Shown in pieces: positions 1 to 64,000 of a stretch of DNA of 64,000 nt; position 1 is the stretch's first letter, and every line of letters starts with the position of its first letter. Where the stretch lies: the IMG/VR virus record IMGVR_UViG_3300033463_000007, positions 95,865 through 159,864 of that record. One strand, given 5' to 3'. Source of the stretch: a virus (taxonomy: Duplodnaviria > Heunggongvirae > Uroviricota > Caudoviricetes). The notes below the pieces were generated by a model. It made no database searches, was not told where the DNA came from, and saw only the letters and a list, made by a program, of their open reading frames with translations. The position numbers were made by a program, and so were the translations under genes.

Positions 1-600
1 AATGGTCACACTTATACTAAAGATGAGATCATGAAAGGCCTTTGGTTATATGACGATGGTAGTTACTGTGTATGGGATAATGATATAGAATTCGGTAGAT
101 CACCTTTTGAACCACTTACTACTTTTAAAGATAAAGTCAGATATGCTCTGGCATCTTATCATGATGATCAAAATAAGATTGATGAAATTTGTAGTATCTT
201 TACTAAGTATACAGAAGGTGGCTGGTTGGATCTAAAGTCTGTATTGATAGATAAAGATGATGAGGATCGTAGCTGGTATGGTGTAATCAGAGGTTATGTA
301 GACCATCAGAGTATAGGAATACTTCAGAACTTCTTACGATCACATAATGTATCCCTTGAAGAATTTCTCACTAATTCTAAATACATAGTTTGGGTCGACG
401 GTGATGAGTATCAGATTAAAGAAAGTCTGTTTGAATCAGGTCTTGTTCATATAGAAGACTTCGAAGAGGTAGATGCTAGTATGTCTAATGATGATCTGGA
501 GTGGGAACAGTATAAGAAAGATAACCCTGATTGGGATAAAGAAGATGAAGACGATGATAGTGATGAAGGTTGAGATCCTCAGCTTTTAATGATGAGATAG
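1..600 (+). CDS. 5'-truncated hypothetical protein, probable member of the FETNSSS-motif paralogue family
   Basis: Frame is open from base 1. GYVDHQS and IVWVDGDE match GYINHQS/IIIDNDN (3541) and GYIDHSS/VFTGNDN (6001). Ends at 573 if TGA is stop, or at TAG 598-600 under code 4. Confidence 0.7.
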
Positions 601-710
601 AATATTTTTTAAACTCGCTCAAAATATTATTTATAAATAAATAAAAATATATTATAATATATTTGTCAATGAGAAACAAAGTCTGTTGACAAAAAGGAGA
701 AATAAAAACA

Positions 711-926
711 ATGATAGTATATTTGGTAGAATCAATTAAAGATTATGAATATGGTTGTCGTGAGGTAGTTGAAGTATGTTCTTCTTATGAACTGGCAGAA
801 GAGTATATTAACCAGCAGAGCGACAATGGTGACGTAGAATTCTGGAACGGTTCAAAAGAACCACAATATACTATTACACCTTGGGAAGTATTAATGGAAA
901 CAGAAACAACAGACAAGGAGAACTAA
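711..926 (+). CDS. small phage hypothetical protein
   Basis: ORF track; AAGGAG RBS upstream; TAA stop. Confidence 0.75.
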   Translation: MIVYLVESIKDYEYGCREVVEVCSSYELAEEYINQQSDNGDVEFWNGSKEPQYTITPWEVLMETETTDKEN

Positions 927-928
927 TT

Positions 929-1138
929 ATGGCAAATCAAGATTCTGGATATGCTTTAAAAAATGAAAATGATACATACTACTGTGGACTCAATATGTTT
1001 GACAAGCAGTTAAGAAAAGTTAAGATATATCATAGTCTTCGTTATGCCAAAGAAGCTATCGAAAACATCAAAGAAAGAAACCCAGAACATCGAGATGATG
1101 TTTGGAGAATCATCAAGGTAGAGATAAGAGAGATATAA
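929..1138 (+). CDS. small phage hypothetical protein
   Basis: ATG 929 follows an AAGGAG RBS, in frame with track ORF 881-1138. Confidence 0.7.
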   Translation: MANQDSGYALKNENDTYYCGLNMFDKQLRKVKIYHSLRYAKEAIENIKERNPEHRDDVWRIIKVEIREI

Positions 1139-1222
1139 AAATGGAAGACTATAAGTTTATACCAGAAGAAATGAAACCCTGCCCACACCGCGGAGCGAAA
1201 ATGAATAAGGAGAAACAATACA

Positions 1223-1444
1223 ATGAAAGATATTAAAGAACTACTTTTTAGAGAATGTGCACTTTGGGAGTCTATCTATAGACATTACGGAACAGTGTTG
1301 GGCGAAAATCACGAGTCTACTATTACAGCAGAGCACAAATTCCAGGCTCTTTATAATGTGATTGAAGATGCTGACCTTGATGGAGAATATGCGCAGTGGG
1401 AGAATTGCGGAGCGAAGATGGACGGAAAGGAGAATGAGAAATAA
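1223..1444 (+). CDS. small phage hypothetical protein
   Basis: ORF track; AAGGAG RBS; C-terminal CGAKMD zinc-ribbon remnant. Confidence 0.7.
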   Translation: MKDIKELLFRECALWESIYRHYGTVLGENHESTITAEHKFQALYNVIEDADLDGEYAQWENCGAKMDGKENEK

Positions 1445-1579
1445 ATGAATAAAACTTGGGTAGTATTAAGACTTGGTAAATGGAATCATAAAGCAACTTC
1501 AATGTTTGTTTATAACAGGGTATTTAAAAATGGTTATAAGTGGACACCAATATGTCTTAAGCAATTTCGTTATATTTAA
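1445..1579 (+). CDS. possible 44-aa protein
   Basis: ATG directly abuts the previous stop; MNKTWVVLRLGKWNHK...; TAA stop. Confidence 0.4.
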   Translation: MNKTWVVLRLGKWNHKATSMFVYNRVFKNGYKWTPICLKQFRYI

Positions 1580-1690
1580 AAAATGGAAGATATAATAAAA
1601 CAAATTTAAGCAGATATAAAATATGCTAAAGAACATGATATAGACTTAAAAGAAGAATGTATCATAGATGCTATAAGGAGATGCGAAAGT

Positions 1691-2575
1691 ATGTCTAAAG
1701 AATATGATCCAGAATATGAAATTTATAAATGTGAGCAAAGACTAAAAGATAAGAGACCTACTCCAGGTCCATGTCCTATATGTGGTAGTAATCCAAGTTT
1801 GCTGATCCGCTATTTAGGTAAGCCTGACGGTCAAGGATATCCTGGTTGTTTTACATTCCAGTATAAGTGTCCTGAATGCGGATATCTAGAAACAGATGAT
1901 ATAGATTCTATTTATAGATCTGAAGAGGATGCTGTAGATATGGCTGCTAAAATGTGGAATGACTATTCTAAAGATATTAATACATTTATAGATAGTACTC
2001 GAAATAAATCGACTGTTAATATTGGTCATCCTTCTATAGAAGTTAAGAAAGAAGAAGCTTGGAATAAGTTACTTAAGCTTGGCGTTATAGATGAAGATGG
2101 TAATATCACAGAAGAATATAAAGATATTATTGTTAAAGATACTGAGCCTCCAGTCGGCTATAAAGATGATGAAATCTTTCTTCCTTCTGTAGATGAATAT
2201 GAAAAATACAAAGATGTAATTCCGTCTATAAATACTTATTGGTGGACAAGAACACCAGGTCAAAAGATACTTACAGATATGGCTATAAGTATAATTACAC
2301 CCGCCAAAACAATTCAGTTAGATGCTTTTGTCGCTCATAATGCCGTTCGTCCTATGATTCATCTACCAAATGGTACTACAGAAATCAATGCTCCTATTGG
2401 TGCAAAAATAAATCTATATAACTTTCCTTGGGTAGTAATAGATAAACATCTTGCAATAGCAGAAGTACCTATCGGATTTGAAAAGTTTGATGGTAACTGG
2501 AATGATTATCTTACAAGCCATATAAGAAATTATTTAAATAGGTGGCTTAATGAAAGAAAAGAAAAAATTGATTAA
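1691..2575 (+). CDS. Lar-like zinc-ribbon domain fused to a DUF6273-like domain
   Basis: N-terminal CPICGS...CPECG...AAKMWN (Lar/restriction-alleviation-like); C-terminal FLPSVDEY...YWWTRTP...AVRP (DUF6273-like). Confidence 0.6.
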   Translation: MSKEYDPEYEIYKCEQRLKDKRPTPGPCPICGSNPSLLIRYLGKPDGQGYPGCFTFQYKCPECGYLETDDIDSIYRSEEDAVDMAAKMWNDYSKDINTFIDSTRNKSTVNIGHPSIEVKKEEAWNKLLKLGVIDEDGNITEEYKDIIVKDTEPPVGYKDDEIFLPSVDEYEKYKDVIPSINTYWWTRTPGQKILTDMAISIITPAKTIQLDAFVAHNAVRPMIHLPNGTTEINAPIGAKINLYNFPWVVIDKHLAIAEVPIGFEKFDGNWNDYLTSHIRNYLNRWLNERKEKID

Positions 2576-2591
2576 ATTTTAATTTTTTGAT

Positions 2592-2599
2592 TGTATAAT
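2592..2599 (+). promoter_or_regulatory. sigmaA-like extended -10 promoter
   Basis: TG-TATAAT immediately upstream of the large non-coding RNA candidate. Confidence 0.65.
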
Positions 2600-2602
2600 A
2601 TA

Positions 2603-3255
2603 AATGCAAGGTGCTACGAAGCCGAGAGGAAACGGTAACTGCAGATGCGGAGTTATTAGAGGAGCAGTAGTAAATGGAGTGAAATGAACAGCCTTACCTC
2701 CTTGAGCGTGATCGAAGTTTGAAGTACTAAAAACTAAGATCTAGGTTGATACGCTACAAAGCTTTATACGCAGGCCGAAGTAGAGCATAGAATGGTGAAT
2801 AGCCTATTCCCTTCAAAAATAGGAAGAGTCTTATGTGAAAGGCATATATCCAGGTCTGGCTGGAGAAAAAGTAAGTAGGTAATGTCCTGATGATGACAGT
2901 CTCCAGAAAAAGTAGGGGAGAGAAGTGAGACGTCACTTATGTATGAGCAGACTCCGGTGAGACCCCACCTCCACCATCGCAATTAAATAATAGAAGCCAT
3001 TATCAAAAAGTTGATAATGTGGATCCACTGTAATTTTACGTTGGTATAGTGTGGCGTGGTTAAAGTACCGTTCGATTCGGTTGTCAAACAGTGGGAGCAT
3101 ATCTAGACCACGCAAATGGATATGCAAATTGAATAGTTAATGAATAGTTAATGCCCTCTGGCAACTCTACGGAGGCCAGTGAAAGACAGATACTCTACGG
3201 AGATGTGAAAGTACTATATGAGTATAGGAAATCTTAATGCGAAAGGCACATTTTT
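2603..3255 (+). ncRNA. large structured ncRNA, ROOL-like
   Basis: ~650 nt with no + strand ORF, GC-richer than its flanks, with many short hairpins. Starts just after a promoter, and its 5' and 3' ends can pair (AAATG/CATTT, GTGC/GCAC). tRNA-Lys follows directly. Size and context fit ROOL RNA; not verified by covariance model. Confidence 0.6.
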
Positions 3256-3264
3256 AAAAAATAT

Positions 3265-3340
3265 TCTCGCTTAGCTCAGTTGATAGAGCATATGGCTTTT
3301 AATCGTAAGGTCATGAGTTCAAACCTCATAGCGAGAACCA
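3265..3340 (+). tRNA. trnK: tRNA-Lys(UUU)
   Basis: Acceptor TCTCGCT/AGCGAGA; D-stem GCTC/GAGC; loop CTTTTAA; T-loop TTCAAAC; encoded CCA. Confidence 0.92.
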
Positions 3341-3346
3341 ATATAT

Positions 3347-3429
3347 GATCTCCTTTGTCCAATGGTAGGACGGCCCCATTAGAGGGGTTAAGCGCAAAGT
3401 GTGAGGTTCGATTCCCACAGGAGATCCCA
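3347..3429 (+). tRNA. atypical tRNA (best reading Leu-UAG; G-1:C73; irregular anticodon arm)
   Basis: Acceptor ATCTCCT/AGGAGAT; D-stem GTCC/GGAC; anticodon arm GCCCC-ATTAGA-GGGGT; extended variable region; bulged T-stem with TTCGATT; CCA. Confidence 0.65.
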
Positions 3430-3433
3430 AATT

Positions 3434-3472
3434 AAAAGATGTTAATTAAATTAAAAATTAACATCTTTTTTT
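3434..3472 (+). terminator. Rho-independent terminator
   Basis: AAAAGATGTTAATT / AATTAACATCTTTT stem plus T tract. Confidence 0.8.
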
Positions 3473-3492
3473 ATCTTAAAATTAATTTTTCA

Positions 3493-3501
3493 TTGTATAT
3501 T
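3493..3501 (+). promoter_or_regulatory. sigmaA-like extended -10 promoter
   Basis: TTGTATATT. The same element occurs at 5951, 11195 and 27604; TGTATAAT variants occur at 2592, 28365, 31045, 34765 and 36798. Confidence 0.55.
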
Positions 3502-3540
3502 ATAGTACACAAATAAATTCTGCAAAGAGGAAAAGTCATA

Positions 3541-4107
3541 ATGAAACAGATAAGAAAAGGTGTATTTGAAACTAACAGCAGTTCTAGTCATAGTTTACAG
3601 TATTCTAAGAAAGATAGAGGATATGACTATAATCTACCAGTAGATAAAGACGGAACATTAACTCTTCAGTTCGGTGAATTCGGATGGGGTACTGGAGATG
3701 CTGAAGATGACCTTCTAAAAACTTCACTCCAGAAGATATCTTATTTTATTACAGATAATTGTGATCTTTGGGATAGAGATTATGATTCTTGGGATGAGTT
3801 TATAAAAGACTTTATTAAGCTGCCTAAGATTGCAAAGTTGCTTGAAATAATTTATTATAAATGTCCACAGGTTAATAATATTAAATTTGATATGGCACCA
3901 GATAGTGACAGTAATATTGGATATATTAATCATCAGAGTCAAGGGCTTACAAAAAATATTTATACTAGTGAAGATATTGAAAATCTTATTTTTAATAACA
4001 GTGTAATGATTATTATTGATAATGATAACGGTGGTTACTGGAATGATTATGTAACTTGGGATGAAGACTTTCCGGCAACAGAAGATATAGAGGAATTGTT
4101 TGATTAA
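3541..4107 (+). CDS. FETNSSS-motif family protein
   Basis: N-terminus MKQIRKGVFETNSSSSHS; FGEFGWG; GYINHQS; IDNDN. Confidence 0.85.
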   Translation: MKQIRKGVFETNSSSSHSLQYSKKDRGYDYNLPVDKDGTLTLQFGEFGWGTGDAEDDLLKTSLQKISYFITDNCDLWDRDYDSWDEFIKDFIKLPKIAKLLEIIYYKCPQVNNIKFDMAPDSDSNIGYINHQSQGLTKNIYTSEDIENLIFNNSVMIIIDNDNGGYWNDYVTWDEDFPATEDIEELFD

Positions 4108-4394
4108 TGAAAGTTGTTATTAATAGATGCTTCGGCGGATTCTCACTCTCCAAAGAAGCATATGATTTCTTAGGTCTTGAGTGGGATGGTTATGGTTTTG
4201 CTTTTAAAGAGCCAGAGCCAGAAATAAGAACAGATCCGAAATTAATAGAATGCGTAAAAACTTTAGGCAGTAAAAAAGCCTCTGGTAGATGCGCTCAATT
4301 AAAAGTAGTTAGAGTTCCAGATAACATTGAATGGTATATAGATAATTATGACGGCTTAGAAACTGTTGAGGAAGTACATAGAACTTGGTGTTAA
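4107..4394 (+). CDS. conserved phage hypothetical protein
   Basis: KVVINRCFGGFSLS...RTDPKLI...YDGLETVEEVHRTW; translationally coupled to the previous gene. Confidence 0.8.
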   Translation: MKVVINRCFGGFSLSKEAYDFLGLEWDGYGFAFKEPEPEIRTDPKLIECVKTLGSKKASGRCAQLKVVRVPDNIEWYIDNYDGLETVEEVHRTWC

Positions 4395-4401
4395 ATATAT
4401 T

Positions 4402-4433
4402 AAAAAAGAGTATCCAATTTGGATACTCTTTTT
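4402..4433 (+). terminator. Rho-independent terminator
   Basis: AAAAGAGTATCCA / TGGATACTCTTTT stem. Confidence 0.85.
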
Positions 4434-4437
4434 ATAT

Positions 4438-4451
4438 GCTAAATTATACGA
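4438..4451 (+). promoter_or_regulatory. putative phage late promoter, copy 1
   Basis: GCTAAATTATACGA directly after a terminator and upstream of an RBS and gene. Confidence 0.6.
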
Positions 4452-4480
4452 ATAATTAAATTTTTAATGAGGGTTATTTT

Positions 4481-5557
4481 ATGCAGGCTAATTATACAGA
4501 TATCTTAATAGAAGAATATGATTATACTTATGGTAAAGATTTTGAATGTATTGATAAAAATTTTTTATATAAATATAAAGGTAAAGATAGTCATGTAATT
4601 ATTCCAGAGGGTATTACTAGTATATGTGCATATGCTTTTGCTTGACAGCCTCAAATAGAAAGTATTACTATACCTAATACTGTTAAAAGTATAGTTAATA
4701 ATGCATTTGATTGCTGTATAAATTTAAAAACTATAAATCTACCGCAAAGTTTAACATCTCTTGGCGATACTGCATTTTGTCATTGTCATAGTTTATCTGA
4801 AATAATTATTCCAGATAGTATTACTCAACTAAAGTTTGCTGTTTTTGCACATTGTGAATCTTTAACTAAGGTAGTTTTACCTAAAGGACTTACCAAAATA
4901 GGTAGTAATGCTTTTCAAGATTGTATTAATTTATCTAATATAAATATTCCAAATAGTCTTACTTCTATAGAACGTGCTGCATTTATGAATTGTACAAGTT
5001 TAACAAAATTAGATCTTTCAAATACTAATATTACTAAAATTGAAGACCTAGCTTTTGCTGATTGTTTTAATTTAACCTCCCTAATATTTCCAGCTTGTTT
5101 AGAAAAAACTGGAACTGATATTATTGATAATTGTGAAAAATTAACACAAATATATTTACCAGATAATATTATAAATATAGCACCCTTTGCTCATAAAACT
5201 GCTTGCAAAATTATAACTCGTAATTGGTCTGCTTTTATGAAATTAATTAGCTTTGATACTTTGAGTAATACTAGTTTAGCTAAATTAAATCCAGACGTTT
5301 ATGATAATTTTCCTTATTATAAAGAAGTTAAAAAAGCAATTACTAATTTTGATTTAACTGGTTTAGAAACACAATTAAACATTTTTATTGCCGCTCTTAT
5401 AGCAATGATATTAAAAAAACCAGCTGTATATGAAGAACTTTTAAACTTTTTAGTCCAAGGTTATTCTAAGGATGAAATAAAAAAAGCAATAAAAGCAGTT
5501 GTAGCAGATAAAGAAAGTATACAAATTGTTATAGATAAACTAAATTCTATTTTATAA
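4481..5557 (+). CDS. BspA-type leucine-rich-repeat protein (358 aa, one TGA-Trp)
   Basis: ATG 4481 with GAGG RBS, open except for TGA at 4643-4645. Repeats of the form IPxxVxxIxxxAFxxCxxL. Full-length paralogue of 10045-11130. Confidence 0.85.
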
Positions 5558-5580
5558 AATAATTAATAAAGATAAGAAGG

Positions 5581-5883
5581 GGTATAGCAAGTAATAGTAT
5601 AAGTTATACAGTTGCACCACAGACAATTAGTTTCAAAGTATATAATACAAACGGTACATCTTATAATACTTATACAGCAGAAGTTGGAATGTCTTGGTAT
5701 ACATTTTGTGAAAATGATGAATATGGTAGATTTATATGTTCACATGAAGAAGGCTTTGTTTGAAATCAAAGCGGAGCAAGTACTATAAGAAATAGAAATG
5801 ATAGTTCAAGAGTATATGGTAATGATGTTATTATAGATAATGGTGAATATAAATGAGCCATTGATGGTGGCGGTGAGAATTAA
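5581..5883 (+). pseudogene. start-less ORF remnant resembling a virion-accessory protein C-terminus
   Basis: Open frame ASNSISYTVAPQTISFKVY... with two TGA-Trp and a TAA stop. No ATG at its start; an upstream in-frame TAA lies at 5560-5562. Confidence 0.4.
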
Positions 5884-5911
5884 AAAATTAATATATTTTA
5901 AGTATAATTTT

Positions 5912-5949
5912 AAAATAGAAGAACATAATAATATGTTCTTCTATTTTTT
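5912..5949 (+). terminator. Rho-independent terminator followed by a sigmaA-like promoter
   Basis: AAAATAGAAGAACATA / TATGTTCTTCTATTTT, then TTGTATATT at 5951; near-identical to 11154-11203. Confidence 0.85.
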
Positions 5950-6000
5950 ATTGTATATTATAATACAAACAAATAAGTCTTACGGAAAGGAATTTTTAAA

Positions 6001-6588
6001 ATGAGACAGATAAGAAAAGGTGTATTTGAAACTAACAGCTCCAGTACTCATAGTATTGCCATCCCTAAAACACATGCTGAGAAGTATCCAAATGTTATTC
6101 ATTTTGGTATAGGAGAATTTGGCTGGGAATTTGAGGAAGTAGATCCTGCTGATTATTTATATACTGCTATTCTAGCTTATTATACTAAGCCATCAGAGCG
6201 TGAAGAAAAGCTTAATGAATTGAAAGCAGCATTAGATGCTCATGACATTCGATATACTATGGATAAGCCTGCTTTCTGGCATTCTGAAGGTTCAGATGCA
6301 TACTATCTTGATAATGGTTATATTGATCATAGTAGTGAGCTGGGTGATTTCTTAAATGCAGTATTTGCAAGTCCTGAAACCCTTCTAGACTTTATATGCT
6401 ATGGACTAGTGTTTACCGGTAATGATAATTCAGATGATGAGGAACGCATTTTTGTTTTTAGAGATTGTCCTACGTATACTGAAGATCATTTTAATTCTGC
6501 TACCAGAGACTGGACATCAGAAGAGAAACTAAATACTTATTATAAAGAAGAATATAATAATTATGATTGGTATGAGAAATGGAATTAA
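6001..6588 (+). CDS. FETNSSS-motif family protein
   Basis: MRQIRKGVFETNSSSTHS; IGEFGWE; GYIDHSS; TGNDN. Confidence 0.85.
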   Translation: MRQIRKGVFETNSSSTHSIAIPKTHAEKYPNVIHFGIGEFGWEFEEVDPADYLYTAILAYYTKPSEREEKLNELKAALDAHDIRYTMDKPAFWHSEGSDAYYLDNGYIDHSSELGDFLNAVFASPETLLDFICYGLVFTGNDNSDDEERIFVFRDCPTYTEDHFNSATRDWTSEEKLNTYYKEEYNNYDWYEKWN

Positions 6589-6625
6589 GATATTAATAAT
6601 ATAAATTTGAAAGGAAATTTTAAGT

Positions 6626-7240
6626 ATGGAAATGTTCAATGGAATGTTTGGAAAAGTGGCCCCCGGAATGTGCAGACTTTCTATGAGCGGAGGACTTGCA
6701 GTAAAGACAAGTAATGGTTATAAGACATATAATCTTAAGACTAACAGACTTACTAACTGCAACAACTTTGTATTTAATATTGGTGAGGAATTTTTCTTCA
6801 TAATTCCCACTAATAAAGTAGAAAAGGGAGACATTATTCTTGTGACTGGTAAGCCAAAGTGTGTTGTAGATGTAGGTAAGGATACAATTAAGGTTATTGA
6901 TTATGAGGATTCTACTGTAAAAGATATTCTTCCAGAGCGTCATGTATTTATGGGTAATACTTATTTCTATGGTAAGATTGTTTCTATGTTTGGTAACGAT
7001 TTTGCTAAGGGTAAGAAAGGCATGAATAAGATTATGTCTTATATGATGATGTCTGAAATGATGAAAGGTAATACCGGCACTGCTAATAATGGCATGAGTG
7101 CTATGCTGCCCTTCATGATGATGTCCGGCGGTAACTTTAATAATATGTTCGATGGCATGTTTGACTTTGATTTTGATACTACAGATGATAATGATGAAGA
7201 TGCTTTTGAAGATGTAGATGATGAAAAGGACGGTGAATAA
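6626..7240 (+). CDS. hypothetical protein with Met-rich and acidic C-terminus
   Basis: ORF track; RBS; MSYMMMSEMM / MLPFMMMSGG segment; first gene of the triad with the vWA and PurA-like genes. Confidence 0.8.
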   Translation: MEMFNGMFGKVAPGMCRLSMSGGLAVKTSNGYKTYNLKTNRLTNCNNFVFNIGEEFFFIIPTNKVEKGDIILVTGKPKCVVDVGKDTIKVIDYEDSTVKDILPERHVFMGNTYFYGKIVSMFGNDFAKGKKGMNKIMSYMMMSEMMKGNTGTANNGMSAMLPFMMMSGGNFNNMFDGMFDFDFDTTDDNDEDAFEDVDDEKDGE

Positions 7241-7242
7241 TA

Positions 7243-8121
7243 ATGGGTGGTGGATCTTGGACTTCTAAAGATTTCGCTTCTTATTCTACTGCAAGAGGAT
7301 TAGATATATCTTATGATAGTAGTGGTTATGCTACAATAGCTAATAAGTATTCTACTCAGGATCTGTATTCATCAAACTTTCTTCAGGATATTCTAAATCC
7401 TTATGGAGTAGTAAGACAGTGTTGTGATTCAGAAGAGCATCCTAATACTATCCCGGTAATACTCGCTTTGGACGTTACCGGTAGTATGGGCGGAGCTGCT
7501 ACTGCAGTTGCTAGAAAACTGAATGAAGTAATGACAAGACTTTATGAGCAGGTTCCTGATGTAGAGTTTTGTATCATGGGTATAGGTGATCTTGACTATG
7601 ATGCTGCACCCATTCAGATATCACAGTTTGAATCAGATATTCGTATTGCTACTCAGCTTGATAAAGTTTATTTTGAAGGTGGGGGTGGCGGTAATGGATT
7701 TGAGTCATATACTGCTGCTTGGTATATGGGATCAAGACATACTGATCTAGATTGTTGGAAACGTGGTCAGAAGGGTATTATTATTACAATGGGTGATGAG
7801 CCTTTGAATCCTTATTTACCAAAGAAAAGATTGGCTCATGTTACTGGTGATAACCTGGAAGCAGATATTGAAACTTCTGCTTTATATAAAGAAGTAACTG
7901 AAAAATTCGATGTATATCATCTGGCTGTAAAAGATGAGGATAGTAGCTATGAGTGGCATAAGAGAGAACTTCATAAATCTTTTGGTAAATATTTTGATGA
8001 AGATCATCTGCGTGTAGTAACTCTCGATAACATTGCAAATGTTATTGTAGATATTATTTCAAAGTCTACTTCGGCAAGTGCAAATGTAATTGAGAATCCA
8101 TCGGAAGGAATTGCGTGGTAA
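7243..8121 (+). CDS. vWA (MIDAS) domain protein
   Basis: ILALDVTGSM MIDAS motif; GGGG...ESY; IITMGDE. Confidence 0.8.
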   Translation: MGGGSWTSKDFASYSTARGLDISYDSSGYATIANKYSTQDLYSSNFLQDILNPYGVVRQCCDSEEHPNTIPVILALDVTGSMGGAATAVARKLNEVMTRLYEQVPDVEFCIMGIGDLDYDAAPIQISQFESDIRIATQLDKVYFEGGGGGNGFESYTAAWYMGSRHTDLDCWKRGQKGIIITMGDEPLNPYLPKKRLAHVTGDNLEADIETSALYKEVTEKFDVYHLAVKDEDSSYEWHKRELHKSFGKYFDEDHLRVVTLDNIANVIVDIISKSTSASANVIENPSEGIAW

Positions 8122-8124
8122 TAT

Positions 8125-9333
8125 ATGGATAAAAAGAAGGTCAAAGTTATTATTGGCGCTAACTATGGCGACGAAGGAAAAGGATTAGCTACAAACTATT
8201 TTTCTTCATTTAGTCATAAATGCTTAAATGTATTATTTAATGGTGGCTGTCAAAGAGGTCACACAGTTGAGCTAATAGATGGTACGCGACATGTATTTCA
8301 TCATTTTGGTAGCGGTACATTTAATGGTGCTAATACATACTTTGACCAAAATTTTATTCTAAACCCAATAATGTTTTGCCAAGAGTATGATGAGTTGAAA
8401 GCTATTATTGATACCCTGCCTCAATGCTACGTATCCCCTGAATGCAGAGTATCTACTCCTTATGATGTTTTTGTTAATCAGATAGTAGAAACAGTTAGGG
8501 GTGAAAATAGACATGGATCATGCGGCTGGGGTATTTGGGAAACTACTCAGAGATATAAAGATGAATGGTATAATCGTCCACTGTCTGATTTAGCTCTAAT
8601 GAGTGATAAAGGACTTTGGCTCTATTTTGCAAATGCAGCTTGCTATGCTATTGATAGATTGGCTACAGAATATAATATATCATATGAAGATATTCCTGAA
8701 GAATATAAAAAGCTTTTTGAATCTGAGACACTCAAGCTTAATTTCATATTAGATTTTAAAAGAATGATTTCTCTTATGAAATTTAAGGAGTTTAATGAAA
8801 TAGCTTCTGAATATGATACTATTATATTTGAAGGCGGGCAAGGTATTGCATTAGATGAAAATAATGTAGAGGAGTATCCAAATGTAACTGCAAGTAGCAC
8901 TACTTCTAATATTCCAATGCAAAGGATAAAAGATTTAGATTGTGATGTAGAAATTTGTTATATAACTCGATCATACTTTACTCGACATGGTGCCGGCAAA
9001 TTTCTTACTGAATGCGCTAAATCAGAGATCAATCCTGATATTGAAGATAAGACAAATGTCTATAATGATTATCAGGAATCTATTAGATATGGATTATTTT
9101 CTTTAAAAGATTTTGAATGGCGAATATTTGAAGATTTTCATAATGCTTGGAAAATAAAATCTGATATTAAATGTTCAGTTTTCATTACACATTTAAATTA
9201 TACAAATGGTAATATAGCTGGTGATTGTGATATTTCAGATATAATAAAAAGATTTGATATAAGTTATTTATGTGATGAAAAATATGGAATGTATGTAATA
9301 AAGAAAGGAAATACAAAAAATGATACAAATTAG
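8125..9333 (+). CDS. divergent adenylosuccinate-synthetase (PurA)-family protein
   Basis: GANYGDEGKG P-loop; NGGCQRGHTV; HGSCGWGIWET; IIFEGGQG; the substrate loop is divergent (TRSYFTRHGAG). Confidence 0.8.
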   Translation: MDKKKVKVIIGANYGDEGKGLATNYFSSFSHKCLNVLFNGGCQRGHTVELIDGTRHVFHHFGSGTFNGANTYFDQNFILNPIMFCQEYDELKAIIDTLPQCYVSPECRVSTPYDVFVNQIVETVRGENRHGSCGWGIWETTQRYKDEWYNRPLSDLALMSDKGLWLYFANAACYAIDRLATEYNISYEDIPEEYKKLFESETLKLNFILDFKRMISLMKFKEFNEIASEYDTIIFEGGQGIALDENNVEEYPNVTASSTTSNIPMQRIKDLDCDVEICYITRSYFTRHGAGKFLTECAKSEINPDIEDKTNVYNDYQESIRYGLFSLKDFEWRIFEDFHNAWKIKSDIKCSVFITHLNYTNGNIAGDCDISDIIKRFDISYLCDEKYGMYVIKKGNTKNDTN

Positions 9334-9706
9334 ACCACATACTTTTGAAACAAATAGTTCAAGTACTCATAGTTTAGTAATGTGTTCAGATGATGAATAT
9401 AAGCTGTGGTTACAAGGAAAAACATATCTATGTATTTGGGAAGGTTATTTTGCGCAAGAAGCTAGAGACAAGTATAATATTCCAGAATTTAAAGAAAATC
9501 AATTTTATCCAGTTGATGAAATAGATAAACTATTTAATGAAACTCTTGCAGAAAATGAATTTGGATATGCATATGATAGATATGACTATTTTCAAACAGC
9601 AGATGAATACTTTGATTCAGAATATCTTGAAAGTTATGATGAAACATATGAAACAAAAAGTGGTGAAATAATTCATGCTTTTGGATTATATGGATATGAT
9701 GGATAA
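9320..9706 (+). CDS. short FETNSSS-motif family protein
   Basis: MIQIRPHTFETNSSSTHS; overlaps the end of the PurA-like gene. Confidence 0.8.
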   Translation: MIQIRPHTFETNSSSTHSLVMCSDDEYKLWLQGKTYLCIWEGYFAQEARDKYNIPEFKENQFYPVDEIDKLFNETLAENEFGYAYDRYDYFQTADEYFDSEYLESYDETYETKSGEIIHAFGLYGYDG

Positions 9707-9732
9707 TTATATGTAATATAATAATTACAACT

Positions 9733-9767
9733 GAAATGTCGCATAAAATATGTGACATTTCTTTTTT
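9733..9767 (+). terminator. Rho-independent terminator
   Basis: GAAATGTCGCATA / TATGTGACATTTC plus T tract. Confidence 0.75.
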
Positions 9768-9776
9768 ATAGTATCT

Positions 9777-9790
9777 GCTAAATTATATGA
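9777..9790 (+). promoter_or_regulatory. putative phage late promoter, copy 2
   Basis: GCTAAATTATATGA after a terminator. Confidence 0.6.
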
Positions 9791-9837
9791 TATATAATTA
9801 TACAAACTGAAAAATATTATATAGAGGAGATATTTTT

Positions 9838-9987
9838 ATGGGTGTAGATAAATTAAATGATAGATTAATAAATATTGAATCCGCATTAGGCGGGGATACT
9901 CCTGTTCCAGTTGATACAGCTGATAGATTAGATTGGCACTTAGTTGAAATTGAGCGTCTAATTGATTATAATGAAAATTGTAAATAA
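9838..9987 (+). CDS. 49-aa protein homologous to the N-terminus of ORF 12515
   Basis: AGAGGAG RBS; DRLINIESALGGDTP...DRLDWHL versus DHLKNIASALGGSGTP...DKLDWYL. Confidence 0.6.
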   Translation: MGVDKLNDRLINIESALGGDTPVPVDTADRLDWHLVEIERLIDYNENCK

Positions 9988-10044
9988 TATATATGAAGAT
10001 TAATTATATAATTAAATTACTGCTCTATAAAGGGAGTTAATTTT

Positions 10045-11130
10045 ATGAACTATACAGATAGATTAATAGAAAATTATGAATACCCGCCAGAGTTTGAAGT
10101 TGATGATGACGGATATTTTTGTACTTTAGTAAAATATGCTGGTACAAATGCTAATGTAGTTATTCCTAATGGTATTACTGAAATTGGAAGGGACGCCTTT
10201 AGAGGTAATGCTTTTATAGAAAATGTTACTATACCTAATACTGTTAAAAGTATAGAACCTTTAGCTTTCTGTGATTGTAAAAATTTAAAAACTGTAAATA
10301 TGTCTGATAAGCTTTTTTCTATTCATCATAGTGCATTTATGCGGTGTACCAGTTTATATAAAATAACTATTCCAGATAGTGTTAAAGAGGTTGGCTATCA
10401 TACTTTTGATGGTTGTACATCTTTAACCGATGTAGTTTTACCTAAAAAGTTCTACAATATAGTATATGCCATGTTTCAAGATTGCCACAGTTTAATAAAC
10501 ATAAATATTCCAGATAATCTTCATGCTATTGACTCGGCAGCATTTAGAAATTGTAAGAGTTTAACTACCCTAGATTTTTTTAATACCCAGATCGGAGACA
10601 TTGAAAATAATGCTTTTAGTGGTTGTTCGAAGTTATCTACTTTAATATTTCCTAATTGCTTATACAAAATTTATCTTAACTGTCTTGATGGGTGCATAAA
10701 TTTAAAACAAGTTGTATTACCTGCTAATGTAAAATTGCCTATAGAGTCTGATCAGCCAACCTCTTGTAAAATTATAGCTAATAGTTTACATGTATTACTT
10801 AAATTAAGTGGGTATGATTCTTTACATACTGCACGACATACTGTTTGTTTAAATCCCGACTTTTATATTAATTTTCCTTACTATAAAGATATTAAAGAAG
10901 CATCTACTGAATTTGATTTGTCTGAATTTGATTTGTCTATATTTAAGACGGATACCGATATTTTTATTGGTATTATTGTAGCACTAGTATTAAGAAAAAA
11001 TACTATCGCTAAAGAACTTGCTAAAGCTTTATCCTATTCACAAGATGAAATAAAAGCAGCATTAAAGACCGTTACGAATGACACAACAAGCATGCAAATT
11101 ATAGCAGATAAGTTAAATGCACTTAATTAA
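10045..11130 (+). CDS. BspA-type leucine-rich-repeat protein
   Basis: ORF track; IPNxVxxIxxxAFxxCxxL repeats; helical C-terminal domain shared with 4481-5557. Confidence 0.88.
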   Translation: MNYTDRLIENYEYPPEFEVDDDGYFCTLVKYAGTNANVVIPNGITEIGRDAFRGNAFIENVTIPNTVKSIEPLAFCDCKNLKTVNMSDKLFSIHHSAFMRCTSLYKITIPDSVKEVGYHTFDGCTSLTDVVLPKKFYNIVYAMFQDCHSLININIPDNLHAIDSAAFRNCKSLTTLDFFNTQIGDIENNAFSGCSKLSTLIFPNCLYKIYLNCLDGCINLKQVVLPANVKLPIESDQPTSCKIIANSLHVLLKLSGYDSLHTARHTVCLNPDFYINFPYYKDIKEASTEFDLSEFDLSIFKTDTDIFIGIIVALVLRKNTIAKELAKALSYSQDEIKAALKTVTNDTTSMQIIADKLNALN

Positions 11131-11153
11131 TAAATAATATAAATAATAATTTT

Positions 11154-11203
11154 AAAAAATAGAAGAACATATTAGTGTGTTCTTCTATTTTTTATTGTAT
11201 ATT
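11154..11203 (+). terminator. Rho-independent terminator plus sigmaA-like promoter
   Basis: AAAATAGAAGAACATA / TGTGTTCTTCTATTTT, then TTGTATATT at 11195. Confidence 0.85.
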
Positions 11204-11231
11204 AATATAGAATAATTTTTGGAGGCTGTTA

Positions 11232-12119
11232 ATGAAAGTTATCGGATCATATAAGAATGGTAATTATAAGGTAATTATATTTGAAGATGGTACAAAGGTA
11301 AGAGCAAATAATCTTAACTTTTTTAGACCAGACATGCCTGAATCAATGGATATTAAAATTACTAACATGTGTGATATGGGCTGTAAACAATGTCATGAGG
11401 ATTCTATACCTGATGGTAAGCATGGCGATATTATGAATCTTAAGTTTATAGAGACACTCCATCCTTATACAGAACTTGCTATTGGCGGTGGTAATCCTCT
11501 TGCTCATCCTGATCTCGTTTCTTTTTTGGATAAATGCAAGTCGCTTAGACTTATTCCCTCTATGACAATTAATCAGGTTCATTTTATGAGAGATTATGAG
11601 CTGGTTAAATTTCTTGTAGATAGCAAACTTATTTATGGCCTGGGTATTTCATTAACTAATGCCAGAGACGAGAAGTTTCTTGATTTAGTTAAGCAGTTTC
11701 CTAATGCTGTTATTCATGTAATTGCTGGATTGGCATCTATTAGAGACTTACAGTATCTCGCAGATCGTGGTCTTAAAATTCTTCTTCTTGGTTATAAGCA
11801 ATTTAGAAGAGGCGAGAGTCTATATAGTAAAGATTCAAAAATTATTGATCAGAAAATTCAGGATCTTAAGGATAATCTTGGACAGGTTACTTCTTGGTTT
11901 GATGTAGTAAGTTTTGATAATCTTGCAATTAAGCAGCTTGATCCAAAGCGTATTCTCACAGATGAGGAGTATGACGAATTCTTTATGGGCAATGATGGTT
12001 TTGCAACTATGTATGTAAATTGTGTAGAAGAGGAATTTGCAGTATCTTCAACGTCTACAGAAAGATATCCTATTAAAGATAATATAAAAGATATGTTTGA
12101 AGTAATACGAAAGAGGTAG
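11232..12119 (+). CDS. radical SAM protein (no SPASM domain)
   Basis: CDMGCKQC (CX3CX2C); AIGGGNPL. Confidence 0.9.
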   Translation: MKVIGSYKNGNYKVIIFEDGTKVRANNLNFFRPDMPESMDIKITNMCDMGCKQCHEDSIPDGKHGDIMNLKFIETLHPYTELAIGGGNPLAHPDLVSFLDKCKSLRLIPSMTINQVHFMRDYELVKFLVDSKLIYGLGISLTNARDEKFLDLVKQFPNAVIHVIAGLASIRDLQYLADRGLKILLLGYKQFRRGESLYSKDSKIIDQKIQDLKDNLGQVTSWFDVVSFDNLAIKQLDPKRILTDEEYDEFFMGNDGFATMYVNCVEEEFAVSSTSTERYPIKDNIKDMFEVIRKR

Positions 12120-12125
12120 TTATAT

Positions 12126-12425
12126 ATGACATATGAAATATTTGAATTAGAGAGAGATACTAAAGAAATATCTATTGAGCAGGCTATTTTAAATCTACAA
12201 CAACAGCAGTGAGAGTTTAATGATAATTATGTAGATTTTGCAGGTGTTAATGCTGCATATGATTATGCTATAGAATTATTAAATAAGCAGATTCCAAAGC
12301 CACGAAAAGTAATACCAGATCCTAATTATTTATGGCAATTTCAATGCCCTGTTTGTGATCAGATATTATCGCCTGCATTTTCATTTTGTCCACATTGTGG
12401 CCAAGCAGTAGAACAGTCAAAATAA
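12126..12425 (+). CDS. 99-aa zinc-ribbon protein (one TGA-Trp)
   Basis: ATG 12126; TGA at 12210-12212; downstream KQIPKP...CPVCD...FCPHCGQ; TAA 12423-12425. Confidence 0.75.
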
Positions 12426-12429
12426 ATCT

Positions 12430-12460
12430 AAATGGGTATCTATTTTAGATACCTATTTTT
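12430..12460 (+). terminator. Rho-independent terminator
   Basis: AATGGGTATCTA / TAGATACCTATT plus T tract. Confidence 0.7.
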
Positions 12461-12475
12461 ATATCTATCTGATAT

Positions 12476-12489
12476 GCTAAATTATACGA
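12476..12489 (+). promoter_or_regulatory. putative phage late promoter, copy 3
   Basis: GCTAAATTATACGA after a terminator, heading the 12.5-25 kb operon. Confidence 0.6.
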
Positions 12490-12514
12490 GATCTTATAAA
12501 GGAGTTTCAATATA

Positions 12515-13387
12515 ATGAGTAAAGATAGATTAGATGATCATTTAAAAAATATTGCATCTGCCCTTGGTGGCTCTGGTACACCTACAACTGAAGATAAATT
12601 AGATTGATATTTAAATAATATTACTTCTTTAATTGAAGGTGGCGGAGGCAGCGCTATTCAGTTAAAAACTATTAATGGTCAGGATTTACAGGGAGAAGGT
12701 AATATTGAAATTACTACCTATCAGGCTTTTCCGGCTGATTGAGCAAGCTATACTACTTCCACAACTAAGACAATAGATTTTTGTAAACATATAGATACAG
12801 ATGATACAGCAACAATCGGTATGGGATATTTTGGTGGTGCATCTTTTAAAGACAAGCCAGCAGGTCTCAGTAATTTTGATGTAGTTGTTGAAATTTTAGC
12901 CGGTCCAAAACAAAATGGTGTAGCTACAAAAGCAATACATTTAATTGGAACAAGCAGTAATATCTATCCTTATAGGTGAGAATATACTTTCTGGTCACAT
13001 ACACATGAAAGCGGCTGGCGTGGTGTACAACCAGAATTAACTACATCATCTATTACTGATGGAACACCAACTACAGTTATAGGTTTTGATTCTCAGGGTA
13101 GTCTTGTAAAAGCTAATACACCATCAGTTAAAATGTATAGTCATATGGTAATTATGACAAATAATATAATTAGACTTATTCTTCCATTTGCAGATTCAAT
13201 AGAAAATCATAAAGCAAGTATGGTACAAGGTATAGTTGGAACACGATTACATTTTGAAACTTATGAGCCAACATTAGGACTTGGTTGAATCTTTTGAAAT
13301 GTAGACGAATGGTCACTTTGAGATGTTACAGGAACAGAAATTGCTTATAGTGAAACATGCAATGATGTTATAACAGAATTAGAATAA
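12515..13387 (+). CDS. putative virion accessory protein (290 aa, code 4)
   Basis: AAGGAG RBS; continuous frame with several TGA-Trp; LKTINGQDLQGEGNIEI fibre-like motif. Confidence 0.75.
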
Positions 13388-13413
13388 CACAAATATAAGG
13401 AGTATTATTTCTT

Positions 13414-13980
13414 ATGCCTAATATACAAATAAATATTAATGAAAATAAAACAACAACACTAGCTACAGCTGGAAAGTATTGTGCAGATAATATTGATATA
13501 GTTACAGCAGTTCCTTCTGTTGGTGGGGTTTATTTAAGTGATGCTTCTGTAAGTGGCAGCACTTTAACATTAACAAAGCTTGATAAAACAGTTGATCCTG
13601 AGACATCTACCACAATAACATTTACTGCCTCTGATTCTATTTTATGATGTACTTCATCAACCACTTATGGAGATATAACAACAGCTTTAAGCAGCAGTAA
13701 AATTCCTGTTTATAAATCTGGCAATACTTTATATTTTTATACCGGTACCGGAACAAATAGTTATATTTTTAGTAGGACTTACGGAAATACTATTTCCCAA
13801 ATTGAAGTTACCTCTTCTGGCTGAGGCAGTGTTGTTTCATCTGTATTAGAGCTTAATTCTAATAAAGCATCTACAATAAATGCTTCTTCACAAACAGCTG
13901 CCACAGATTTTCCAACAGTATCAGCGGTAGCTACATATGTTCAGAATGAGATTTCTACTGCTTTATCGGCTTCTTATTAA
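13414..13980 (+). CDS. putative virion accessory protein (188 aa, code 4)
   Basis: Track ORF 13414-13647 reads through two TGA to TAA 13978-13980; S/T-rich; motif WCTSSTTYGDITTAL shared with fibre genes. Confidence 0.75.
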
Positions 13981-13996
13981 TAAAGGAGTATAGTTA

Positions 13997-15166
13997 ATGA
14001 CTATTCCTAAAATAACTAAAATCGAATTATTTATTACCAATAAAAATAAGCTTAGCAGTAAATATACTAATGAAGTAATTAATACTAAAAAGTATATGGC
14101 TTTAAAAACTGCATATAAGCTTATTGATTATGTATATAATAATGCCCAAGAAGATAGTATTAATTCTGTTATATATTTTGCAGGAGATGAAGATTTAGCC
14201 CATTTTGAAAAGACAACAAAATCTTGTATTACATATATTAGAAATAAGGATAAGGAAAATAATACGCAAACCAAAATTACATTACAATTAACTGGTAAAA
14301 ATTTAACCGAGGATATTCTTAAATTTATATTTGATAATCAAGTTTATTTAAAAGTTATTTTTAATGAAAATATTCAGCCTGAACAAGCTTTTCCATATGA
14401 ATCTGGTCTAAAATTAATAACTAAATATTTACCAGAAACTTTTATTGACGTTATAATTAATCCAGAAAATATTAATTATTTATATAATTCTATTTTATAT
14501 ATAAATGAGCTTGGTTTTTCAAAGATAGAAATTAAACAAGACTTATATAGTATCTGAACTGATGAGAATTTTGATATTTTAGAACAGCAGCTTGACTTAT
14601 TAAATACATATTATAAAGAGAAACTTGATGATTATACTGTACCAGATATTCTTTTAAATTACGGAATTGTTTTTAAACAAAGAATACTTTGTGATTATAG
14701 TGAAATACACAATCTTTGTAGGACTCTTCCATTATGTAATTTAACAAAAAAGACTGGTTGTGGCTTTAATGATTTTATCGTTGCTGATTGTCTTGGTAAT
14801 TTATATACAAATGATCAGATTCCTTTTGATGTTGCAGAAAATAATATATTTTATGTTGGTACAGTGGAAAGTATAGATAGTAACAAAATAGGTTATTTAT
14901 TTGAACAACTATCAGAAAAAACAGTAAGTTCCGACAAACTATCTTGTAAGAAATGTCTATTAAATAATATTTGTGATGGCAGTTCCATTGTTAGTAATTA
15001 TATTATTACAAATAATTTATTAACTGTTCCATTTAGCTACTGTAGATGGCAACAAATATTTTTTAAGAAAATAAATGAATTTATTGAATATTTTGACTCT
15101 GCTCAAGATAATATTTTGTTTAAAGACTTCTTCTATGGTACTGTAACAAGGAGGTCTCATGAGTAA
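13997..15166 (+). CDS. degenerate radical SAM/SPASM-like protein (389 aa, code 4)
   Basis: Track ORFs 13997 and 14864 are one frame joined at TGA 14555. CX3CX2C is replaced by NKLSSKYT and GGEP by AGDED; the C-terminal Cys cluster (GCG...CKKC...IC...C) is retained. Confidence 0.7.
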
Positions 15167-16349
15167 ACCTTTATCTAATTGATTATTACAAGATATAAAT
15201 ATTAATGATATAGCACAAGCAGAAGTGATCCAAGAGGATATAGAAACTACACTAGTTAATTCTGCTACTTTAGTGACTAATGATGAAATAATTGCAGCCT
15301 ATTCAAATATTTATGGTGCTTATGGTAACTTCTATAATAAGGGCTATAGTATTTATAGTAATTATAGTAATTATAGTAACTATAGTAACTATAGTAATAC
15401 TATAAACATTAATACAAATCCAGTTGATAAAACAATTAAGCTCGGAGATTCTGTTACCTTTATAGTATCAACTAGTAATACTCCAGATAGTATTCAATGA
15501 TATAAATCTGATATACCTACCGGTGGTGGTTATGCTATTTCAGGTGCAACTTCATTAGTATATACTTTCACTCCGACCTTAGAAGATTCTGGTAAATATT
15601 TTTATTGTAAGGTAACTAGAAGTTCAAATACAAAAACATCATCTTCTGCCTTATTAACTGTTAAAGTGGTAACAGTTTGCAATGCTGCAGCAAGAGTGGG
15701 GGAAACTACAAATATTATTTGAACTGAATCACCAAGTGGAGATACTTTAACTGGCTGTACTTCTTCAAATACTTCAGTAGCAACTGTTACATCAGCCGGA
15801 GTTATAACTGGCGTAAGTGCAGGATCAGCAACTATTACTATAACATTAAGTTCAGGCATAACTGCTACTACTACAGTTATTATAATCGGTGAATTAGTAC
15901 CAACAGATTTAAGGTCTACATTTATTTGTTTAGCAAGTGCTATCCGAGCTTGTCGTGATATAACAACAAAGATATATCCAAATCAACTCGTATCAGCTTT
16001 GGCAGCTGGTGTCCCAACTAGTCAAACTTATACTACTTTAGCTGGATTATTTACTGCTCTCGGAAATGCTATCCGACAAATAAATAAGATGTCTGGCTCT
16101 TATACTATTACACAAATGTATGATGCCATTAGAGAATTCGGTAATTTAGCTGCACCTAGAATTTCTATTTCTGGAGATAATCTCAGTATTCAAGATATAT
16201 CTAGAATAGCTGATAGCTTTGATGTTTATGTTGATGGTGTATATGCTGCAAATGTATTACCATATGACTACACACAAAGTGGTGAGGAACTTACAATAGC
16301 TAATGCTCCATATACACAAAGTGGAGAAGAACTAATAATAGGGGAATAA
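15159..16349 (+). CDS. Ig-like domain protein with an N-terminal (YSN)5 repeat (396 aa, code 4)
   Basis: AGGAGG RBS; joins track ORFs 15225 and 15999 through TGA. IQWYKS...DSGKYFYCKV is an Ig I-set-like motif; SSNTSVATVTSAGVITGVSAGSATITIT is Big_2-like. Confidence 0.8.
15354..15398 (+). repeat. five tandem 9-bp units TATAGTAAY encoding YSN x5
   Basis: tatagtaat tatagtaat tatagtaac tatagtaac tatagtaat. Confidence 0.95.
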
Positions 16350-16351
16350 TT

Positions 16352-17344
16352 ATGTCAGTTAATATAAAATTAGGAAGCCATACAGTAACTGGGGTTTCAA
16401 GTATTAAAGTTGAATCAGCCGATACTGCAGGAACATATGAAACATTTTCTTTAGGAACTAGACCAACTTTAAATGCTCCAAGTATTTATAGCAGTACTTA
16501 TGATGGTCCTTATATTACAGACTACAAAAGTAATAATGGAAATTTTGTTGAAAGCTATGATATTTATCGTATTTATTTGAACAGTCATACTAAGATTGGT
16601 ACCTTTATAAAAAGTCCTGGTGGTTATAACCCTATTACAGAAGATAACTGTAATTTTTCCCTAGGTCTAAATAATATATATGCAATAGCAAAGGCAACAA
16701 ACTTTAATGATAGTCCAGTACCCAGTAGTGAAACAACTGTTAATTGTTATTCTATTAGTACAACATTATCAAATTGTATAGAAACTACTGAAAAAAATAA
16801 ATTTGTTCCGCATTCTTTTGAATTAACATTACAGGCAAATAGCGGATATGAGCTACCCTCCTCTATTCAGATAAAAAATGGTGCTTATACATATACTCTT
16901 AATGATGGAGTACTTACAGCTTTAACTCAAAGTTATGGAACCACTAATGGGTTTAGTGCAACCTATACAAAACTAAATGGAAAAATTGATATCAGAAATG
17001 GTTCTGGCACAGATTCAATTGAAATAATTGCAACAGCAACTGAAATTGTAGGTCAGCTTGTTACAGTTAATTATACTGTTGATGGTTATATGTGGGGAGA
17101 TTTACAAATCAGAGAAACTAATTCAAGCGGAACTATAAAATATACAGGCCATGACAGTGAAACTGTGGCGTTCAGTACAGAAGCCACAACATTATATATT
17201 GAGGTTATCAATTATCAGGAATTTAGTGGAAGTATAACATATGCCGGAAATACCTATTCAATAGATTCATCCACAGATCATGTATCTATAGTACTTGATG
17301 GAACACATACTGAAATTAATGCCTCAGTTGATTATTGGGATTAG
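16352..17344 (+). CDS. putative virion accessory / beta-rich protein
   Basis: ORF track; S/T/G-rich; LQANSGYELPSSI (B-repeat-like). Confidence 0.75.
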   Translation: MSVNIKLGSHTVTGVSSIKVESADTAGTYETFSLGTRPTLNAPSIYSSTYDGPYITDYKSNNGNFVESYDIYRIYLNSHTKIGTFIKSPGGYNPITEDNCNFSLGLNNIYAIAKATNFNDSPVPSSETTVNCYSISTTLSNCIETTEKNKFVPHSFELTLQANSGYELPSSIQIKNGAYTYTLNDGVLTALTQSYGTTNGFSATYTKLNGKIDIRNGSGTDSIEIIATATEIVGQLVTVNYTVDGYMWGDLQIRETNSSGTIKYTGHDSETVAFSTEATTLYIEVINYQEFSGSITYAGNTYSIDSSTDHVSIVLDGTHTEINASVDYWD

Positions 17345-17391
17345 TAAAATAGAACTAATATTTTATTAAAATTTTTAAGAGATAAACAAAA

Positions 17392-18237
17392 ATGAGTCTT
17401 ACAACTTTAGTTGGAACAAAATGAAGAGTGGATTATTCTAATAATATAGAAATTCCTGGTGAATGATATAATATTAGTTTTTCATCTTCTTATTTTAATA
17501 AAAGTTATACCAAATTTGGTGGTAACGATAATGAAATAATATATTACTATCCAGATTATGATGCAGCTATTGATATTGGAGTAGCCGAAAATATAGGTGT
17601 CGATTTTATTACAATAACCGGTGGTACAGAAGCAACAGCTTCACAAGTAATTGATTGGTTTGAAACTAATGCAAGCCAGGTTTTATCTTATACTTTTGAT
17701 TTAAATACATTGTCTTTAGGTAGTGGGACTCATAGTGTTTACGCACAGGCTAAAGCAGTTGGCTATGCAGATAGTTTAGTAAGTAGCGGAATAAACTATA
17801 CTATACTACCACAATTAGACACTCCTACCAATCTTTCCGTCAGCGGAACGACCGCAACATTCGATGAGGTAGAACACGCCGAGAGTTATGAGTTCTTTGT
17901 AGATGGAGCGAGTATTGGAGAATATTCGGCGGCACCGCAACCGCCCTTTACAAATGTTAAGATACAAGGTAATGGAGATTTTGCAAATGGCTGTTCCGTA
18001 ACTGTTGATGGTGTTGACATTACAAGTCAGATTAAGGGCTACCCAGGAACGCCTAAAACAATGACGGTCAATACTTCCTTTGTTGTTGTTAGTAGTGCAG
18101 GATGGCATGACACAATCGAGGTTTATGATGCTGAAGGCGGTAACCTTGTATGGACTAACAATAACACCGAAGGGACTTATGATTTAATGCCTTATTTGAA
18201 CAATGGCTATTATATATATCTTGATTTGGATAGTTAA
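17392..18237 (+). CDS. modular paralogue 1 with GTxW...ITGGT...WxETNA domain (281 aa, code 4)
   Basis: ATG 17392; three TGA-Trp in the 5' part; in frame with track ORF 17710. Confidence 0.75.
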
Positions 18238-18252
18238 GAGGGGGTGAGGTAA

Positions 18253-19035
18253 ATGGCTATAAGTGATTTAACAGGAACAACTTGGGTGTTTAATGCTATA
18301 TCAACAGATTCATTCACCGCAGTTGGCAATCAGTGGGACATTAATTTTATTTCTAATTCTACAAATTATTCTATTCTGGAGCAAGTTTTTGATGACGACT
18401 CTGAATTGGGTAAAATATATTATAATACTACAAATGTTTTTAATGTTGCCTATGGGGACGAAGATGGTTTGTGGGAGGACGAAGCATATAAAACTATTGA
18501 GATTACTGGTGGCACTGATGTAACAAACTCAACCCTCATCTCTTGGCTTGAAACAAACGCCACGCAACAGTCCTCTCAAATCTCCGTTGACCTCTCTACC
18601 TTATCAGGCTGGAGCGATGTAACATCAGGCTCACATACTCTCACAATTAAAGCCAAAGCAACAGGTTACCGGGACAGTGAGGCGTCGACAGGGGTGAGCT
18701 TCGAGAAAAGCGGGACAACTTATACTGTTAACCTGCGAGCAGATAATGGTTATGGAGCAGTACCTGGTCATGCACCTGATGGTTATGTCAAATATCGAGT
18801 GAATGGCTCAACAGTTGGTATGATAACAACCTACGGCGTAAGTACAACCCTGACTAATGTTGAACAATTAGAAATAAATTGTAACTATAACGGTGGCTTC
18901 ATAAACGAACTACGAGCATCGGATGAAAGTTTTATAACAGATTTATCGTACGATGGAGATGCGTGGACTGATGTTTCGGCATATCTTTCAACAATAGCCG
19001 CAGAGTCCTATGTGGTGATTTATTGTGAGGACTAA
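18253..19035 (+). CDS. modular paralogue 2
   Basis: ORF track; MAISDLTGTTWVFN...IEITGGTDVTNSTLISWLETNA. Confidence 0.8.
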   Translation: MAISDLTGTTWVFNAISTDSFTAVGNQWDINFISNSTNYSILEQVFDDDSELGKIYYNTTNVFNVAYGDEDGLWEDEAYKTIEITGGTDVTNSTLISWLETNATQQSSQISVDLSTLSGWSDVTSGSHTLTIKAKATGYRDSEASTGVSFEKSGTTYTVNLRADNGYGAVPGHAPDGYVKYRVNGSTVGMITTYGVSTTLTNVEQLEINCNYNGGFINELRASDESFITDLSYDGDAWTDVSAYLSTIAAESYVVIYCED

Positions 19036-19079
19036 ACTATAAAAGCACAGATAGTCTATGATCAAAGAGGTAATAATAT

Positions 19080-20675
19080 ATGTCAACAATAACTGATTTA
19101 ACAGGTACAATATGGATATTAAATGACATAATAAATGATTCATCAAGTAATTTTAATATAACATTTACATCAAATAGTCGAACATTCTATATACTTAATT
19201 TTGAAAGTTGGGACGATGATGTTGTATATTTCCAAAATGGAACAAATAGTTTAAAGTATTTATGGTCATTAAGTTATTATGTTCAATCAGCCGGAAGTTG
19301 AGATACTCCAGCTGTTTATGATGGAGATGATGACACTTGGAAGATTTCAACAAATAAATATAAGACAATAGAGATAACAGGTGGAACTGACGTAACTAAC
19401 ACTACCCTCATCTCTTGGCTTGAAACAAACGCAACACAAGTTCCGCCCTTCCCAATTTATACTTTTGATTTATCTACTTTAAATTTACCTGCTGGAAATT
19501 ATACAATAACTGTAAAAACAAAGGTAACTGGGTATAAAGATAGTATAGATAGTAATTCAGAAACATATTCTATTATTCCATCAAGTTGGCCAATCTCAAC
19601 AACAGTTACATATGGTTCTTATTCAGGAGCAACTTCTATTGCTGTAAATGGAACAGCTCAAGTAACAATTTCAGTAAATACAGGCTATGCTTTGCCCTTA
19701 TCAGACTCAGATATAACTGTAACAAATGCCACATTAGATTCTTATAATTCAAGTACCGGTGTTATTACTATCAGTAATCCAACTGGTAATGTTTCTATAA
19801 GTACAACTTGTCCAGTTGAATATTCTATTACAACGACTATAACTAATGGCACTTCTTCAGGTGATTCTACAATTATTGCAGGCTCGACAGCAACTGTTAA
19901 TATTAGCGCGAATAGTGGATATATTAGGCCAACAACAGTAGATGTTAATGGAGCAACATCTAGCTATAACTCTTCAACTGGAGTAATATCATTAAGTAAT
20001 CCAACTGGTAATGTTACAATAAGTGCTACTTGTTCTGCTACTTATTATATAAGTACAACAGTTGATTATGGTTATTATTCCGGAGCGTCTTCTATGATTG
20101 CTGGTGAAACAGCTTATGTAACTATTACTCCTTATACCGGATATATTAGGCCAACTGTCATAACAGTTACAGGTGCAACCTATTCTTATAATTCAAATAC
20201 AGGAGTAATATCATTAAGTAATCCACAAAATAATATAACAATTACAGCTACTTGTATTGAAAGATTAGATACACCCACATTATCAATAAGTGGTGATATT
20301 TTAACAATAGAAGATACTTCTGGTCATGCTGATTCATTTGATATTTTTGTTGATAGTATGTCTGCACCAGCTACAACTATATATACCGCTACAACTTATA
20401 CTATTATTATAACAGGCGGAGATAATACCGAATATCTTAGCTGTGGGTTCGCCCCGGAAAAAGGAACCAGTACTGATATTACAGATGAGACTACTAATAC
20501 TTTAATTGGCTCAGGAGGATTTTCTTTTAGTAGTGGTGTAGGCGATGATATAGTTATCACCAATGCAACAGGTGATTTTGTTAATGGTAATTATAGTACA
20601 AATGAATATGGTTCTTATCCAGCCCCAGAATTTGTTATTACACAAAATAGTTCCTGTACAGTTAATATTTTATAA
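19080..20675 (+). CDS. modular paralogue 3 with three ~70-aa B-repeat-like units (531 aa, code 4)
   Basis: Joins track ORFs 19080 and 19692 through TGA 19299; repeats ...SGYIRPTxVxVxGATxSYNSSTGVISLSNPTGNVTISATC. Confidence 0.8.
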
Positions 20676-20686
20676 GGTAAATTATT

Positions 20687-22039
20687 ATGAGTGTTACTAA
20701 TTTAACAAATACAATATGATATTTAAATGAAACTCTTGGGGATTCTGGTTGGGGCAGTTATGATGAAATAACTTTTAATATTACTTTTACCAGTAATGAA
20801 AATACTTATAATTCATTATATCTATATAGTGATTTTTCCTCACCAATAGATACTTGTTATATTAATAATGATAGTACAATGGTATATGATGGTTGAACAG
20901 CCACAGCTCATGGAAGAACACCAAGTTGAACTAATGATAATTATCGTATAATCAAAATTATTGGCGGCGGTGATGTTCGAAATTCTATTTTTATAGAATG
21001 ACTTGAAAATGAAGCAGTTCAATTAAAAGTAGATAATTTAACTAATACCACTTGAATCTGAAGATATATATATTTTAATGAAGAATCTTTTGATGATACA
21101 TATAATCTTGAAAGTAAGTATAATATTTCTTTCACAAGTAATTCTTCAAATTATACCTATATTAGCTTTAGTTGTAATGATCCAGATATGGATATTTATG
21201 ATTTATGGTATTGTACTACTTCTACTTGGCAGCAGGGTACATGAACAAAAGTTCTTGAAGCTCAATTATCATATTATGATCAAAATGAATATACTTGAAC
21301 TTGAACAAATAATAATTATAAACGCATAACAATAACTGGCGGAACTGATGTAACTAATCCTAATTTAATTAGGTGACTTACAAGATATGCTTCCTTAGTC
21401 ACTACTTATACTTATGATTTAACACAATTATCTCTTACAAATGAAGGTGTTTATCAAATTACTGGTAAGGCTAATGCAGTAGGTTGTGCTGCTAGTAATT
21501 GAAATGGTTGAGTTGGTTATGCAGTATTTCCACAGCTTGATACACCAACAAGTGTTTCAGTATCTAATACAACAGCATCATTTGATGCCATTGATAAGGC
21601 TGGGCAGTATGAATTTTTTGTAGATGGTCAAAGTATTGGAACTTATTCTGTTACTACAAGTGGTTATAACGTATTATTAGATTTATCTACTTCTGCTTTT
21701 GGATATGGACAAGATACATATTATGCAACATATATTAAAGTTTATGATGGTACAAGTAATGCCGGGACTTTATTAGCTTCAGACATATCTCCAACAGCAC
21801 CCACAACTAAAGATAAATCTTATATACGAGAATTAGTTAATTGTCAAACTGGTAATATTTATATTGAATGATATTGTGAATATTCTGATGGTATGATAAG
21901 TGAGGATTGATTACAAACAGGTTCTTCAAATTGTACAGTAATTCATAGTAGTGGATCTAGTGAAACTGCTCAAACAACTATAAGTATAACGGGCAACCCG
22001 GCAGTTATACATATGAGCGCTGAGGGTCTCCTTGATTAG
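20687..22039 (+). CDS. modular paralogue 4 with two copies of the domain (450 aa, code 4)
   Basis: Absent from the track. Continuous frame with ~14 TGA and 3 TGG; NLTNTIWYLN...IIGGGDVRNSIFIEWLENEA and NLTNTTWIW...ITGGTDVTNPNLIRWL. Confidence 0.8.
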
Positions 22040-22053
22040 GAGATAATATATAA

Positions 22054-22812
22054 ATGTCTAATATAAGTGATTTAACTGGTACAAAATGAACAATAGACAT
22101 ACTTCCAGAATCTTCTCCTTTAAATGATGAAGAAAGGCTATGATTAATTAATTTTACATCTAATGGAAATTCTTATAATAAATTAGGTTTTTATTGAGAT
22201 TATCAATGAATGATAGATATCTATTATTATCAAGGAAATGCTCAAACTTTAGTGTGGAATGGATGATCAGCAGGTGCAGATCCTGGAGTTTGAACAAACA
22301 GTGCTTATAGGACTATAGAAATTATAGACGGTGATGATGTGACAGATTCTGATCTTATTGATTGGCTTGAAGCAAATGCTATACAACAACTTTCAGTAGA
22401 TCTTTCTACACTTACCGGTTGGAGTAGTGTTACAGCAACAACACATACATTAACAATAAAAGCTAAGGGTACTGGCTATAGGGATTCAGTAGCTTCACAA
22501 GGTGCACTTTTTACAAAAGCTTTAGTTGGATATACATTATCTTTTACAGCAAATGCAGAGGCAGATATTGCTTTTATATATTATAAAACAACAACAGATC
22601 AATCTGGTACTGCCAGCAGAGAAATTTGGTATGGTACAACTCAAACAATACAAAATTGTACAGCTTTTTCTATATCAGGTAGTAGTGGAGCTTATTTAAA
22701 TAGTATATCTGGTACAATTATATCAGGTGTTAATGTTGGTGATTCTTTTATAATAGATAATTGATATGAGTTGGGTACAAATGTAACAATTGATGTTTCT
22801 TATTGGGTTTAA
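22054..22812 (+). CDS. modular paralogue 5 (252 aa, code 4)
   Basis: MSNISDLTGTKW...IEIIDGDDVTDSDLIDWLEANA...VDLSTLTGWS; in frame with track ORF 22339. Confidence 0.8.
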
Positions 22813-22879
22813 TAATAAAATTGTTTTATTGTATTATATATTATATTTAATAATATAATATTGAAAGGATATATTATTA

Positions 22880-24145
22880 ATGACAGATAAAGAATTATTT
22901 TTAAAATATAATATGGTACCAACTAATACCTATACAAAAGATGAAATATTAACAAATAAGTTATATAATAATGAAATAAAATGAGAGCCTGTTAATTTAC
23001 ATCATGATATACTTATTTTATTACATGGTTCCTATGCCTGTAATGCAAATTGTATTTATTGTGAAAATGGGGAACTTAGAAAAAAATATCATAATAAATT
23101 TATCTCTAAAGAAACTTTAAGATTGTTAATTGAAAGATTGGGCTCAAATATTAGAGAAATTACTTGACATGGCGGCGAGCCTCTCCTAATTCCAGAAGAT
23201 ACTATAGAATATTTAGAAGAACTAAAAAAAGAATATCATTATAATTTTCCAACAACATTACAAACAAATGGTATTTTATTAACAGATGAAAAAATAGATT
23301 TTTTAGATAAGTTAAATATTCAATGGGGAACAAGTTTTGATGGTTTACAAAATGACACTAGTCGCGGTAAGGCATCAACACAAGCACTTTTAAGATTAAT
23401 AAAAAAGTATCCTAATAAAACTTCTTTTATTTGTGTTAATTATAAAGATACTATTGATAATTTAATTAATAATTACGAATATTTTAAATCTCTTGGAGTC
23501 CAAGCAACACAATCTTGTGTAATTAAAGAAATTGTACTAACTGACAATAATCCATTATTAATAAAAAATGAAATAGCAATTCAAAAAGTACTAGAGTACA
23601 TTAATTATTGAATTCATGATATTAAAAATCCAATTGGCGATTCATATGTAACTAGATCAATTGAACGATTACTTGGTATTACACGAGTATGTGAAGATTC
23701 TTATTGTATTGGCGGCTGATTAATTATGGATCCAGATGGAAATTTAGGTTTTTGTGGGCATGCCGCAGAAGATCCCGGAGGATTGGGAAATATAAGAGAT
23801 ATCACTTCAGCACACGATCTTTTATATAGTCCAAAATATTTATCAATTATCGGAAAACAAGTTAAATTAGAGAAAACTTGCTCTCCTTGTCAATATTATA
23901 ATATTTGTCATTCTGGCTGTACAGGTTTAAATTATGAATATGACCATACTTATAATACTATAAATCCTCGAAATTGTGAATTTCAACTTGGTTTTTTAGA
24001 TGGTATTTATGAGCTAATAAAAGATATTGATACTTCACGACGAGATTTATATAATCCAATGTTTCTTCAGTTGCTTCGAGAAAATAATTATTACAGTTTA
24101 ACTGAAATTAAGGAGATTGAAAATGCCAAACATAGCAATCCTTAA
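22880..24145 (+). CDS. radical SAM/SPASM maturase-like enzyme (421 aa, code 4)
   Basis: CNANCIYC; IT(TGA=W)HGGEP; QTNG; C-terminal CEDSYC...FCGH...CSPC...ICHSGC...NC. Confidence 0.88.
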
Positions 24146-25055
24146 TTATTGTAATTTAAAATGCCCGTATTGTTTTGCAAATGAATTTATTGAATCAAGT
24201 AAGCAGCTAATTACAGATGAACAATTGGAAATTATTTTATTTTGATTAAGTCATACTGAAAGAATTGAAAAAATAGGGGTTATTGGCGGCGAGCCAACAA
24301 TTCACCCAAATTTTAAAAATATTATAATTAGATTAAAGCAATTTGCTTCAGAGCATAGTTCAAAAATTTGTGTTTTTTCTAATGGTATAAAATTAAGTGA
24401 TTATATTAAACTTTTTGATGCCAATACAGGTATTTTAATAAATATCAATCATCCAGATATTATTGGGCAATCAAATTGAAAACAATTAAAATTAAGTTTA
24501 AATAGATTTAAAGCATTAGATAAATTAAAATATACAAGTATAGGAATTAATTTATATCCAGAAATTCCTGATTTTAATTATATTATAGACTTGGCAAAAG
24601 AATTTAATTATCGGGTAATTCGTTGCAGTTATGTTGCTCCAACTTGTAAATATAAAGGAGTAGATAAAAATACCTATTACTTGCAGGCAAAACAAATGTT
24701 TATGGATTTTGCTAATGTTTGTAAAGAAAATAATATTGATATTAATTTGGATTGCAATAATGTACCTGTATGTTATTTTACTGAAGATGAATTAATAGAT
24801 TTACAGCATGTTCATAATTGAAAAACTCGTTGTGAACCGGTTGTTGATATTACACCTGATATGAAAGCAACTGCTTGTTTTGGTGCATATGATTTAGTTG
24901 ATTTAAATCAGTTTGATAACCTAGAAGAAGCCGAAAATTATCTATTATTTAAAAAAATATATCCAAAAAGAATAGCAAATTGTGCTGGTAAATGTGCAGA
25001 TTGTAAAAAATTTCAAAATTTATCTTGTCAAGGTGGCTGTTTAGCCTTTGTTTAA
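24123..25055 (+). CDS. radical SAM/SPASM-like enzyme (310 aa, code 4)
   Basis: CNLKCPYC; IGGEPT; FSNG; C-terminal C...C...CADC...CQGGC; overlaps the previous gene. Confidence 0.88.
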
Positions 25056-25057
25056 CT

Positions 25058-25091
25058 AAAAAGAAGCCTGAATATTCAGGCTTCTTTTTTT
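25058..25091 (+). terminator. Rho-independent terminator
   Basis: AAAAAGAAGCCTGAA / TTCAGGCTTCTTTTT. Confidence 0.9.
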
Positions 25092-25103
25092 ACTATATTA
25101 TTA

Positions 25104-25117
25104 GCTAAATTATATAA
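25104..25117 (+). promoter_or_regulatory. putative phage late promoter, copy 4
   Basis: GCTAAATTATATAA after a terminator. Confidence 0.55.
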
Positions 25118-25167
25118 AAGAACAATTATTTTAGTTAAAAATCTATTGATTGGAGTTTAAATATTTT

Positions 25168-25644
25168 ATGGCTGTTTTCATTAAACAAAATGGGGTATTA
25201 CAAAGTATTAATACTTTTATAAAAACTAATAATACTTTAGCCCCAGTAACATTTTTAAATAATACAAAAATAGATTATGTTATTACTAAACCAAGCAGCT
25301 CATATTCAGAAGACCTTGATGACATATACTTTTGTTTTGATCCAAATGATCCAGGTGAAGATAGTTCATTAGGAATTATTTCTTGAACAGAGAGTTCATA
25401 TGGTCAAAACTTTGGTACTTTTCCTATTTTATCTGATATTAATGCTTGGGCAGATGGTTTTTATATTTATATACAAAGAAATGTTTATGATATAGATGCA
25501 GGTAACAGTAGTTACACTGGAACATTTAATGGTGAAACAATTATATTTTCAAAATGCAGTGATAAAGCATGTATTTCAAATAAATTAATTATTAACACAA
25601 ATAATATAAATACACTTGAGATGACTATTAATTTAGAGAATTAA
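25168..25644 (+). CDS. hypothetical protein (158 aa, code 4)
   Basis: GGAG RBS; reads through TGA 25384 to TAA 25642-25644. Confidence 0.65.
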
Positions 25645-25658
25645 GGAGAAATAAATAA

Positions 25659-26216
25659 ATGTCAAAAGTAGAGACAAATGTTAGTACCTTAAAAATAAAT
25701 CGTGGTACATATGCCAATATAGTAACTAATTTAGCTTCTATTGGTGAGAATGAACTTATTATTACTACTGATAAAAATATACCAATTCCAGCTGCCGGAG
25801 ATAGCGGCAAAGTAATTAGTGTAAATGCTCAAGGAGATTATGAGCTCACTCAGCAAATAAAAGTAAATTCTATTGGTGGTGCTTCTGGTATTATTACACT
25901 GGGGAGCGGTTTGGTTATGGATAATAATACACTAAGTACTACGCCTGAAAATCCGATGACTGCCCAGGGAGATATAATTATTGGTGGTACAAGCGGAGCC
26001 ATGACCCGATTAGCAAATGGCTCAGCCGGGCAGATTCTTACTTCAAATGGAACCGCCCCAACTTGAAGCTATATACCTTGCTTTATTGGTAACCCAGCAA
26101 GCGATCCACAGATACCCGAAGGACAAATTGCATTTTGTAAAGTAACAAGTGAACCGGCTACAAGATATGATAATATAGTATATATAGTAGCTTCAGCATC
26201 GGATAATTTAATCTAG
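25659..26216 (+). CDS. putative virion/fibre accessory protein (185 aa, code 4)
   Basis: MTAQGDIIIGGTSGAMTRLANGSAGQILTSNGTAPT(W) fibre motif; TAG 26214-26216. Confidence 0.75.
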
Positions 26217-26238
26217 CTCTAGGAGAATTAACTTAAAT

Positions 26239-26934
26239 ATGGGAAAATATTATATTAAAGAAATTAAAAACTCAGATCCTTGAAATGTTTATTATGATGA
26301 GGGAAGAGCTGTAGAAGATTTACTTTGAGCTGGAAATAATTCGGACTTTGGTGATATAAACAGCTCTCTAGTAAAGGATATGGATTTTAAGGCTTATAAT
26401 TTAACTCTAGATAAGGAAGTACTTGATGATGATTTTGAGGATAGTGTAGATGCTGATGAAGAGGATTATGCAAAAGAATTAATTGAAATAGTTAATAATT
26501 ATTTTGAAAAAGCAAATAAACATCCACTTTCTTCAAAAGAAATCTCAGATATAATAGATATTTCAGAAACACTTAATAGTACCTATAGGAGAAGCGAGGA
26601 ATATCTTGAGCTTATATGTAAATTATTAGAAATAATCTATGGAAAGCCCTTTATAATCGGTGTCTTTAGGGGTTGTAGCCAGGGTGATTGATTAGATTAT
26701 ATTTGTCCAGAAGATCTTAAATCTAGTTTACCTTTTATAGAGGCCTGTATAATGGGAACAGGTACAGAGTTTGCAATGTGTGAGATACCTCTAGATAGTC
26801 CAGATGAATTTGATGAACAGCCTGAAAACATCTTTAGTGATTATACAGAATTATGAAGAGAAAACGACATTAAAAAATGAGCAGCTGATATACTTGGTTG
26901 TAAACCAGATGAAGTTGAAATTATAAAGGATTAA
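26239..26934 (+). CDS. acidic hypothetical protein (231 aa, code 4)
   Basis: AGGAG RBS; contains track ORF 26380; several TGA-Trp. Confidence 0.7.
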
Positions 26935-26940
26935 TAAAAA

Positions 26941-27597
26941 ATGTCAATAACACAACAAGAAGTTAATAGTTTAAATCAGGGTCGATTAAGGTGTATGCTT
27001 GGTTGACTTGGTTTATTATTACCTTGAATTCAAGTTATTTTATTACACAGATTTCCTGGATCAATTTCTATAACATATTTTTCATATGCTTTTGCACCAT
27101 TTATGATTATATTAGGTGCTGCTGCTTTTTTATTAATTTGTTATAAGGGGTATGATTTTATAGATGATATTATTAATACCGCGGCAGGTATATTTGGATT
27201 AGGTATTTGTTTATTTCCATGTGATCCTGGAAATATGCAGATAATTGGGCCATTCCAAATTAGTGCAAATATAAGTAATATAGTACACTGTATTTCAGCT
27301 GGAATATTTTTTGGTTTACTTGCAATAAACTCCATGTTTAGATTTACAAAATCTTCGGGTGAAATTACCACTAATAAGAAAAAGAGAAATATTATTTATC
27401 GGGTTTGTGCTTGTGGAATGTTAGGGTCTTTTACATTATTTTTATTACCTGATTTTAGTTTTAAAGTTTGATTAATAGAAGCTATTGCTTTATTCTTTTT
27501 TGGAATATCCTATATGACAAAAGCAGATAGATACAAATGATTATTTGCCGATACCCCAAAAGATTTAATTACTACAATGATTAATAATTTTAAATAA
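26941..27597 (+). CDS. multi-pass membrane protein, DUF998-like (218 aa, code 4)
   Basis: About six hydrophobic segments; VHCISAGIFF; (W)LIEAIALFFFGIS; contains track ORF 27103. Confidence 0.7.
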
Positions 27598-27634
27598 AAA
27601 ATATTGTATATTTAAATATAAAATTAATAAATAG

Positions 27635-28060
27635 GTGATTAAATTAATGGAAATAGGAAATTTATTATTTGGCAATTCAAGAGGAAAAGTACCAGTGTCA
27701 AGGGATTGGCAAGATAGTTTTATTAGTTTTTTATTGACAGCTGGATTTGATGCTTATGGCCACATAGATAATGATTTATTAGAAAGAAATCTTATTACTA
27801 TTGAAGGCAATGAATGTTGTTTAGATCTAGAACATAAAGAACATATCCATGGTTTTGATAATGGTATTTTTAGAGTTTTACCATATTGGTGGGGTGATAG
27901 TGAAAATATAGCAGAGTTGCCAAATTTTGTATACTATCCTAATCAATATGAATTAAGCTGGTATAAATATCCATTGCGAGATTCTTATGCAAATAAAGAA
28001 ATTACTTATGATAAGTTTTTAAAAATGCTTAATGATTGTAGATGTAGTTTATATAAATAA
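27635..28060 (+). CDS. phage hypothetical protein
   Basis: ORF track; follows the sigmaA-like element at 27604. Confidence 0.75.
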   Translation: MIKLMEIGNLLFGNSRGKVPVSRDWQDSFISFLLTAGFDAYGHIDNDLLERNLITIEGNECCLDLEHKEHIHGFDNGIFRVLPYWWGDSENIAELPNFVYYPNQYELSWYKYPLRDSYANKEITYDKFLKMLNDCRCSLYK

Positions 28061-28292
28061 TTTTGAAAGGATTATAACTTATATGTTTATTAGTAAAAAA
28101 TCATTAGATAAGAAAATTAAAGAAGCTCAAAAAGCTGCAGTAACAGAAGTTGAACGAACACGTGATCTTCAAGATGCCTTTGATAATGTTTATAGAGAAA
28201 TAGATAAAACAAAAGAGAGTATTGATCTTAGACTTTTTGATATTGAAACAAAACTTGCAGATCTTTCAGAAAAGATTAATGTTAAAAAGTAA
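28032..28292 (+). CDS. coiled-coil hypothetical protein (true start probably 28083)
   Basis: ORF track; AAAGGA RBS before ATG 28083. Confidence 0.6.
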   Translation: MIVDVVYINNFERIITYMFISKKSLDKKIKEAQKAAVTEVERTRDLQDAFDNVYREIDKTKESIDLRLFDIETKLADLSEKINVKK

Positions 28293-28317
28293 AATATAAA
28301 TTAAATTTAATATAATA

Positions 28318-28362
28318 AATAGGCTGCTTATTTTTGTTTTTGATTAAAAATAAGCAGCCTTT
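28318..28362 (+). terminator. hairpin / terminator followed by a sigmaA-like promoter
   Basis: AGGCTGCTTATTTTT / AAAAATAAGCAGCCT, then TGTATAAT at 28365. Confidence 0.7.
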
Positions 28363-28376
28363 ACTGTATAATATAA

Positions 28377-28709
28377 ATGTCTATATTTGGAGGTGTTATG
28401 AGAAAAAAGACTTTATATACTGTAGAGATTTTTGATATTAAAGATTTTATTGAACGTCGATGGCTTGACACTGATGCAAATTGGACAAATGGAAATTGTT
28501 ATTGGTTTGCTTTTATTTTAGTAACACAGTTTCCAAAATTAAAAATTTATTATTCGCCAATAATTGGGCATTTTGTTGCAGGTGATGGAGTTCATTTTTT
28601 TGATGCAGAAGGTGAATATATACCAACAGAAGACTTAATAAGTTTAGAGCGGATAAAAAAGAAAGACCCTTGTTTGTATAAACGTTTATTAAGAGATTGT
28701 AAAGATTAA
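28377..28709 (+). CDS. phage hypothetical protein
   Basis: ORF track; NGNCYWFA...GHFV motif. Confidence 0.7.
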   Translation: MSIFGGVMRKKTLYTVEIFDIKDFIERRWLDTDANWTNGNCYWFAFILVTQFPKLKIYYSPIIGHFVAGDGVHFFDAEGEYIPTEDLISLERIKKKDPCLYKRLLRDCKD

Positions 28710-28727
28710 TAAGGAGATTTTAAATTA

Positions 28728-29165
28728 ATGGAAAATTTAGATATTCCGCCGCTTGGCGGTAAAGATAAAGTATTTTTTAATGCAGCAAAAGCAATTTCAG
28801 AATTAAGCGACCATCATTTTAAGCTTGGTTGTGTTGTAGTAGATCATCATAGAATTATTAGTAGTGGTCATAATAGTAAAACTAAATGTCACCCAATTCA
28901 AGCTACACTAGATAGACGATACTTTAATGATCCTAAAGTAACACAATATGGGCCAGTTCATGCTGAGGTTGCTGCACTACTTCCATTAATTAAAAAAAAT
29001 ATTGATTTATCTGGCGCAGTTCTTTATGTTTATAGACAGGATAGACACACACATCTTGCCGCAAGTAGGCCTTGCCCACGTTGTATGGCTCTAATTAAGC
29101 AGTATGGCATTAAAAAAATTAAATATACTACTTATGATGGTTTTGCAGCTGAAAAAATAATTTAA
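28728..29165 (+). CDS. zinc-dependent cytidine/dCMP-deaminase-fold protein
   Basis: HAE...PCPRC catalytic motifs; KLGCVVV...SGHN. Confidence 0.88.
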   Translation: MENLDIPPLGGKDKVFFNAAKAISELSDHHFKLGCVVVDHHRIISSGHNSKTKCHPIQATLDRRYFNDPKVTQYGPVHAEVAALLPLIKKNIDLSGAVLYVYRQDRHTHLAASRPCPRCMALIKQYGIKKIKYTTYDGFAAEKII

Positions 29166-29244
29166 AATTTGCTCAAAAAACTATTTACAAATTAAATTTT
29201 TTATAATATAATTATATATGAAAATAATCAAGGAGGCTATTCTT

Positions 29245-29451
29245 ATGGAAATGATTAAAGTTGAAAGTTCAAATATCGAAAGTATTGGGCATGATGGCGT
29301 GGATCTTTATGTAGCTTATCATAATGGTAGATTATATGAATATCAGAATGTATCAAAGCCGGTTTACGAAGCTTTAATGGCTGCACCGTCAAAGGGTAGA
29401 TACTTTAATGAGTATATTAAGAATAATTATCCCTATCAACGATTGAGATAA
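29245..29451 (+). CDS. KTSC domain protein
   Basis: AGGAGG RBS; VESSNIESIGHD...YEYQNV...LMAAPSKGRYFNEYIKNNY. Confidence 0.88.
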   Translation: MEMIKVESSNIESIGHDGVDLYVAYHNGRLYEYQNVSKPVYEALMAAPSKGRYFNEYIKNNYPYQRLR

Positions 29452-29477
29452 GCTTTAAATTTTGGGAGGACAAACAA

Positions 29478-30791
29478 ATGATAAAATTTTTAAGACATTT
29501 TTTTGCGTCTGATGTTGTAAAGGCTTTTTTATGTGCAATATTTTTGATTTTAGTTTTATCTTTGTGTATTATTATCTCTTTAAAATATACTAGACCCGCT
29601 AAAGTCTCAGATGAGACAAAAGTAATTGTCTTAGAAACAATACCAGCAACAGCTGTTATTCTAGAAACTCCAGAAGCTGAAGTAGCCACTACAGAAATAA
29701 TTACTGAAGAACCTACAGTTGTTATAGAATCTGATACAGAGTTTGAAATGGCCACAACTTTTGAAGCAGCACCATCAGAAAAAACACCAGAAGAAGTTTC
29801 TACAGAAATTTCCAGATATACTTTTGAAGATGAGAGTATTATGCTTGCAAAGCTCCTTTATAAAGAGGCTGGGATTGTAGAAAGCCAGACAGAGCAGGCA
29901 AATGTTATATGGACTGTGCTTAATCGTGTAGATTCCACAATAGCATATTTTCCAGATACTATTCAAGAAGTTATTACTAAACCTAATCAATTTGCCTGGA
30001 ATCCTGATGCTCCTACTATAGATTATTTCGGGAGAGACCTCATAGAATTTTGTCATAGAATTCTTATGTTTTGGGCATATGGTGAAGATAATGGTATTTT
30101 TAGAACACTACCAGAAGATTATTATTGGTTTAAAGGTGATGGTAAACATAATCATTTTACCAATAGTTATATTCAATTTAAAATGTGGTCAAGAACTGAT
30201 TTTGAAGGTGCTTATGATTATAGTCTTGGTTATCTTGAGGAAGATTGTACTATTAAAAAAGAACCCGAATGGCTACCTTATTTAGCTACTTCATATAGCG
30301 CTCCAGCAGGATCTGTAGGAAATCGTGGTGAGGAACTTTCCACAAGAAATGCTATAGCTATGTGGCAAAGTGATACAAATTATAAAACCTATAAATCTAT
30401 GATAGAGCCCTTTAAAACGTTTCTAACTACTCCAGGGAATGCTGAAAAATACGGTGCATTGCCTTATGGTACTAGGGTAGAAATAAGAATGTGGAATCCC
30501 CAAATATCAGATTATACTTATTTTGGAATTTTTGAAGTCCTGGATGATTCACCAACAACTATATATAATTTAAGTGAAGTTGCAGTTAACCTAACTGGTG
30601 AAACAACCACTTTTAAATTTACTTATAATTGGACTAATACTGATTATAGAGGTAATAAAACACATGGCGGCAAACAGGTAGGTTGGATTCCTAATTGGAA
30701 AGTAGAGTATAATAATAATATAAAAGGTTGGCTTGATATTGCTAATATACATATTGGTATGGCAATTGTTGAAATTAGAATTGCGGAGTAA
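29478..30791 (+). CDS. membrane-anchored cell-wall hydrolase: SleB/Hydrolase_2-like domain plus 3D-like domain
   Basis: N-terminal TM helix; E/T-rich linker; LAKLLYKEAG...VLNRVD...EVITKPNQF; ATSYSA...LPYGTRVEI...EVLDD. Confidence 0.7.
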   Translation: MIKFLRHFFASDVVKAFLCAIFLILVLSLCIIISLKYTRPAKVSDETKVIVLETIPATAVILETPEAEVATTEIITEEPTVVIESDTEFEMATTFEAAPSEKTPEEVSTEISRYTFEDESIMLAKLLYKEAGIVESQTEQANVIWTVLNRVDSTIAYFPDTIQEVITKPNQFAWNPDAPTIDYFGRDLIEFCHRILMFWAYGEDNGIFRTLPEDYYWFKGDGKHNHFTNSYIQFKMWSRTDFEGAYDYSLGYLEEDCTIKKEPEWLPYLATSYSAPAGSVGNRGEELSTRNAIAMWQSDTNYKTYKSMIEPFKTFLTTPGNAEKYGALPYGTRVEIRMWNPQISDYTYFGIFEVLDDSPTTIYNLSEVAVNLTGETTTFKFTYNWTNTDYRGNKTHGGKQVGWIPNWKVEYNNNIKGWLDIANIHIGMAIVEIRIAE

Positions 30792-30794
30792 ATT

Positions 30795-31007
30795 ATGGAT
30801 AAAACAATATATGTAGAATATTTAGGTAATATTTATGAAGTTGCTGAGGAGTTAGATAATCATCTTATTTTGTATGCAACAAATGATGGACGTGAAATTA
30901 TTATTAATAAAGATAAAGATGAATTTTACTATTTAACTGATGATGATATAAGTAGAAGTACCGATTTTTATGAGGATCTGCTTATGGAGCAGCAGGAACA
31001 AATGTAA
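30795..31007 (+). CDS. small acidic hypothetical protein
   Basis: ORF track. Confidence 0.65.
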   Translation: MDKTIYVEYLGNIYEVAEELDNHLILYATNDGREIIINKDKDEFYYLTDDDISRSTDFYEDLLMEQQEQM

Positions 31008-31061
31008 AAATTTAAAAAATATTTACTAAATTTTAATATTTTACTGTATAATATATTAAAG

Positions 31062-31280
31062 GTGGTGATAAGCATGACAATTAAGGATAATATTGTATAT
31101 TTGACAGAAGCAGAATTAGATCTTGTAAAACAGGCAAGAGCTGCAAATTGGGCTGCGCCAGAAATTTATTTGAAGGAATGGCTTTCTAGGGGTAAACCAT
31201 TAACAGAAAGTTTAGATATTTCATTTTATAAAAATGTAGCTAGGCTTGTTAGTAATAATAATTATAAAATTATAGAATAG
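31062..31280 (+). CDS. small hypothetical protein
   Basis: ORF track; follows TGTATAAT at 31045. Confidence 0.6.
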   Translation: MVISMTIKDNIVYLTEAELDLVKQARAANWAAPEIYLKEWLSRGKPLTESLDISFYKNVARLVSNNNYKIIE

Positions 31281-31290
31281 GAAAAAGTAT

Positions 31291-31572
31291 ATGTTTGGAA
31301 GAACAAAGTTAAAGAAACAAATTGAAGAACTTATGACAGAAGTACAAGAGCTTAAGAATAAAAATAAGCAGTTATTTACAGATTGTGAAGCTCTTGGCAG
31401 AGAGGTAGCTGGCTTGCGTGCTATGGTTAAAGGACTATCAGCAAGGGTTGATAACTTGAGTAATCCAGCTATAGATTCTGAAATTCCAGTTACAAATGTT
31501 GGACAGACAAAGGCCACAGTATCTGCAAAATCAACAAAAGCTGAAACAAAAAAGAAATCTAACAAGAGATAG
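31291..31572 (+). CDS. coiled-coil hypothetical protein
   Basis: ORF track. Confidence 0.65.
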   Translation: MFGRTKLKKQIEELMTEVQELKNKNKQLFTDCEALGREVAGLRAMVKGLSARVDNLSNPAIDSEIPVTNVGQTKATVSAKSTKAETKKKSNKR

Positions 31573-31713
31573 ATGAGTAAAACAATTAAGCGGGATAAGA
31601 GGGATCAAAATGAGTTTTTTGAATACTCAAAAGATCAGTATGAATTTTTAAATAGAAAAAAGCAAAAAGAAAAAGCCCGTAGACAAAAGAAAAATAAAAA
31701 ATTTGATAGATAA
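31573..31713 (+). CDS. possible 46-aa basic protein
   Basis: ATG abuts the previous stop; K/R-rich; TAA stop. Confidence 0.4.
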   Translation: MSKTIKRDKRDQNEFFEYSKDQYEFLNRKKQKEKARRQKKNKKFDR

Positions 31714-31890
31714 TCTATTAAATTTTGGTATTCTTTACCGTATAATATAAATGCGCAGTCAATGATGAAAGCACTTAACCTATGTCATCCGTGTAAAATT
31801 TGGTAATCTTAACTACGATAGTGTGAGTACCTGGATAATCTGTTAAAGTTTCTCTACATCAGATAATTTCGCCAAGAAGAAACTTAATAT

Positions 31891-31912
31891 GCTACCCTGG
31901 CGGAATAGGCAA
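31891..31912 (+). tRNA. 5' fragment of a split long-arm tRNA-Leu
   Basis: GCTACCC-TG-GCGGAATAGGCA; the acceptor strand is complementary to GGGTAGC at 33289-33295. Confidence 0.7.
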
Positions 31913-31961
31913 GCCAATTTTAGCATAGTGATACAAATTATTGGCTAAATTAAATAGGTTT

Positions 31962-32038
31962 GGCGCGGTAGCCCAACTGGCCGAGGCAGTGGACTTAAAA
32001 TCCACACAGTGCGGGTTCGAATCCCGCCCGCGCTACCA
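31962..32038 (+). tRNA. trnL: tRNA-Leu(UAA), short variable loop
   Basis: GGCGCGG/CCGCGCT; GTGGA-CTTAAAA-TCCAC; GCGGG-TTCGAAT-CCCGC; A73 and CCA. Confidence 0.9.
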
Positions 32039-32060
32039 ATAATTTAGAAAGTAAATTATA

Positions 32061-32855
32061 ATGTATACTAATCATCATAAACAAATTTGTAAATATTGTG
32101 GGAGACAAATTGATGTAGCTTGTATTAAAAGACACGAAGCAGCTCATGAAAATCCAAATTCTAAAAAATACAATAATACAGAAATTCATTTAGATCACGA
32201 TGATTTATTCTGTAAGTATTGCGGAAAAGAGTGTAAAAATAAAAATTCTCTTGCACAACACGAAATAAGATGTTCACAAAATCCAGCCCGTAAAGATTTT
32301 AATAATTTAGGTAATTATAGTACTTTAGTTAGAAAAGGAAAGACGGCTGAAAATTTTGAAGAAATAGCACGAGCAGCAGAAACACTTAGTACTAGATATA
32401 AAAATAATGAGTTAATTTCTTCATTTAAGGGAAATAATTTTTGAGTAGGTAGGCACCACTCCGAAGAAACTAAAGAGAAGCAAAGATTAAAACTTTTAGA
32501 ATATATTAAAAATTTAAAAGGTGAAATACAAGTTCATTATAGTTTAGAGGGTTGTAAATATATTGATAATTTAAATAAGAAATATAATTGACAGTTACAG
32601 CATGCAGAAAATGGTGGCGAATATTGTGTTGGTGGATATTTCTTAGATGGTTATGATAAAGAATTAAATATTGCTTTTGAATATGATGAGCCAAGACACT
32701 ATATAGATGTTTATAATAATGTTTTATGTGATCGTGATATACAAAGAATGCAATTTATTATAAATAAGTTATCTTGTAGATTTATTAGATATAACCAAAA
32801 ATTAAATTTATTATATGAGATTGATTCAAATTTAAATATAGTAAATTTAGAATAA
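32061..32855 (+). CDS. homing endonuclease: zinc fingers + NUMOD3 + Vsr/EDxHD-like nuclease (264 aa, two TGA-Trp)
   Basis: CKYC...H zinc-finger-like motifs; RHHSEETKEKQR (NUMOD3); LDGYDKELNIAFEYDEPRHY; TGA at 32442 and ~32588; TAA 32853-32855. Confidence 0.8.
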
Positions 32856-32900
32856 AAATTTAAGGTTAAAGGTAATCCTTAAATAATAAAACCTTTTATA

Positions 32901-33246
32901 TAGGGGCTGATTGAAAAATCTGGGTCCCACCTTAAGGGTGCTATGACAGACCGGTAAAGGAAACCTTTGATATGGTGCGGGTTAGTAAAACGCTGTAGTT
33001 AAATGGAGTTTGAGGAACAGCCTATTATTCATAAATGTGTAGAGACTATATACCAACCACCTAAAGAGTAATCCATGGTGAAAACATAGTCCAGACTACA
33101 ACATCATAATGAGTGGCGGAATAGGTAGACGCGAAGTGTCGGCGTGGTGAGCGTGATAGCAATCCGAACCAGAATTAAATCATCGCCACATATAAGGTGC
33201 AAATCCTTATCTCATTATGATGGCTATGGTAACATAGAGTAGTAAG
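32901..33246 (+). mobile_element. group I intron catalytic core and 3' end (tRNA-Leu UAA, 34/35 position)
   Basis: P3 GGTTAGTA(32980)/TACCAACC(33051); P4 GCTGT/ACAGC; P7 GACTA(33044)/TAGTC(33087); candidate IGS GGGTCC(32922); terminal G 33246 precedes AAAATCCGC. Confidence 0.75.
33107..33217 (+). ncRNA. tRNA-like element embedded in intron P9
   Basis: TAATGAG/CTCATTA acceptor-like stem; GGCGGAATAGGTAGACGC D-arm; ATAAGG-TGCAAAT-CCTTAT T-arm; oversized anticodon arm; no CCA. Confidence 0.65.
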
Positions 33247-33299
33247 AAAATCCGCTGACCGCTAAGGTCGTATGGGTTCAAGTCCCATGGGTAGCACCA
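33247..33299 (+). tRNA. 3' exon of the split long-arm tRNA-Leu(UAA)
   Basis: AAAA-TCCGC-TG-ACC-GCTAA-GGT-CGT-ATGGG-TTCAAGT-CCCAT-GGGTAGC-A-CCA. Confidence 0.8.
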
Positions 33300-33379
33300 G
33301 AGACTGGGTAGCGCCCAGATGAACTGAGAGTTATCTCCCGACACCTCAGAGAGATTGACAAAATAATAGGGACCAATCT

Positions 33380-33454
33380 TGGGGTGTAGCCAAGTGGTAA
33401 GGCACAAGACTTTGACTCTTGCACTCGTTGGTTCAAATCCAGCCACCCCAGCCA
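33380..33454 (+). tRNA. trnQ: tRNA-Gln(UUG)
   Basis: TGGGGTG/CACCCCA; CAAGA-CTTTGAC-TCTTG; TTCAAAT; CCA. Confidence 0.93.
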
Positions 33455-33582
33455 GGAAGTTGGGAAGCTTAATTTCAAGTAGCACGTGATACGGAAATTC
33501 GGCAAAACAGATATGCATAAATACCAAATAAGGCACTTCCACCAATATTCCTCCTTAGCTCAACGGCAGAGCATTCGGCTGT

Positions 33583-34181
33583 AAAAAGTTAGCAGCCTTA
33601 CTTAGAAATAAGTAAGTGAAAATCTCGCTAAGTCGGTGAAACTTCTTATAGAGCAACGCCGAGCAAGAAAGAGTTTTTTAGAATGAATAGTAAAAATATT
33701 GGAAATATCGGAGAAGCTAAGGCACTAGCTAAATTTGTTGAATTGGGAATTCCTGTATATATTCCTTTTGGAGACAACGAAAAAGCTGATTTAATAGCAG
33801 AATTTAATGGAAAATTAAATAAGATTCAAGTAAAAACTTCTTGTAAGGCTAAAAATGGAGTTATGATTTTTGATTTAACTTCTTCAACTTTACATAGAAA
33901 ACATGGAATAAAACATATTTATACAACAAATGAAATAGATTATTTTGTTTGTTATAATATAGAACGAGATAAATTATTTTTAATTCCTATTGAAGCTGCT
34001 ACTAAAAGTGCTATCGCAATAAGATATTTACCAGCACAAAATGGTCAAAAAACAAAAATACATTTTGAAGCAGATTATTTATTTGAAGCTCTTTTATGTG
34101 TAGAGACTTTACACGAGATACCTAAGGATTAAATAATCTATGGTAAAGACAAAGTCCAAGCTATTCAGTTGAATAGTAAAG
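33583..34181 (+). mobile_element. group I intron (anticodon position 35/36)
   Basis: 5' exon ends in U and the intron ends in G; P3 ATCTCG/CGAGAT; P7 GACTTT/AAAGTC. Confidence 0.85.
33683..34132 (+). CDS. intron-encoded PD-(D/E)XK homing endonuclease (I-Ssp6803I-like)
   Basis: GNIGEAKA...IPFGDNEKADLI...KIQVKTS...YTTNEIDYF; the 3' end overlaps the intron P7/P3' core. Confidence 0.85.
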   Translation: MNSKNIGNIGEAKALAKFVELGIPVYIPFGDNEKADLIAEFNGKLNKIQVKTSCKAKNGVMIFDLTSSTLHRKHGIKHIYTTNEIDYFVCYNIERDKLFLIPIEAATKSAIAIRYLPAQNGQKTKIHFEADYLFEALLCVETLHEIPKD

Positions 34182-34226
34182 TAACCGAAGGGTTGTTGGT
34201 TCGAAACCAACAGGGGGAGCCAGAAC

Positions 34227-34729
34227 TTTTGCACTGCAGTAGTTGCTCGAAATAAAATAAACTGCATACTCCAGAAGAACTAGCATAGGGACCCGTTACC
34301 GAAGATTGCTTAGAGGGGGCAAATTATTGTAATAAATAATTTGGGATGGAAGAACGGATTATTAATATTTGTAGTAACAACTTTTATTAATAAGAATTAA
34401 TTTAATAATAGATCAAAAATTTCGAAATAAATCCTTTAGTACATAACCTATGTTACGGGTGCGAAATTGAAATGGAATAAGGTAGAAATATTTTTTAGCC
34501 AACTTTATTTTGAGACGAGGGTTGGAAAGCGAGATTTTTTCTGAGGCAAAGTATTCCATTGTGCTTTAAGAATACTTTTATTGATGAGGAGGAAAGTGTT
34601 TCTTAGGAAGCTTACAAGAGTGCACACTGTTGGTAAAAGCAGACAGAAATATAAGTAAGAGAAAAACTGAGGCGCGGTATAGTACATAATATTTGGGATT
34701 ATAAGTTAGTTATTATAAAGTGCTAAAAA
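34227..34729 (+). ncRNA. candidate ~500-nt structured ncRNA
   Basis: No + strand ORF; termini can pair (TTTTGCACT / AGTGC-T-AAAA); several internal hairpins; lies between tRNA-Asn and the tRNA-Met promoter. Confidence 0.4.
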
Positions 34730-34781
34730 ATATTTCTTTTCTTATTAAAAAATAATTTTTTTATTGTATAATATAATGTAT

Positions 34782-34858
34782 GGCGGTTGGGTGAAACGGT
34801 TTCCACGCTTGGCTCATAACCAAGAGACAATCAGTTCGACTCTGAATAACCGCAACCA
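34782..34858 (+). tRNA. tRNA with CAU anticodon (Met/fMet; G1:A72 mismatch)
   Basis: CTTGG-CTCATAA-CCAAG; TTCGACT T-loop; CCA; own TTGTATAAT promoter at 34764. Confidence 0.8.
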
Positions 34859-34860
34859 TA

Positions 34861-35080
34861 AAAGTGCTTACTGCAATTATTATTATGATAATCAGCAAGA
34901 TATAATTAAAAGCACTTTGTTAATAATGTTTAAGGCGCTTTACAGCAATTTTTATTTTTCTTTTCTGGGATGATTTATTAAAGATTTTTTTACAAGCGCC
35001 TTGTTTTTATCTAAAAGTAAAAGATGCATACAGCAATAATTTAATGGATCAAATTTGTAAGTTGACAACCTTGCATCTTG
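34861..35080 (+). repeat. three hairpin units with a conserved ACWGCAA motif
   Basis: 34861-34919 (AAAGTGCT/AGCACTTT), 34932-35003 (AAGGCGCT/AGCGCCTT), 35021-35080 (AAGATGCA/TGCATCTT). Confidence 0.8.
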
Positions 35081-35105
35081 TAAAAATATTGAAAGGATAG
35101 ACATT

Positions 35106-36662
35106 ATGGCTAATTTTATCAACAATCTTAAAGCAGAAACTAATTATACGGAAACAGAGAACGGTGCCGTTGCCCTTAGCTCAACTCTTAATAGTTGTCT
35201 TGATGCTTTTGGTTCACTTGGAGCTATGAGAGATTCTGAAGAAGAGCGTATTATTAAGATTTTTAGTCTTGCTTTTGCAGAAAATAGAGAGACTACCATG
35301 CGTATGCTTTTCTATATGCGTGATATCCGTGGCGGACAGGGCATGAGAAGGGTATTTAGGGTTATTGTTAAGTGGCTTGCCGAGAATAAGCCTGAATATG
35401 TTATTAATAATCTTGATAACTTCCTTGAATACGGTAGGGCTGATGATATGATTTGTCTGCTTGATACTTCTATTAAGGAAGCTATAGCTAATTGGATTCT
35501 TAATCAGCTTAATAAGGATTATGATGCTTATTTAGCTAATGAACCTATTTCTCTTCTTGCAAAATGGCTTCCTTCAGAAAATGCATCTTCAGCTACTACT
35601 AAGAGATATGCAAGAACTCTTTGCAAGCTTATTGGCTATAAGTATTCTATTTATAGACAGATTTTATCAACACTTAGAGCTTATAGTAATGTAGTAGAGT
35701 GTAAGATGTCCGCTAATAACTGGACCGAGATTAAATATGATCAGGTACCGGCTAGAGCTGCTATGATTTATAGTGATGCTTTTTATAAACATGATGAGGA
35801 AGGCTATACTAATTATATTACTGATGTAGCGACTGGTAATGCTAAAGTTAATGCAGCGTCTCTTTTCCCAGTTGATATTGTAAATAAAGCAAAAGCATAC
35901 CATGTATCTCATAAAGATATTATTCTTCTTGATGCTATGTGGAAATCACTTCCTAATTATGTAGCAGATCAGGAGGAAACTGGTATTTGTGTTGTTGATG
36001 TCTCTGGATCTATGACAGGTACTCCTATGGATGTAGCTATTTCTCTTGGTGCATATTTGGCAGATAAGTGCAGAGGGCCTTTCCAGAATCATTTTATTAC
36101 TTTTTCTAGTCATCCAAAACTTGTTGAATTTAAGGGTGCTAATATTGTAGATAAGGTTCACAATTGTATGTCTGCAGATTGGGGTATGAACACTAATCTT
36201 GAAGCTGTATTTGATCTTATTTTAAATACTGCTGTTAATAATAGTACTCCTGCTGAAGATATGCCTAAAAAGCTTTATATCATTAGTGATATGCAGTTTG
36301 ATGATGCAGCAGGCGATTATGTTTGGGATGGTCATCCTCGAAAGAAATCTTTTATGCAGCAGATGAAAGAAAAGTATATTGAGGCTGGTTATGATATGCC
36401 TACTATTGTATATTGGAATGTAAGAGCTTCTGAGTGTGGAATGTTCCAAGATACTTTTGAAGGCGAAAACTGTTGTATGGTTTCTGGATATTCACCTAGT
36501 CTCTTTAAGTCAATTATTGAGGGTACCACTTATGAGGAAGAACAGGTAAAAGATGCAACTACGGGTGAACTTAAAACTACAATTAAGGCAACAGTAAATC
36601 CTCTTGATGTTATGAGAGCCGCACTTTATAATACACGGTATGATGCCGTTTGGTGTGGTTAG
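35106..36662 (+). CDS. DUF2828-family protein (TROVE/Ro60-like N-terminus plus vWA domain)
   Basis: TETENGAVA...LDAF...RDIRGGQGMRRVF...GRADD...AKWLPSE...VVDVSGSM...IISDMQFD...YWNV. Confidence 0.8.
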   Translation: MANFINNLKAETNYTETENGAVALSSTLNSCLDAFGSLGAMRDSEEERIIKIFSLAFAENRETTMRMLFYMRDIRGGQGMRRVFRVIVKWLAENKPEYVINNLDNFLEYGRADDMICLLDTSIKEAIANWILNQLNKDYDAYLANEPISLLAKWLPSENASSATTKRYARTLCKLIGYKYSIYRQILSTLRAYSNVVECKMSANNWTEIKYDQVPARAAMIYSDAFYKHDEEGYTNYITDVATGNAKVNAASLFPVDIVNKAKAYHVSHKDIILLDAMWKSLPNYVADQEETGICVVDVSGSMTGTPMDVAISLGAYLADKCRGPFQNHFITFSSHPKLVEFKGANIVDKVHNCMSADWGMNTNLEAVFDLILNTAVNNSTPAEDMPKKLYIISDMQFDDAAGDYVWDGHPRKKSFMQQMKEKYIEAGYDMPTIVYWNVRASECGMFQDTFEGENCCMVSGYSPSLFKSIIEGTTYEEEQVKDATTGELKTTIKATVNPLDVMRAALYNTRYDAVWCG

Positions 36663-36675
36663 GTAATATAAATTA

Positions 36676-36748
36676 AAGGCACGGACAGCAATTTTTATTC
36701 TTATAAATTTAAAAATATGATCTTGAAAATCTTTTAAACAGTGCCTTG
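36676..36748 (+). repeat. fourth ACAGCAA hairpin unit
   Basis: AAGGCAC-GG-ACAGCAA...GTGCCTT-G, just downstream of the DUF2828 gene. Confidence 0.8.
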
Positions 36749-36758
36749 TAAATATTTT

Positions 36759-36786
36759 AAAAAGAGTCAATTTTTGACTCTTTTTT
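36759..36786 (+). terminator. Rho-independent terminator
   Basis: AAAAAGAGTCAA / TTGACTCTTTTT. Confidence 0.85.
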
Positions 36787-36837
36787 CTTTTTAAAATTGT
36801 ATAATATATTGAAAAATATAAAAAATATAGGTGTATT

Positions 36838-38238
36838 ATGATTGATAATCTTGAAGATTTTAATGTGAAACATTATGATATAATACTAGTTGGTGGTGGT
36901 ATTACAAATATTATATGCGCATTACAGCTAGCAAATGCCAATAAAACTGTTTGTCTTATTGAACAAGGAAATCCAATTAAAACACGTATTTGCCCAAAAG
37001 TAAAAACAGGAAAATGTATAAATTGCCAGTCCTGTCAGATTACTACTGGTTTTGGTGGAGCTGGGTTTTGTTCTGACTGCAAGTTAACTTATACTCATGA
37101 AGTAGGTGGAGACCTTGTTGATTATATAGATAAAGATACTTTTTACAAGCTACAGCAAAGTGTATCTGATATTTTCACAATGTTTGGTGCAGCAGAAACT
37201 TATGTTTATAATGAAGATTTTGCAAATAAATTTCAGTATGAATGTTCCAAATACGGTATGAAATTACTTAAATATCCAGTTAGACATTTAGGTACCGACG
37301 GGGCTAGAGGAGTAATGGAAGATATTTGGAAATACTTAAATAATGCTTCAAATATTGAAATAAGATGTAATACAAAAGTTACTGATATTGATTTTACTAA
37401 TAAATATATTAAAATAGAAAGAGGCATTCATACTTCAGTATTTAGTGCCGACTATATCTCTATTGCTGTTGGTAGGCATGGTAGTGAATGGCTATCTAAT
37501 TTATGTAAAGAGCAGAATATTAAGGTTAGTGCCGGTTCTGTTGATATTGGTGTCAGAGTAGAGTGCCCAAGATCTGTTACAGATAAAGTTACTAATAATC
37601 TTTATGATATGAAAATAGTTTATAATGGAGCTACTGGAAACACCTGCAGAACTTTTTGTGTAAATCCTGGTGGTGAAGTCGTTAGGGAAAACTATGATGG
37701 CAATATTGCTTGTGTAAATGGCCATGCGTTATCAGATAATAAACTATTTACTACAAATTTTGCTATTTTAGTTAGTTGTCATTTTACTGAGCCTTTTAAT
37801 TCTCCAATTGAATATGGTAAGAGTATTTGTAAACTTTCTAATATGCTTTCTGATGGTAAGCCTATGGTTCAAAGATTGGTAGATTTAAAGGCTTATAAAC
37901 GTAGCACAGCAGATAGAATTAAAAAACTTATTTATACCCCTACATTAGCAGAGGCTGAACCTGGAGATTTACGCTATGTATTTCCGTCAAGAGTAATTGA
38001 TTCTATTTTAGATTTTCTTGAAAAATTGGACAATGTTATTCCTGGTATTAATAATGGACAAACAATTTTGTACAGCCCTGAGTGCAAGTTTAGTTCGGCT
38101 AAAATAGAATTAAATAATAAATTACAAACACCAAATTATAAAAATATTTATTTTGCTGGCGATTCTGCTGGAATTAGTCGTGGAATAATGCAAGCAGCTA
38201 TTGCAGGCCTATTTATTGCGAATGATATTTTAGGGTAA
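36838..38238 (+). CDS. FAD-dependent oxidoreductase (uncharacterised FAD dehydrogenase type)
   Basis: VGGGITN Rossmann-like motif; GFGGAGFCSD; RHLGTD; RTFCVNPGG; YFAGDSAGISRGIMQAA. Confidence 0.8.
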   Translation: MIDNLEDFNVKHYDIILVGGGITNIICALQLANANKTVCLIEQGNPIKTRICPKVKTGKCINCQSCQITTGFGGAGFCSDCKLTYTHEVGGDLVDYIDKDTFYKLQQSVSDIFTMFGAAETYVYNEDFANKFQYECSKYGMKLLKYPVRHLGTDGARGVMEDIWKYLNNASNIEIRCNTKVTDIDFTNKYIKIERGIHTSVFSADYISIAVGRHGSEWLSNLCKEQNIKVSAGSVDIGVRVECPRSVTDKVTNNLYDMKIVYNGATGNTCRTFCVNPGGEVVRENYDGNIACVNGHALSDNKLFTTNFAILVSCHFTEPFNSPIEYGKSICKLSNMLSDGKPMVQRLVDLKAYKRSTADRIKKLIYTPTLAEAEPGDLRYVFPSRVIDSILDFLEKLDNVIPGINNGQTILYSPECKFSSAKIELNNKLQTPNYKNIYFAGDSAGISRGIMQAAIAGLFIANDILG

Positions 38239-38259
38239 TAAAATATTTAATATATTATA

Positions 38260-38302
38260 AAATAGCCAGTCATTAGGTTGACTGGCTATTTCTATTTTTT
38301 TT
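38260..38302 (+). terminator. Rho-independent terminator
   Basis: AATAGCCAGTCA / TGACTGGCTATT plus T tract. Confidence 0.85.
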
Positions 38303-38306
38303 ATTT

Positions 38307-38320
38307 GCTAAATTATATGA
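38307..38320 (+). promoter_or_regulatory. putative phage late promoter, copy 5
   Basis: GCTAAATTATATGA heading the 24-kb tail cluster. Confidence 0.6.
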
Positions 38321-38356
38321 TTGAACAAACTCTCAAAATAAAAAGGAGTGCATTAT

Positions 38357-38758
38357 ATGCCTAAATTAGATGATTTTACTGAATTAACTAATTTTGATAA
38401 TAGATTTAAAGGTCATATGGATAAAGAAGATGAAATTATTGTGGGCGGTACTAGTACACATGTGTTTATTTTACCCTTTAAATATAGTGAGTATGTTGTA
38501 ACAAGTAAGTTATTGTATAAACAAGGACTATTTACAGTTCTCGAAAAAGGACCAAGTGAATATGAATTAAAAGAGACAGAGTTTGGTACAACAATATTAA
38601 CAGTAAAATTAACATCAGATGAAACAAAGTTATTTAATCATCCCTTATTAGATACTTATGTGCAAATGCAAATACATACAGTTAATGATGAAATTTTATA
38701 TAATAAACTTAACAAAATTAAAGTAATTGTACCAATTGCAGATATATTATTAGATTAG
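38357..38758 (+). CDS. putative baseplate-upper-like adaptor protein
   Basis: AAGGAG RBS; resembles BppU N-terminal domains (weak recognition). Confidence 0.5.
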   Translation: MPKLDDFTELTNFDNRFKGHMDKEDEIIVGGTSTHVFILPFKYSEYVVTSKLLYKQGLFTVLEKGPSEYELKETEFGTTILTVKLTSDETKLFNHPLLDTYVQMQIHTVNDEILYNKLNKIKVIVPIADILLD

Positions 38759-38773
38759 TTATGGAGTGTTTAA

Positions 38774-39487
38774 ATGAATAAAACAGAATTTCATGGTACA
38801 AATATTATACCAACCGAATTTAATACTAATAGTACCTTTAATACTTCTGTTATAAATAATACATCTCATATTCCTATTACTATAAAAACAAAAGGGGTTA
38901 TTCCAACTGGATACGGTCATATGGCCAGGGATGCATTTTTAAAATTGCAGTTAGATAATGAAGCTGGTAATTATTTAACATTAGAGCAGCAAGAAAATAA
39001 AGTTATTTTATCTTTATTTTCAAAAACAGGCCAGTTATTAAATTCAGTAGAACTAAATAATGAGTTGCCAGATAGGCTTGGTGTACAGGATAAATATTTA
39101 TATATTGATGTAAATGGTAATCTTGTTTGACAAGAAGGTACCAGTGGCCAAGGTGATGTAAAAATTAAATATGATACAGTTGCTGGATGAAATAGTCAGC
39201 CATATTTAAGATCATTGCGTGGCACTTTATATGTTTATATAGATAAAGACTATATTGATAATCCAGATGGAACAAGAACTTATATTCCTGGATTAAAAAT
39301 AGGTGATAATAATGCTTATTTAATTGATAAGCCTTTTATTACAGATGCAGTAGAATATAAATTAGTAAATCATATGAATGATTTATTATCACATGTATCA
39401 GCAGAAGATCGTAGACGCTGAGATAATAAATTAAATTGTATTGATCCAGTAGTTTTAGATGACTTATTAGAATTTACTCGTGATTAG
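38774..39487 (+). CDS. putative tail-associated protein (237 aa, code 4)
   Basis: Joins track ORFs 38774 and 39215 through three TGA; KIGDNNAYLIDKPF and HVSAEDRRRW motifs. Confidence 0.75.
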
Positions 39488-39508
39488 TTTAATTAAGGAG
39501 ATATAAAA

Positions 39509-39817
39509 ATGGCACAAAAACCCCTTACTTCTATAAAATTCCCAAATAACTCAAACTTATATGTTGTAGATCATCCACACTTTAATTGCATTTATGATAG
39601 CACAACTTATGATGCTATAATAGATGCGATTACTGATGGCTTTCTTCCTATTTGTCAGCATGAAGGCAGTCAATATATTCTGTCTGCCTATAATGAGAAT
39701 ATAATTTATTTTGGAAGTGCTTCAGATAAATTATATACTTTATCGGTTACATCTGAGGATGTATGAAATACCACAGAAGTAGATAGTTCAGCAGTAATCT
39801 TTGTGGATTGAAGTTAA
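39509..39817 (+). CDS. small tail-associated protein (102 aa, code 4)
   Basis: AAGGAG RBS; TTYDAIIDAITDG motif shared with fibre genes. Confidence 0.7.
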
Positions 39818-39876
39818 AGTATTAAATTATTAGATTAAAGTAAATAAAAGTAAAAATTTCAAGGAGAAGAAATAAA

Positions 39877-41316
39877 ATGGCAGGTGAATACTCAAGTTTA
39901 CCAAAATTAAAAAGAATTAAATTACCATCTGGTACTACCTATGCAATAGTTGATGCAGACGGTAGATCAATGGTTGCAGCTACCTTTGCAAAAGCTAGTG
40001 CTTCTATTGGTGATTATATTATTTATCAAGATAGTTTATGAAGATGTACAACTCCAGTTACAGCTGGTGCAGATTGAGACGGTTCTAAATGAGAGCCAGT
40101 TACAGTTACATCTGAATTAAAGTCAATTAAGACAGCTATTTCAGGTGGTATTCATTATCGTGGTTATACTACTACTTCACTCTATGAAGGATCTTCAGAA
40201 AACCCAATTGTTATTAATAATGCTTCATTTACTTGTGAAAGTGGCGATATGGTTATTGAAACACCCCCAGATTATGAAATTGGTGTTGCATATCTCGCAG
40301 GAGAATATGTAGTTGGACCAGATAGTGTTACTTATCAAGTAGTTGATTCTATTACAGCAGCAGATAATACAGGTTTTGCTGCGCTAAATACTCGTGTTGT
40401 TGCAAATAAACCAGAATTTATTTTTGATGGCAGTGTTTGGAATGAGCTAGGTGCAGCAAATCCAAAGGGTTTTGGAAAATTAGCTTATAAAGATTCAGCA
40501 CAGGGTACTTACACTAGGCCAACAGGTTCTGGCTCAGTTAATATTAATACTTATACACCTACTAAAGCAAGTTTATCAACCACAAGTATTAAACCTACAG
40601 GTGGTACAACATCTGCATCCGAGGTATCTGTAAAAACTTCAAAAACATTTGCTATAAGAAATGCTGAGGCAACCACAGTTGCAGTAAGAGATAGCACTGC
40701 AACTCTTGTTGGTAATGCTGATGTTGATACTGCAGTTGCCGTCGGTACTAGTTTATCTGGAACGACTACTTTTGTTACAACAGCTTTAAAAACAGCCTCT
40801 TTGGGTGGTACACAAACATTTAATACAGATGCAATTAAAAGTGCAGTACTTACAGGCACTGATGGTACTACTGCAGCCAAGGAAGGTATTGTAGCAGATG
40901 TAGATGGTGATTTATTAGAACTTGAATATGCTGGAACCACTTCACTTTCTAATACAACTTCCGCTGCAACAACTGCAACGGTCACCTTATCAACAACCAA
41001 TACAGGCTCTTCAGATGAGGGCACTGTAACATTAAGCACAACAAATATTACACCAGCCAAGGCAGTAACAAATGCAAGTACATCAGTTTGAGGCGCAAGC
41101 AGTACTACAGATATTTATGGAACAAGCGGTACAGACACAGCAATTTCAGAATTAAATATTACACCAAGAACAGTTGCGCTTGAGGGTTCTGCCACAACCG
41201 TAGCTACTGGTAGTTTAGATAATTCTGGAAATCAATTAGTAACAGGTCTTACCGTTGGACAAACATCTGCAACAGTAACAGTTGGTACTGAATCTGCTTC
41301 TGTTGTTGTTGAATAG
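39877..41316 (+). CDS. T/S-rich tail-fibre-like protein (479 aa, code 4)
   Basis: AAGGAG RBS; KRIKLPSG N-terminus; YQDSL(W)RC...(W)DGSK(W)E carbohydrate-binding-like motif; contains track ORF 40249. Confidence 0.8.
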
Positions 41317-41373
41317 TTATTAAATTTATTTAGTTTATTATTTTAAAAAATCATTCTTTGGGGGAATTTAATT

Positions 41374-44300
41374 TTGGCATTACCAGAAAAAAGAATAAAA
41401 AGAATTAAATTACCCGGGGATTCCGGTGGAAATAGGACATATGAAATAGTTCCGGGGAGCCTTGTATATCATAATACTACAACAAATTTAGATTATGCTA
41501 TACAACCCCCGGCTGTTTCAGCTGATTCTACACTTGTTGTGACTTCGGACTTAGCTACTGTTGCAACTAGTGGTTCTTATAATGATTTAATAGATAAACC
41601 CACCACTATCGAATCCGCTGATAATGCAGATAAAGTTGATCAGCTTCATATGCTTGATCAATCTTTTGCATATAACAATGCATTAACTATAGAAATTGGT
41701 GCTGTACAAGCTATAGTTAATACAGGTTTAACTGAGTCCGAGATATTTGCATTAGCACCTACTGGTAGTATTTATGGTAAATTATATTACGCATCTGATA
41801 CCCAAAGATATTGGAGACGTCATGTAACTACTGCTGGCGCAAGTTCTTCTTACTGAAGAAATGATACTGCCAAAGTACCTGATTCATTAGCTCTTGCTAA
41901 TCAACAGACCTCTGAATCTTTTATATTTATTAGATTAGATACTAAAACAGCCTACTATTCAAAGTTAGCTAAATTTTTTGTTACTGCCGGTTATGATAAT
42001 ATTAATGGCTCCACTAATATAATGGGCTTCTGCCGTCAGCAGAATCAATTTGAAATAACTTCTTGTAATTATAATGGTAATAACTTACTTGGTGTTTATC
42101 AAGAGAGTGCCAATACCAATAAGTATATTTTTAAATTCAGAAAATATGGCGGTACTTATGGTGCAGAAAATACTTATAGAGCTATAATTACTATTTATAC
42201 AAATTTTGGTGCTGCCTCATCTACAATAGAATTTATAGATAAAAATCATGCAGATTATAATACAGTAGCTAACTATAGTTATAGAGATGTTCCAGCTTAT
42301 GGTATAGTTGGAAATTCTATATATGGTACATTATTACCGATTTCAAATAATGCATATGATTTAGGTAATAGTAGTTATAAATGAAGAGATTTACATCTTA
42401 ATAGAAATTTATATCTTTATAGTAATCAAATTAAAAATAGTTCATATACTTGAACTTTTCCAGCAAAAACTGGTACAGTTGCTTTAACTTCTGATTTAAC
42501 TAATCTTGATACTAACCAAAAAATTACCGCGAACGGCACCACTTTTGGTACTAATGATACTATTAATTTAATTCCAGGGACTAATGTTGCTTTTAATACG
42601 GTTACAACAGGTACTGGTGCTCCGTCTATTACAATTTCAGCCACAGATACAACATATGAATCTAAGGCTGCAGTATCTGGCGGCACTGATGTTTCTCTTG
42701 TTACAACTGGAGAAAAATATATCTGAAATACTAAGCAAGATGCTTTAACTTTTGACAATACTCCAACTCAAAGTAGCACAAACCCTGTTACAAGTGGTGG
42801 TATATATTCTGCTATTGATGAAGTTAGAGAAATTGCAGAAGGTAGAAAACAAACTTATGTTGTAAGTGATGTAACCTGTCCAGAATTTAATTCGCAAACA
42901 GATCAGATTACAGTTACAGGTACATTTTTTACTGATGTAGCGGGCATAACACATAATTGAAATACTATTAAGCCTGGTGATACCTTTTATGTTGTTGAGA
43001 CAGATATTCCAGATCGCTGAGTAAGTAATTTACAACTTCATTCACAAGTTAGTACTTTAGCTGGTACAACTTGATTAATGAATAATGAAATATCTACTAT
43101 AATAGGCAACTGGACAGCAGCTAATTTAAATTTTACCAGTAATGGAAATTCTTATACTTCAATTGTAGGCTATACAGAATCTGGCAAAATTGTTTTACAA
43201 TATAGGAATGGTAGCACTCCAACTGAAGTTTATCGCGCACCTGCAGGCTGAGTTAATGATGCTTATAAAAATATTAGTATTATTAATGGTACTGATGTTG
43301 AAACAGCTAATGTTATTTCTTGATTTAATACTAATGCTACAATTGATTCTAATATATATGAAGTTACACTACCAAAGCTTGAAACCGTAAGGGTACCTGT
43401 TACTTCAGTCAGCGTAAATAATAGCACCATTACTCCAGTTAATGGAAATGTTAATATTACAGTTCCTACAACTACTAATGAATTAACTAATAATAGTGGT
43501 TTTATTACACTAAGTGATGTCCCTCAAGAAATTTATTGATGTACTTATGGAACTACAACTTATACTCAAATTACACAAGCATTAAGGGATGGTAAGTTAC
43601 CAGTATGTTTTTATGATAATAAAGAGTATGTTTATGTAGGATTATCCACAACAAATAGATATACTTTTGCATCTCAGTTATTTGATACTTGCCGTTATAT
43701 AAGTGTTAATGATTCAAATAGTTGAGGAAATGGTACTAATAATTTTGAAGTTACTTCAAATAAAGTTACATCTATTTCTTCTTCATCTACAAATACACAA
43801 TATCCAAGTGCACTTTCTGTATATAGTTTTGTAAATAATAGTTTACCAACAATTGGAATTTTAAATACCAATAATACTGCAACACAAACACCCACGGCCA
43901 GTGAAAGCTTTTCTAATACAATTAATTTACATAAAGTTTCAAAAACTGGTTCATATATAGATTTATTAGATAAGCCAACAATACCAGATAATACCGACTT
44001 TGTTGATTTATCAACCAATCAAACTATTAATGGAGTAAAGTCTTTTACTCAAAGACCTACATTATTTACAACTCGTTTACCAGATGTTTATCAAGAAGTA
44101 ACTTATTTACATGCTGATGGTAATCAGTATATTGATACTGGTATGCATGGTTACATGGGTTGAACTTATAAATTAATATTCCAGCAGGATAATGCAGTTA
44201 GTTATAGATGTTGAGGTGTATTTAATCAGTCATCATATAATGGCGGTTTAAATATGTCTTTAACGTATACATTTCCTGATTGAATGTTACGTTGAGAGAC

Positions 44301-47300
44301 AACTTCTGGGCAAACAAGAAATGTGTTATTAGCTCCAATTGATACAGAAGTTCATACTTTAATTGTAGATAATGGTGATACTTATTTTGATAATATTTAT
44401 AAGGGTAAATCACTTGCTCATGATAGCTCAGTAGAATCTAATTATAATGCTTATCTATTTACTATAAATCCAGGTGGAACAACACCGACTACTAGCTTAG
44501 TAGGTAAAATTTTCTATTACGAAGTTTATGATAATACTGGTACCTTAAGACAGCAATTTATTCCTTGTATAAGGAAAGCTGATAATAAACCTGGTTTTTA
44601 TGATTTAGTTTCAGATACTTTTAAAATCAATGCTTCTGGTAGTTCTGATGACTTTACTATTGGAAGTATAGTAACTGATAGTACTTTTTTGGTTGCGGCT
44701 GATTTAGCAAGTGTCGCAACTAGTGGTAGTTATACTGATTTAACTAATAAACCTACACATACACTAGATCAGTCTGCTTCTAACAAAGTTAGATTAACCG
44801 TTACTGGCGAAGCAGCACAAGAAATTACAATTAATAATGTTGCTAATGCAAGTCAAGCAACATATGCATTAGATTCAGATAAATTAGATGGTCATTCTTC
44901 TGATTATTTTGCTGTTGATGCAGATACTGTTAAATTAGCAAATACTCAAACAGTTACGGGTCAAAAGAATTTTGGTCTAGATCCGACTATTGATTGAGAA
45001 ATAGATATAACAGGGCAAGCTGTAGATATAAGTGATTTTAAAGCTATTGAATATTTAATATTTAATGGTACTGACTACATAGATACAGGTTTAACTTTTA
45101 CAACAAATGCAAAAGTTGGACTTGATTTAACTATGCAAAATATAGGTACGGGTGCACAAGGATTATTCGGTCGTTTTGACTCTGGTACAAGTGCTTATAT
45201 CGTAAAAAATACCGCTGCTGCAAATATTCAAATTACAGTGGAGGCAGATAGTTTCACGGGTTCACCCGGGTTTACATCTGGTCAACGCTATTTAATTGAA
45301 TGAAAAAATAAAAATATTTATGTTGATAATATATCAGCTATTGCTGCCACGACAATCAGTAATTTTGAGGCTTCTCCTGCATATATCGGCAACAGATATA
45401 CTACAGGTGGCTCTGTTACTAATGGTTTAAATGGTAGATTATATGGTGCTACCTGAACTGAGGAAAATGGTAATAATCATATTTATAAACCATGTTATCA
45501 GGTAAGTACAAATCAAGTCGGTTTATTTGATATTAATTTTGGTAAATTTTATCCTGTTTACAATTATTCAGATCAAACTACACCAAAAACATACACTTTA
45601 AATACGACAGGTGGACCCGAAATTGCAACACCAATTACTTTTAATAGCACTATTGCAAGTTATGTTACTAATGCTGTAAATACAGTTGCTTCTAAGGTTA
45701 GAATACCATCTTGAGCTGAGACAACAGCAGTAGATAATATTTCTTCTGGACCTATTAATATTGGTGGTACAGTTTCAAGTGATAGTAATAATAATACTTA
45801 TATTAACTTTGGTACTGCTGCAAATCCAAAAGCAAAGAACGCTTTTATAACTACCTATAATAATGGCTTTATAATGGGTGCAAATGGTCAGACATTATAT
45901 TTTATGATGGCTGATGCATTAAGACCCACTTCAAATGCAAATGGTGCGGCTTTAAAATTAGGTAATACTACTAGGGCTTGAAATGCTTTATATATTGGTG
46001 CAAATGGCCAAACTTCAAACGATGCAGGTGCTATAGTATTTAATAATAGTTATGCCGGAATGTTAAAGTCCGCTACTTTAACTGCTGCAAGAAATTGAAC
46101 TTTACCGAATAATACCGGTACTATTGCATTAACAACAGATATTCCATCTATAACTTTAACAACTACAGCTGGCAGTGAAGCTTTAACTGTTGGGTCAGAT
46201 ACCTTAAACTTAGTTACGCGTGATACCGCACAAACCGTTTCTGGTATAAAAACATTTTCAGCAACACCAATTTTATCAAATAATATTTTCTTAAAAGCGA
46301 TGCATCCAACTAATGGTAATTCATATGCATTAATTGGAATGACAAATGGTGCAAATGTTGAAGTTGGTTTTAATACTGAAAAAATTATTTTAAATGGCTC
46401 TAGCTTATATCCAGCCTATAATATAGATTTAGGTAATACTACACAGCAGTGAAAAAATATCTATCTTACTGATACTAGTAAATTAATTAATAAACCTAAA
46501 AATACTTCAGTCGGCTTAGTTTTACCTGATACAACAAGTTGGACAGCAGATAAAACTATTGCCACATTAGATGATATTCCTGCTATACCATCGGCAGAAA
46601 TTTTCTGGGCTACTTATGGAACTACTACTGGAGCTGAAATTGCTGCAGCTATTACAGCAGGCCAATATATTGCTGTAAAATATAGTGGTAATATTTATGG
46701 TGAGTGCATGTTGCATCCCTCTGAGGGTACAAATAATCATGGTAGATATTATTTTAGTGGCTTTTATGGTTCTTACACTAGATTGTATGTATATTGTGAT
46801 GTAGAAATTCCAGAAGGCTCATCTGCTCCTGTTTGAAGTCATGGTACAAGAGCTTTTGGTGATATGACAACTACGGGAGCTCAAACCGTTTCTGGTAAAA
46901 AAACATTTAGTATCGCTCCAATATTAAATAATAGTATTTTCTTAACTGGCAAAGCTACAACTAATGATGAACGTAATTTAATTGGTGTTAATGGAAGTAA
47001 CCAAGTCGTCGTTGGTAATACTACCAATGATGTTGTTATAGAAACACAAGCTAATTTATTACCTAGTGCTAATGCTACAAAAAATCTTGGCTCCTCCTCA
47101 GTAAAGTGGCAAAATTTATATTTATCTGGTAATTTATCAGATGGTACTAATAATGTTTTAATTAGCAATATTGTTACTACAAATACAGATCAAACCATCA
47201 CAGGTACAAAAACATTTGGAACCTCTGCTACAAGTGCCGATTTAAAGGTTGCCTATGGAGCATTAGTTTTAGATGGTACAGCTGGGAGTATTTCAAGTAC

Positions 47301-50067
47301 AACTTCTTGTATTAAATTTGTTAATGGTTCTACTGAATACCATTCTATTAAAGCAAACACTTCCGGTATACTATTTAGCGCAGCTGGAAATAACTATGGT
47401 TTTTATAGTTATGGTTTTACTCCGACTGCTTCAAATAGTTTAGATTTAGGTAGAAGTAATGTAGGAACTGGTAGATGAAATAATATCCATATGGCTGGAA
47501 CCATTAAAAAATATAATGGTGATACAGCTTATACATTAACCCTACAAAATAAAACTGGTACAGTTGCTTTACTTTCTGATATTCCATCAGCTCCTGTAAC
47601 AGATGTTCAAATAAATAATACAAGTATTTTATCAAATACAGTAGCAAACTTTAATACAAAAACTGCTTATAATGCATCTACAAATAAGATTGCTACTGAA
47701 AGTGATATTAGCAATGCTACTATTACTATTCACCAAGATGGTATTGCGACAGATCAAACATTTACATTAAATGGTAGTAATACAACCATTAATTTAAATG
47801 ATACTAATACAACTTATGCTTTAAGTACTGGTGATTCTGATGGCCAAATTAAAGTTACACCTTCAGTAGGTGATGCTTATAATGTAGCTGTTAAAGGACT
47901 TGGAAGTGCTGCATATACTGATAAAGCAGCTTATTGAGTATCAAATTTCTCAGCTTCCGCAACAAATATTGCAAGTACTTCTGAAAATCCAGCAGATTTA
48001 AATACATATACAACCCCTGGTAGCTATAAGGTTGCAGGTGCAGCAATAGCAGCTACAATTTTAAATGGACCTCAAAAAGCTACAGGTTATGCCTTCCAGG
48101 TAGTCCAAGGTGGTGGCGGTCAAGCAATTTATCAGATAGCTTACGTAAATGCACAAGAACCTACCAATCCAAATTCTGGTGGTCGTGTATTTTTACGTAT
48201 GAGACATGGAAATTCCGGAAAGTGATTCCCATGAACAGAGTATGTTTTCAGGTCTGGCACTATTGCGGATAAACGCTTAGTTAGATGAAAAAATAAATTA
48301 GATGATTCATTAACCACTGATCCAACAAACATTATTGGTGCTTTAGTAGATGCCGGTATAAACTATGACGAAGTAGTTAATACTACAAGCACATTAACAG
48401 CAGACAAGATTGTTCTTGGTAATGGAACCAAGAAGGTTAAGATTTCTTCAACATCATTATCAGATCTAGCTTTAAAATCAGAATTACCAGATATTACAAA
48501 TATGGTATCAACAACCGATACCCTTACAAATGATTATTTAATTCTTGGTAATGGTAATAAAGCTGTTAAAAAATCATCAATAGCTATTTCTGAAATTGCT
48601 CTTAAAACAGACATTCCAGAAGCTATGGTATTTATTGGCACTGTTGGTGATGCCGCAGATTCTCCAACTACAACCTGGGCTAATTTGCCAACAGCAGGAA
48701 GTACCAATAAGGGTAATACCTATAAAGTTATAACAGCTCATGCAACTACCCCAATTTGTAAAGTTGGTGATACAATTATTTCAAATGGAACAGAATGAGT
48801 AGTTATTCCTTCTGGTGATGAACCTGGTGGAACGGTTACAAATATTGGTGCAGAGAAAGGTTTAATCACTGATCAAACTTCTGGTGCTGCTATCACATCT
48901 TCTGGTAAGATTAAAGCTAACTTAGTAAATGAAACACTTGCCGCTAATGCTTCAAGTTATGTTACAGGTGCAGCCACAAAATTCTATGCTGTTCAATTAG
49001 ATAGTAATGGAAAATTAGCTGTAAATGTTCCTTGAACAGATAATAATGATAATACTTGAAGGCCAATTCAAGTAGGCGGAACTGAATTACTTGGAAGTGC
49101 TACTTCTACTGGTTATGTTAATTATAAAGCAGCAACAGATTCTGGTTTATCCGTTACAGGTTCGGGTCATGATATTACAATAGGACCAGCTTCTGGATAT
49201 ACAATTCCAACTGCAACAAAAGTAAATGAATGAGATGAAAAGCAAGATGCTTTATCAACTCAAACAGCTTATACCTCTAAGGGAACGGCCACAAAAGTTC
49301 CACAAATTACAACAAATACGCTTGGTCAAGTTACTGGTATCACTGAAGTAGACATTAATTTCCCAACATTTACAGATCATAATCAAACTGTTGGGGCTAA
49401 AAATTCAAGTAATACTGATATAACTTTTGGTGCTGATGCAACTGTAAAATTTATTAAAGGAACAAGTTCACATCTTACTGTTGTTGGTGATAGCTCAGCT
49501 AATACAATTACTATTGATTTTGATGACACAGTAATTCCTGCAGCACAAATTCAAAGTGATTGAAATCAGACCAATACTAATGCCAAAGATTATATTAAAA
49601 ATAAACCAAGTATACCAGAGGCACCAGTACAAAGTGACTGAAATCAAACTACAACTACTGCACTTGATTATATTAAAAATAAACCAAATATTCCAAGTAC
49701 AGCAAATTGGTCTGATAAAGCAGCTTCTGATCATACTCATGGTAATATTACAAATGATGGTAAAATTACAGCTACAGCAGTAAGCACAGGTTCTGGCTTT
49801 GTAATTTATGATAGCAATAATTTAATTCAACGAATTACAACTGCTAATGCAAAAACTTTGCTGGGTGTACCCAGTTCTGTTGGTGTAACAAGTGTTGGTA
49901 TGACCGTTCCAACTGGGTTATCTGTTTCACCAGCTTCGATTACATCTACAGGTACTTTTGCTATCACATATGCAACTGGTTATAGCATTCCAACAGATGA
50001 AAAGCAGACATACTGAGATGGAAAAGTTGATGCAGTTGATTTACCACAAGTAATGAGGTTTATATAA
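41374..50067 (+). CDS. giant tail-fibre/adhesin-like protein (2,897 aa, code 4)
   Basis: Read codon by codon: a single frame with no TAA/TAG until 50065, about 35 TGA versus about 7 TGG. Track ORFs 41374, 42022, 44323, 46864, 47491 and 48502 are all in this frame. Contains LamG-like and fibre modules. Confidence 0.9.
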
Positions 50068-50068
50068 T

Positions 50069-51985
50069 ATGCGTATAAGATATAATAGAGCTCCCGCTAC
50101 TTATAGAGATTTAAATTATATAAGTACGGGAGCTAGTGCAACCTCGTATATTGATATAGGTTATACTTGTCAATCTAATAATATTGAAATCGAGATTATT
50201 GCTACAACTACTAAAGCTAATACTGAAATGTGTTTAATTGGTGCTGGTAGTAATTTAGAAATCGGTTATTCATCGACAGCCAATAGAATTATTGCCTGAT
50301 CTTCTGGTTTAACAGTACTTGATTATGCTGATTTATCTAATTTATATAATGGTACGCCACATAGATTTTATTTTAAACAAGATAGTTCTGGTCGCATCTT
50401 TCAATTTGATGATTATACTCCAAAGACAAATACACAGCAAACAGTTTTATTAGGAAAAAAATTGTATATATTATCATATGATAGAACAAGTTATACATTA
50501 AAACAAGGTAAACTTTATAAAGTAATTATTAAAGATAATGATATTATAGTAAGCTATTTAGTACCAGCAGTAAATTTATCAAATAATAATGTTGGTATGT
50601 ATGATTTAGTTCAAAATATATTTTTTGCAAGTGCTGTAAATGATCAGCCGTTTATTGCGGGCGAGAATGCTAATTTTGCTTGTAAGCCAGCCCCAAATAC
50701 AGCACATCAATATGAACAATTAACATATCTAGAGTCTACAAATTCACAAAATAATCATCAATATATTAATATTGATGTTAGGATGAAATCTACAATTAGT
50801 GTTGATATGACATTATTACCGACTCAGCAGAATAAAGATGAAAGATTTTTAGGTGCATATGATAATGGTATTTATATTGGTCAATTAAGTTCTAAATGAA
50901 GATATGGCCCATCTTGTAGTTATAATGATTTAGCTATTGATTATAATAATCCAACAAGAATAATAGCAAAAACAAATACATGAACTTTTAATGATACTAC
51001 ATTAACTAAATCAGCATTAGGTAATAATAATCAAAGTATATTATTGTTTGCGGCCTCGTATAGAAATGATACTCCATATGGTTATGGTGCATGTAAATTA
51101 TATGAATGTAAAATTTATGATTCTGATACTTTAATACGAGATTTTATTCCTGCCCGTAGAAAGTCTGATAATGTACTAGGTTTATATGATAATATAGAAC
51201 ATAGATTTTTTACTAATGATGGCAATGGTACATTTCTTGCAGGAGAAGTTTCAGCAAGAAATAGAATAGATGATGTTACATATATACCATTGAGACCAGT
51301 AATTCCTAAATGAGATTATCAGCAAATAGAGTATATTCAGTCAACTGGTACACAATATATTAATACTGGTTATTATTGACATTCTGAAGTAACTAAGATT
51401 GATGCAACTTTTACAGTTATTACAAACTCATCTGCTGCATCTTTATGAGGTTCTGAGGAATATCAATCATCTTCAACAAGTTCAAGATATTTTGCTGGAA
51501 TTCCGTACGGTTCAAATGGTAGCTATACATGATATTTAGGAAATACCGGTCAAGCTAGTATTCAAGCTCCAATTGGAACAAAAACGCATTGAGTGGTTTA
51601 TACTACAAGCAATAAGACATATACAGCTATTAAAGATGATGTAGTGGTTACAGATGCAAGAAGCTATAGTGGCACCTGTCAGACACATACAGCAGATTTT
51701 ACATCTGATTCAAAAGGATTGTTCTATCTTTTTGCAAATCATAATAGTGGTAAAACTACAAATTATAATCCAACTCAAAAAGTACAAAGTCTAAGACTAT
51801 ATAGATTTAAAATGTATGATAATGATATATTAGTTAGAGATTTTGTCCCCTGCTATCGTAAATCAGATAACAAAGCAGGTCTTTATGATACTGTAAATAA
51901 TCAATTTTATATTGATTCTTATGGTGGTAATTTTACAAAAGGTAATGATGTAGCAAATACCGATATTCCATTTATTATTTTATAG
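50069..51985 (+). CDS. protein with three tandem LamG/concanavalin-like modules (638 aa, code 4)
   Basis: Repeated YIxSTGxQYI...KIYDxDxLxRDFxPxxRKSDNxxGLYD units; joins four track ORFs. Confidence 0.85.
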
Positions 51986-52000
51986 AAGGAAATATAATTC

Positions 52001-54949
52001 ATGTCAGCATTAAAAAATGTCATATATTTAAGTAATGAAGATTATAATACTTTAATAAGTACCGGAACAGTTACAATTAATGGTACTACTTTAACATATG
52101 ATGAAAATAATGTTTATATTACACCAGATCCGCTTGCAACAACTACAGATCCTGGTTTAATGAGTGCTGCAGATAAAGTTAAATTAGACGATATTATTAA
52201 TCGTACAGCGGCTGAAAGTGGAGAAGATTTATCACTTGTAACTACAGGTGATAAATATAGATGAGACCACATTTCTGGTGATAATCAAACTATAAAAGGC
52301 AATGGTACTTCTTTTGGTGTAAATGAGGCTGTTAATATTGTGCCAGGAACAAATGTATCAGTTACCGCTGCTACTTCTGGTGATGGTGCACCTAAAATAA
52401 CCATTGCATCTACTAATACTACTTATACTTTAACGCAACCTCAAGGTGAAGCTAATAAAGTTGTTTTAACTGGTAGTGATAATCCATCTTCACCAACAAC
52501 AATTACAATAAATAATGTTGCACATGCTACTGCAGCAGATTCCGCAACAAATGCAACAAATGCCACGGAAGCAACACATGCAGTATCTGCAGATTCGGCT
52601 ACAACTGCAACTTCAGCCAATACAGCCGGAAATACTACAAATTTAGATGGACACCCATCAAGTTACTATGCAGTAGATACAAATGTAGTTCATAAAACTG
52701 GTGATGAAACTATTTCTGGTACAAAAACATTTAATATTAGACCAGAATTAGTTGGTTCAAGACTTCCAAATACCTACCAAGAAGTTAATTATTTAAGTTT
52801 TAATGGTTCAACAGGTTATGTAGATACCGGAATTGTTATAACAGTTGCCAATAATTTATCTATAGAAATTGATGCCAATTGAAGGGGTAATAATACTGCT
52901 TTTGCCACTTTTTTTGGATATATGAAATCAACATCAGAAGTTACGCCAAGATGTGCATTTAGTATTTATAGCAACAGATATATGATTGGTATCAATAGTA
53001 CTACATCTAGTAGTGCCACACCAGTATCTGGCAGACATATATATAAATTTTATACCACATCAGGTGGTCAGCAAATTTTAGATGTAAATAATATTACTGC
53101 AGTTTCAACAAGTTATTCCTCCGATGCCTTAAATAATAATCAATTAACTTCTTATATTGCTGCAAGAAATACCGCAAATACAGCGGGCAATTTTGCAGAT
53201 ATTGATATTTATTCTGTTAAGATTATTCATAATAATATTAGTTATGATTTGGTACCTTGTTATCGTAAGTCTGATAACCAAACAGGCTTTTATGATACAA
53301 TTCATGATACATTTTTACCATCAACCGGTGGTGTAACAAAAGGCGATAATATTTCAGCTAGTACTTTTATGGTTGCAAATGATTTTGCAGCTGTAGCTTT
53401 TACAGGTGAATATAGTGCTTTAAAAAATATACCGACTATTCCAACTGGCGATAATCAAACCATTAAAGCTAAAAATTTAGGCGGTACAGATGTAATTTTT
53501 GGTACTAATGCTACAATTGAACTTACTGCAGGCTCAAATATTACTTTAACTCCTAATAATACAACTAATACAATTGAAATTGCTGCAGATAATACTACCT
53601 ATGAAAATCTTTCAGCAGCTCAGGGCGGTACAGATGTTTCTCTTGTAACAACTGGTGAAAAATATACCTGAAATGATAAGATATCTTCTCGTCCAGATGG
53701 CACAAATCTTTTATTAACTGGAACAACGCCAAAAATAAATACTGTTTACTTACCAGATTATATTCTTGGTCAACTTATTTATGGCGGCACACTAAATGCT
53801 AGTACAACAGTTGCAACGCTTTCTGCTGATGCTAAGGCTAAATTAAACACAAGTAGTAATACAATTACTCTGACAGCTAATACTGCTACAACAACAGGCT
53901 GAGGTGCAAATAAAGGTATTTATTACATTGTGGCTACGGCCGGTACAGTTTTTCAAAATACTGAATATGTATTAAGTCTTGAAGTTGGAGATTGGCTTCT
54001 TTCTGATGGCTTAAAATGAACAAAAATTGATAATACAGATGCAGTTTCAAGTGTACAAATAGGTGCAAACTCGCCACTTAGTTCTAGTACAAGCACAGCC
54101 CAGACCGGAAATGTTTCTACAACTATTTCACATAATAAAGTATTAGGAGATACAAAAGCTACTACGACAGCGGGTATTTATGGAATAGCTATAGATACCT
54201 ATGGACATATAACTGATTTAAATACAACAATGAAATTATCTAGTTCAAGGGTAGATGATGGGAATCCGTATCAAACGCAAGTTGGTGCAACAAGATTTGT
54301 AACTCCTGAGATGTATGAATATCTTGATGATAAATTATATCAGCGTCCTGCAATATCTACTTTTACTTTATATAATAACGGAAGTGCTGTATCCACAACT
54401 GTTGAAAAAGGTACTACTGTAACAGTTGGTCAAATAAGGCACCTAGAAACAAATATAGGAAATATTGCTACATTAAAATTAGATAGTGAAAATATTACCC
54501 CGGTTTCAAGTACAACAACTGCAAACTTAGCAACTGCTTTAACGATCACTTCTACAACTACTAAAACTTTAAGTGGCACAAATACAAAAGGAGAATCTTT
54601 TACAAAAACTGCAACTATTAATGTTTATAGTTATGCATATAGTAGATTAGATACCTCTACAACTACTCCAACATCTCTTTTAACAAAACAGAGTGTTTAT
54701 ACTACTTTTCAAAGTAGTGGTGCAAGTTTTTCTTATTTGACAGGTCAGTACTTATATTTATATGTACCAACCGTAAGTACAGCTACCAAAATGCAAACAA
54801 ATGTTTTAGGTCAATGAGTAGATGTTGCTTATACAAATATTGGAACAGTTACTATTACAAAAGCAAATAATACGACTGAAAGCTACAAATGTTTTAGAAC
54901 AACCGGTACTTTCTCATCTGCTGGTACAGCAACTTATAGGGTAGCTTAG
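52001..54949 (+). CDS. tail-fibre-like protein (982 aa, code 4)
   Basis: Joins track ORFs 52001, 52340, 52922 and 54230; VVHKTGDETISGTKTF; LamG-like module. Confidence 0.85.
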
Positions 54950-54970
54950 AATGAAGGAGATTTAAAATTA

Positions 54971-57900
54971 ATGGCTTTAACAGTAAATACAAATATTGTA
55001 AATGATGGTGATAAATATTTACTAGATGCTAAAAATGTTAAAGGTACATTTAGTGTAATTTCTTCCTTTGATGAGTTAGAGCATCCGACAGCACATACAA
55101 TTTATCCAACTCAGATTGTTGGTAGTTTAGTTTATAACACCTCTGACTCTAAATTTTATAGATACAATGGAAGCACCTGAGATGAGGTATTTACAAAAAT
55201 AGATACAGATACTAATACTTGACGCACTATTAAAGTTAATAATACGGAAATATTAGGAAGTGCTACTTCTACAAATGCTTTAAACTTAGTACCTGGTACA
55301 CATCATATTTCAGTAACACCAGAAAATAGTAGTGGCTATACTGGAAAAATTACTATTGACACTGATCTTGAAAGTAAGACAGCTGCTTCTGGCGGTACAG
55401 CTGAATCATTAGTAACAACAGGTGAAAAGTATACTTGAAATAATAAATCAGATTTTTCTGGAAATTATAATGATTTAACTAATAAGCCAACATTATTTTC
55501 TGGAAATTATAATGATTTAACAAATAAACCAACCATTCCAACAGTTAATAATGCAATTTTAACTATTACTCAAAATGGAACTGGCATTGGTACTTTTACT
55601 GCTAATTCAAATACAGATACAACTATTGAAGTTACTGATACTACATATAGTTCGGAAACTGCCGAGCAAGGTGGCACAGCAGTTTCTCTTGTAACAACAG
55701 GTGAAAAGTATATATGAAATAATAAACAAGATGCTATAACAATAGATAGTGCAGTTAGTCTATCTTCCTCAAATCCAGTTCAAAATAAAGCTATCGGGAA
55801 TTATATAGCTGCTCGTGGTGAACATTTATTAACAAATGGATTTGCAAATTTAAAAAATAATTATAACTTCACAGCATTCGCTTATGATGGCAGCGATACC
55901 TATTATGCAAATGGTTGCTTTAAAAAGATGGGCTGGGGTGCTTATGCTACCTATACTAATGATGAGCCTATTCCAGTCGATGTTAATATGACATATCGTT
56001 TTGATTTTTACACCAAAACGAATCATTCTGGTGCGCAAGTAAATGGTTATATTCGTGCTTATGATATAGATGGTAATGAAATTGGCTCATATCAGGTTGC
56101 ACCTCGTGCTAATACTTTAACAACATTAGCACAAGACTTAAAAAATGGTGATACTAAGATATATCTTACAGATATGTCTAATTGACAAAGTACAAATCTT
56201 GGAACAAATAATGCTTCTATATTAATTTATGGATATGCTAACTCTTACGGTTATATATATCCACCAGAGACTTATACAAGATATAGATATACTAGCTTAT
56301 GATCACAAGCATCTCAAATGGACTATGAGAATAATTGTATTACATTAACTAGTGCTTGAAATAAGGGTCCTTTTTCTGCTGGAACTCCAATATCACAAGG
56401 ACAAGATGGTTCAGGTGCATTATATTGTAATATTGATGATGTTAGTATAACTTGCACTCTTAAAACAGACTCTGATTCTGCCACACAGGCAATGAATGGT
56501 TGAGAGCATCACTGATATCATATTAATGGTGTCCAAAATAAAAATACTTTTGCTACAAGCCAATTTCCTTTTGGCACAGCTTATATTAAAGTAGGCTTAA
56601 TGAATCGTATTAGCCAAGCCTCTACAGAATATTTTAAGTTATCTACAATGTCTATGACCACTTCAGCAGCATCTGTAGACCAATTTAAGATTCCGTCAAG
56701 TACAGGCTCTTATAACTATGATTATCCACTATTATTTAAAAATCATAAAAATCAAAATACTGAAGTAGCCAATACGAGTTTTGCAACCACTTTAACTTAT
56801 AACCCGCATTCTAAAGTATTAAAAGTAAATGGTACTGCTGCAGTTTTAACTGACACAAAAAATACAGCTGGTACTACTAATAAGGCCGCTACAAAGTTAT
56901 TCTTAGTTGGTGCTCAAACACAGGAAGCAAATCCAACCACTTATTCAAATGTAAATTGTTATATTGGTACTGATAATTGTTTATATAGTAACGGACAAAA
57001 AGTATTAACATCATATACTCCCGGTGTAGATACAAATCAAACTATAACAGCTGCAAATGTAACTTTTGATCCTGATGTTGAAGTTGAGCTTGTTGCTGGT
57101 TCAAATATTGGAATAACAGCTGATAGTACACACAATCAAATTATAATATCTTCTACTGCATCTGGCAGTAATCAAATGGTTAAAGCTGGGGATGTTACAT
57201 TTGATGCAAATGATATAGTTAATTTTGTAAATGGTGATAATATTAGTGTAGTAGGTGATGCAACAGCTAAAACTATTACCATTACTGGTACATCACCCGG
57301 TAATGGCATACTAACTTTAAACAGAAATGCCGAACTTGGTAATTCTAAGGTTGAGGTTGGTACTTTTACCGCAAATCAATCCACCAATACTAGTTTAGAT
57401 ATTTCTGATTTATATTATTGTACTTATAGTGCTACTGGTGAAGGTACAACAGTTGCTGAGATAGATGCTGCCTTAGCTGCTAATAAATTACCAGTTTGCT
57501 GATTTTCAAATAGATTATATATTTATTTTGGTATAAATAGTAATTATAGATACTTCTCTTGTGTTACAAATAGGTCCGCTTATATTATTCGTATTATAGC
57601 AGATAGTAGCAGTGCCGATTTTAATAAATGAAGTAATGACTATGATACTTTTGAATTTCAATATTATAAAAGAACAAGCACACAAGGTTGGGGTGGTGGC
57701 GATTTAACTAATGTTAATAATAATAATTATCCATCTGAAAAACTTGTATATGATTCATTGAGTCAAGTAAAGCAAAGCATACCAAGTATTACACTTACTG
57801 CCACAGCTGGAGAGGAAGCACTTACAGTTAATGCAACCGGCCCGGTAAATCTTGCTACAAGAGATACTGCACAAACAATAAGCGGAGCTAAAACATTTAG

Positions 57901-58432
57901 TACTGCAGTAACTTTAAATAATAATATTTCACTGCAGGGTAAAACTAGTACTGGTACAGCGACCTATAATCTAGTTAAAGTAAATAATGTTGCAAATGGC
58001 ATTGAAGTAGGTGATGCTAATACTGCATTAATCCTACAATCAAGTGGTTCTGTAATTCCAAACGGTAATGGCACTAAAAGTTTAGGTGCTGCCAGCTATA
58101 GTTGAGATAAATTATATATTTCCGGAGCTATATTGGATGGTACAAATAGTTATGGTTTAGTTTTACCAAGCACTTCTGGATGATCATCTAGTAAAACTAT
58201 TGCTACAACAGATCAACTAGTTAATAAAGTTAATCCTGCTACAGATAATGCAGCAGTTCGTTTTGATGGCACTTCAGGGGCAATACAAGATAGTGCAGTT
58301 ATTATTACTGATGATAAGCGGGTAAAAGCCCATGGTTATATTTTACAGACAACAGCAAGTAGTACAACAACAGATAAAGTAGAAATGCTGTATGATGCAA
58401 GCGAAGAATGTATTAAGTTTGTATTTAATTAG
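54971..58432 (+). CDS. tail-fibre-like protein (1,153 aa, code 4)
   Basis: Joins track ORFs 54971, 55928, 56600 and 57758; FSGNYNDLTNKPT duplicated; C-terminal MLYDASEECIKFVFN. Confidence 0.85.
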
Positions 58433-58444
58433 AAAGGAATTCAT

Positions 58445-60850
58445 ATGAGCTTAATTTTACATTTACCTTTAAATGGAAATTTAAATAATTATGGGTGTTC
58501 TGATGCAGTTGCTACCGCAAGTAATATAACACTTAGTAATGATGGATTAATTGATAAGACTTACTCATTTAATACTTCTTCAACAAATAATTGTATAATA
58601 TTAAGTAATTGTAGTGATTTATATAGCTGTTTTACTGGCGGAAATCAACAATTTTCTATTTGTTTTTGAGTCTATGACCAAGATGGTAATGGTTCAACAA
58701 ACGCAATGCGTGCTGTTTATTTTGGTGATTATGAATTAACTGGAACAATGCAGTTCAATGTAGAAAAATCTGCAAATGGCAGGTTTAGAGTATACTGAGA
58801 TCCAAGCGGAAATCCAGCTGGCTTTGATTGGTATGCTGGAGATACTTCTACTCTTATACCTCAAGAGGTTTGAACACATGTAGCACTTATTTATGATGGT
58901 ACTGCTTTAAAGTGTTATTTAGATGGGGTTTTAAAAGGCGTTCGTGATGGTATAATACCAGCCAGAAATAAAACAGCTGGTAATTTTCAAATTGGTAAAG
59001 ATAGTAGAAATGGTGATACTGCTTTTCAGGGTAAAATAAATGATTTTAGAATTTATGATCACGCTTTATCTATAAAAGAACTAAAAGAATTACAAAAAAA
59101 ATTAGTTTTACATTATACTTTTTCTGATAAGAGCATTGAACCAACAACAAATTTGTTAAAATATGATGATACGTCACCTGTTTATAATGGAAGTACTACT
59201 AAATGATCCCGTTATGGAAATGGTGTTCAATTAAATCCATCTGCCTACCCAAGTGATACTTACTGATTTTTTAGATTAGCTTCAGGTGCAACATCATTAA
59301 CAGCAAATACTACTTATACACTTTCTTATGATGTAACGGGATTAACTGTTAATAATATTAGTTTTAAATTTGCAAATAAATACGGTCCATATACTTTACA
59401 TAATGGCCACAATGAGCATACTTTTACAACAGACAGTTCTGAATTACGGATATTTTATGATGATAATGGTACTAATTCAGCACAAGGACCCTATCAAATA
59501 ACTAATTTTCAATTGGAACAAAAAGATCATGGCACATCTTGAGTCATTGGCTCACGAACTTTTGAGCCTGTAATTGATATCAGCAATAATGGGTATGATT
59601 CTATTACAAATACTAATCTATTAGTAGTGGATGCAAATGCATATGGTTCTACGGCTTTGCAGTTAGGCTCATCTAAATATATGTTAGCGCCCGCTTTACC
59701 CGCATCTTGTAAAACAAATTGTACTGTTTGTTTTTGGTATAAAGGTGCTGTTACAAGCGGAAATGTTGTATTTGCAGATGCTACATCGGAAACTTGTGTA
59801 GGTTTTTACTCAAATAATACTGTAATTGTTGCTGCCGGCACCAGCTCCTCAACTAAATTTGTTCAAAAACGACAGCATTGAAAAGATAATGAGTGAAATC
59901 ATGTTGCAGTTGTATATGGTAATGGTACTTATACTTTATATATTAATGGGGAAGCCTGTGAAGCCAATACAAATAAAAACTATTGAACATGTACTTCTAC
60001 AAATTTTCTAATGGGCTGCCGTTATAATGGTTCTTATAACCAATTTGCAAATGGACAAGTGACCGATTTTAAAGTTTATAAAACACAATTAACAGTTGCC
60101 GAAATTTTAGATGAATATAAAATAAAAAGTTTAATTTACAACAATGGCTTATTAGAATGTGCCGAATTTTCAGAAAGTGTTTCTAATATAATATTACCAA
60201 ATAAATCAGGCATAGTTAAGGCAACAACAATAAGTGAAGGATCTAGTCAAGTAAAACTTTATGGCGGGTATACTTTATTAAGTTATATTCAAACTTCTGG
60301 TAGTCAATATATTAATACTGGTACTAAAGGGAGTGCTGGCTTAAGTTTTAACTTACAAGTAGCTTTTACTGAACAAACAAGCAGTTTCCAAATGAATGGC
60401 TGAAACTCAGATGCCCAAATAGGTATTGATTCCTCTAAATATTGATGAAATCGTCAAAGAGGAGCTTCACCTACTTTAAATACAATTAATCAAATATATA
60501 ATACTAAATTAGTTATAGGTGAAACTACTTCAAGCTTATATATTAATGATGTATTGGAAGTCACTTCAAATTTGGCTTCAAATTATAATAGTAAAGTATT
60601 TTGTGTTGGTGCTACTATTGGTAGTTCAATACAATTTTATGCCAGGGAAAAAGTATACCGATTAACTGTAAATGATTCAAATAATAATATTATTGCAGAT
60701 TATATTCCCGTTAAAAAGAACGCTACTAATGCTTTAGGATTATATGATTTAATAAGTAATAAATTTTATGCCGGAACTGGCACACTTACTGCCGGAAATG
60801 AATTAGGCAGTATAAGTCATATTGATGCTTATCAGCTTATAGAACAATAA
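58445..60850 (+). CDS. multi-LamG domain tail protein (801 aa, code 4)
   Basis: EV(TGA)THVALIYDG and NE(TGA)NHVAVVY LamG motifs; FQGKINDFRIYDHALS. Confidence 0.88.
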
Positions 60851-60873
60851 TAGCGAAAGGAAAGCTATAATAC

Positions 60874-62976
60874 ATGGCAGAACTTAAAAGTACAAATATA
60901 AATGGAAATTTAAATGTTACAGGTAAGATAACTGGTGGTAAAGTTGTAAGGTATGATACCAATGCCCAAGGTTTAACTGATACGGAAAAAGCTAATGTCA
61001 GAACAAATATTGGGGCTGGTACTTCTAATTTTACTGGTTATACGGCTTCAAATAAGTTATCAACTGATTACATTAACAATACGGCCGGTTGAACTTCAAA
61101 TAGCGGTACTGTAACAAGTGTTGCAATTGGTACTGATACACCTGCATTATCAGTTACAGGATCGCCTATTACTGGTTCTGGAACAATCAAGGTAGATGTG
61201 GCAAGTGGTTATACTATTCCAACAACTACTGATTGAACTAATCGAGCTAAAATTTATTGAGCAACTTATGGAACTACTACTTATGATGAAATAAAAACGG
61301 CAAAAGATAGCGGATATTATGTAGCAGTACGTTATACAAGTAATGAAGTTACAGGTACAAATATTTATGGTAATTTATATGCATCCGAACATTCGAACTG
61401 ATATGGTTTTACTAGTTTAGCTCGTACTTCAAAAAGTGGTATTTGAGGTACTACTACTAATTGTATTTATTGTGCTAAAAGTACTGATGGTTCTTCTAGC
61501 TGAACTGCAGATCAAGTATGACTTGGTAGTGGTACTGTTACATCTATTAATAATGTTACACCCAATAGTACGGGTGTAATTAATTTAACTGCAAGTGATG
61601 TATATGCTTTACCAAGCTCAACAAATTATTTAGCAAGTATTACAAAAACAAATAATTCAATAACTATAGCAAATAATACTGGAAATGAAGTATCTTTTTC
61701 GATAAAATATTATCCGCATACTATACAATTGACTGGAACCTCAGGTAATCGCACATATCATCTTAGATTTATATCTCCATCACCCACTTTATTAACAACT
61801 TGGGATAGTTTTTATGCTGCTTGTTCTACAAATGAATTAATTTTTATCTCTGGGTATTGTACAGCTCCATCTGATTCTACAAAATTTGTTATCACGGATT
61901 GAGGCACAACTTTTGGAACTACGGTACCCGGTGATAGTAGTACAGCATATTTAATGTATAATGCTTATGCACAAACTGCACTCGGAACAAATGCTTCTTC
62001 TGGTGAAACTTGAACTTGAATTAGCCCAAATCTTTTGGGCAACCAAATTGCATCTATTACAGATAGAATAACGTCCCAAACTACTACTATTACATATTTA
62101 ACTGGAAATCTCTCGGTTGGTAGCACTAATACTGTAGCTCTTGGTGCTGGCATTGATACTGTTATAATTTATTGAAAATATGAAGATGATGATGATTCAA
62201 TTTGGGAATATAAAGTTATTTCTGCTAATATGCCATATGAAGAGGATGGAGATTATTTAAGGTTAAATGATGCAGGCACTCTGTCATATTATCTTAATTC
62301 TACAACATGAGGTGATGGCTATAGCACAGAACCAAAATATTTAGCTATTCAAAATACTAATTATATACCTTTTGTAAAAGATATTTACTATGAATCCGCT
62401 AGCATCCCTGGTAATGCAGTAACTGGTGTCTGGGATTGCAATGGAAATTGTAAATTTGCATTATGTGAAAAATATGATAAAAGAAAGCCTTTTGATGGAG
62501 ATGTAACTATAGCTAGGGGGCCTTGTTTGCAGGGTGTAGGAGATACTACTTGAACAATATCTTTACCAAGTATAAGTACTGTTTCATATTCAGCTGGAAA
62601 TCTTTCATATACTATAAATGCCAATACTCCGCCTGCTCTTGAAATATTTGCGCTTTGTGCTCAGCAAAAAGCAAGTAGTTATAATTTAACACATGATATA
62701 AGCACAATAACTGATACTAATGTAGGTGATGTTTATATTAAAATTGGTACACCTCCAGCAGATGTTTCTGATTGAACTTATTATGTTACGGGGCCAAACA
62801 CAAATTTACCTGAATCTATACAAGCTAATAAAATATATATATGAAAAAATAGTAGTAGTGATGTTTGAATTTATGGCCACCGGCTTTCAAGTGGGGCTAT
62901 AAGTTATAGTAATCCTGTAGAAATTACTCTTATGGGAGATACACAATTAAAAGTTATAAATAAATTTAATTCATAA
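60874..62976 (+). CDS. tail-fibre-like protein (700 aa, code 4)
   Basis: Single frame to TAA 62974; MAELKSTNINGNLNVTG; many TGA-Trp. Confidence 0.85.
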
Positions 62977-63009
62977 AAAATAAAGCCCTTTAAAAGGGCT
63001 TTATTTTTT
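62976..63009 (+). terminator. Rho-independent terminator
   Basis: AAAATAAAGCCCT / AGGGCTTTATTTT. Confidence 0.9.
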
Positions 63010-63048
63010 ATTTTTAATTAAAATTAAGTTATAGAATTACTTTTATTA

Positions 63049-63063
63049 GCTAAATTATTATGA
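63049..63063 (+). promoter_or_regulatory. putative phage late promoter, copy 6 (variant)
   Basis: GCTAAATTATTATGA after a terminator. Confidence 0.5.
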
Positions 63064-63097
63064 ATAATAGATTTATTTTAAATTGTGAGGTTATTTT

Positions 63098-63721
63098 ATG
63101 GCAAATAAGACGCTTGTATATGAATTAGACTTTACAAATTTTATGTATACTAACCCAGATGACTGGGAAAAAGCTAAAAATAAACCAATTTGTACCCTAG
63201 ATTTAGCTGTTAATAATGGTGAAGTTTTATATTCTGCTTCCACCGCTGATATACTTATTTATTTAGATAGCATTTTATCTTTTAAGCTTAAAGCAGATTT
63301 AGATTATTTTCTAGATAGTATTTTAGATATAATTTCTATTGGACTTAATTTTAAAGATTCAACTTCAACTGAAATTTTACCAAATAGTTTACTAGTTAGA
63401 TCCTATGAAAGTACAGGCGGTACTGCATTATTATCTCTTAAATTTTCTAAAGATACACTAGATTATTTAGCAGTGTATTTTAAAGATAAAATATTAGAAA
63501 AGATTGAAATAACTGTTAATGCAACACAAGCAGACGTGGTCCAACCAGCTGCAATAGCCTCTGAGGATGATAATTTACAGTCTGAAGATGAAAATGAAAG
63601 TGAAGAGAATGAAAATAATAATGAAGAAAATGAAGATAATAATATAACTGCAGATGAAAATACGCTAATTTTAAATAGTGTTTTTGTAACACCAACAAGA
63701 AATACACTTACTATTTATTAA
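63098..63721 (+). CDS. hypothetical protein with an acidic E/N-rich tail
   Basis: ORF track; GAGG RBS. Confidence 0.75.
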   Translation: MANKTLVYELDFTNFMYTNPDDWEKAKNKPICTLDLAVNNGEVLYSASTADILIYLDSILSFKLKADLDYFLDSILDIISIGLNFKDSTSTEILPNSLLVRSYESTGGTALLSLKFSKDTLDYLAVYFKDKILEKIEITVNATQADVVQPAAIASEDDNLQSEDENESEENENNNEENEDNNITADENTLILNSVFVTPTRNTLTIY

Positions 63722-63735
63722 GGAAAACATATAAA

Positions 63736-64000
63736 ATGACACAAAATTCAATTTTTCCAACTACGAACACCTTGTTAATAGGGGCAGATAATATTTTTAT
63801 TTTCTATTTATCTGCTGATTATAATAAATTAGCTGATAAAGCCATGATAGAAATTTCACAAGGATCAAGAATAGCTTTTACCACTGAAGTTTCAGGTCGT
63901 CTATATCAAGATAGAATTATTAATGGTTTTTCAATTAAAAATTATGGCCCAAAAGAAACAGGTACAGATAAATATGTTTATGAATTAATATATAGGCTTT
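63736..64000 (+). CDS. 3'-truncated hypothetical protein
   Basis: ATG 63736; frame stays open to the window end. Confidence 0.55.
   Translation, partial: MTQNSIFPTTNTLLIGADNIFIFYLSADYNKLADKAMIEISQGSRIAFTTEVSGRLYQDRIINGFSIKNYGPKETGTDKYVYELIYRL

Follow-up and report, generated by a model that had tools for sequence, protein, structure and literature searches.

Does this phage translate its genes under two genetic codes in succession? The question is raised by a 64,000-nucleotide stretch of its genome (herein the window), in which some operons carry many in-frame TGA codons and neighboring blocks carry none. The phage is a complete T4-like "Jade"-type jumbo phage (~232 kb, 30.6% GC) from the bovine gut; its major capsid protein (MCP) is 83% identical to the MCP on ENA contig JS_AP1_S143_scaffold_136784. 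TGA recoding in Jade-type phages is already known; what is new here is the link to promoter class and the TGA-free capsid exception, neither of which appears in the keyword-retrieved passages of Borges et al. (10.1101/2021.08.26.457843).

TGA is read as Trp in the TGA-containing genes. The original prediction, made from the window, was that TGA had been reassigned; counting it as sense across the whole 232,051-bp genome raises the coding density from ~0.70 to ~0.93 (greedy ORF tiling; 0.699 for code 11, 0.926 for code 4, and 0.744 if TAG is counted as sense). The sites singled out at the time hold up: the expected Trp of “ITwHGGEP” (window 23165-23167) and of “EVwTHV” (58871-58873) is a TGA codon in both cases, as is the W of all five SLVTTGxKYxW repeats (42724, 52262, 53669, 55436, and 55715). 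TGA-masked alignment to a standard-code relative (G003) places W at 43 of 75 sites, against a background W frequency of 0.9%, and G at none; Tyr and Phe are the next commonest residues, and TGG codons show an identical substitution spectrum. The W of the catalytic-site NSWG motif in the papain-type protease is also encoded by TGA. In-frame TGA codons total 452, with a maximum of 37 per gene. The earlier statement that TGA never clearly terminates a gene stands almost fully, failing for 2 to 3 of about 136 TGA-free genes; a TGA lies a few codons before TAA or TAG at window 1-573, at genome 174031-174555, and in an HNH ORF within a tRNA-Thr intron. In G003, TGA is the stop codon of 46 of 243 ORFs (19%).

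The genes fall into two classes. Per-gene TGA usage is overdispersed (chi-square 582, 190 df, p = 2e-41); 36 genes have at least four Trp codons and zero TGA, where 2.6 are expected, and more than half of all phage genes lack TGA entirely. TGA accounts for 0.76 of the Trp codons in TGA-containing genes, where the A-ending share of other NNR pairs is 0.82 (Lys), 0.81 (Glu), 0.78 (Gln), and 0.83 (Arg); in this class TGA is an ordinary synonym of TGG, at compositional equilibrium. The A-bias is similar in the TGA-free genes, yet only 2 of their 316 Trp codons are TGA. TGA is absent from all 15 annotated replication, nucleotide-metabolism, and translation genes and present in 8 of the 11 assigned to packaging, virion, or lysis-type functions (Fisher p = 1e-4); virion identity is shown for few of the window genes, most late ORFs having no family match. 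The proposal that structural genes need a code switch is supported, but two of them require none: the MCP, with 0 TGA and 4 TGG in each of the three recoded genomes compared, and the prohead protease, with 0 TGA and 2 TGG in this genome. Class membership is conserved among the orthologues of two further recoded genomes (Spearman 0.75 and 0.63); consistently across genomes, TGA is abundant in TerL and portal and missing from MCP, topoisomerase, and TrpRS. Some TGA-rich genes encode enzymes (NUDIX, polysaccharide pyruvyl transferase, radical SAM). TGA and TGG do not differ in relative position along late genes (Mann-Whitney p = 0.46), so there is no sign of early TGA placement that would maximize a translational block.

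The two classes follow promoter motifs. The + strand has 31 GCTAAATTA-type motifs and the - strand 5; 26 are intergenic, and their count, like that of the TATAAT-type motif, exceeds those of 100 of 100 shuffles. With operons assigned by the nearest upstream motif and terminators ignored, genes downstream of GCTAAATTA-type motifs hold 349 TGA and 186 TGG genome-wide, compared with 39 and 282 in the other two classes; within the window, the GCTAAATTA units hold 139 TGA and 49 TGG and the TATAAT-type or sigma70-like units 11 and 72 (Fisher p = 2e-21). The early/late split in TGA use suggested for the window extends genome-wide, tied to promoter class independently of annotation. The promoter-linked split recurs in both recoded relatives (G001 and G005); standard-code G003 has the motif as well. 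The genome shows no enrichment of the T4 late consensus TATAAATA (64 on +, 60 on -). Judged by gene content, the three motifs would mark temporal classes.

All window features described here lie on the + strand. A sigma70-like unit (615..2575; TCGCTCAAAA and TTTATAA, then TATAAT) comprises four small genes with 0 TGA and 12 TGG, among them one for a Lar-like protein (1691-2575). A GCTAAATTA motif (4438-4446) precedes a BspA-type LRR gene (4481-5557; unit 4438..5557; 1 TGA, 1 TGG), a ATTGTATATTATA motif of the TATAAT type precedes a five-gene TGG-only block (5950..9706; 0 TGA, 18 TGG) with a divergent adenylosuccinate-synthetase-like gene (8125-9333), and another GCTAAATTA motif precedes a second BspA-LRR paralogue (10045-11130; unit 9777..11130) with zero Trp codons. 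Behind a TATAAT-type variant motif (11185..12425) are a radical-SAM gene (0 TGA, 1 TGG) and ORF 12126-12425 (1 TGA, 1 TGG). The next GCTAAATTA motif heads a 10-gene late unit (12476..22812; 31 core TGA, 29 TGG), which includes an Ig-domain protein (15159-16349), a TGG-rich sub-block (16352..20675; 1 core TGA, 17 TGG), and an ORF with 14 TGA (20687-22039). Two radical-SAM genes, one containing the site at 23165, follow (22880..25055; 7 TGA, 1 TGG); they break the promoter rule, since a TATAAT-like motif lies just upstream at 22828. Four small genes behind a GCTAAATTA motif (25104..27597; 9 core TGA, 11 overall, 1 TGG) are succeeded by a TGG-only block (27635..31007; 0 TGA, 19 TGG) behind motifs of the TATAAT type and, at 29169, one of the sigma70-like type. 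Its genes include a YunG-like one, one for dCMP deaminase, and one (12 TGG) whose 437-aa product has a Hydrolase_2 cell-wall-hydrolase domain.

A tRNA island (31962..34854) contains tRNA-Leu(UAA) (31962-32038), tRNA-Gln(UUG) (33380-33454), tRNA-Asn(GUU) (33549-34222; interrupted by a group I-like intron of 599 nt with a PD-(D/E)XK homing-endonuclease ORF at 33683-34132), and tRNA-Met/Ile(CAU) (34783-34854); no tRNA(UCA) was found inside the 64-kb window. Two ATTGTATAATATA motifs (34763 and 36796) precede TGG-only genes (34763..38238), namely a DUF2828/DUF7788 gene (35106-36662; 0 TGA, 9 TGG) and one for a FAD-dependent protein (36838-38238; 0 TGA, 2 TGG). The second 10-gene late unit spans 24.6 kb behind its GCTAAATTA motif (38307..62976; 98 TGA, 16 TGG). 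It encodes a giant 2897-aa tail-fibre-like repeat protein (41374-50067; 35 TGA, 7 TGG), the product of 50069-51985 (8 TGA, 0 TGG), a protein with a BppL_N baseplate motif (52001-54949; 6 TGA, 1 TGG), the product of 54971-58432 (13 TGA, 2 TGG), a LamG protein (58445-60850; 12 TGA, 2 TGG), and the product of 60874-62976 (16 TGA, 3 TGG); the unit that follows is represented by its GCTAAATTA motif and opening gene (63049..63721). Recounting reproduced the earlier figures for the giant ORF and for the blocks that had been described as using TGG only (TGA/TGG of 0/18 at 6001-9706, 0/19 at 27635-30791, and 0/11 at 35106-38238). Among the exceptions listed originally, ORF 12126 has one codon of each kind, ORF 18253 (0 TGA, 6 TGG) stands, and ORF 10045 does not, because a gene with no Trp codon at all is uninformative. 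ORF 19080 (1 TGA, 6 TGG) is, with ORF 18253, a real outlier. The GC content of 16352-20675 is 0.33 to 0.36, compared with 0.27 to 0.31 beside it, and no orthologue of genes 16352, 18253, and 19080 was found in three relatives; the sub-block probably represents a recent acquisition or encodes abundant virion proteins.

A tRNA-Trp(UCA) and a release factor, sought elsewhere in the genome, are both present together with a TrpRS, and all three are TGA-free. This code-change module (split tRNA(UCA), TrpRS, RF1) lies about 15 kb downstream of the window. The tRNA(UCA) gene (genome 174676-175039; ARAGORN, introns allowed) is invisible to default tRNA finders because it is split by a 290-nt group I-like intron, on which the Rfam group I model scores weakly (17.7 bits, gathering score 50). 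The joined exons have the anticodon loop CUUCAAA, a 4-nt variable loop, G73, and an encoded CCA, and the uninterrupted tRNA(UCA) genes of G001 and G005, ~2.5 kb upstream of TrpRS, share the anticodon loop, variable-loop length, G73, and CCA; the split transcript is presumably spliced. The TrpRS scores above the TIGR00233 cut-off, its closest database homologues being 80 to 81% identical. The RF1 scores above both prfA equivalog cut-offs and below prfB and has PET and GGQ motifs; no RF2 was found in the phage genome. Directly downstream of the module are genes for a Peptidase_C1 protein (9 TGA) and then a CHAP protein (8 TGA), with a 38-nt gap and no GCTAAATTA motif between RF1 and Peptidase_C1. 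The genome has nine tRNA genes (three split), compared with 20 to 29 in G001 and G005.

Among bacteria, the TrpRS sequences nearest to that of the phage belong to Anaeroplasmataceae, Acholeplasmatales, and Erysipelotrichaceae-type Bacilli. All five bacterial genomes with the closest TrpRS encode two release factors with a PCRF domain, as would be the case if both RF1 and RF2 were present. Passages of Borges et al. give Firmicutes with the standard code as predicted Jade hosts. Indirectly, this suggests that the host would use the standard code.

We consider it very probable that two codes run in sequence, a standard-code early set that includes the module and then a late set in which UGA is Trp. 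Genes behind the sigma70-like and “-10 only” ATTGTATAWTATA promoters, with no in-frame TGA, Trp as TGG only, and TAA or TAG stops, would be translatable by a standard-code cell; this set covers replication, nucleotide metabolism, tRNA repair, homing endonucleases, and the module itself. The tRNA-Trp-like opal suppressor (anticodon UCA, G73) would first have to lose its intron; once suppressor, TrpRS, and RF1 are made, UGA could be decoded as Trp. At that point the genes that follow the phage-specific GCTAAATTA motif could be translated in full; they encode terminase and portal, the tail-fibre-like giants, proteins of the LamG, Ig, and LRR types, the papain-type and CHAP peptidases, and some enzymes. 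The promoter classes would accordingly fire in this temporal order, and the block on late translation may be an adaptive timer or merely a tolerated by-product.

The by-product reading accepts the code switch and denies it a regulatory purpose: strong AT pressure would turn TGG into TGA where this is tolerated, in genes needed only after the suppressor, and purifying selection would clear TGA from those needed earlier. We give this a real chance of being right, if rather less than an even one. The TGA share of 0.76 equals the NNR A-ending share (0.78 to 0.83), as at neutral equilibrium, TGA has no positional bias along late genes, and the late motif and late gene set already exist in standard-code G003, which implies that timing was set by transcription. 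Against it, the MCP, the most abundant late protein, keeps TGG at all four Trp codons in three recoded genomes, which drift does not explain unless suppression is costly; Peptidase_C1 lacks its own GCTAAATTA motif, so that its timing would fall to the code and not to a promoter; and lysis-linked families favor the recoded codon above background according to passages of Borges et al. Recombination between code-4 and code-11 phages could instead have produced the two classes without selection on expression time. The TGG-rich, higher-GC sub-block at 16352-20675 and its three orthologue-less genes, the many lineage-specific window genes, and the active DNA exchange signified by homing endonucleases and introns would fit such a mosaic; it is nevertheless improbable, as the classes track promoter type genome-wide and in two relatives ~50% identical at the protein level, and conserved core genes occur in both classes consistently across genomes.

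We think it very improbable that the phage simply matches a code-4 host (TGA as Trp, no RF2) and that its TGA-free genes are recent standard-code imports. The low, Mollicutes-like GC content, the affiliation of the nearest bacterial TrpRS sequences, and the presence of RF1 without RF2 would suit such a host, but the phage's own tRNA(UCA) and TrpRS would then be needless and there would be no cause to purge TGA from the 316 Trp codons of core replication genes. The conservation of the TGA-free class among orthologues, the clade member on the standard code with its 19% TGA stops, the two release factors in the bacterial genomes, and the Firmicutes hosts predicted for Jade also speak against it. 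That TGA does not encode Trp, being read instead as Gly (code 25) or selenocysteine or passed by low-level readthrough, has a negligible probability. In its favor, ARAGORN labels the relatives' tRNA(UCA) “SeC” from the anticodon alone; against it, 43 of the 75 masked sites align to Trp and none to Gly, the number of in-frame TGA codons is incompatible with selenocysteine or leaky readthrough, and the module includes a TrpRS and a tRNA(UCA) with G73, as in the AP1 tRNA(UCA) (PMC12636597).

Sequential use of two codes has parallels in known systems. In the passages of Borges et al. on the Jade clade (210 +/- 35 kb, animal gut; this phage, 232 kb, cattle gut), TGA is likewise Trp in several structural and lysis modules scattered over the genome, suppressor tRNA, TrpRS, and RF1 use the standard code and immediately precede lysis-type genes that contain TGA, and standard-code relatives exist; the 290-nt intron in the suppressor tRNA gene departs from the description there. 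G001 and G005 lack the RF1 that this phage has. The AP1 and HF2 TrpRS:tRNA-Trp(UCA) pairs, from “code change” operons reported by Borges et al., incorporate Trp at UGA codons in E. coli while competing with RF2 (PMC12636597; 10.1101/2025.10.30.685624). G73 is common to the AP1 tRNA(UCA) and that of this phage, and splicing is needed first only in the latter. TAG-to-Gln recoding in crAss-like phages was reportedly described by Yutin et al. in 2021; metaproteomic proof is reported by Peters et al. 2022 (PMC9523058). Recoded crAss-like and Lak phages also place the reassigned stop in late, structural, and lysis genes, not early ones, and encode their suppressor tRNAs; they differ in recoding TAG to Gln, in lineage, and in their Bacteroidota hosts. 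In code-4 organisms such as Mycoplasma and Spiroplasma, which have low GC and TGA exceeding TGG, a tRNA(UCA) reads TGA as Trp and RF1 suffices; they and their phages use TGA uniformly, whereas here it is absent from over half of the genes and the phage itself carries the decoding machinery. T4 runs an early/middle/late transcription cascade, and the virion module here is T4-like (Gp23, Portal_T4, and a gp21-type protease; a close relative has gp13, gp19, and baseplate as well). As in T4, promoters fall into separate classes, the early ones being sigma70-like; the late-type motif is GCTAAATTA in place of TATAAATA, and no gp55 homologue was identified in this phage. Unlike T4, the phage appears to superimpose a translational code switch on its transcription classes.

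Under the standard code (code 11), the window consists of short ORFs that fuse under code 4 (TGA read as Trp) into long genes ending in TAA or TAG; one of them encodes 2897 aa (window 41374 through 50067; herein the giant gene). Greedy ORF tiling of the whole genome gives a coding density of 0.699 for code 11 and 0.926 for code 4, compared with 0.744 when TAG is taken as sense, and ORFs lengthen from a median of 130 aa to one of 210 aa with TGA as sense. The original prediction held that TGA encodes Trp and is concentrated in late genes, with ∼35 TGA and 7 TGG codons in the giant gene and three blocks using TGG exclusively. Every figure in it was reproduced: the giant gene contains 35 TGA and 7 TGG, the three blocks contain 0/18, 0/19, and 0/11 (TGA/TGG), and TGA is present at window positions 23165 and 58871 and at the W position in all five copies of SLVTTGxKYxW.

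Three IMG/VR relatives, found via the capsid protein, were used for comparison. G001 and G005 are recoded (coding density of 0.92 to 0.93 with code 4 vs. 0.70 to 0.72 with code 11), and G003 (38% GC) is a standard-code genome (0.875 vs. 0.886). When TGA was masked as X before alignment to G003, 43 of 75 masked sites aligned to W, 11 to Y, and 7 to F, against a background W frequency of 0.9%; none of the 75 sites aligned to G, and Gly and Sec were rejected as meanings of TGA. From one recoded genome to another, TGA and TGG replace each other freely. Papain-family proteases share the motif NSWG...WG, which the papain-type peptidase adjoining the release factor gene RF1 encodes as NS(TGA)GLE(TGG)G. 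The recoding is thus confirmed, and its interpretation is supported by the Trp alignment, by the existence of two gene classes, and by a code-change module elsewhere in the genome. Ordinary gene callers break approximately one-quarter of the coding sequence, so any annotation needs a two-code layout.

The source record (232,051 bp; GC content 30.6%), of which the window forms bases 95865 through 159864, is 100% complete according to CheckV, has a terminal overlap of 222 bp, and carries nearly all genes on the + strand. It encodes a T4-like virion core of large terminase, portal, gp21-type prohead protease (Peptidase_S77), and Gp23-type major capsid protein (MCP). Phage sequence occurs exclusively in bovine-gut DNA runs, from two studies; there are no RNA runs among the sequencing runs listed. 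Most window ORFs remain unnamed by PHROGs, and INPHARED phages gave no megablast match to the giant gene. Most late window ORFs have no Pfam family match, so for those ORFs the label “virion” is presumptive.

Across the genome, TGA use is strongly overdispersed (χ2 = 582 on 190 df). Of the 96 genes with four or more Trp codons, TGA is absent from 36, where 2.6 would be expected, and TGG from 8, where 1.8 would be. A per-gene count separates two classes: TGA-free genes, with 2 TGA and 314 TGG (2/316 Trp codons; TGA share 0.01), and TGA-containing genes, with a share of 0.76. The latter value lies alongside the A-ending shares for Lys (0.82), Glu (0.81), Gln (0.78), and Arg-AGR (0.83), and the other A/G-ending pairs of the TGA-free class are similarly A-biased. 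Because the TGA share matches that of A-ending pairs in one class and is near zero in the other, TGA is an ordinary synonymous codon in the former and is strongly selected against in the latter. Class membership is kept between orthologues (Spearman 0.75 for G001 and 0.63 for G005). In ORFs that otherwise use TGG alone, most solitary TGAs fall within the first 25 codons, where they result artificially from the choice of the most distant upstream start; along late genes, TGA is not nearer the 5′ end than TGG.

The classes differ in function as predicted. None of 15 annotated early-type genes contains TGA, compared with 8 of 11 packaging, virion, and lysis-type genes (Fisher p = 1e-4). The TGA-free annotated genes include those for NrdD, DNA polymerase A (N-terminal part), an SbcC-like protein, GyrA- and GyrB-like topoisomerase subunits, a helicase-loader-like protein, RNA ligase/Pnkp, thymidylate synthase, dUTPase, nucleoside deoxyribosyltransferase, tryptophanyl-tRNA synthetase (TrpRS), and RF1. 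TGA-containing genes (TGA, TGG) include those for TerL (7, 3), portal (3, 1), Peptidase_C1 (9, 2), CHAP (8, 0), an Ig-domain protein, and the BppL_N- and LamG-bearing giants of 38 through 63 kb, together with enzymes: NUDIX (9, 2), a pyruvyl-transferase fusion (10, 3), and two radical-SAM genes.

The claim that no gene clearly ends in TGA holds for nearly all genes and may fail for two to three candidates among ∼136 TGA-free genes; in the standard-code G003, 46 of 243 ORFs stop at TGA. Two TGG-only genes (window 1 through 600, 7 TGG; genome 174031 through 174555, 6 TGG) have TGA as their first in-frame stop, with TAG or TAA 9 and 6 codons beyond, respectively. Their TGA may be a genuine terminator with a back-up, in which case the proteins would acquire a short tail once the code has switched.

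Upstream sequences were listed for every gene preceded by a gap of 45 nt or more, and motif discovery yielded three elements. Motif (a), TCGCTCAAAA followed by TTTACA, ∼17 nt, and TATAAT, is canonical sigma70-like; it precedes small genes of the 78- through 97-kb region and is also present at window 615 and 29169. Motif (b), ATTGTATAWTATA, is a −10-type element that usually lies directly behind a terminator hairpin. Motif (c), (T)GCTAAATTA(A/T)(T/A), occurs 31 times on the + strand and 5 times on the − strand, with 26 of the + copies intergenic. The window holds 11 copies each of GCTAAATTA (2.6 expected) and ATTGTATAWTATA (3.2 expected), counts reached in none of 100 shuffles. The T4 late promoter TATAAATA was also considered; it shows no enrichment, strand bias, or association with gene starts, and the de novo motif was used instead. 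No gp55-like late sigma factor was found among the ten TGA-free proteins searched.

With each gene assigned to the nearest motif upstream, genes behind (c) contain 349 TGA and 186 TGG, those behind (b) 34 and 202, and those behind (a) 5 and 80. In the window, the TGA:TGG ratio is 139:49 behind (c) and 11:72 for the others (odds ratio 18.6, p = 2e-21), and the split is repeated in G001 and G005 (0.63 and 0.60 vs. 0.16 and 0.13). Judged by gene content, class (c) would be the late class, and the link between TGA and promoter allows recoded genes to be classed as late without annotation. In the standard-code G003, GCTAAATTA is likewise strand-biased and intergenic, which indicates that recoding was laid over a pre-existing late regulon.

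Exceptions lie within the late genes. MCP has no TGA and four TGG in all three recoded genomes, for which the chance is p ∼0.003 per genome at a TGA share of 0.76; we infer that the most abundant protein is under selection to avoid a costly codon. In the query genome, unlike in the relatives, the prohead protease also has no TGA. A stretch (window 16352 through 20675) contains one core TGA and 17 TGG, has a higher GC content, and sits inside a late unit. Orthologues of ORFs 16352, 18253, and 19080 were not found in the three relatives, and the simplest reading is a recent acquisition; ESM Atlas look-ups of ORFs 16352 and 18253 yielded no more than weak Ig/β-sandwich leads. The base that follows the codon also matters: in late genes of the three recoded genomes, the TGA share is 0.86 to 0.88 before A and 0.66 to 0.78 before other bases (p = 0.002, 0.0005, and 0.02), the lowest base varying by genome. 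In Escherichia coli, a 3′ A favors UGA suppression by tRNA-Trp, and the preference is therefore what selection for efficient decoding would produce, although mutational context may be its source instead.

The original prediction proposed searching elsewhere in the genome for a tRNA(UCA) and a release factor, and both were found, the tRNA in split form, together with TrpRS. Default ARAGORN and Rfam gave no tRNA(UCA), relaxed thresholds and the mitochondrial mode of ARAGORN returned noise only, and Rfam tRNA searches at E ≤ 1 gave no intact copy. With introns allowed, ARAGORN identified three split tRNAs, each with an encoded CCA, among the nine tRNA genes of the genome. It assigned one of them (genome 174676 through 175039) to Ala(UGC), with a stem that contains a mismatch; this call was rejected in favor of the anticodon UCA, which follows from a perfect stem (GCGGU/ACCGC) and the group I rule that the 5′ exon ends in U and the intron in G, as holds for all three split tRNAs. 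The predicted exon joint runs from ...GCGGUCUU to CAAAACCGC..., and joining gives the loop CUU|CAAA. G001 and G005 have an uninterrupted tRNA(UCA) in the same place, ∼2.5 kb upstream of TrpRS, and the joined tRNA matches it in its identical loop, 4-nt variable loop, G73, and CCA. As read from sequence, a separate ATTGTATAATATA motif precedes the suppressor tRNA by ∼95 nt, and a terminator hairpin follows the gene.

The suppressor-tRNA intron aligns to the full length of RF00028 (1 through 253), although weakly (17.7 bits, gathering score 50; E = 0.03), and P3 and P7 pairing, assessed by eye, shows compensatory changes among the paralogous introns. Two of the introns contain homing-endonuclease ORFs, one of the HNH type and one of the I-Ssp6803I-type PD-(D/E)XK (PF11645; Protein Data Bank [PDB]: 2OST, E = 8e-10). 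The latter, of 149 aa, is in tRNA-Asn(GUU) (window 33549 through 34222), whose anticodon loop is split by a 599-nt group I-like intron with an internal guide, GCAGCC, that pairs with exon GGCUGU. The junction between intron and exon 2 of the suppressor tRNA is unchanged in a contig from an independent DNA study, and an intron-less joint was not seen in DNA contigs. Separately, a tRNA(CAU), for Met or Ile2 (window 34783 through 34854), was missed by default ARAGORN and scores 40.9 bits with Rfam; the overlapping code-4 ORF (34764 through 35039) is spurious.

TrpRS (genome 177006 through 177995; TIGR00233, 324.1 bits, cut-off 176.75; PF00579, E = 8e-58) and RF1 (genome 177999 through 179060; PET and GGQ motifs) are both TGA-free. 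RF1 exceeds the prfA equivalog cut-offs (NF001859, 472 bits vs. 400; TIGR00019, 466.8 vs. 423) and falls under that for prfB (260.9 vs. 370); its protein sequence gave no exact-match contig and, in a single-protein search, no IMG/VR relative. Peptidase_C1 (9 TGA) begins 38 nt past RF1, lacks an upstream GCTAAATTA motif of its own, and is followed by a 148-aa ORF (3 TGA) and the CHAP protein (8 TGA). Whatever promoter drives Peptidase_C1, its nine TGAs would keep it from being translated before the suppressor acts. For comparison, G001 and G005 (loci L031 and L089) have tRNA(UCA) and TrpRS without RF1 and 20 to 29 tRNA genes including tRNA-Trp(CCA), whereas the query genome has RF1 and only nine tRNA genes, without tRNA-Trp(CCA).

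Phages of this kind, TGA-recoded with a code-change module, are already published. Borges et al. (10.1101/2021.08.26.457843) describe the “code change module” for two phages of the Jade clade. The present phage shares the size (232,051 bp vs. 210 ± 35 kb), gut habitat (here bovine), and TGA recoding of Jade, as well as a standard-code module upstream of the lysis cassette; here the tRNA, TrpRS, and RF1 genes are TGA-free. Its MCP is 83% identical to that on contig JS_AP1_S143_scaffold_136784, named in the style of the Jade representative JS_HF2_S141_scaffold_159238 in the same source. The TrpRS:tRNA(UCA) pairs of phages AP1 and HF2, from “code change” operons reported by Borges et al., insert Trp at UGA in E. 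coli with RF2 limiting (PMC12636597). Phage tRNA, TrpRS, and RF1 together are the type of natural orthogonal UGA-decoding system in use for genetic-code expansion. New here are the promoter-class link, including the standard-code relative, the equilibrium late codon usage, the removal of nearly all TGA stops, the conserved absence of TGA from the capsid gene, and the +4 A context.

Whether the host itself uses code 4 bears on these readings. The closest named bacterial TrpRS sequences (47 to 55% identity) come from Anaeroplasmataceae/Anaeroplasma, Acholeplasmatales, Candidatus Onthovivens, Erysipelotrichaceae, and unclassified Bacilli. All five genomes tested from these lineages (Anaeroplasmataceae, Bacilli, and Erysipelotrichaceae MAGs) encode two PCRF-domain release factors, which argues against a code-4 source lineage. 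A phage of a code-4 host is expected to use TGA uniformly; the overdispersion reported above (χ2 = 582), with shares of 0.01 vs. 0.76, departs from this. Two findings are relevant to whether recoding adaptively times lysis or is a by-product that is tolerated despite its cost to translation: codon usage at equilibrium and a capsid gene free of TGA. It is conceivable, although we consider it improbable, that the switch forms a separately timed, leaky layer over the conserved late regulon, doubly delayed since the suppressor tRNA must self-splice first, and with a cost, from competition by host RF2, sufficient for selection to keep the capsid gene TGA-free and to favor TGA before A; the intron and the capsid exception would then be parts of a timer rather than accidents.

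Several further features were observed. The large terminase ORF (genome 14732 through 18319, outside the window) encodes 1195 aa, of which relatives align over 41% only, and has further matches to PHROGs for helicase loaders and primases; this pattern suggests an insertion, for example of an intein. A phage-encoded tmRNA (genome 209640 through 210045, outside the window; Rfam RF00023, 85.5 bits, E = 1e-32) lies immediately upstream of tRNA-Pro(UGG). A 61-nt tRNA-like element (genome 206885 through 207078, outside the window; RF00005, 40 bits) has acceptor, D, and T arms without an anticodon arm, and ∼60 nt downstream of it is a c-di-GMP-I-GGC riboswitch-like match (45 bits, under the gathering score of 59). 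The gene at window 8125 through 9333, in block 6001 through 9706, is adenylosuccinate-synthetase-like (PF00709, E = 4e-33; PHROG annotated as a PurZ-type enzyme) and scores far under the thresholds that NCBIfam sets for PurA and for PurZ; it lies in a TGG-only operon whose genes are unknown and possibly belongs to a DNA-base-modification pathway. Finally, two BspA-type leucine-rich-repeat paralogues (window 4481 through 5557 and 10045 through 11130) each form their own unit downstream of a GCTAAATTA motif.

Follow-up and report, generated by a model that had tools for sequence, protein, structure and literature searches.

A phage cassette of three radical SAM genes and a tyrosine-repeat Ig protein that the phage probably cross-links

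Triceptides are three-residue cyclophane RiPPs made by radical SAM (rSAM)/SPASM 3-CyFEs (XyeB, GrrM/OscB, FxsB, YhhB, ChlB, MicB, and HtkB). Other SPASM enzymes act on proteins or their subunits: anSME is the formylglycine maturase of sulfatases, and QhpD forms thioethers in the QhpC subunit. Among phages, tandem Ig-like domains occur in T4 Hoc and in proteins of the N4 capsid reconstruction 9e99, and we know of no Ig-domain decoration or fibre protein of this kind with rSAM-installed modifications. Searching the literature, we found no description of rSAM cross-linking of a phage's own structural protein.

We analyzed a 64,000-nucleotide stretch (the window) from a gut phage, 232 kb long and T4-like by its portal, in which TGA encodes Trp. 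Translation with code 4 restored tightly packed + strand ORFs and gave three rSAM genes (rSAM1 to rSAM3) and a Tyr-repeat Ig protein, the proposed substrate (SUB), confirming the observation of the first-pass annotation. Conservation of the three-rSAM set together with an Ig-fold protein whose tip has Tyr at every third residue makes it probable that the phage cross-links a structural protein of its own. The cassette, about 90 kb away from the portal gene in the source genome, comprises the following.

13997..15166, + strand: rSAM1, 389 aa, a PapB/CteB-like radical SAM/SPASM pseudoenzyme by its motifs, proposed leader-binding scaffold
15147..15166, + strand: Shine-Dalgarno AGGAGG and ATGAGTAA start/stop overlap, which, as read from the sequence, would couple rSAM1 to the SUB gene
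15159..16349, + strand: SUB, 396 aa, with leader, Tyr-period-3 core, two Ig domains, and uncharacterised C-terminal region
15159..15218, + strand: leader recognition motif, aa 1-20, LSNWLLQDININ, with the invariant W8 encoded by TGA
15300..15398, + strand: core, aa 48-80, with 10 Tyr and 1 Phe at a dominant spacing of 3, ending in (YSN)x5, no Cys
15408..15893, + strand: two Ig-like domains (I-set/Ig_3, then Big_2), from Pfam, PHROGs, AF2, and Foldseek
15894..16346, + strand: C-terminal region, a conserved helical segment (LYPNQ, LFT.L), then a module common to neighbouring paralogues; proposed anchor
16352..22812, + strand: intervening block of six genes (five paralogues with a common N-domain of about 100 aa), which splits the cassette and lies outside the conserved core
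22880..24145, + strand: rSAM2, 421 aa, an intact anSME/DynA-like radical SAM/SPASM enzyme, proposed main cross-linking catalyst
24123..25055, + strand: rSAM3, about 310 aa, an intact short radical SAM enzyme with a C-terminal Cys-rich SPASM/twitch-like region

TGA codons fall at residues 8, 114, and 188 of SUB and at residues 35, 96, 244, and 280 of rSAM2, and some of them are invariant Trp positions in homologues, code-11 phages included. Substrate starts also overlap rSAM1 ends in L002, L004, L006, L009, L010, L017, L020, L022, and L023, and the last 23 nt of rSAM2 overlap rSAM3. The late-promoter operon is putative: intergenic gaps are short, and the region from 12458 to 25055 contains no strong + strand terminator, but promoter-like sites in the cassette region did not exceed chance level.

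Composition, Pfam, and AF2 bore out the description of SUB as an acidic N terminus of about 47 residues followed by a Tyr repeat and Ig domains. Residues 1 to 47 include 8 D/E versus 1 K/R (pI 4.05), and Tyr makes up 30% of the 33-residue core versus 4% of the rest. At the DNA level, six tandem copies of the 9-bp unit TATAGTAAT (15345-15398) encode the (YSN) run. The Ig part matched Big_2, Ig_3, and I-set in Pfam, and SUB matched Ig-domain tail-fibre and structural families in PHROGs. The AF2 model has a pLDDT of mostly 81 to 94 over residues 80 to 240, and Foldseek returned tandem Ig folds, with 9e99 chains at ranks 2 and 3. SUB thus resembles T4 Hoc and the 9e99 proteins in its tandem Ig-like domains, but Ig folds are generic, and no capsid-binding domain is recognisable in it. 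The C-terminal region, which we propose as an anchor, contains columns conserved among homologues; AF2 modeled it with low confidence and no recognisable fold, and an atlas search gave no lead.

Leader residues S6, W8, and L9 are invariant across 7 to 9 homologues, as is the leader motif LSxWLL. In the core, Tyr at every third position is invariant, X2 varies, and X3 varies but is mostly Asn, consistent with the omega1-X2-X3 motif logic of triceptides (PMC11499958). YDR and YSK are proven substrates of triceptide maturases (PMC11499958, PMC12912966), the YSK bond joining Tyr-C3 to Lys-C-beta (PMC12912966). The cross-links proposed for SUB are possibly triceptide-type Tyr-X-X cyclophanes. The phage system also shares with triceptides an rSAM/SPASM maturase, a core of aromatic-X-X units in which the middle residue is free, RRE-independent recognition of an N-terminal leader, and ChlB among the top structural and sequence neighbours of its enzymes. 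Unlike triceptide systems, it has enzymes that score far below every 3-CyFE cut-off, 10 to 23 tandem Tyr units, and three rSAM genes, one of them dead, with no protease or exporter. Nor is the core terminal: Ig domains come after it, and more than 300 residues of protein follow it in SUB, in contrast to the C-terminal cores of classic RiPPs.

The two downstream enzymes are intact. rSAM2 has the motifs CNANCIYC and GGEP and eight conserved Cys in its SPASM region. It matched anSME (90.6 bits) and DynA (86.4 bits) in NCBIfam, both below cut-off, and anSME (1e-15), CteB (3e-12), and ChlB (1e-4) in the PDB. Its relatives form 64 metagenomic clusters (39 to 69% identity, none named); the nearest sampled relative outside this clade, at 33% identity, lies in a bacterial gene context and adjoins a 65-aa precursor-like ORF. 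rSAM3, present at 49 to 73% identity in every cassette, has CNLKCPYC, GGEP, conserved C213, C239, and C254, and a C-terminal CxxC..C...C; its likely start is ATG 24123, with TTG 24117 also open. Its earlier SPASM label fits the Cys pattern, but no SPASM model matched it, and its best matches (MoaA, viperin, and SkfB) were weak and N-terminal only. Family placement came out clear for two of the three: rSAM1 and rSAM2 group with PapB, CteB, anSME, DynA, and ChlB, matching peptide or protein maturase families and not cofactor or nucleotide enzymes, while rSAM3 is ambiguous. All three score under the curated cut-offs of all families, so the bond type is not readable from homology.

The same substrate could instead undergo other chemistry, namely Tyr-Tyr C-C or C-O links, epimerisation, anSME-type Ser/Asn oxidation, or hydroxylation, perhaps as two reactions of rSAM2 and rSAM3; we consider this distinctly less probable than Tyr-X-X cross-linking, though worth weighing. 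In its favour, the best rSAM2 matches, like all others sub-threshold, are to anSME and DynA rather than to a curated 3-CyFE family; the retention of both intact enzymes in every cassette suggests two reactions, and the many YYN or YYD units make Tyr-Tyr links sterically conceivable. However, the sole invariant is a Tyr period of 3; together with the free X2 and the prevalence of Asn at X3, it favours omega1-X2-X3 over a Ser-directed reaction, and the core repeat units of L023 (YDN) contain no Ser. The system is like anSME and QhpD in that a SPASM enzyme would act on a protein or subunit and not on a small secreted peptide. It differs in its target, a tandem Tyr repeat with a leader, and neither a (C/S)xPxR motif in SUB nor a sulfatase signature in the window was present.

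rSAM1 of the window lacks the CxxxCxxC triad, GGEP (which reads GDED), and the three aux-I Cys. The description of it as cysteine-less went too far: the three radical-SAM Cys and three of the seven SPASM Cys are gone, but the other four, the aux-II Cys, are retained. On these motifs rSAM1 is a pseudoenzyme, and exactly the four aux-II ligands are kept in the pseudo-rSAM1 of three lineages (the window, L009, and L023). A conserved non-catalytic role of this gene had been overlooked in the first-pass annotation. The match to NCBIfam PapB is full length (62 bits, versus 167 to 193 bits for intact homologues and a cut-off of 340), and PapB is the best match, and CteB the structural match, of rSAM1 and its 203 representatives (E<=1e-30). 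Its AF2 model (pLDDT 90.2) is nearest to CteB 5why (TM 0.68), anSME, and ChlB. These features link rSAM1 to the ranthipeptide/SCIFF and CXXX-repeat maturases (PapB, CteB, TIGR04115), as do sister phage loci in which rSAM1 homologues without rSAM2 precede Cys-repeat cores (alone in L017 and L020, with an rSAM3-like gene in L004). Unlike those maturases, the window's rSAM1 lacks the radical-SAM and aux-I clusters, scores below cut-off, and is paired with a core without Cys. In its maturase ancestry, lost catalysis, and retention with the pathway it resembles stand-alone RRE proteins and the NCBIfam "pseudo-SAM/SPASM" family TIGR04347, but its rSAM/SPASM fold is complete and one of its auxiliary cluster sites persists.

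A further difference from RRE partners is that leader binding is predicted on the C-terminal helices of rSAM1. We co-folded a near-cognate pair of relatives of the window's rSAM1 and SUB, P0021 and P0005(1-95), and the leader was placed on rSAM1 with a score of 0.76 versus 0.00 for the best control. Among 78 solved complexes, 51 reach this mark, compared with 2 among 108 mismatched pairs; runs shared at least 18% of contacts, and partner pLDDT was at least 35. Since the structure of a ChlB-leader complex is available (9gm3), prior exposure of the model to similar structures may account for part of this score. Confident contacts joined exactly leader residues 2-19 to rSAM1 residues 239-249 and 373-397, and the contacting C-terminal segment is also conserved in the window's dead rSAM1 (aa 360-384, YFD..DN.LFKDFFYG.V). 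The dead rSAM1 probably only holds the substrate.

The same four genes were present in 9/9 found contigs able to hold the cassette, spanning three genetic codes (TGA=W, TAG=Q, and standard): L006, L009, L010, L012, L013, L014, L016, L023, and L022, whose rSAM1 is cut by the contig end. Short contigs (L002, L007, L008, and L015) hold parts of the cassette. The cassette is mostly one compact overlapping block. That the window holds a split version of it had been overlooked earlier. The intervening block is missing from the compact cassettes of L006, L010, L013, L014, L016, and L023, and a different 3-gene insert takes its place in L009; within it, PHROGs and Pfam gave only a single weak match each, both on ORF 19080. 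Gene order differs in L012 and follower domains in L012 and L022, with adjacency, leader, and Tyr period maintained. Contrary to the concern that rSAM pairs might be common without a YxN-repeat protein, a Tyr-repeat protein adjoins rSAM genes in every contig long enough to judge, among those found by rSAM1, substrate, or rSAM2 searches. In L021, where rSAM2 and rSAM3 occur without rSAM1, the Tyr-period-3 protein has no LSxWLL leader. In silico, rSAM1 co-varies with the leader, and rSAM2 and rSAM3 co-vary with the Tyr core.

It is improbable that the modified leader-core is cut off and released as a bioactive peptide (antibacterial or signal) with the Ig part as carrier or follower. The leader and core architecture is RiPP-like, and followers differ between phages (mostly Ig, but other repeats in L012 and L022), which would suit an autonomous N-terminal module; against this, the cassette has no conserved gene for a protease, transporter, or immunity function, the core always passes straight into a folded domain (YSN-TI.I), and phage Ig domains are, to our knowledge, nearly always on virion proteins. 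Least likely is a glycosylated or adhesive low-complexity Tyr/Ser/Asn linker with rSAMs acting on something else, such as a sugar, nucleotide, or cofactor: in another register, (YSN)n becomes (NYS)n, a series of N-X-S sequons, a GT8-like gene precedes rSAM1 in L002, and the rSAM3 N terminus resembles MoaA and viperin, but the sequon is not conserved (L023 core YDN/YNY, L012 core largely YGD/YYN), the ORFs scanned (12.5-26.2 kb) matched no glycosyltransferase family, and the maturase matches of rSAM1 and rSAM2, the predicted leader interface, and the adjacency in every sufficiently long contig sampled all argue against it.

The proposal that the N terminus is a leader plus core served by three rSAM genes survived both computational refutation tests and is partly supported. 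We consider it likely that the cassette performs a protein-level, RiPP-like maturation in which rSAM1 is a scaffold and rSAM2 and rSAM3 cross-link the Tyr core of a putative virion Ig protein. We infer the bond type, the rSAM2/rSAM3 division of labour, the fate of the leader, and the biological role; the virion location we infer from the Ig domains, structural-looking neighbours, and late-type TGA recoding, whereas the distance of the cassette from the portal gene and the lack of a recognisable fold in the C-terminal region speak against it. Late in infection, with TGA read as Trp, the phage would make SUB, and rSAM1, translationally coupled to the SUB gene, would capture the leader. Without its radical-SAM and aux-I clusters, rSAM1 would serve purely as a leader-binding scaffold, presenting the Tyr-X-X core to rSAM2 and rSAM3, which would use 5'-deoxyadenosyl radicals to form covalent side-chain cross-links. 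Most likely, the product would contain consecutive three-residue cyclophanes that link Tyr to the C-beta of X3 (mostly Asn), like those of triceptides. The outcome would be a stiff, protease-resistant, Tyr-rich tip on an Ig protein that joins the virion via its C-terminal part.

The window carries a real, conserved system that is best classed with rSAM/SPASM peptide or protein maturation and that probably modifies the tyrosine-repeat protein encoded beside the enzymes. The cassette comprises four genes:

13997-15166, + strand: rSAM1, an rSAM/SPASM protein that has lost its radical-SAM cysteines
15159-16349, + strand: SUB, the proposed substrate (396 aa), with a leader, a core of tyrosine period three, Ig domains, and a C-terminal region
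22880-24145, + strand: rSAM2, an rSAM/SPASM protein
24123-25055, + strand: rSAM3, an rSAM protein whose gene overlaps rSAM2

SUB starts with an acidic segment (residues 1-47; 8 D/E versus 1 K/R, pI 4.05), followed by a core of 33 residues (48-80) that contains 10 Tyr, 1 Phe, and no Cys and has a dominant spacing of three. The core terminates in five YSN units, a run that is a 9-bp tandem repeat in the DNA. Two Ig-like domains come next, matched by Pfam Big_2 above its cut-off and by Ig_3 and I-set below theirs. AF2 modeled residues 80-240 with pLDDT mostly 81-94, and Foldseek returned tandem Ig folds, with phage N4 capsid reconstruction chains at ranks 2-3. Composition counts, Pfam, AF2, and Foldseek thus agree with the first-pass annotation, which had read an acidic N terminus, a (YSN)n core, and Ig domains in this ORF. 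The overlap of an rSAM/SPASM gene with the start of SUB, also described there, was borne out, as rSAM1 ends in ATGAGTAA, which includes the SUB start codon, with AGGAGG 5 nt upstream. The C-terminal region of SUB gave an AF2 model of low confidence, and an atlas search with the homologous C-terminal region found no usable lead (best score, 0.76).

We looked for the cassette in other phages. P0002, the sole word-index homologue of rSAM1, is an intact rSAM/SPASM enzyme, and the gene overlapping its end begins LSDWLLENLDIN and runs into a Tyr-rich stretch. Querying with leader plus core returned two proteins, P0005 and P0006, whose locus (L006) belongs to a TAG=Q phage in which the genes for rSAM1, a Tyr-repeat Ig protein, rSAM2, and rSAM3 lie in a single block and overlap one another. 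With a profile search, 203 rSAM1 representatives were recovered at E<=1e-30, all unnamed and metagenomic. Among the genomic contexts sampled, which were drawn from rSAM1 representatives, substrate-based scans, and rSAM2 homologues, the cassette was present in the contigs listed here.

Contigs with the cassette among the contexts sampled
L009: 224 kb, TGA=W; cassette split between SUB and rSAM2
L010: 121 kb, standard code; T4-type portal and prohead protease genes lie a few kb downstream of the cassette
L012: TGA=W; genes ordered rSAM1-rSAM2-rSAM3-SUB; follower not Ig
L013: 157 kb; cassette
L014: human gut; cassette
L016: 185 kb; cassette
L022: follower not Ig; rSAM1 truncated where the contig ends
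L023: 100 kb, standard code; cassette adjoins tail-fiber and tape-measure genes

Identity to the window proteins is 40-69% for rSAM2, 49-73% for rSAM3, 28-37% for rSAM1, and 34-48% for SUB. Across 7-9 aligned homologues, leader residues S6, W8, and L9 are invariant, as is Tyr at each third core position; within the core units X2 is variable and X3 mostly Asn. The number of units differs among the close relatives L013, L014, and L016. Since the cassette spans three genetic codes, we consider the system real and selected, beyond the curiosity of one genome.

In the window, SUB and rSAM2 are separated by unrelated structural-looking genes (16352-22812), and L009 is split differently. Five paralogous genes at 17392-22812 have a common N-terminal domain of ~100 aa (LTGT.W ... 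ITGG.DVT ... WLE.NA), present twice in ORF 20687, and none of the four copies scanned matched Pfam. SUB of L013 has a TAG (L013:10094-10096) where its TAG-recoded relatives L014 and L016 have TGG (Trp), which puts the meaning of TAG there in question. On a code-4 contig, a GT8-like glycosyltransferase gene with a DxD motif (L002:1-732) lies directly upstream of an intact rSAM1, a hint that some cassettes add glycosylation.

The window spans bases 95865-159864 of an IMG/VR virus record of 232,051 bp, which CheckV rates complete and in which a T4-type portal gene lies at 18.6 kb. Under translation table 11 the region is fragmented, whereas table 4 (TGA=W) yields tightly packed plus-strand genes. 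In-frame TGA codons occur at invariant-Trp columns of the homologues (W8 and W114 of SUB; W96, W244, and W280 of rSAM2), and the homologues with Trp at those positions include standard-code phages, which establishes the recoding as genuine. TGA=W codons are near-absent from genes of 1-12119 and frequent in 12126-64000, with an onset at ~12.1 kb, which looks as if early and late genes were kept apart by genetic code. No TGA-suppressor tRNA is among the window's three tRNAs (Lys, Leu, and Gln), and the T4 late-promoter motif TATAAATA and sigma-70-like sites are no more frequent than expected by chance.

The highest TGA=W count, 35, is in one ORF of 2,897 aa (41374-50067), which together with five large ORFs of 638-1,153 aa (50069-62976; BppL_N and Laminin_G_3 matches in two) makes up a giant fiber/baseplate-like module. 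Elsewhere, the window encodes a BspA-type LRR protein (4481-5557) and adenylosuccinate synthetase (8125-9333). A fourth radical-SAM-type gene, free of TGA codons, precedes the cassette by 1.9 kb (11232-12119; 295 aa; PHROG 16999, "Fe-S oxidoreductase," 5e-47), and a further weak Radical_SAM match lies at genome position 75.6 kb.

The first-pass annotation had counted two intact rSAM/SPASM genes at the end of a late-promoter operon. Both rSAM2 and rSAM3 do carry CxxxCxxC and GGEP, and the SPASM assignment holds for rSAM2, which has CNANCIYC, GGEP, and eight conserved C-terminal cysteines, including CxxCx5CxxxC and all seven SPASM Cys. The cysteine pattern of rSAM3 is SPASM-like, but it matches no SPASM model, and its weak, N-terminal matches are to MoaA, viperin, and SkfB. 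We used HMM scores and PDB matches as a proxy for placement against triceptide, ranthipeptide, and anSME maturases, and none of rSAM1, rSAM2, and rSAM3 is a member of a curated family at family cut-offs. The alignment of rSAM2 to the anSME profile (TIGR03942) covers positions 8-331 of 363 and scores 90.6 bits versus a cut-off of 349; DynA, at 86.4 bits, is also far below its cut-off. PDB matches of rSAM2 are anSME, CteB, TigE, and ChlB. With triceptide (3-CyFE) systems the cassette shares the CxxxCxxC and SPASM motifs of rSAM2 and a core of aromatic1-X2-X3 units in SUB, but rSAM2 falls below the cut-offs of those families, which are 310-450 bits (YhhB, 67; GrrM of GrrM/OscB, 57.7; AmcB, 49.6; FxsB, 38.6; XyeB, 38.2 bits).

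The rSAM2 clade consists of about 64 unnamed, metagenome-only clusters (90% identity), followed by a gap to <=33% identity. A search of viral contigs with rSAM2 alone gave no match, and in the phage GenBank collection rSAM2 found distant anSME-like matches only (<=27% identity). The nearest sampled relative outside the clade, at 33% identity, is a lone rSAM among bacterial housekeeping-type genes (L024:7817-9101). It adjoins a 65-aa precursor-like ORF with aromatic-rich motifs (PYGPYHCDTHDNY), and the two are probably an uncharacterized bacterial RiPP pair related to the phage enzymes.

rSAM1 is a different case. It had been called cysteine-less, which is correct for CxxxCxxC but not for the SPASM region, where four cysteines persist. 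Ten Cys are conserved in the rSAM1 family, three for the radical-SAM cluster and seven in SPASM. The rSAM1 proteins of the window, L009, and L023 lack the first three, the GGEP SAM-binding motif, and SPASM Cys 1, 2, and 6, and retain SPASM Cys 3, 4, 5, and 7 (4/7). From the anSME structures (PDB 4k36-4k39), we assign Cys 1, 2, and 6 to auxiliary cluster I, and we take Cys 3, 4, 5, and 7 to supply every ligand of auxiliary cluster II. The dead protein is not decaying. Window and L009 rSAM1 are 37% identical over their full length, and the AF2 model of the window protein (pLDDT 90.2, pTM 0.89) is uncertain solely in the former cluster loop, residues 20-27. That the three proteins retain the very same Cys would favor one origin or strong convergence; in the rSAM2 tree, on which one and two losses of rSAM1 were compared, six of seven forks are below support.

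Intact rSAM1 homologues match PapB best (167-193 bits versus a cut-off of 340), then nif11, CcpM, SCIFF, QhpD, and CXXX-repeat maturases. Window rSAM1 scores 62 bits with PapB (NF047865) against that same cut-off; its PDB profile match is CteB (6.5e-29), and its nearest folds are CteB (TM 0.68), anSME, TigE, and ChlB. The system differs from a PapB-type ranthipeptide maturase both in this score and in the missing CxxxCxxC and GGEP of rSAM1 and the Cys-free core of SUB. Separately, the rSAM1 representatives P0018, P0025, P0030, P0048, and P0056 are 536-757 aa long, with an apparent intein-like insertion right after CxxxCxxC (e.g., CRYC-APAGTKIL), and intein and Hint genes adjoin the cassettes of L009, L010, and L012.

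Leader binding by rSAM1 was modeled with near-cognate relatives rather than the window's own pair: P0021, which is 92% identical to L006 rSAM1, and residues 1-95 of P0005, the L006 substrate. This pair scored 0.76, versus 0.00 for the best control, a mark that 51 of the 78 solved complexes attain, compared with 2 of the 108 mismatched pairs; runs had at least 18% of contacts in common and a partner pLDDT of at least 35. Confident contacts join substrate residues 2-19, the conserved leader, to rSAM1 residues 239-249 and 373-397. All Tyr-type rSAM1 proteins, the three dead copies included, conserve the second of these segments, (Y/H)FD...N.LFK.(F/Y)(F/Y).G, and its window equivalents are F366, D367, K376, F379, Y380, and V383. 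The modeling supports predicted leader-rSAM1 binding by the near-cognate pair, and the pass may partly reflect likeness to a known structure, since a ChlB-leader complex has already been solved (9gm3).

Gene content varies in a way that bears on these roles. L021 has rSAM2 (40% identity) and rSAM3 (50%) without rSAM1, next to a protein that has a Tyr-period-3 run internally and lacks the LSxWLL leader. rSAM1 homologues lacking an rSAM2-type partner sit before overlapping genes with Cys-repeat cores:

L017, 1368-1628: CxxxC repeats
L020, 9265-9915: Cys-rich C terminus, after a tail-fiber-like gene
L004, 9200-10066: Cys-rich protein, preceded by rSAM3-like and rSAM1-like genes
L003, 9029-9514: CxC repeats

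On this pattern, rSAM1 tracks the leader, and rSAM2 and rSAM3 track the Tyr core. The C terminus of the L004 Cys-rich protein resembles, by eye only, a tail-fiber intramolecular-chaperone domain, and the Cys-repeat loci may be a sister system making thioether-type links on structural proteins.

Triceptides follow an omega1-X2-X3 rule (PMC11499958), which is fitted by the invariant aromatic, free X2, and mostly-Asn X3 of the core, and a YSK motif has been proven to carry a bond from Tyr-C3 to Lys-C-beta (PMC12912966). On these grounds we favor a Tyr-X-X cyclophane, in tandem along the core, as the bond type. In the proposed mechanism, rSAM1 would hold the substrate, and rSAM2 and/or rSAM3 would install the cyclophanes. 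The enzymes may instead carry out other chemistry, such as Tyr-Tyr links, epimerization, or side-chain oxidation. An anSME/sulfatase reading was rejected, as SUB lacks (C/S)xPxR, the window lacks a sulfatase signature, and the anSME score is below cut-off. N-glycosylation of (NYS)n was likewise set aside, with the sequon not conserved in L012 and L023. SUB departs from a classic RiPP: it shares the leader and core, but the core is internal, followed by 316 residues that include two folded Ig domains, and no conserved protease is part of the cassette. The leader might be removed by a T4-type prohead protease at (L/I)xE sites.

SUB may be located on the virion. Its Ig-like domains are shared with phage Ig-domain virion decoration and fiber proteins, and its PHROG matches are to Ig-bearing tail and structural proteins. 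Fiber-like neighbors occur elsewhere (Mtd_N in L006; tail fiber and tape measure in L023), its C-terminal module (..SISGD.L.I.D.S..ADSFD..VD) is common to neighboring paralogues, recurring in ORF 19080, and its recoding is of the late type. We rate the full picture, a virion tip bearing cyclophanes, as somewhat less likely than not. A broader reading is conceivable but on the doubtful side: that large gut phages covalently macrocyclize the tip of a virion Ig protein into a chain of 10-20 Tyr cyclophanes, that in some lineages one maturase of the three has become a dedicated leader chaperone, catalytically dead but Fe-S-retaining, and that the Cys-repeat sisters act likewise on tail-fiber-like proteins.

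The known targets of radical-SAM/SPASM maturases are secreted peptides of small size and some enzymes (sulfatases and QhpC). Full-text literature searches found no paper on phages using such maturases on their own structural proteins. With about 64 rSAM2 clusters, 203 rSAM1 representatives, and three genetic codes, the family is sizeable, and rSAM1 offers a clean example of a maturase turned predicted leader-binding pseudoenzyme, with exactly one auxiliary cluster kept. If the proposal is true, it would represent a new class of post-translational chemistry in virion biology and the first RiPP-type radical chemistry on a virus particle, which might lend the virion stiffness, adhesion, or resistance to proteases in the gut. 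Studies of how cyclophanes (or other links) form processively would gain a natural substrate that is highly repetitive, and, if the Cys-repeat sisters are included, radical-SAM "hardening" of structural proteins would be a general phage strategy.

Follow-up and report, generated by a model that had tools for sequence, protein, structure and literature searches.

How did a phage tRNA-Leu(UAA) gene come to lie in two pieces around a second, intact tRNA-Leu gene, an endonuclease gene and part of a group I intron, and can the outer pieces still yield a tRNA? We analysed this locus in a window of 64,000 nt (the whole stretch of phage DNA under study; all features described below are on its plus strand). 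The 5′ piece (31891–31911) corresponds to nt 1–21 of the 5′ exon of a class II tRNA-Leu(UAA) gene: acceptor strand GCTACCC, U8 and G9, the 5′ strand of the D stem and the D-loop to A21. The bases that follow the acceptor strand, TGGCGGAATAGGCA (to 31911), begin the D arm more often than any other sequence in 100 intact phage tRNA-Leu(UAA) genes; the stub breaks off after GGCA, the point from which intact genes run on with GACGC. The 3′ piece (33247–33299) is an intact class II 3′ exon from A35 to CCA, with a long variable arm (GACC/GGTC), a T arm (ATGGG/CCCAT), acceptor strand GGGTAGC and A73 (nhmmer match to model positions 231–315, E = 2.3e-19, 65 bits). The acceptor halves (31891–31897 and 33290–33296) are complementary at 7/7 positions, as an earlier sequence-only reading of this DNA had noticed; at a fixed position such complementarity has a chance probability of ∼6e-5.

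The same reading had placed the 3′ piece behind a group I terminal G at the 34/35 site of the UAA anticodon, and the junction agrees: ATAGAGTAGTAAG^AAAATCC, with terminal G33246 followed by A35 (A33247), is common to >120 metagenomic loci, among which conventional tRNA genes with an intron number 100. Of 120 loci with this 3′ splice junction, 100 have their 5′ exon in one contiguous piece, as is conventional; the other 20 include all loci with less than ∼750 nt upstream, one (L072) cut in the 3′ exon and three with 2–3 kb upstream. At the locus studied here the middle segment is missing, as had been reported. Neither the remaining 5′ exon (3′ strand of the D stem, and 5′ strand of the anticodon stem to GCGGACTT) nor an overlooked contiguous 5′ exon was found at the locus or elsewhere in the 232-kb genome. 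Joining the outer exons gives no complete cloverleaf, as the 3′ strand of the D stem and GCGGA CTT are lacking, and ARAGORN made no call for the outer gene with introns of up to 2.5 kb allowed.

What is left of the intron is a 3′ remnant of IC3 type (32934–33246) comprising the P6 extension, J6/7, P7 (33044–33049/33086–33091), the P3′ strand, P8 (33058–33061/33077–33080), J8/7, P9 and G33246. We used intron profiles built from 100 intact relatives. The remnant has 85–94% identity to intact members; homology to the closest intact intron (in locus L038) starts at 32933, and from there on the two are 84.6% identical. The score of 132.6 bits is typical of intact members, remnant and 3′ exon both scoring as intact genes do, and nhmmer matches lie at model positions 139–315 only (68 bits for 139–241). 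No P1 with guide and splice-site U–G pair, no P2, no P3 5′ strand and no P4–P5 (AATTCGG...CCGAGC) were found at the locus. Within 31880–33246 the 5′ profile (100 sequences) gave no match at model positions 40–145 with --max and E up to 100; as positive controls, the same profiles do match the Asn, Ala and Thr introns of this phage. Profiles from intact relatives found no orphan 5′ intron half in the complete 232-kb genome, and the room available for the missing 5′ parts is ∼32 nt versus the ∼93 nt needed. Of the group I core described in the sequence-only reading, the portion from the P6 extension to the terminal G stands; P1, P2, the P3 5′ strand and P4–P5 are gone. The covariance-model check that it proposed was of limited use: Rfam RF00028 matched none of the introns in the window, whether its gathering threshold was applied or E values as high as 10 were allowed, but the intact Asn intron was missed as well and the model is therefore insensitive to these introns. 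Since there is no 5′ splice site, guide sequence or P4–P5, the outer gene should be unable to splice or to give a mature tRNA, and to judge from its sequence it is a dead remnant.

Cyanobacterial and plastid tRNA-Leu(UAA) genes carry group I introns that, like the IC3 intron of Azoarcus tRNA-Ile, are complete and self-splicing. The remnant shares with these tRNA introns the U34/A35 site, the J6/7–P7–P3′–P8–P7′ pattern GTGTAGAGACTA ... CATAGTCCAG and the terminal G. Unlike them, it is a 3′ fragment only, and it belongs to a large phage-borne family (>120 metagenomic loci) found also in short-arm tRNA-Leu genes.

The gene enclosed by the outer pieces is of this short-arm type. The intact, intronless tRNA-Leu(UAA) gene at 31962–32038 was called by ARAGORN and scores 62.3 bits with Rfam RF00005; its cloverleaf, with UAA anticodon and A73, was confirmed. 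Its D arm (TAGCCC...GGCA) is non-canonical and its CCA is encoded; the variable loop measures 5 nt, where a bacterial tRNA-Leu normally shows the long arm that marks class II. The proposed homing-site sequence GGACTT^AAAATCC is uninterrupted in it, as had been claimed. Comparison with L007, a related locus from run SRR30827637, showed a single change in this tRNA, from G–C to G–U. Short-arm tRNA-Leu occurs also in L007, L009, L010 and L013, and as an intron-bearing gene in seven loci (L018, L019, L029, L068, L081, L095 and L099). The nested gene is the sole complete tRNA-Leu gene found in the genome and is probably the phage's working tRNA-Leu(UAA).

Might the intron still splice from this nested gene? 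The sequence-only reading had suggested that GGACTT of the nested tRNA (31991–31996) pairs with GGGTCC (32922–32927) as internal guide sequence (IGS), with an intact short-arm tRNA or a chimeric tRNA as alternative products. On paper the pairing can form, with two G–U pairs, and the 3′ splice site, the terminal G and P7–P9 are intact; yet the ribozyme would have no P4–P5 and no P3 5′ strand. GGGTCC itself lies outside the intron-homologous region, which begins only at ∼32933, in the 73 nt that follow the end of the endonuclease reading frame and to which nothing in intact introns corresponds, and it forms a local hairpin with GGGGCT at 32903–32908. Assigning 32922–32977 to IGS, P2, P2.1 and P3 is contradicted by L038, which shows that 32934 onward is P6 extension, and a metagenome pattern search around GGGTCC returned no matches. 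The acceptor strands of the chimera (GGCGCGG/GGGTAGC), read directly, pair at only 3/7 positions. With P1–P5 and a 5′ splice site missing and GGGTCC located in the 3′ UTR of the nuclease gene, the evidence does not favour the nested tRNA as a 5′ exon, and we regard such splicing as very improbable.

A tRNA-like element had also been pointed out inside the intron. It proved to be a tRNA-shaped insert in P9 (33102–33222), recognized by its fold and a D-arm profile match. It consists of a stem of 12 bp (CATCATAATGAG/CTCATTATGATG), a D arm that is complete and of tRNA-Leu type (33114–33133), one long arm and the hairpin AAGG-TGCAAAT-CCTT, which resembles a T arm. The predicted fold has an energy of −38.2 kcal/mol (z = −2.0), and the D arm matches exon profile positions 6–27 with E = 8.5e-4. 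In the 120 related loci P9 is mostly 41–48 nt long and carries inserts in ∼18%; no homolog of the present insert was found among them.

The enclosed gene recognized in the earlier reading as an endonuclease gene (32061–32855, 264 aa), here a putative one, is open only if TGA is read as Trp. It has two in-frame TGA codons, one of them at a Trp position invariant in 34 homologs. Pfam and PDB profile searches identified C2H2 zinc fingers, two in number, together with NUMOD3; the domain at the C terminus (residues 157–264) resembles PD-(D/E)XK nucleases. An AlphaFold model was obtained with pLDDT 84. VIA comparison of its C-terminal domain gave only middling nuclease-fold matches (Z 6–8): Cas4 SSO0001 8.2, TT1808 7.4, Hjc ∼7, I-Bth0305I 6.7 and Vsr 6.3; Foldseek alone found nothing for the model at E ≤ 0.001. 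There are 916 homologs of the protein, and the search of IMG/VR for related loci with the endonuclease gave a single weak zinc-finger match. None of the 120 Leu-intron loci carries the endonuclease inside the intron locus. Comparison with L007 (dN/dS 0.045, dS 0.37) indicates that the gene is under purifying selection.

An assembly artefact joining two tRNA-Leu loci was a possibility raised with the original description. The arrangement is, however, repeated on a separate JGI contig, 100% identical over 31473–37632 (6.2 kb), and a 94%-identical Logan contig from another run covers 31898–33027, i.e. spans from the D arm of the stub to the intron remnant. The exact endonuclease protein is present on 5 contigs (JGI, ENA and Logan). 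Nothing was found that favours the artefact, and we give it next to no credence.

The unit of hairpin, tRNA-Leu(UAA) and zinc-finger/PD-(D/E)XK-like nuclease was found at six further metagenomic loci, always after a tRNA-Leu stub; the cassette tRNAs lack the canonical TGGYGGAATWGGYAGAC D arm. All seven cassette loci have an identical D-loop breakpoint, with differing acceptor 7-mers and flanks. Comparison with related loci, which the sequence-only reading had recommended, has thus yielded a recurrent cassette with one stub breakpoint beside a family of intron loci intact in 100 of 120 cases, and this recurrence argues for one of the two explanations which that reading had considered, namely that an insertion wrecked the 5′ exon and brought a tRNA in its place.

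In our view a homing-type cassette probably replaced the middle of an intron-bearing tRNA-Leu(UAA) gene and brought a substitute tRNA, the outer gene being left dead. The ancestor would have been a class II tRNA-Leu(UAA) gene whose U34/A35 boundary held a group I intron of IC3 type, and in this gene a selfish cassette of ∼1 kb (31912 to ∼32933) would have taken the place of exon nt 22–34 and the 5′ third of the intron (P1–P5), the segment lost at this locus. As its load the cassette would have carried a leader with an inverted D-arm copy, its own intronless tRNA-Leu(UAA) and a putative endonuclease gene; the carried tRNA would differ from the displaced one by another D arm and a short variable loop.

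Two of the stubs agree with acceptor stems of genuine intron-bearing tRNA-Leu genes: their 7-mers, GCCGCTG and GCTCCAG, are true acceptor strands in 8 and 1 of the 100 intact loci, respectively, which use ∼60 distinct acceptor 7-mers out of 16,384 possible. The idea that stubs are mere promoter-proximal spacers was rejected because the four distinct 7-mers include two that tRNA-Leu genes do use as acceptor strands. Reverse complements of the stub 7-mers of L008 and L009 were not found in those loci.

The cassette leader (31912–31961) was compared in alignments of the seven loci. Its segment 31914–31925 is an inverted copy of stub nt 8–19, giving a 12-bp hairpin with loop CAAG that is paired at 9/12 positions here and at 12/12 in three relatives, with one compensatory pair in the alignments; a second, small hairpin is located at 31925–31941. 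The leader comparison with L007 shows 4 differences in 163 nt, against a dS of 0.37. Exact-pattern scans of IMG/VR for stub, 3′ exon and hairpin gave no matches, and a gapped leader pattern gave chance matches only, in AT-rich DNA. At the other end, the 3′ UTR of the endonuclease gene and right end of the cassette (32856–32933) contain two hairpins (TTAAGG/CCTTAA and GGGGCT.../...GGTCCC) and show 0 differences from L007 in 73 nt; no counterpart of the stretch was found in L038 or the intron profiles.

The leader also bears on an alternative, decay in place. By this account a working intron with tRNA and endonuclease genes in its P6 loop suffered two deletions, one from exon nt 22–34 to P2 and one of P4–P5 between two CTAA repeats, which killed it along with the outer tRNA; all cassettes would then descend vertically from this single event, with no continuing mobility. 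Intron parts in degenerate form can indeed be followed in order along the leader: its motif GCTAAATTAAATAGG (31944–31958) equals the P4′-to-P6 junction of intact introns and directly follows CCGAG, after P4′, in 20/100 of them. The tRNA and endonuclease genes occupy the usual position of intron ORFs, and the breakpoints are identical in all seven loci. Long vertical decay is hard to reconcile with stubs that still equal real acceptor stems (the L009 stub and the 5′ exon of L108 are 21/21 identical) despite endonucleases that, between the window and L008–L013, are only ∼54% identical. Likewise, the window and L007 have different 7-mers, that of L007 being GTGAGCA, and unrelated left flanks, wholly different left of 31898, and are 94% identical from 31898 onward; the acceptor halves pair 7/7 and the remnant scores as intact genes do, despite a dS of 0.37. 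We consider decay in place unlikely, though the most serious competitor of replacement by a cassette.

The good preservation of the outer pieces could otherwise reflect a function unrelated to tRNA. For example, a long-range minihelix of acceptor and T arm could join the transcript ends for RNase P/Z processing of the cassette RNA, or the 3′ intron fragment or the tRNA-like domain in P9 could serve as structured RNA. Pairing at 7/7 positions has been kept and the 3′ part shows no decay. Since the remnant (32929–33027) diverges from L007 by 14%, below the 29% at synonymous sites, and the preceding 73 nt are invariant, the 3′ part may have some function. Retention of the outer halves for such a role is nevertheless improbable: the five diverged cassettes (L008, L010, L011 and L013 among them) manage without any 3′ part, with no intron remnant found downstream of their endonuclease genes; L007 has a different 7-mer; no covariation was seen in the remnant among three sequences; and recent re-homing is a simpler account of the same facts.

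Returning to replacement by a cassette, we infer that the cassette moves by homing. The endonuclease would cut intact tRNA-Leu(UAA) alleles of co-infecting relatives within the segment missing from the cassette allele, and repair would copy the cassette in, with homology provided on the left by the 5′ end of the exon and on the right by the 3′ core of the intron and the 3′ exon. Homing would explain both the differing yet genuine acceptor stems of the stubs and the undecayed look of the remnant. No remnant lies downstream of the diverged cassettes, which leaves the window and L007 as the two loci that show a right-hand homology arm. If the nuclease cut at the D arm and nowhere else, the intact D-arm copy in the P9 insert would be hard to account for. 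The search for a near-identical phage with an empty site was negative; made with the neighbouring DUF2828 protein, it gave only distant phages (≤60% identity) with other tRNA layouts.

More speculatively, the cassette could be an active homing element specialized on intron-bearing tRNA-Leu(UAA) genes, with an intronless, differently shaped rescue tRNA whose gene its nuclease cannot cut; we hold this idea only tentatively. The exon D arm and the intron 3′ core would be its homology arms, the catalytic 5′ part of the intron and the middle of the exon would be deleted, and the deletion would also make the cassette allele immune. If true, one selfish element would parasitize and destroy another while carrying a built-in rescue gene.

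In fungal mitochondria, mobile endonuclease ORFs bring a replacement gene end and leave a dead stub. Those ORFs replace the terminus of a protein gene in frame, whereas here a whole tRNA gene would be supplied and the displaced gene is intron-bearing. Closer in setting is SegB of phage T4, a free-standing homing endonuclease encoded in the T4 tRNA gene cluster that carries out ‘intronless homing’; it recognizes a tRNA-gene sequence, and segB is inherited preferentially together with neighbouring tRNA genes, with loss of the tRNA-region markers of the recipient (PMC2330249). As in T4, a phage endonuclease gene is situated among tRNA genes. SegB, however, is a GIY-YIG enzyme and the protein described here, a putative nuclease, combines zinc fingers and NUMOD3 with a PD-(D/E)XK-like domain; in addition, the present cassette is lodged within a tRNA gene of which a stub remains, and the replacement tRNA that it brings is of another structure. 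Invasion of group I introns by endonuclease genes is known from collaborative homing, with I-TevII in sunY and F-CphI with the psbA intron as examples, and ends in a working mobile intron or a site-protecting intron (PMC3984707). The likeness lies in an endonuclease gene of free-standing type that occupies the P6 region, where ORFs are usually found, of a group I intron in a phage gene. Unlike in those cases, the intron here has lost P1–P5, and the host gene would have been replaced rather than preserved.

If replacement by a cassette is correct, a single phage tRNA gene would preserve selfish DNA in three layers, namely the intron, the endonuclease and the replacement gene brought along, and the locus points to a way in which phage tRNA genes may lose group I introns: overwriting with an endonuclease cassette that brings a substitute tRNA, and not precise excision. 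For annotation, what looks like a ‘split tRNA plus intron’ may turn out to be a dead remnant, with the short-arm tRNA-Leu as the gene to count. Two large families came to light that were without annotation in the searches made here: the group I introns of phage tRNA-Leu(UAA) genes (>120 loci) and the zinc-finger/PD-(D/E)XK-like endonucleases (∼900 proteins). A paralogous finger was also seen fused to an HNH domain, adjoining a tRNA-Ala gene.

The outer tRNA-Leu of the locus consists of a stub (GCTACCC-TG-GCGG-AATAGGCA, 31891-31911) and a 3′ exon at 33247-33299 with A35, a long variable arm, the T arm, acceptor strand GGGTAGC, A73 and CCA, located directly after G33246; the two acceptor halves pair at 7 of 7 positions. 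Nested between them is a tRNA-Leu(UAA) (31962-32038; ARAGORN call, 62 bits with Rfam) with a variable loop of only 5 nt. These elements had been described in the sequence-only reading, whose observations were largely borne out. Over 6.2 kb, the window is matched at 100% identity by a separate JGI contig, and Logan contig L007 has 94% identity over 31898-33027; at the level of contig evidence, these matches exclude an assembly chimera.

For comparison with intact genes, we searched metagenomes with the 20-nt 3′ splice junction ATAGAGTAGTAAG/AAAATCC, which is shared by at least 120 loci. ARAGORN identified a contiguous 5′ exon, a 200-1100-nt intron at U34/A35 and a 3′ exon in 100 of the 120 listed loci; the 20 loci without a call include every locus with less than ∼750 nt upstream, L072 (cut in the 3′ exon) and three loci with 2-3 kb upstream. 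The intron-bearing tRNA-Leu(UAA) genes are of both class II and short-arm types. Seven loci (L018, L019, L029, L068, L081, L095 and L099) have, in other phages, short-variable-arm genes of the nested type with the same intron family at U34/A35; the nested gene thus represents an intron target that is unoccupied. The J6/7-P7-P3′-P8-P7′ stretch follows the pattern of the Azoarcus IC3 intron. L016, which was reached via a relative of the endonuclease in the neighbouring Asn intron, is a complete gene whose P6 region carries an HNH ORF.

Two profiles were used to delimit the intron: HMM 1, made from 36 ORF-less introns, and HMM 2, made from the 5′ exons and first 135 intron bases of the 100 loci. 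The genome has three conventional intron-bearing tRNA genes (Asn, Ala and Thr; ARAGORN, introns allowed), which served as internal positive controls and whose introns HMM 1 covers from their 5′ parts onward. In the Leu locus, HMM 1 matches only at model positions 139-241 (33015-33117) and 231-315 (33214-33299). HMM 2 positions 40-145, which include the AATTCGG...CCGAGC signature and span P1 to P4′, have no match within 31880-33246, even unfiltered, and no orphan 5′ half was found by HMM 2 in the whole genome. The rest of the 5′ exon is missing, as had been noted; of the proposed group I intron core, the 3′ part stands and the P1 to P4′ part does not. Alignment of the window to L038, the closest intact relative among the loci listed, starts only at 32933, within the L038 P6 extension, and an assignment of P2 and P3 to 32928-32977 was rejected on the basis of this homology. 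By homology, the Leu-locus intron is a 3′ fragment.

The sequence-only reading had offered two explanations. According to the first, the intron splices from the nested tRNA with GGGTCC (32922-32927) as the internal guide sequence. This hexamer falls within the 78 nt that separate the endonuclease stop codon from 32933, outside the intron-homologous region, and pairs locally with GGGGCT; with no guide sequence by homology and a 3′ fragment as the intron, we consider splicing from the nested tRNA to be wrong. The second explanation, that an insertion destroyed the 5′ exon and supplied a replacement tRNA, appears right, since the same unit of stub, tRNA and endonuclease exists in six other loci.

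In these loci (L007-L011 and L013), the endonuclease, for which 916 homologs were found, directly follows an intronless tRNA-Leu(UAA), itself preceded by a conserved ∼70-nt leader. Each leader opens with a variable 7-mer and TGGYGGAATWGGYA, corresponding to nt 1-21 of a class II tRNA-Leu; this tRNA-Leu sequence is broken at one shared point of the D loop, after which intact genes go on with GAC(G/A)C. The stub of L009 and the 5′ exon of the intact gene L108 agree at 21/21 positions, and GCCGCTG and GCTCCAG start 8 and 1 of the 100 intact genes, respectively; by these matches the stubs derive from real tRNA-Leu genes. Past the break, the sequence repeats stub nt 8-19 in inverted orientation, giving a 12-bp hairpin fully paired in L008, L009 and L011 (with one compensatory pair); in the window and L007, just 9 of its 12 positions are paired. 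Further, the leader motif GCTAAATTAAATAGG matches the segment after P4′ in 20 of the 100 intact introns; thus, the leader looks like a collapsed 5′ exon plus the 5′ part of the intron. The cassette tRNA and endonuclease occupy the usual intron-ORF position. The cassette endonuclease is absent from all 120 listed Leu-intron loci, and the 3′ intron remnant was lost in five diverged cassettes.

The 'destroyed and replaced' reading thereby extends to a family of cassettes, for which several features are possible signs of movement. Rightwards from 31898, L007 and the window share 94% identity; leftwards they are unrelated, with different 7-mers. Synonymous divergence is 29%, yet the window acceptor halves pair fully and the remnant with the 3′ exon scores 132.6 bits, near the intact-gene median; for this reason, recent entry into a fresh intact allele would fit better than old decay. 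All cassette tRNAs are without the canonical D arm of the stubs, as would be predicted for a nuclease with a recognition element in the replaced segment. Compared with L007, the non-coding cassette is strongly conserved, with 4 differences in 163 nt and none in 73 nt, and the intron remnant has 14 in 99 nt. An empty-site (cassette-free) relative was looked for and not found. Comparable known systems are T4 SegB with intronless homing (PMC2330249) and the invasion of introns by endonucleases (PMC3984707); the new feature would be the overwriting of a gene with a group I intron, the 5′ third of this intron having been removed.

The phage (232-kb record, G+C 31.7%, window at bases 95865-159864) uses code 4, since its longest open frame grows from 533 to 2906 aa when TGA is read as Trp. 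The endonuclease ORF (32061-32855) is open only under this code, and its TGA-encoded Trp177 is invariant across 34 homologs. The protein contains two C2H2 fingers along with a NUMOD3 motif; in the AlphaFold model (pLDDT 84), proteins of the restriction-endonuclease fold align with residues 157-264 (Cas4 SSO0001, Z 8.2; TT1808, 7.4; Hjc, ∼7; the I-Bth0305I catalytic domain, 6.7; Vsr, 6.3), at middling but consistent values. Comparison with L007 (dS 0.37, dN/dS 0.045) indicates that the endonuclease is maintained by selection. In a 171-aa ORF directly after the intron-bearing tRNA-Ala, a zinc finger sharing 61% identity with the second one of the Leu-locus endonuclease is joined to an HNH nuclease domain, suggesting that modules have been shuffled.

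Several further features were observed. Upstream of the nested tRNA, CTAAATTA (31945-31952) is complementary to TAATTTAG (32040-32047) just downstream; in L009, L010 and L013 the same motif forms 12-13 bp with the bases that immediately precede the GGAG ribosome-binding site of the endonuclease. A predicted stem thus encloses the tRNA and could link its processing to translation of the endonuclease; in the window, an alternative for the downstream strand is a local hairpin ending at the ATG. The 73 nt after the endonuclease stop (32856-32928), with two hairpins, are identical in L007, their neighbours differing by 6.5% (ORF) to 14%. A tRNA-shaped P9 insert (33102-33222) includes the canonical D arm of tRNA-Leu in full (33114-33133), together with a T-loop-like TGCAAAT; it has no homolog among the 120 listed related loci, and the different P9 insert of L038 has a similar CGCAAAT loop. 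A promoter-like G-TATAAT-ATAA is shared upstream of RNA-gene clusters (window 31742-31747, L008 ∼2540, L013 before the leader), and ATAT directly before +1 is typical for both intact tRNA-Leu genes and stubs. Sub-threshold Rfam matches to YrlA, a bacterial Y RNA-like family (35-42 bits versus a gathering score of 69; E = 1e-6 to 1e-4), occur just upstream of the cassette in L008 (2568-2683 and 2714-2813) and ∼1.6 kb upstream in L009 (973-1088); the strands flanking them form a helix with one compensatory change.

ARAGORN called Lys, Leu, Gln, Asn, Ala, Thr and Pro tRNAs in the whole phage genome (G000) and, despite TGA being read as Trp, none with a UCA anticodon; a tmRNA-like call was made at 209640-210045. 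The tRNA-Ala(UGC) and tRNA-Thr(UGU), both with group I introns, lie outside the window (G000 174676-175039, 175146-175661 and 205621-206273, three intervals including the ORF after tRNA-Ala). Within the window, ARAGORN placed tRNA-Asn(GUU) with a complete 599-nt group I intron at 33549-34222; the intron contains a PF11645 PD-(D/E)XK endonuclease ORF (33683-34132, E = 6.5e-33) with 792 close homologs in metagenomes. Rfam added a weaker tRNA(CAU) at 34783-34854, and a DUF2828 protein is encoded at 35106-36662.
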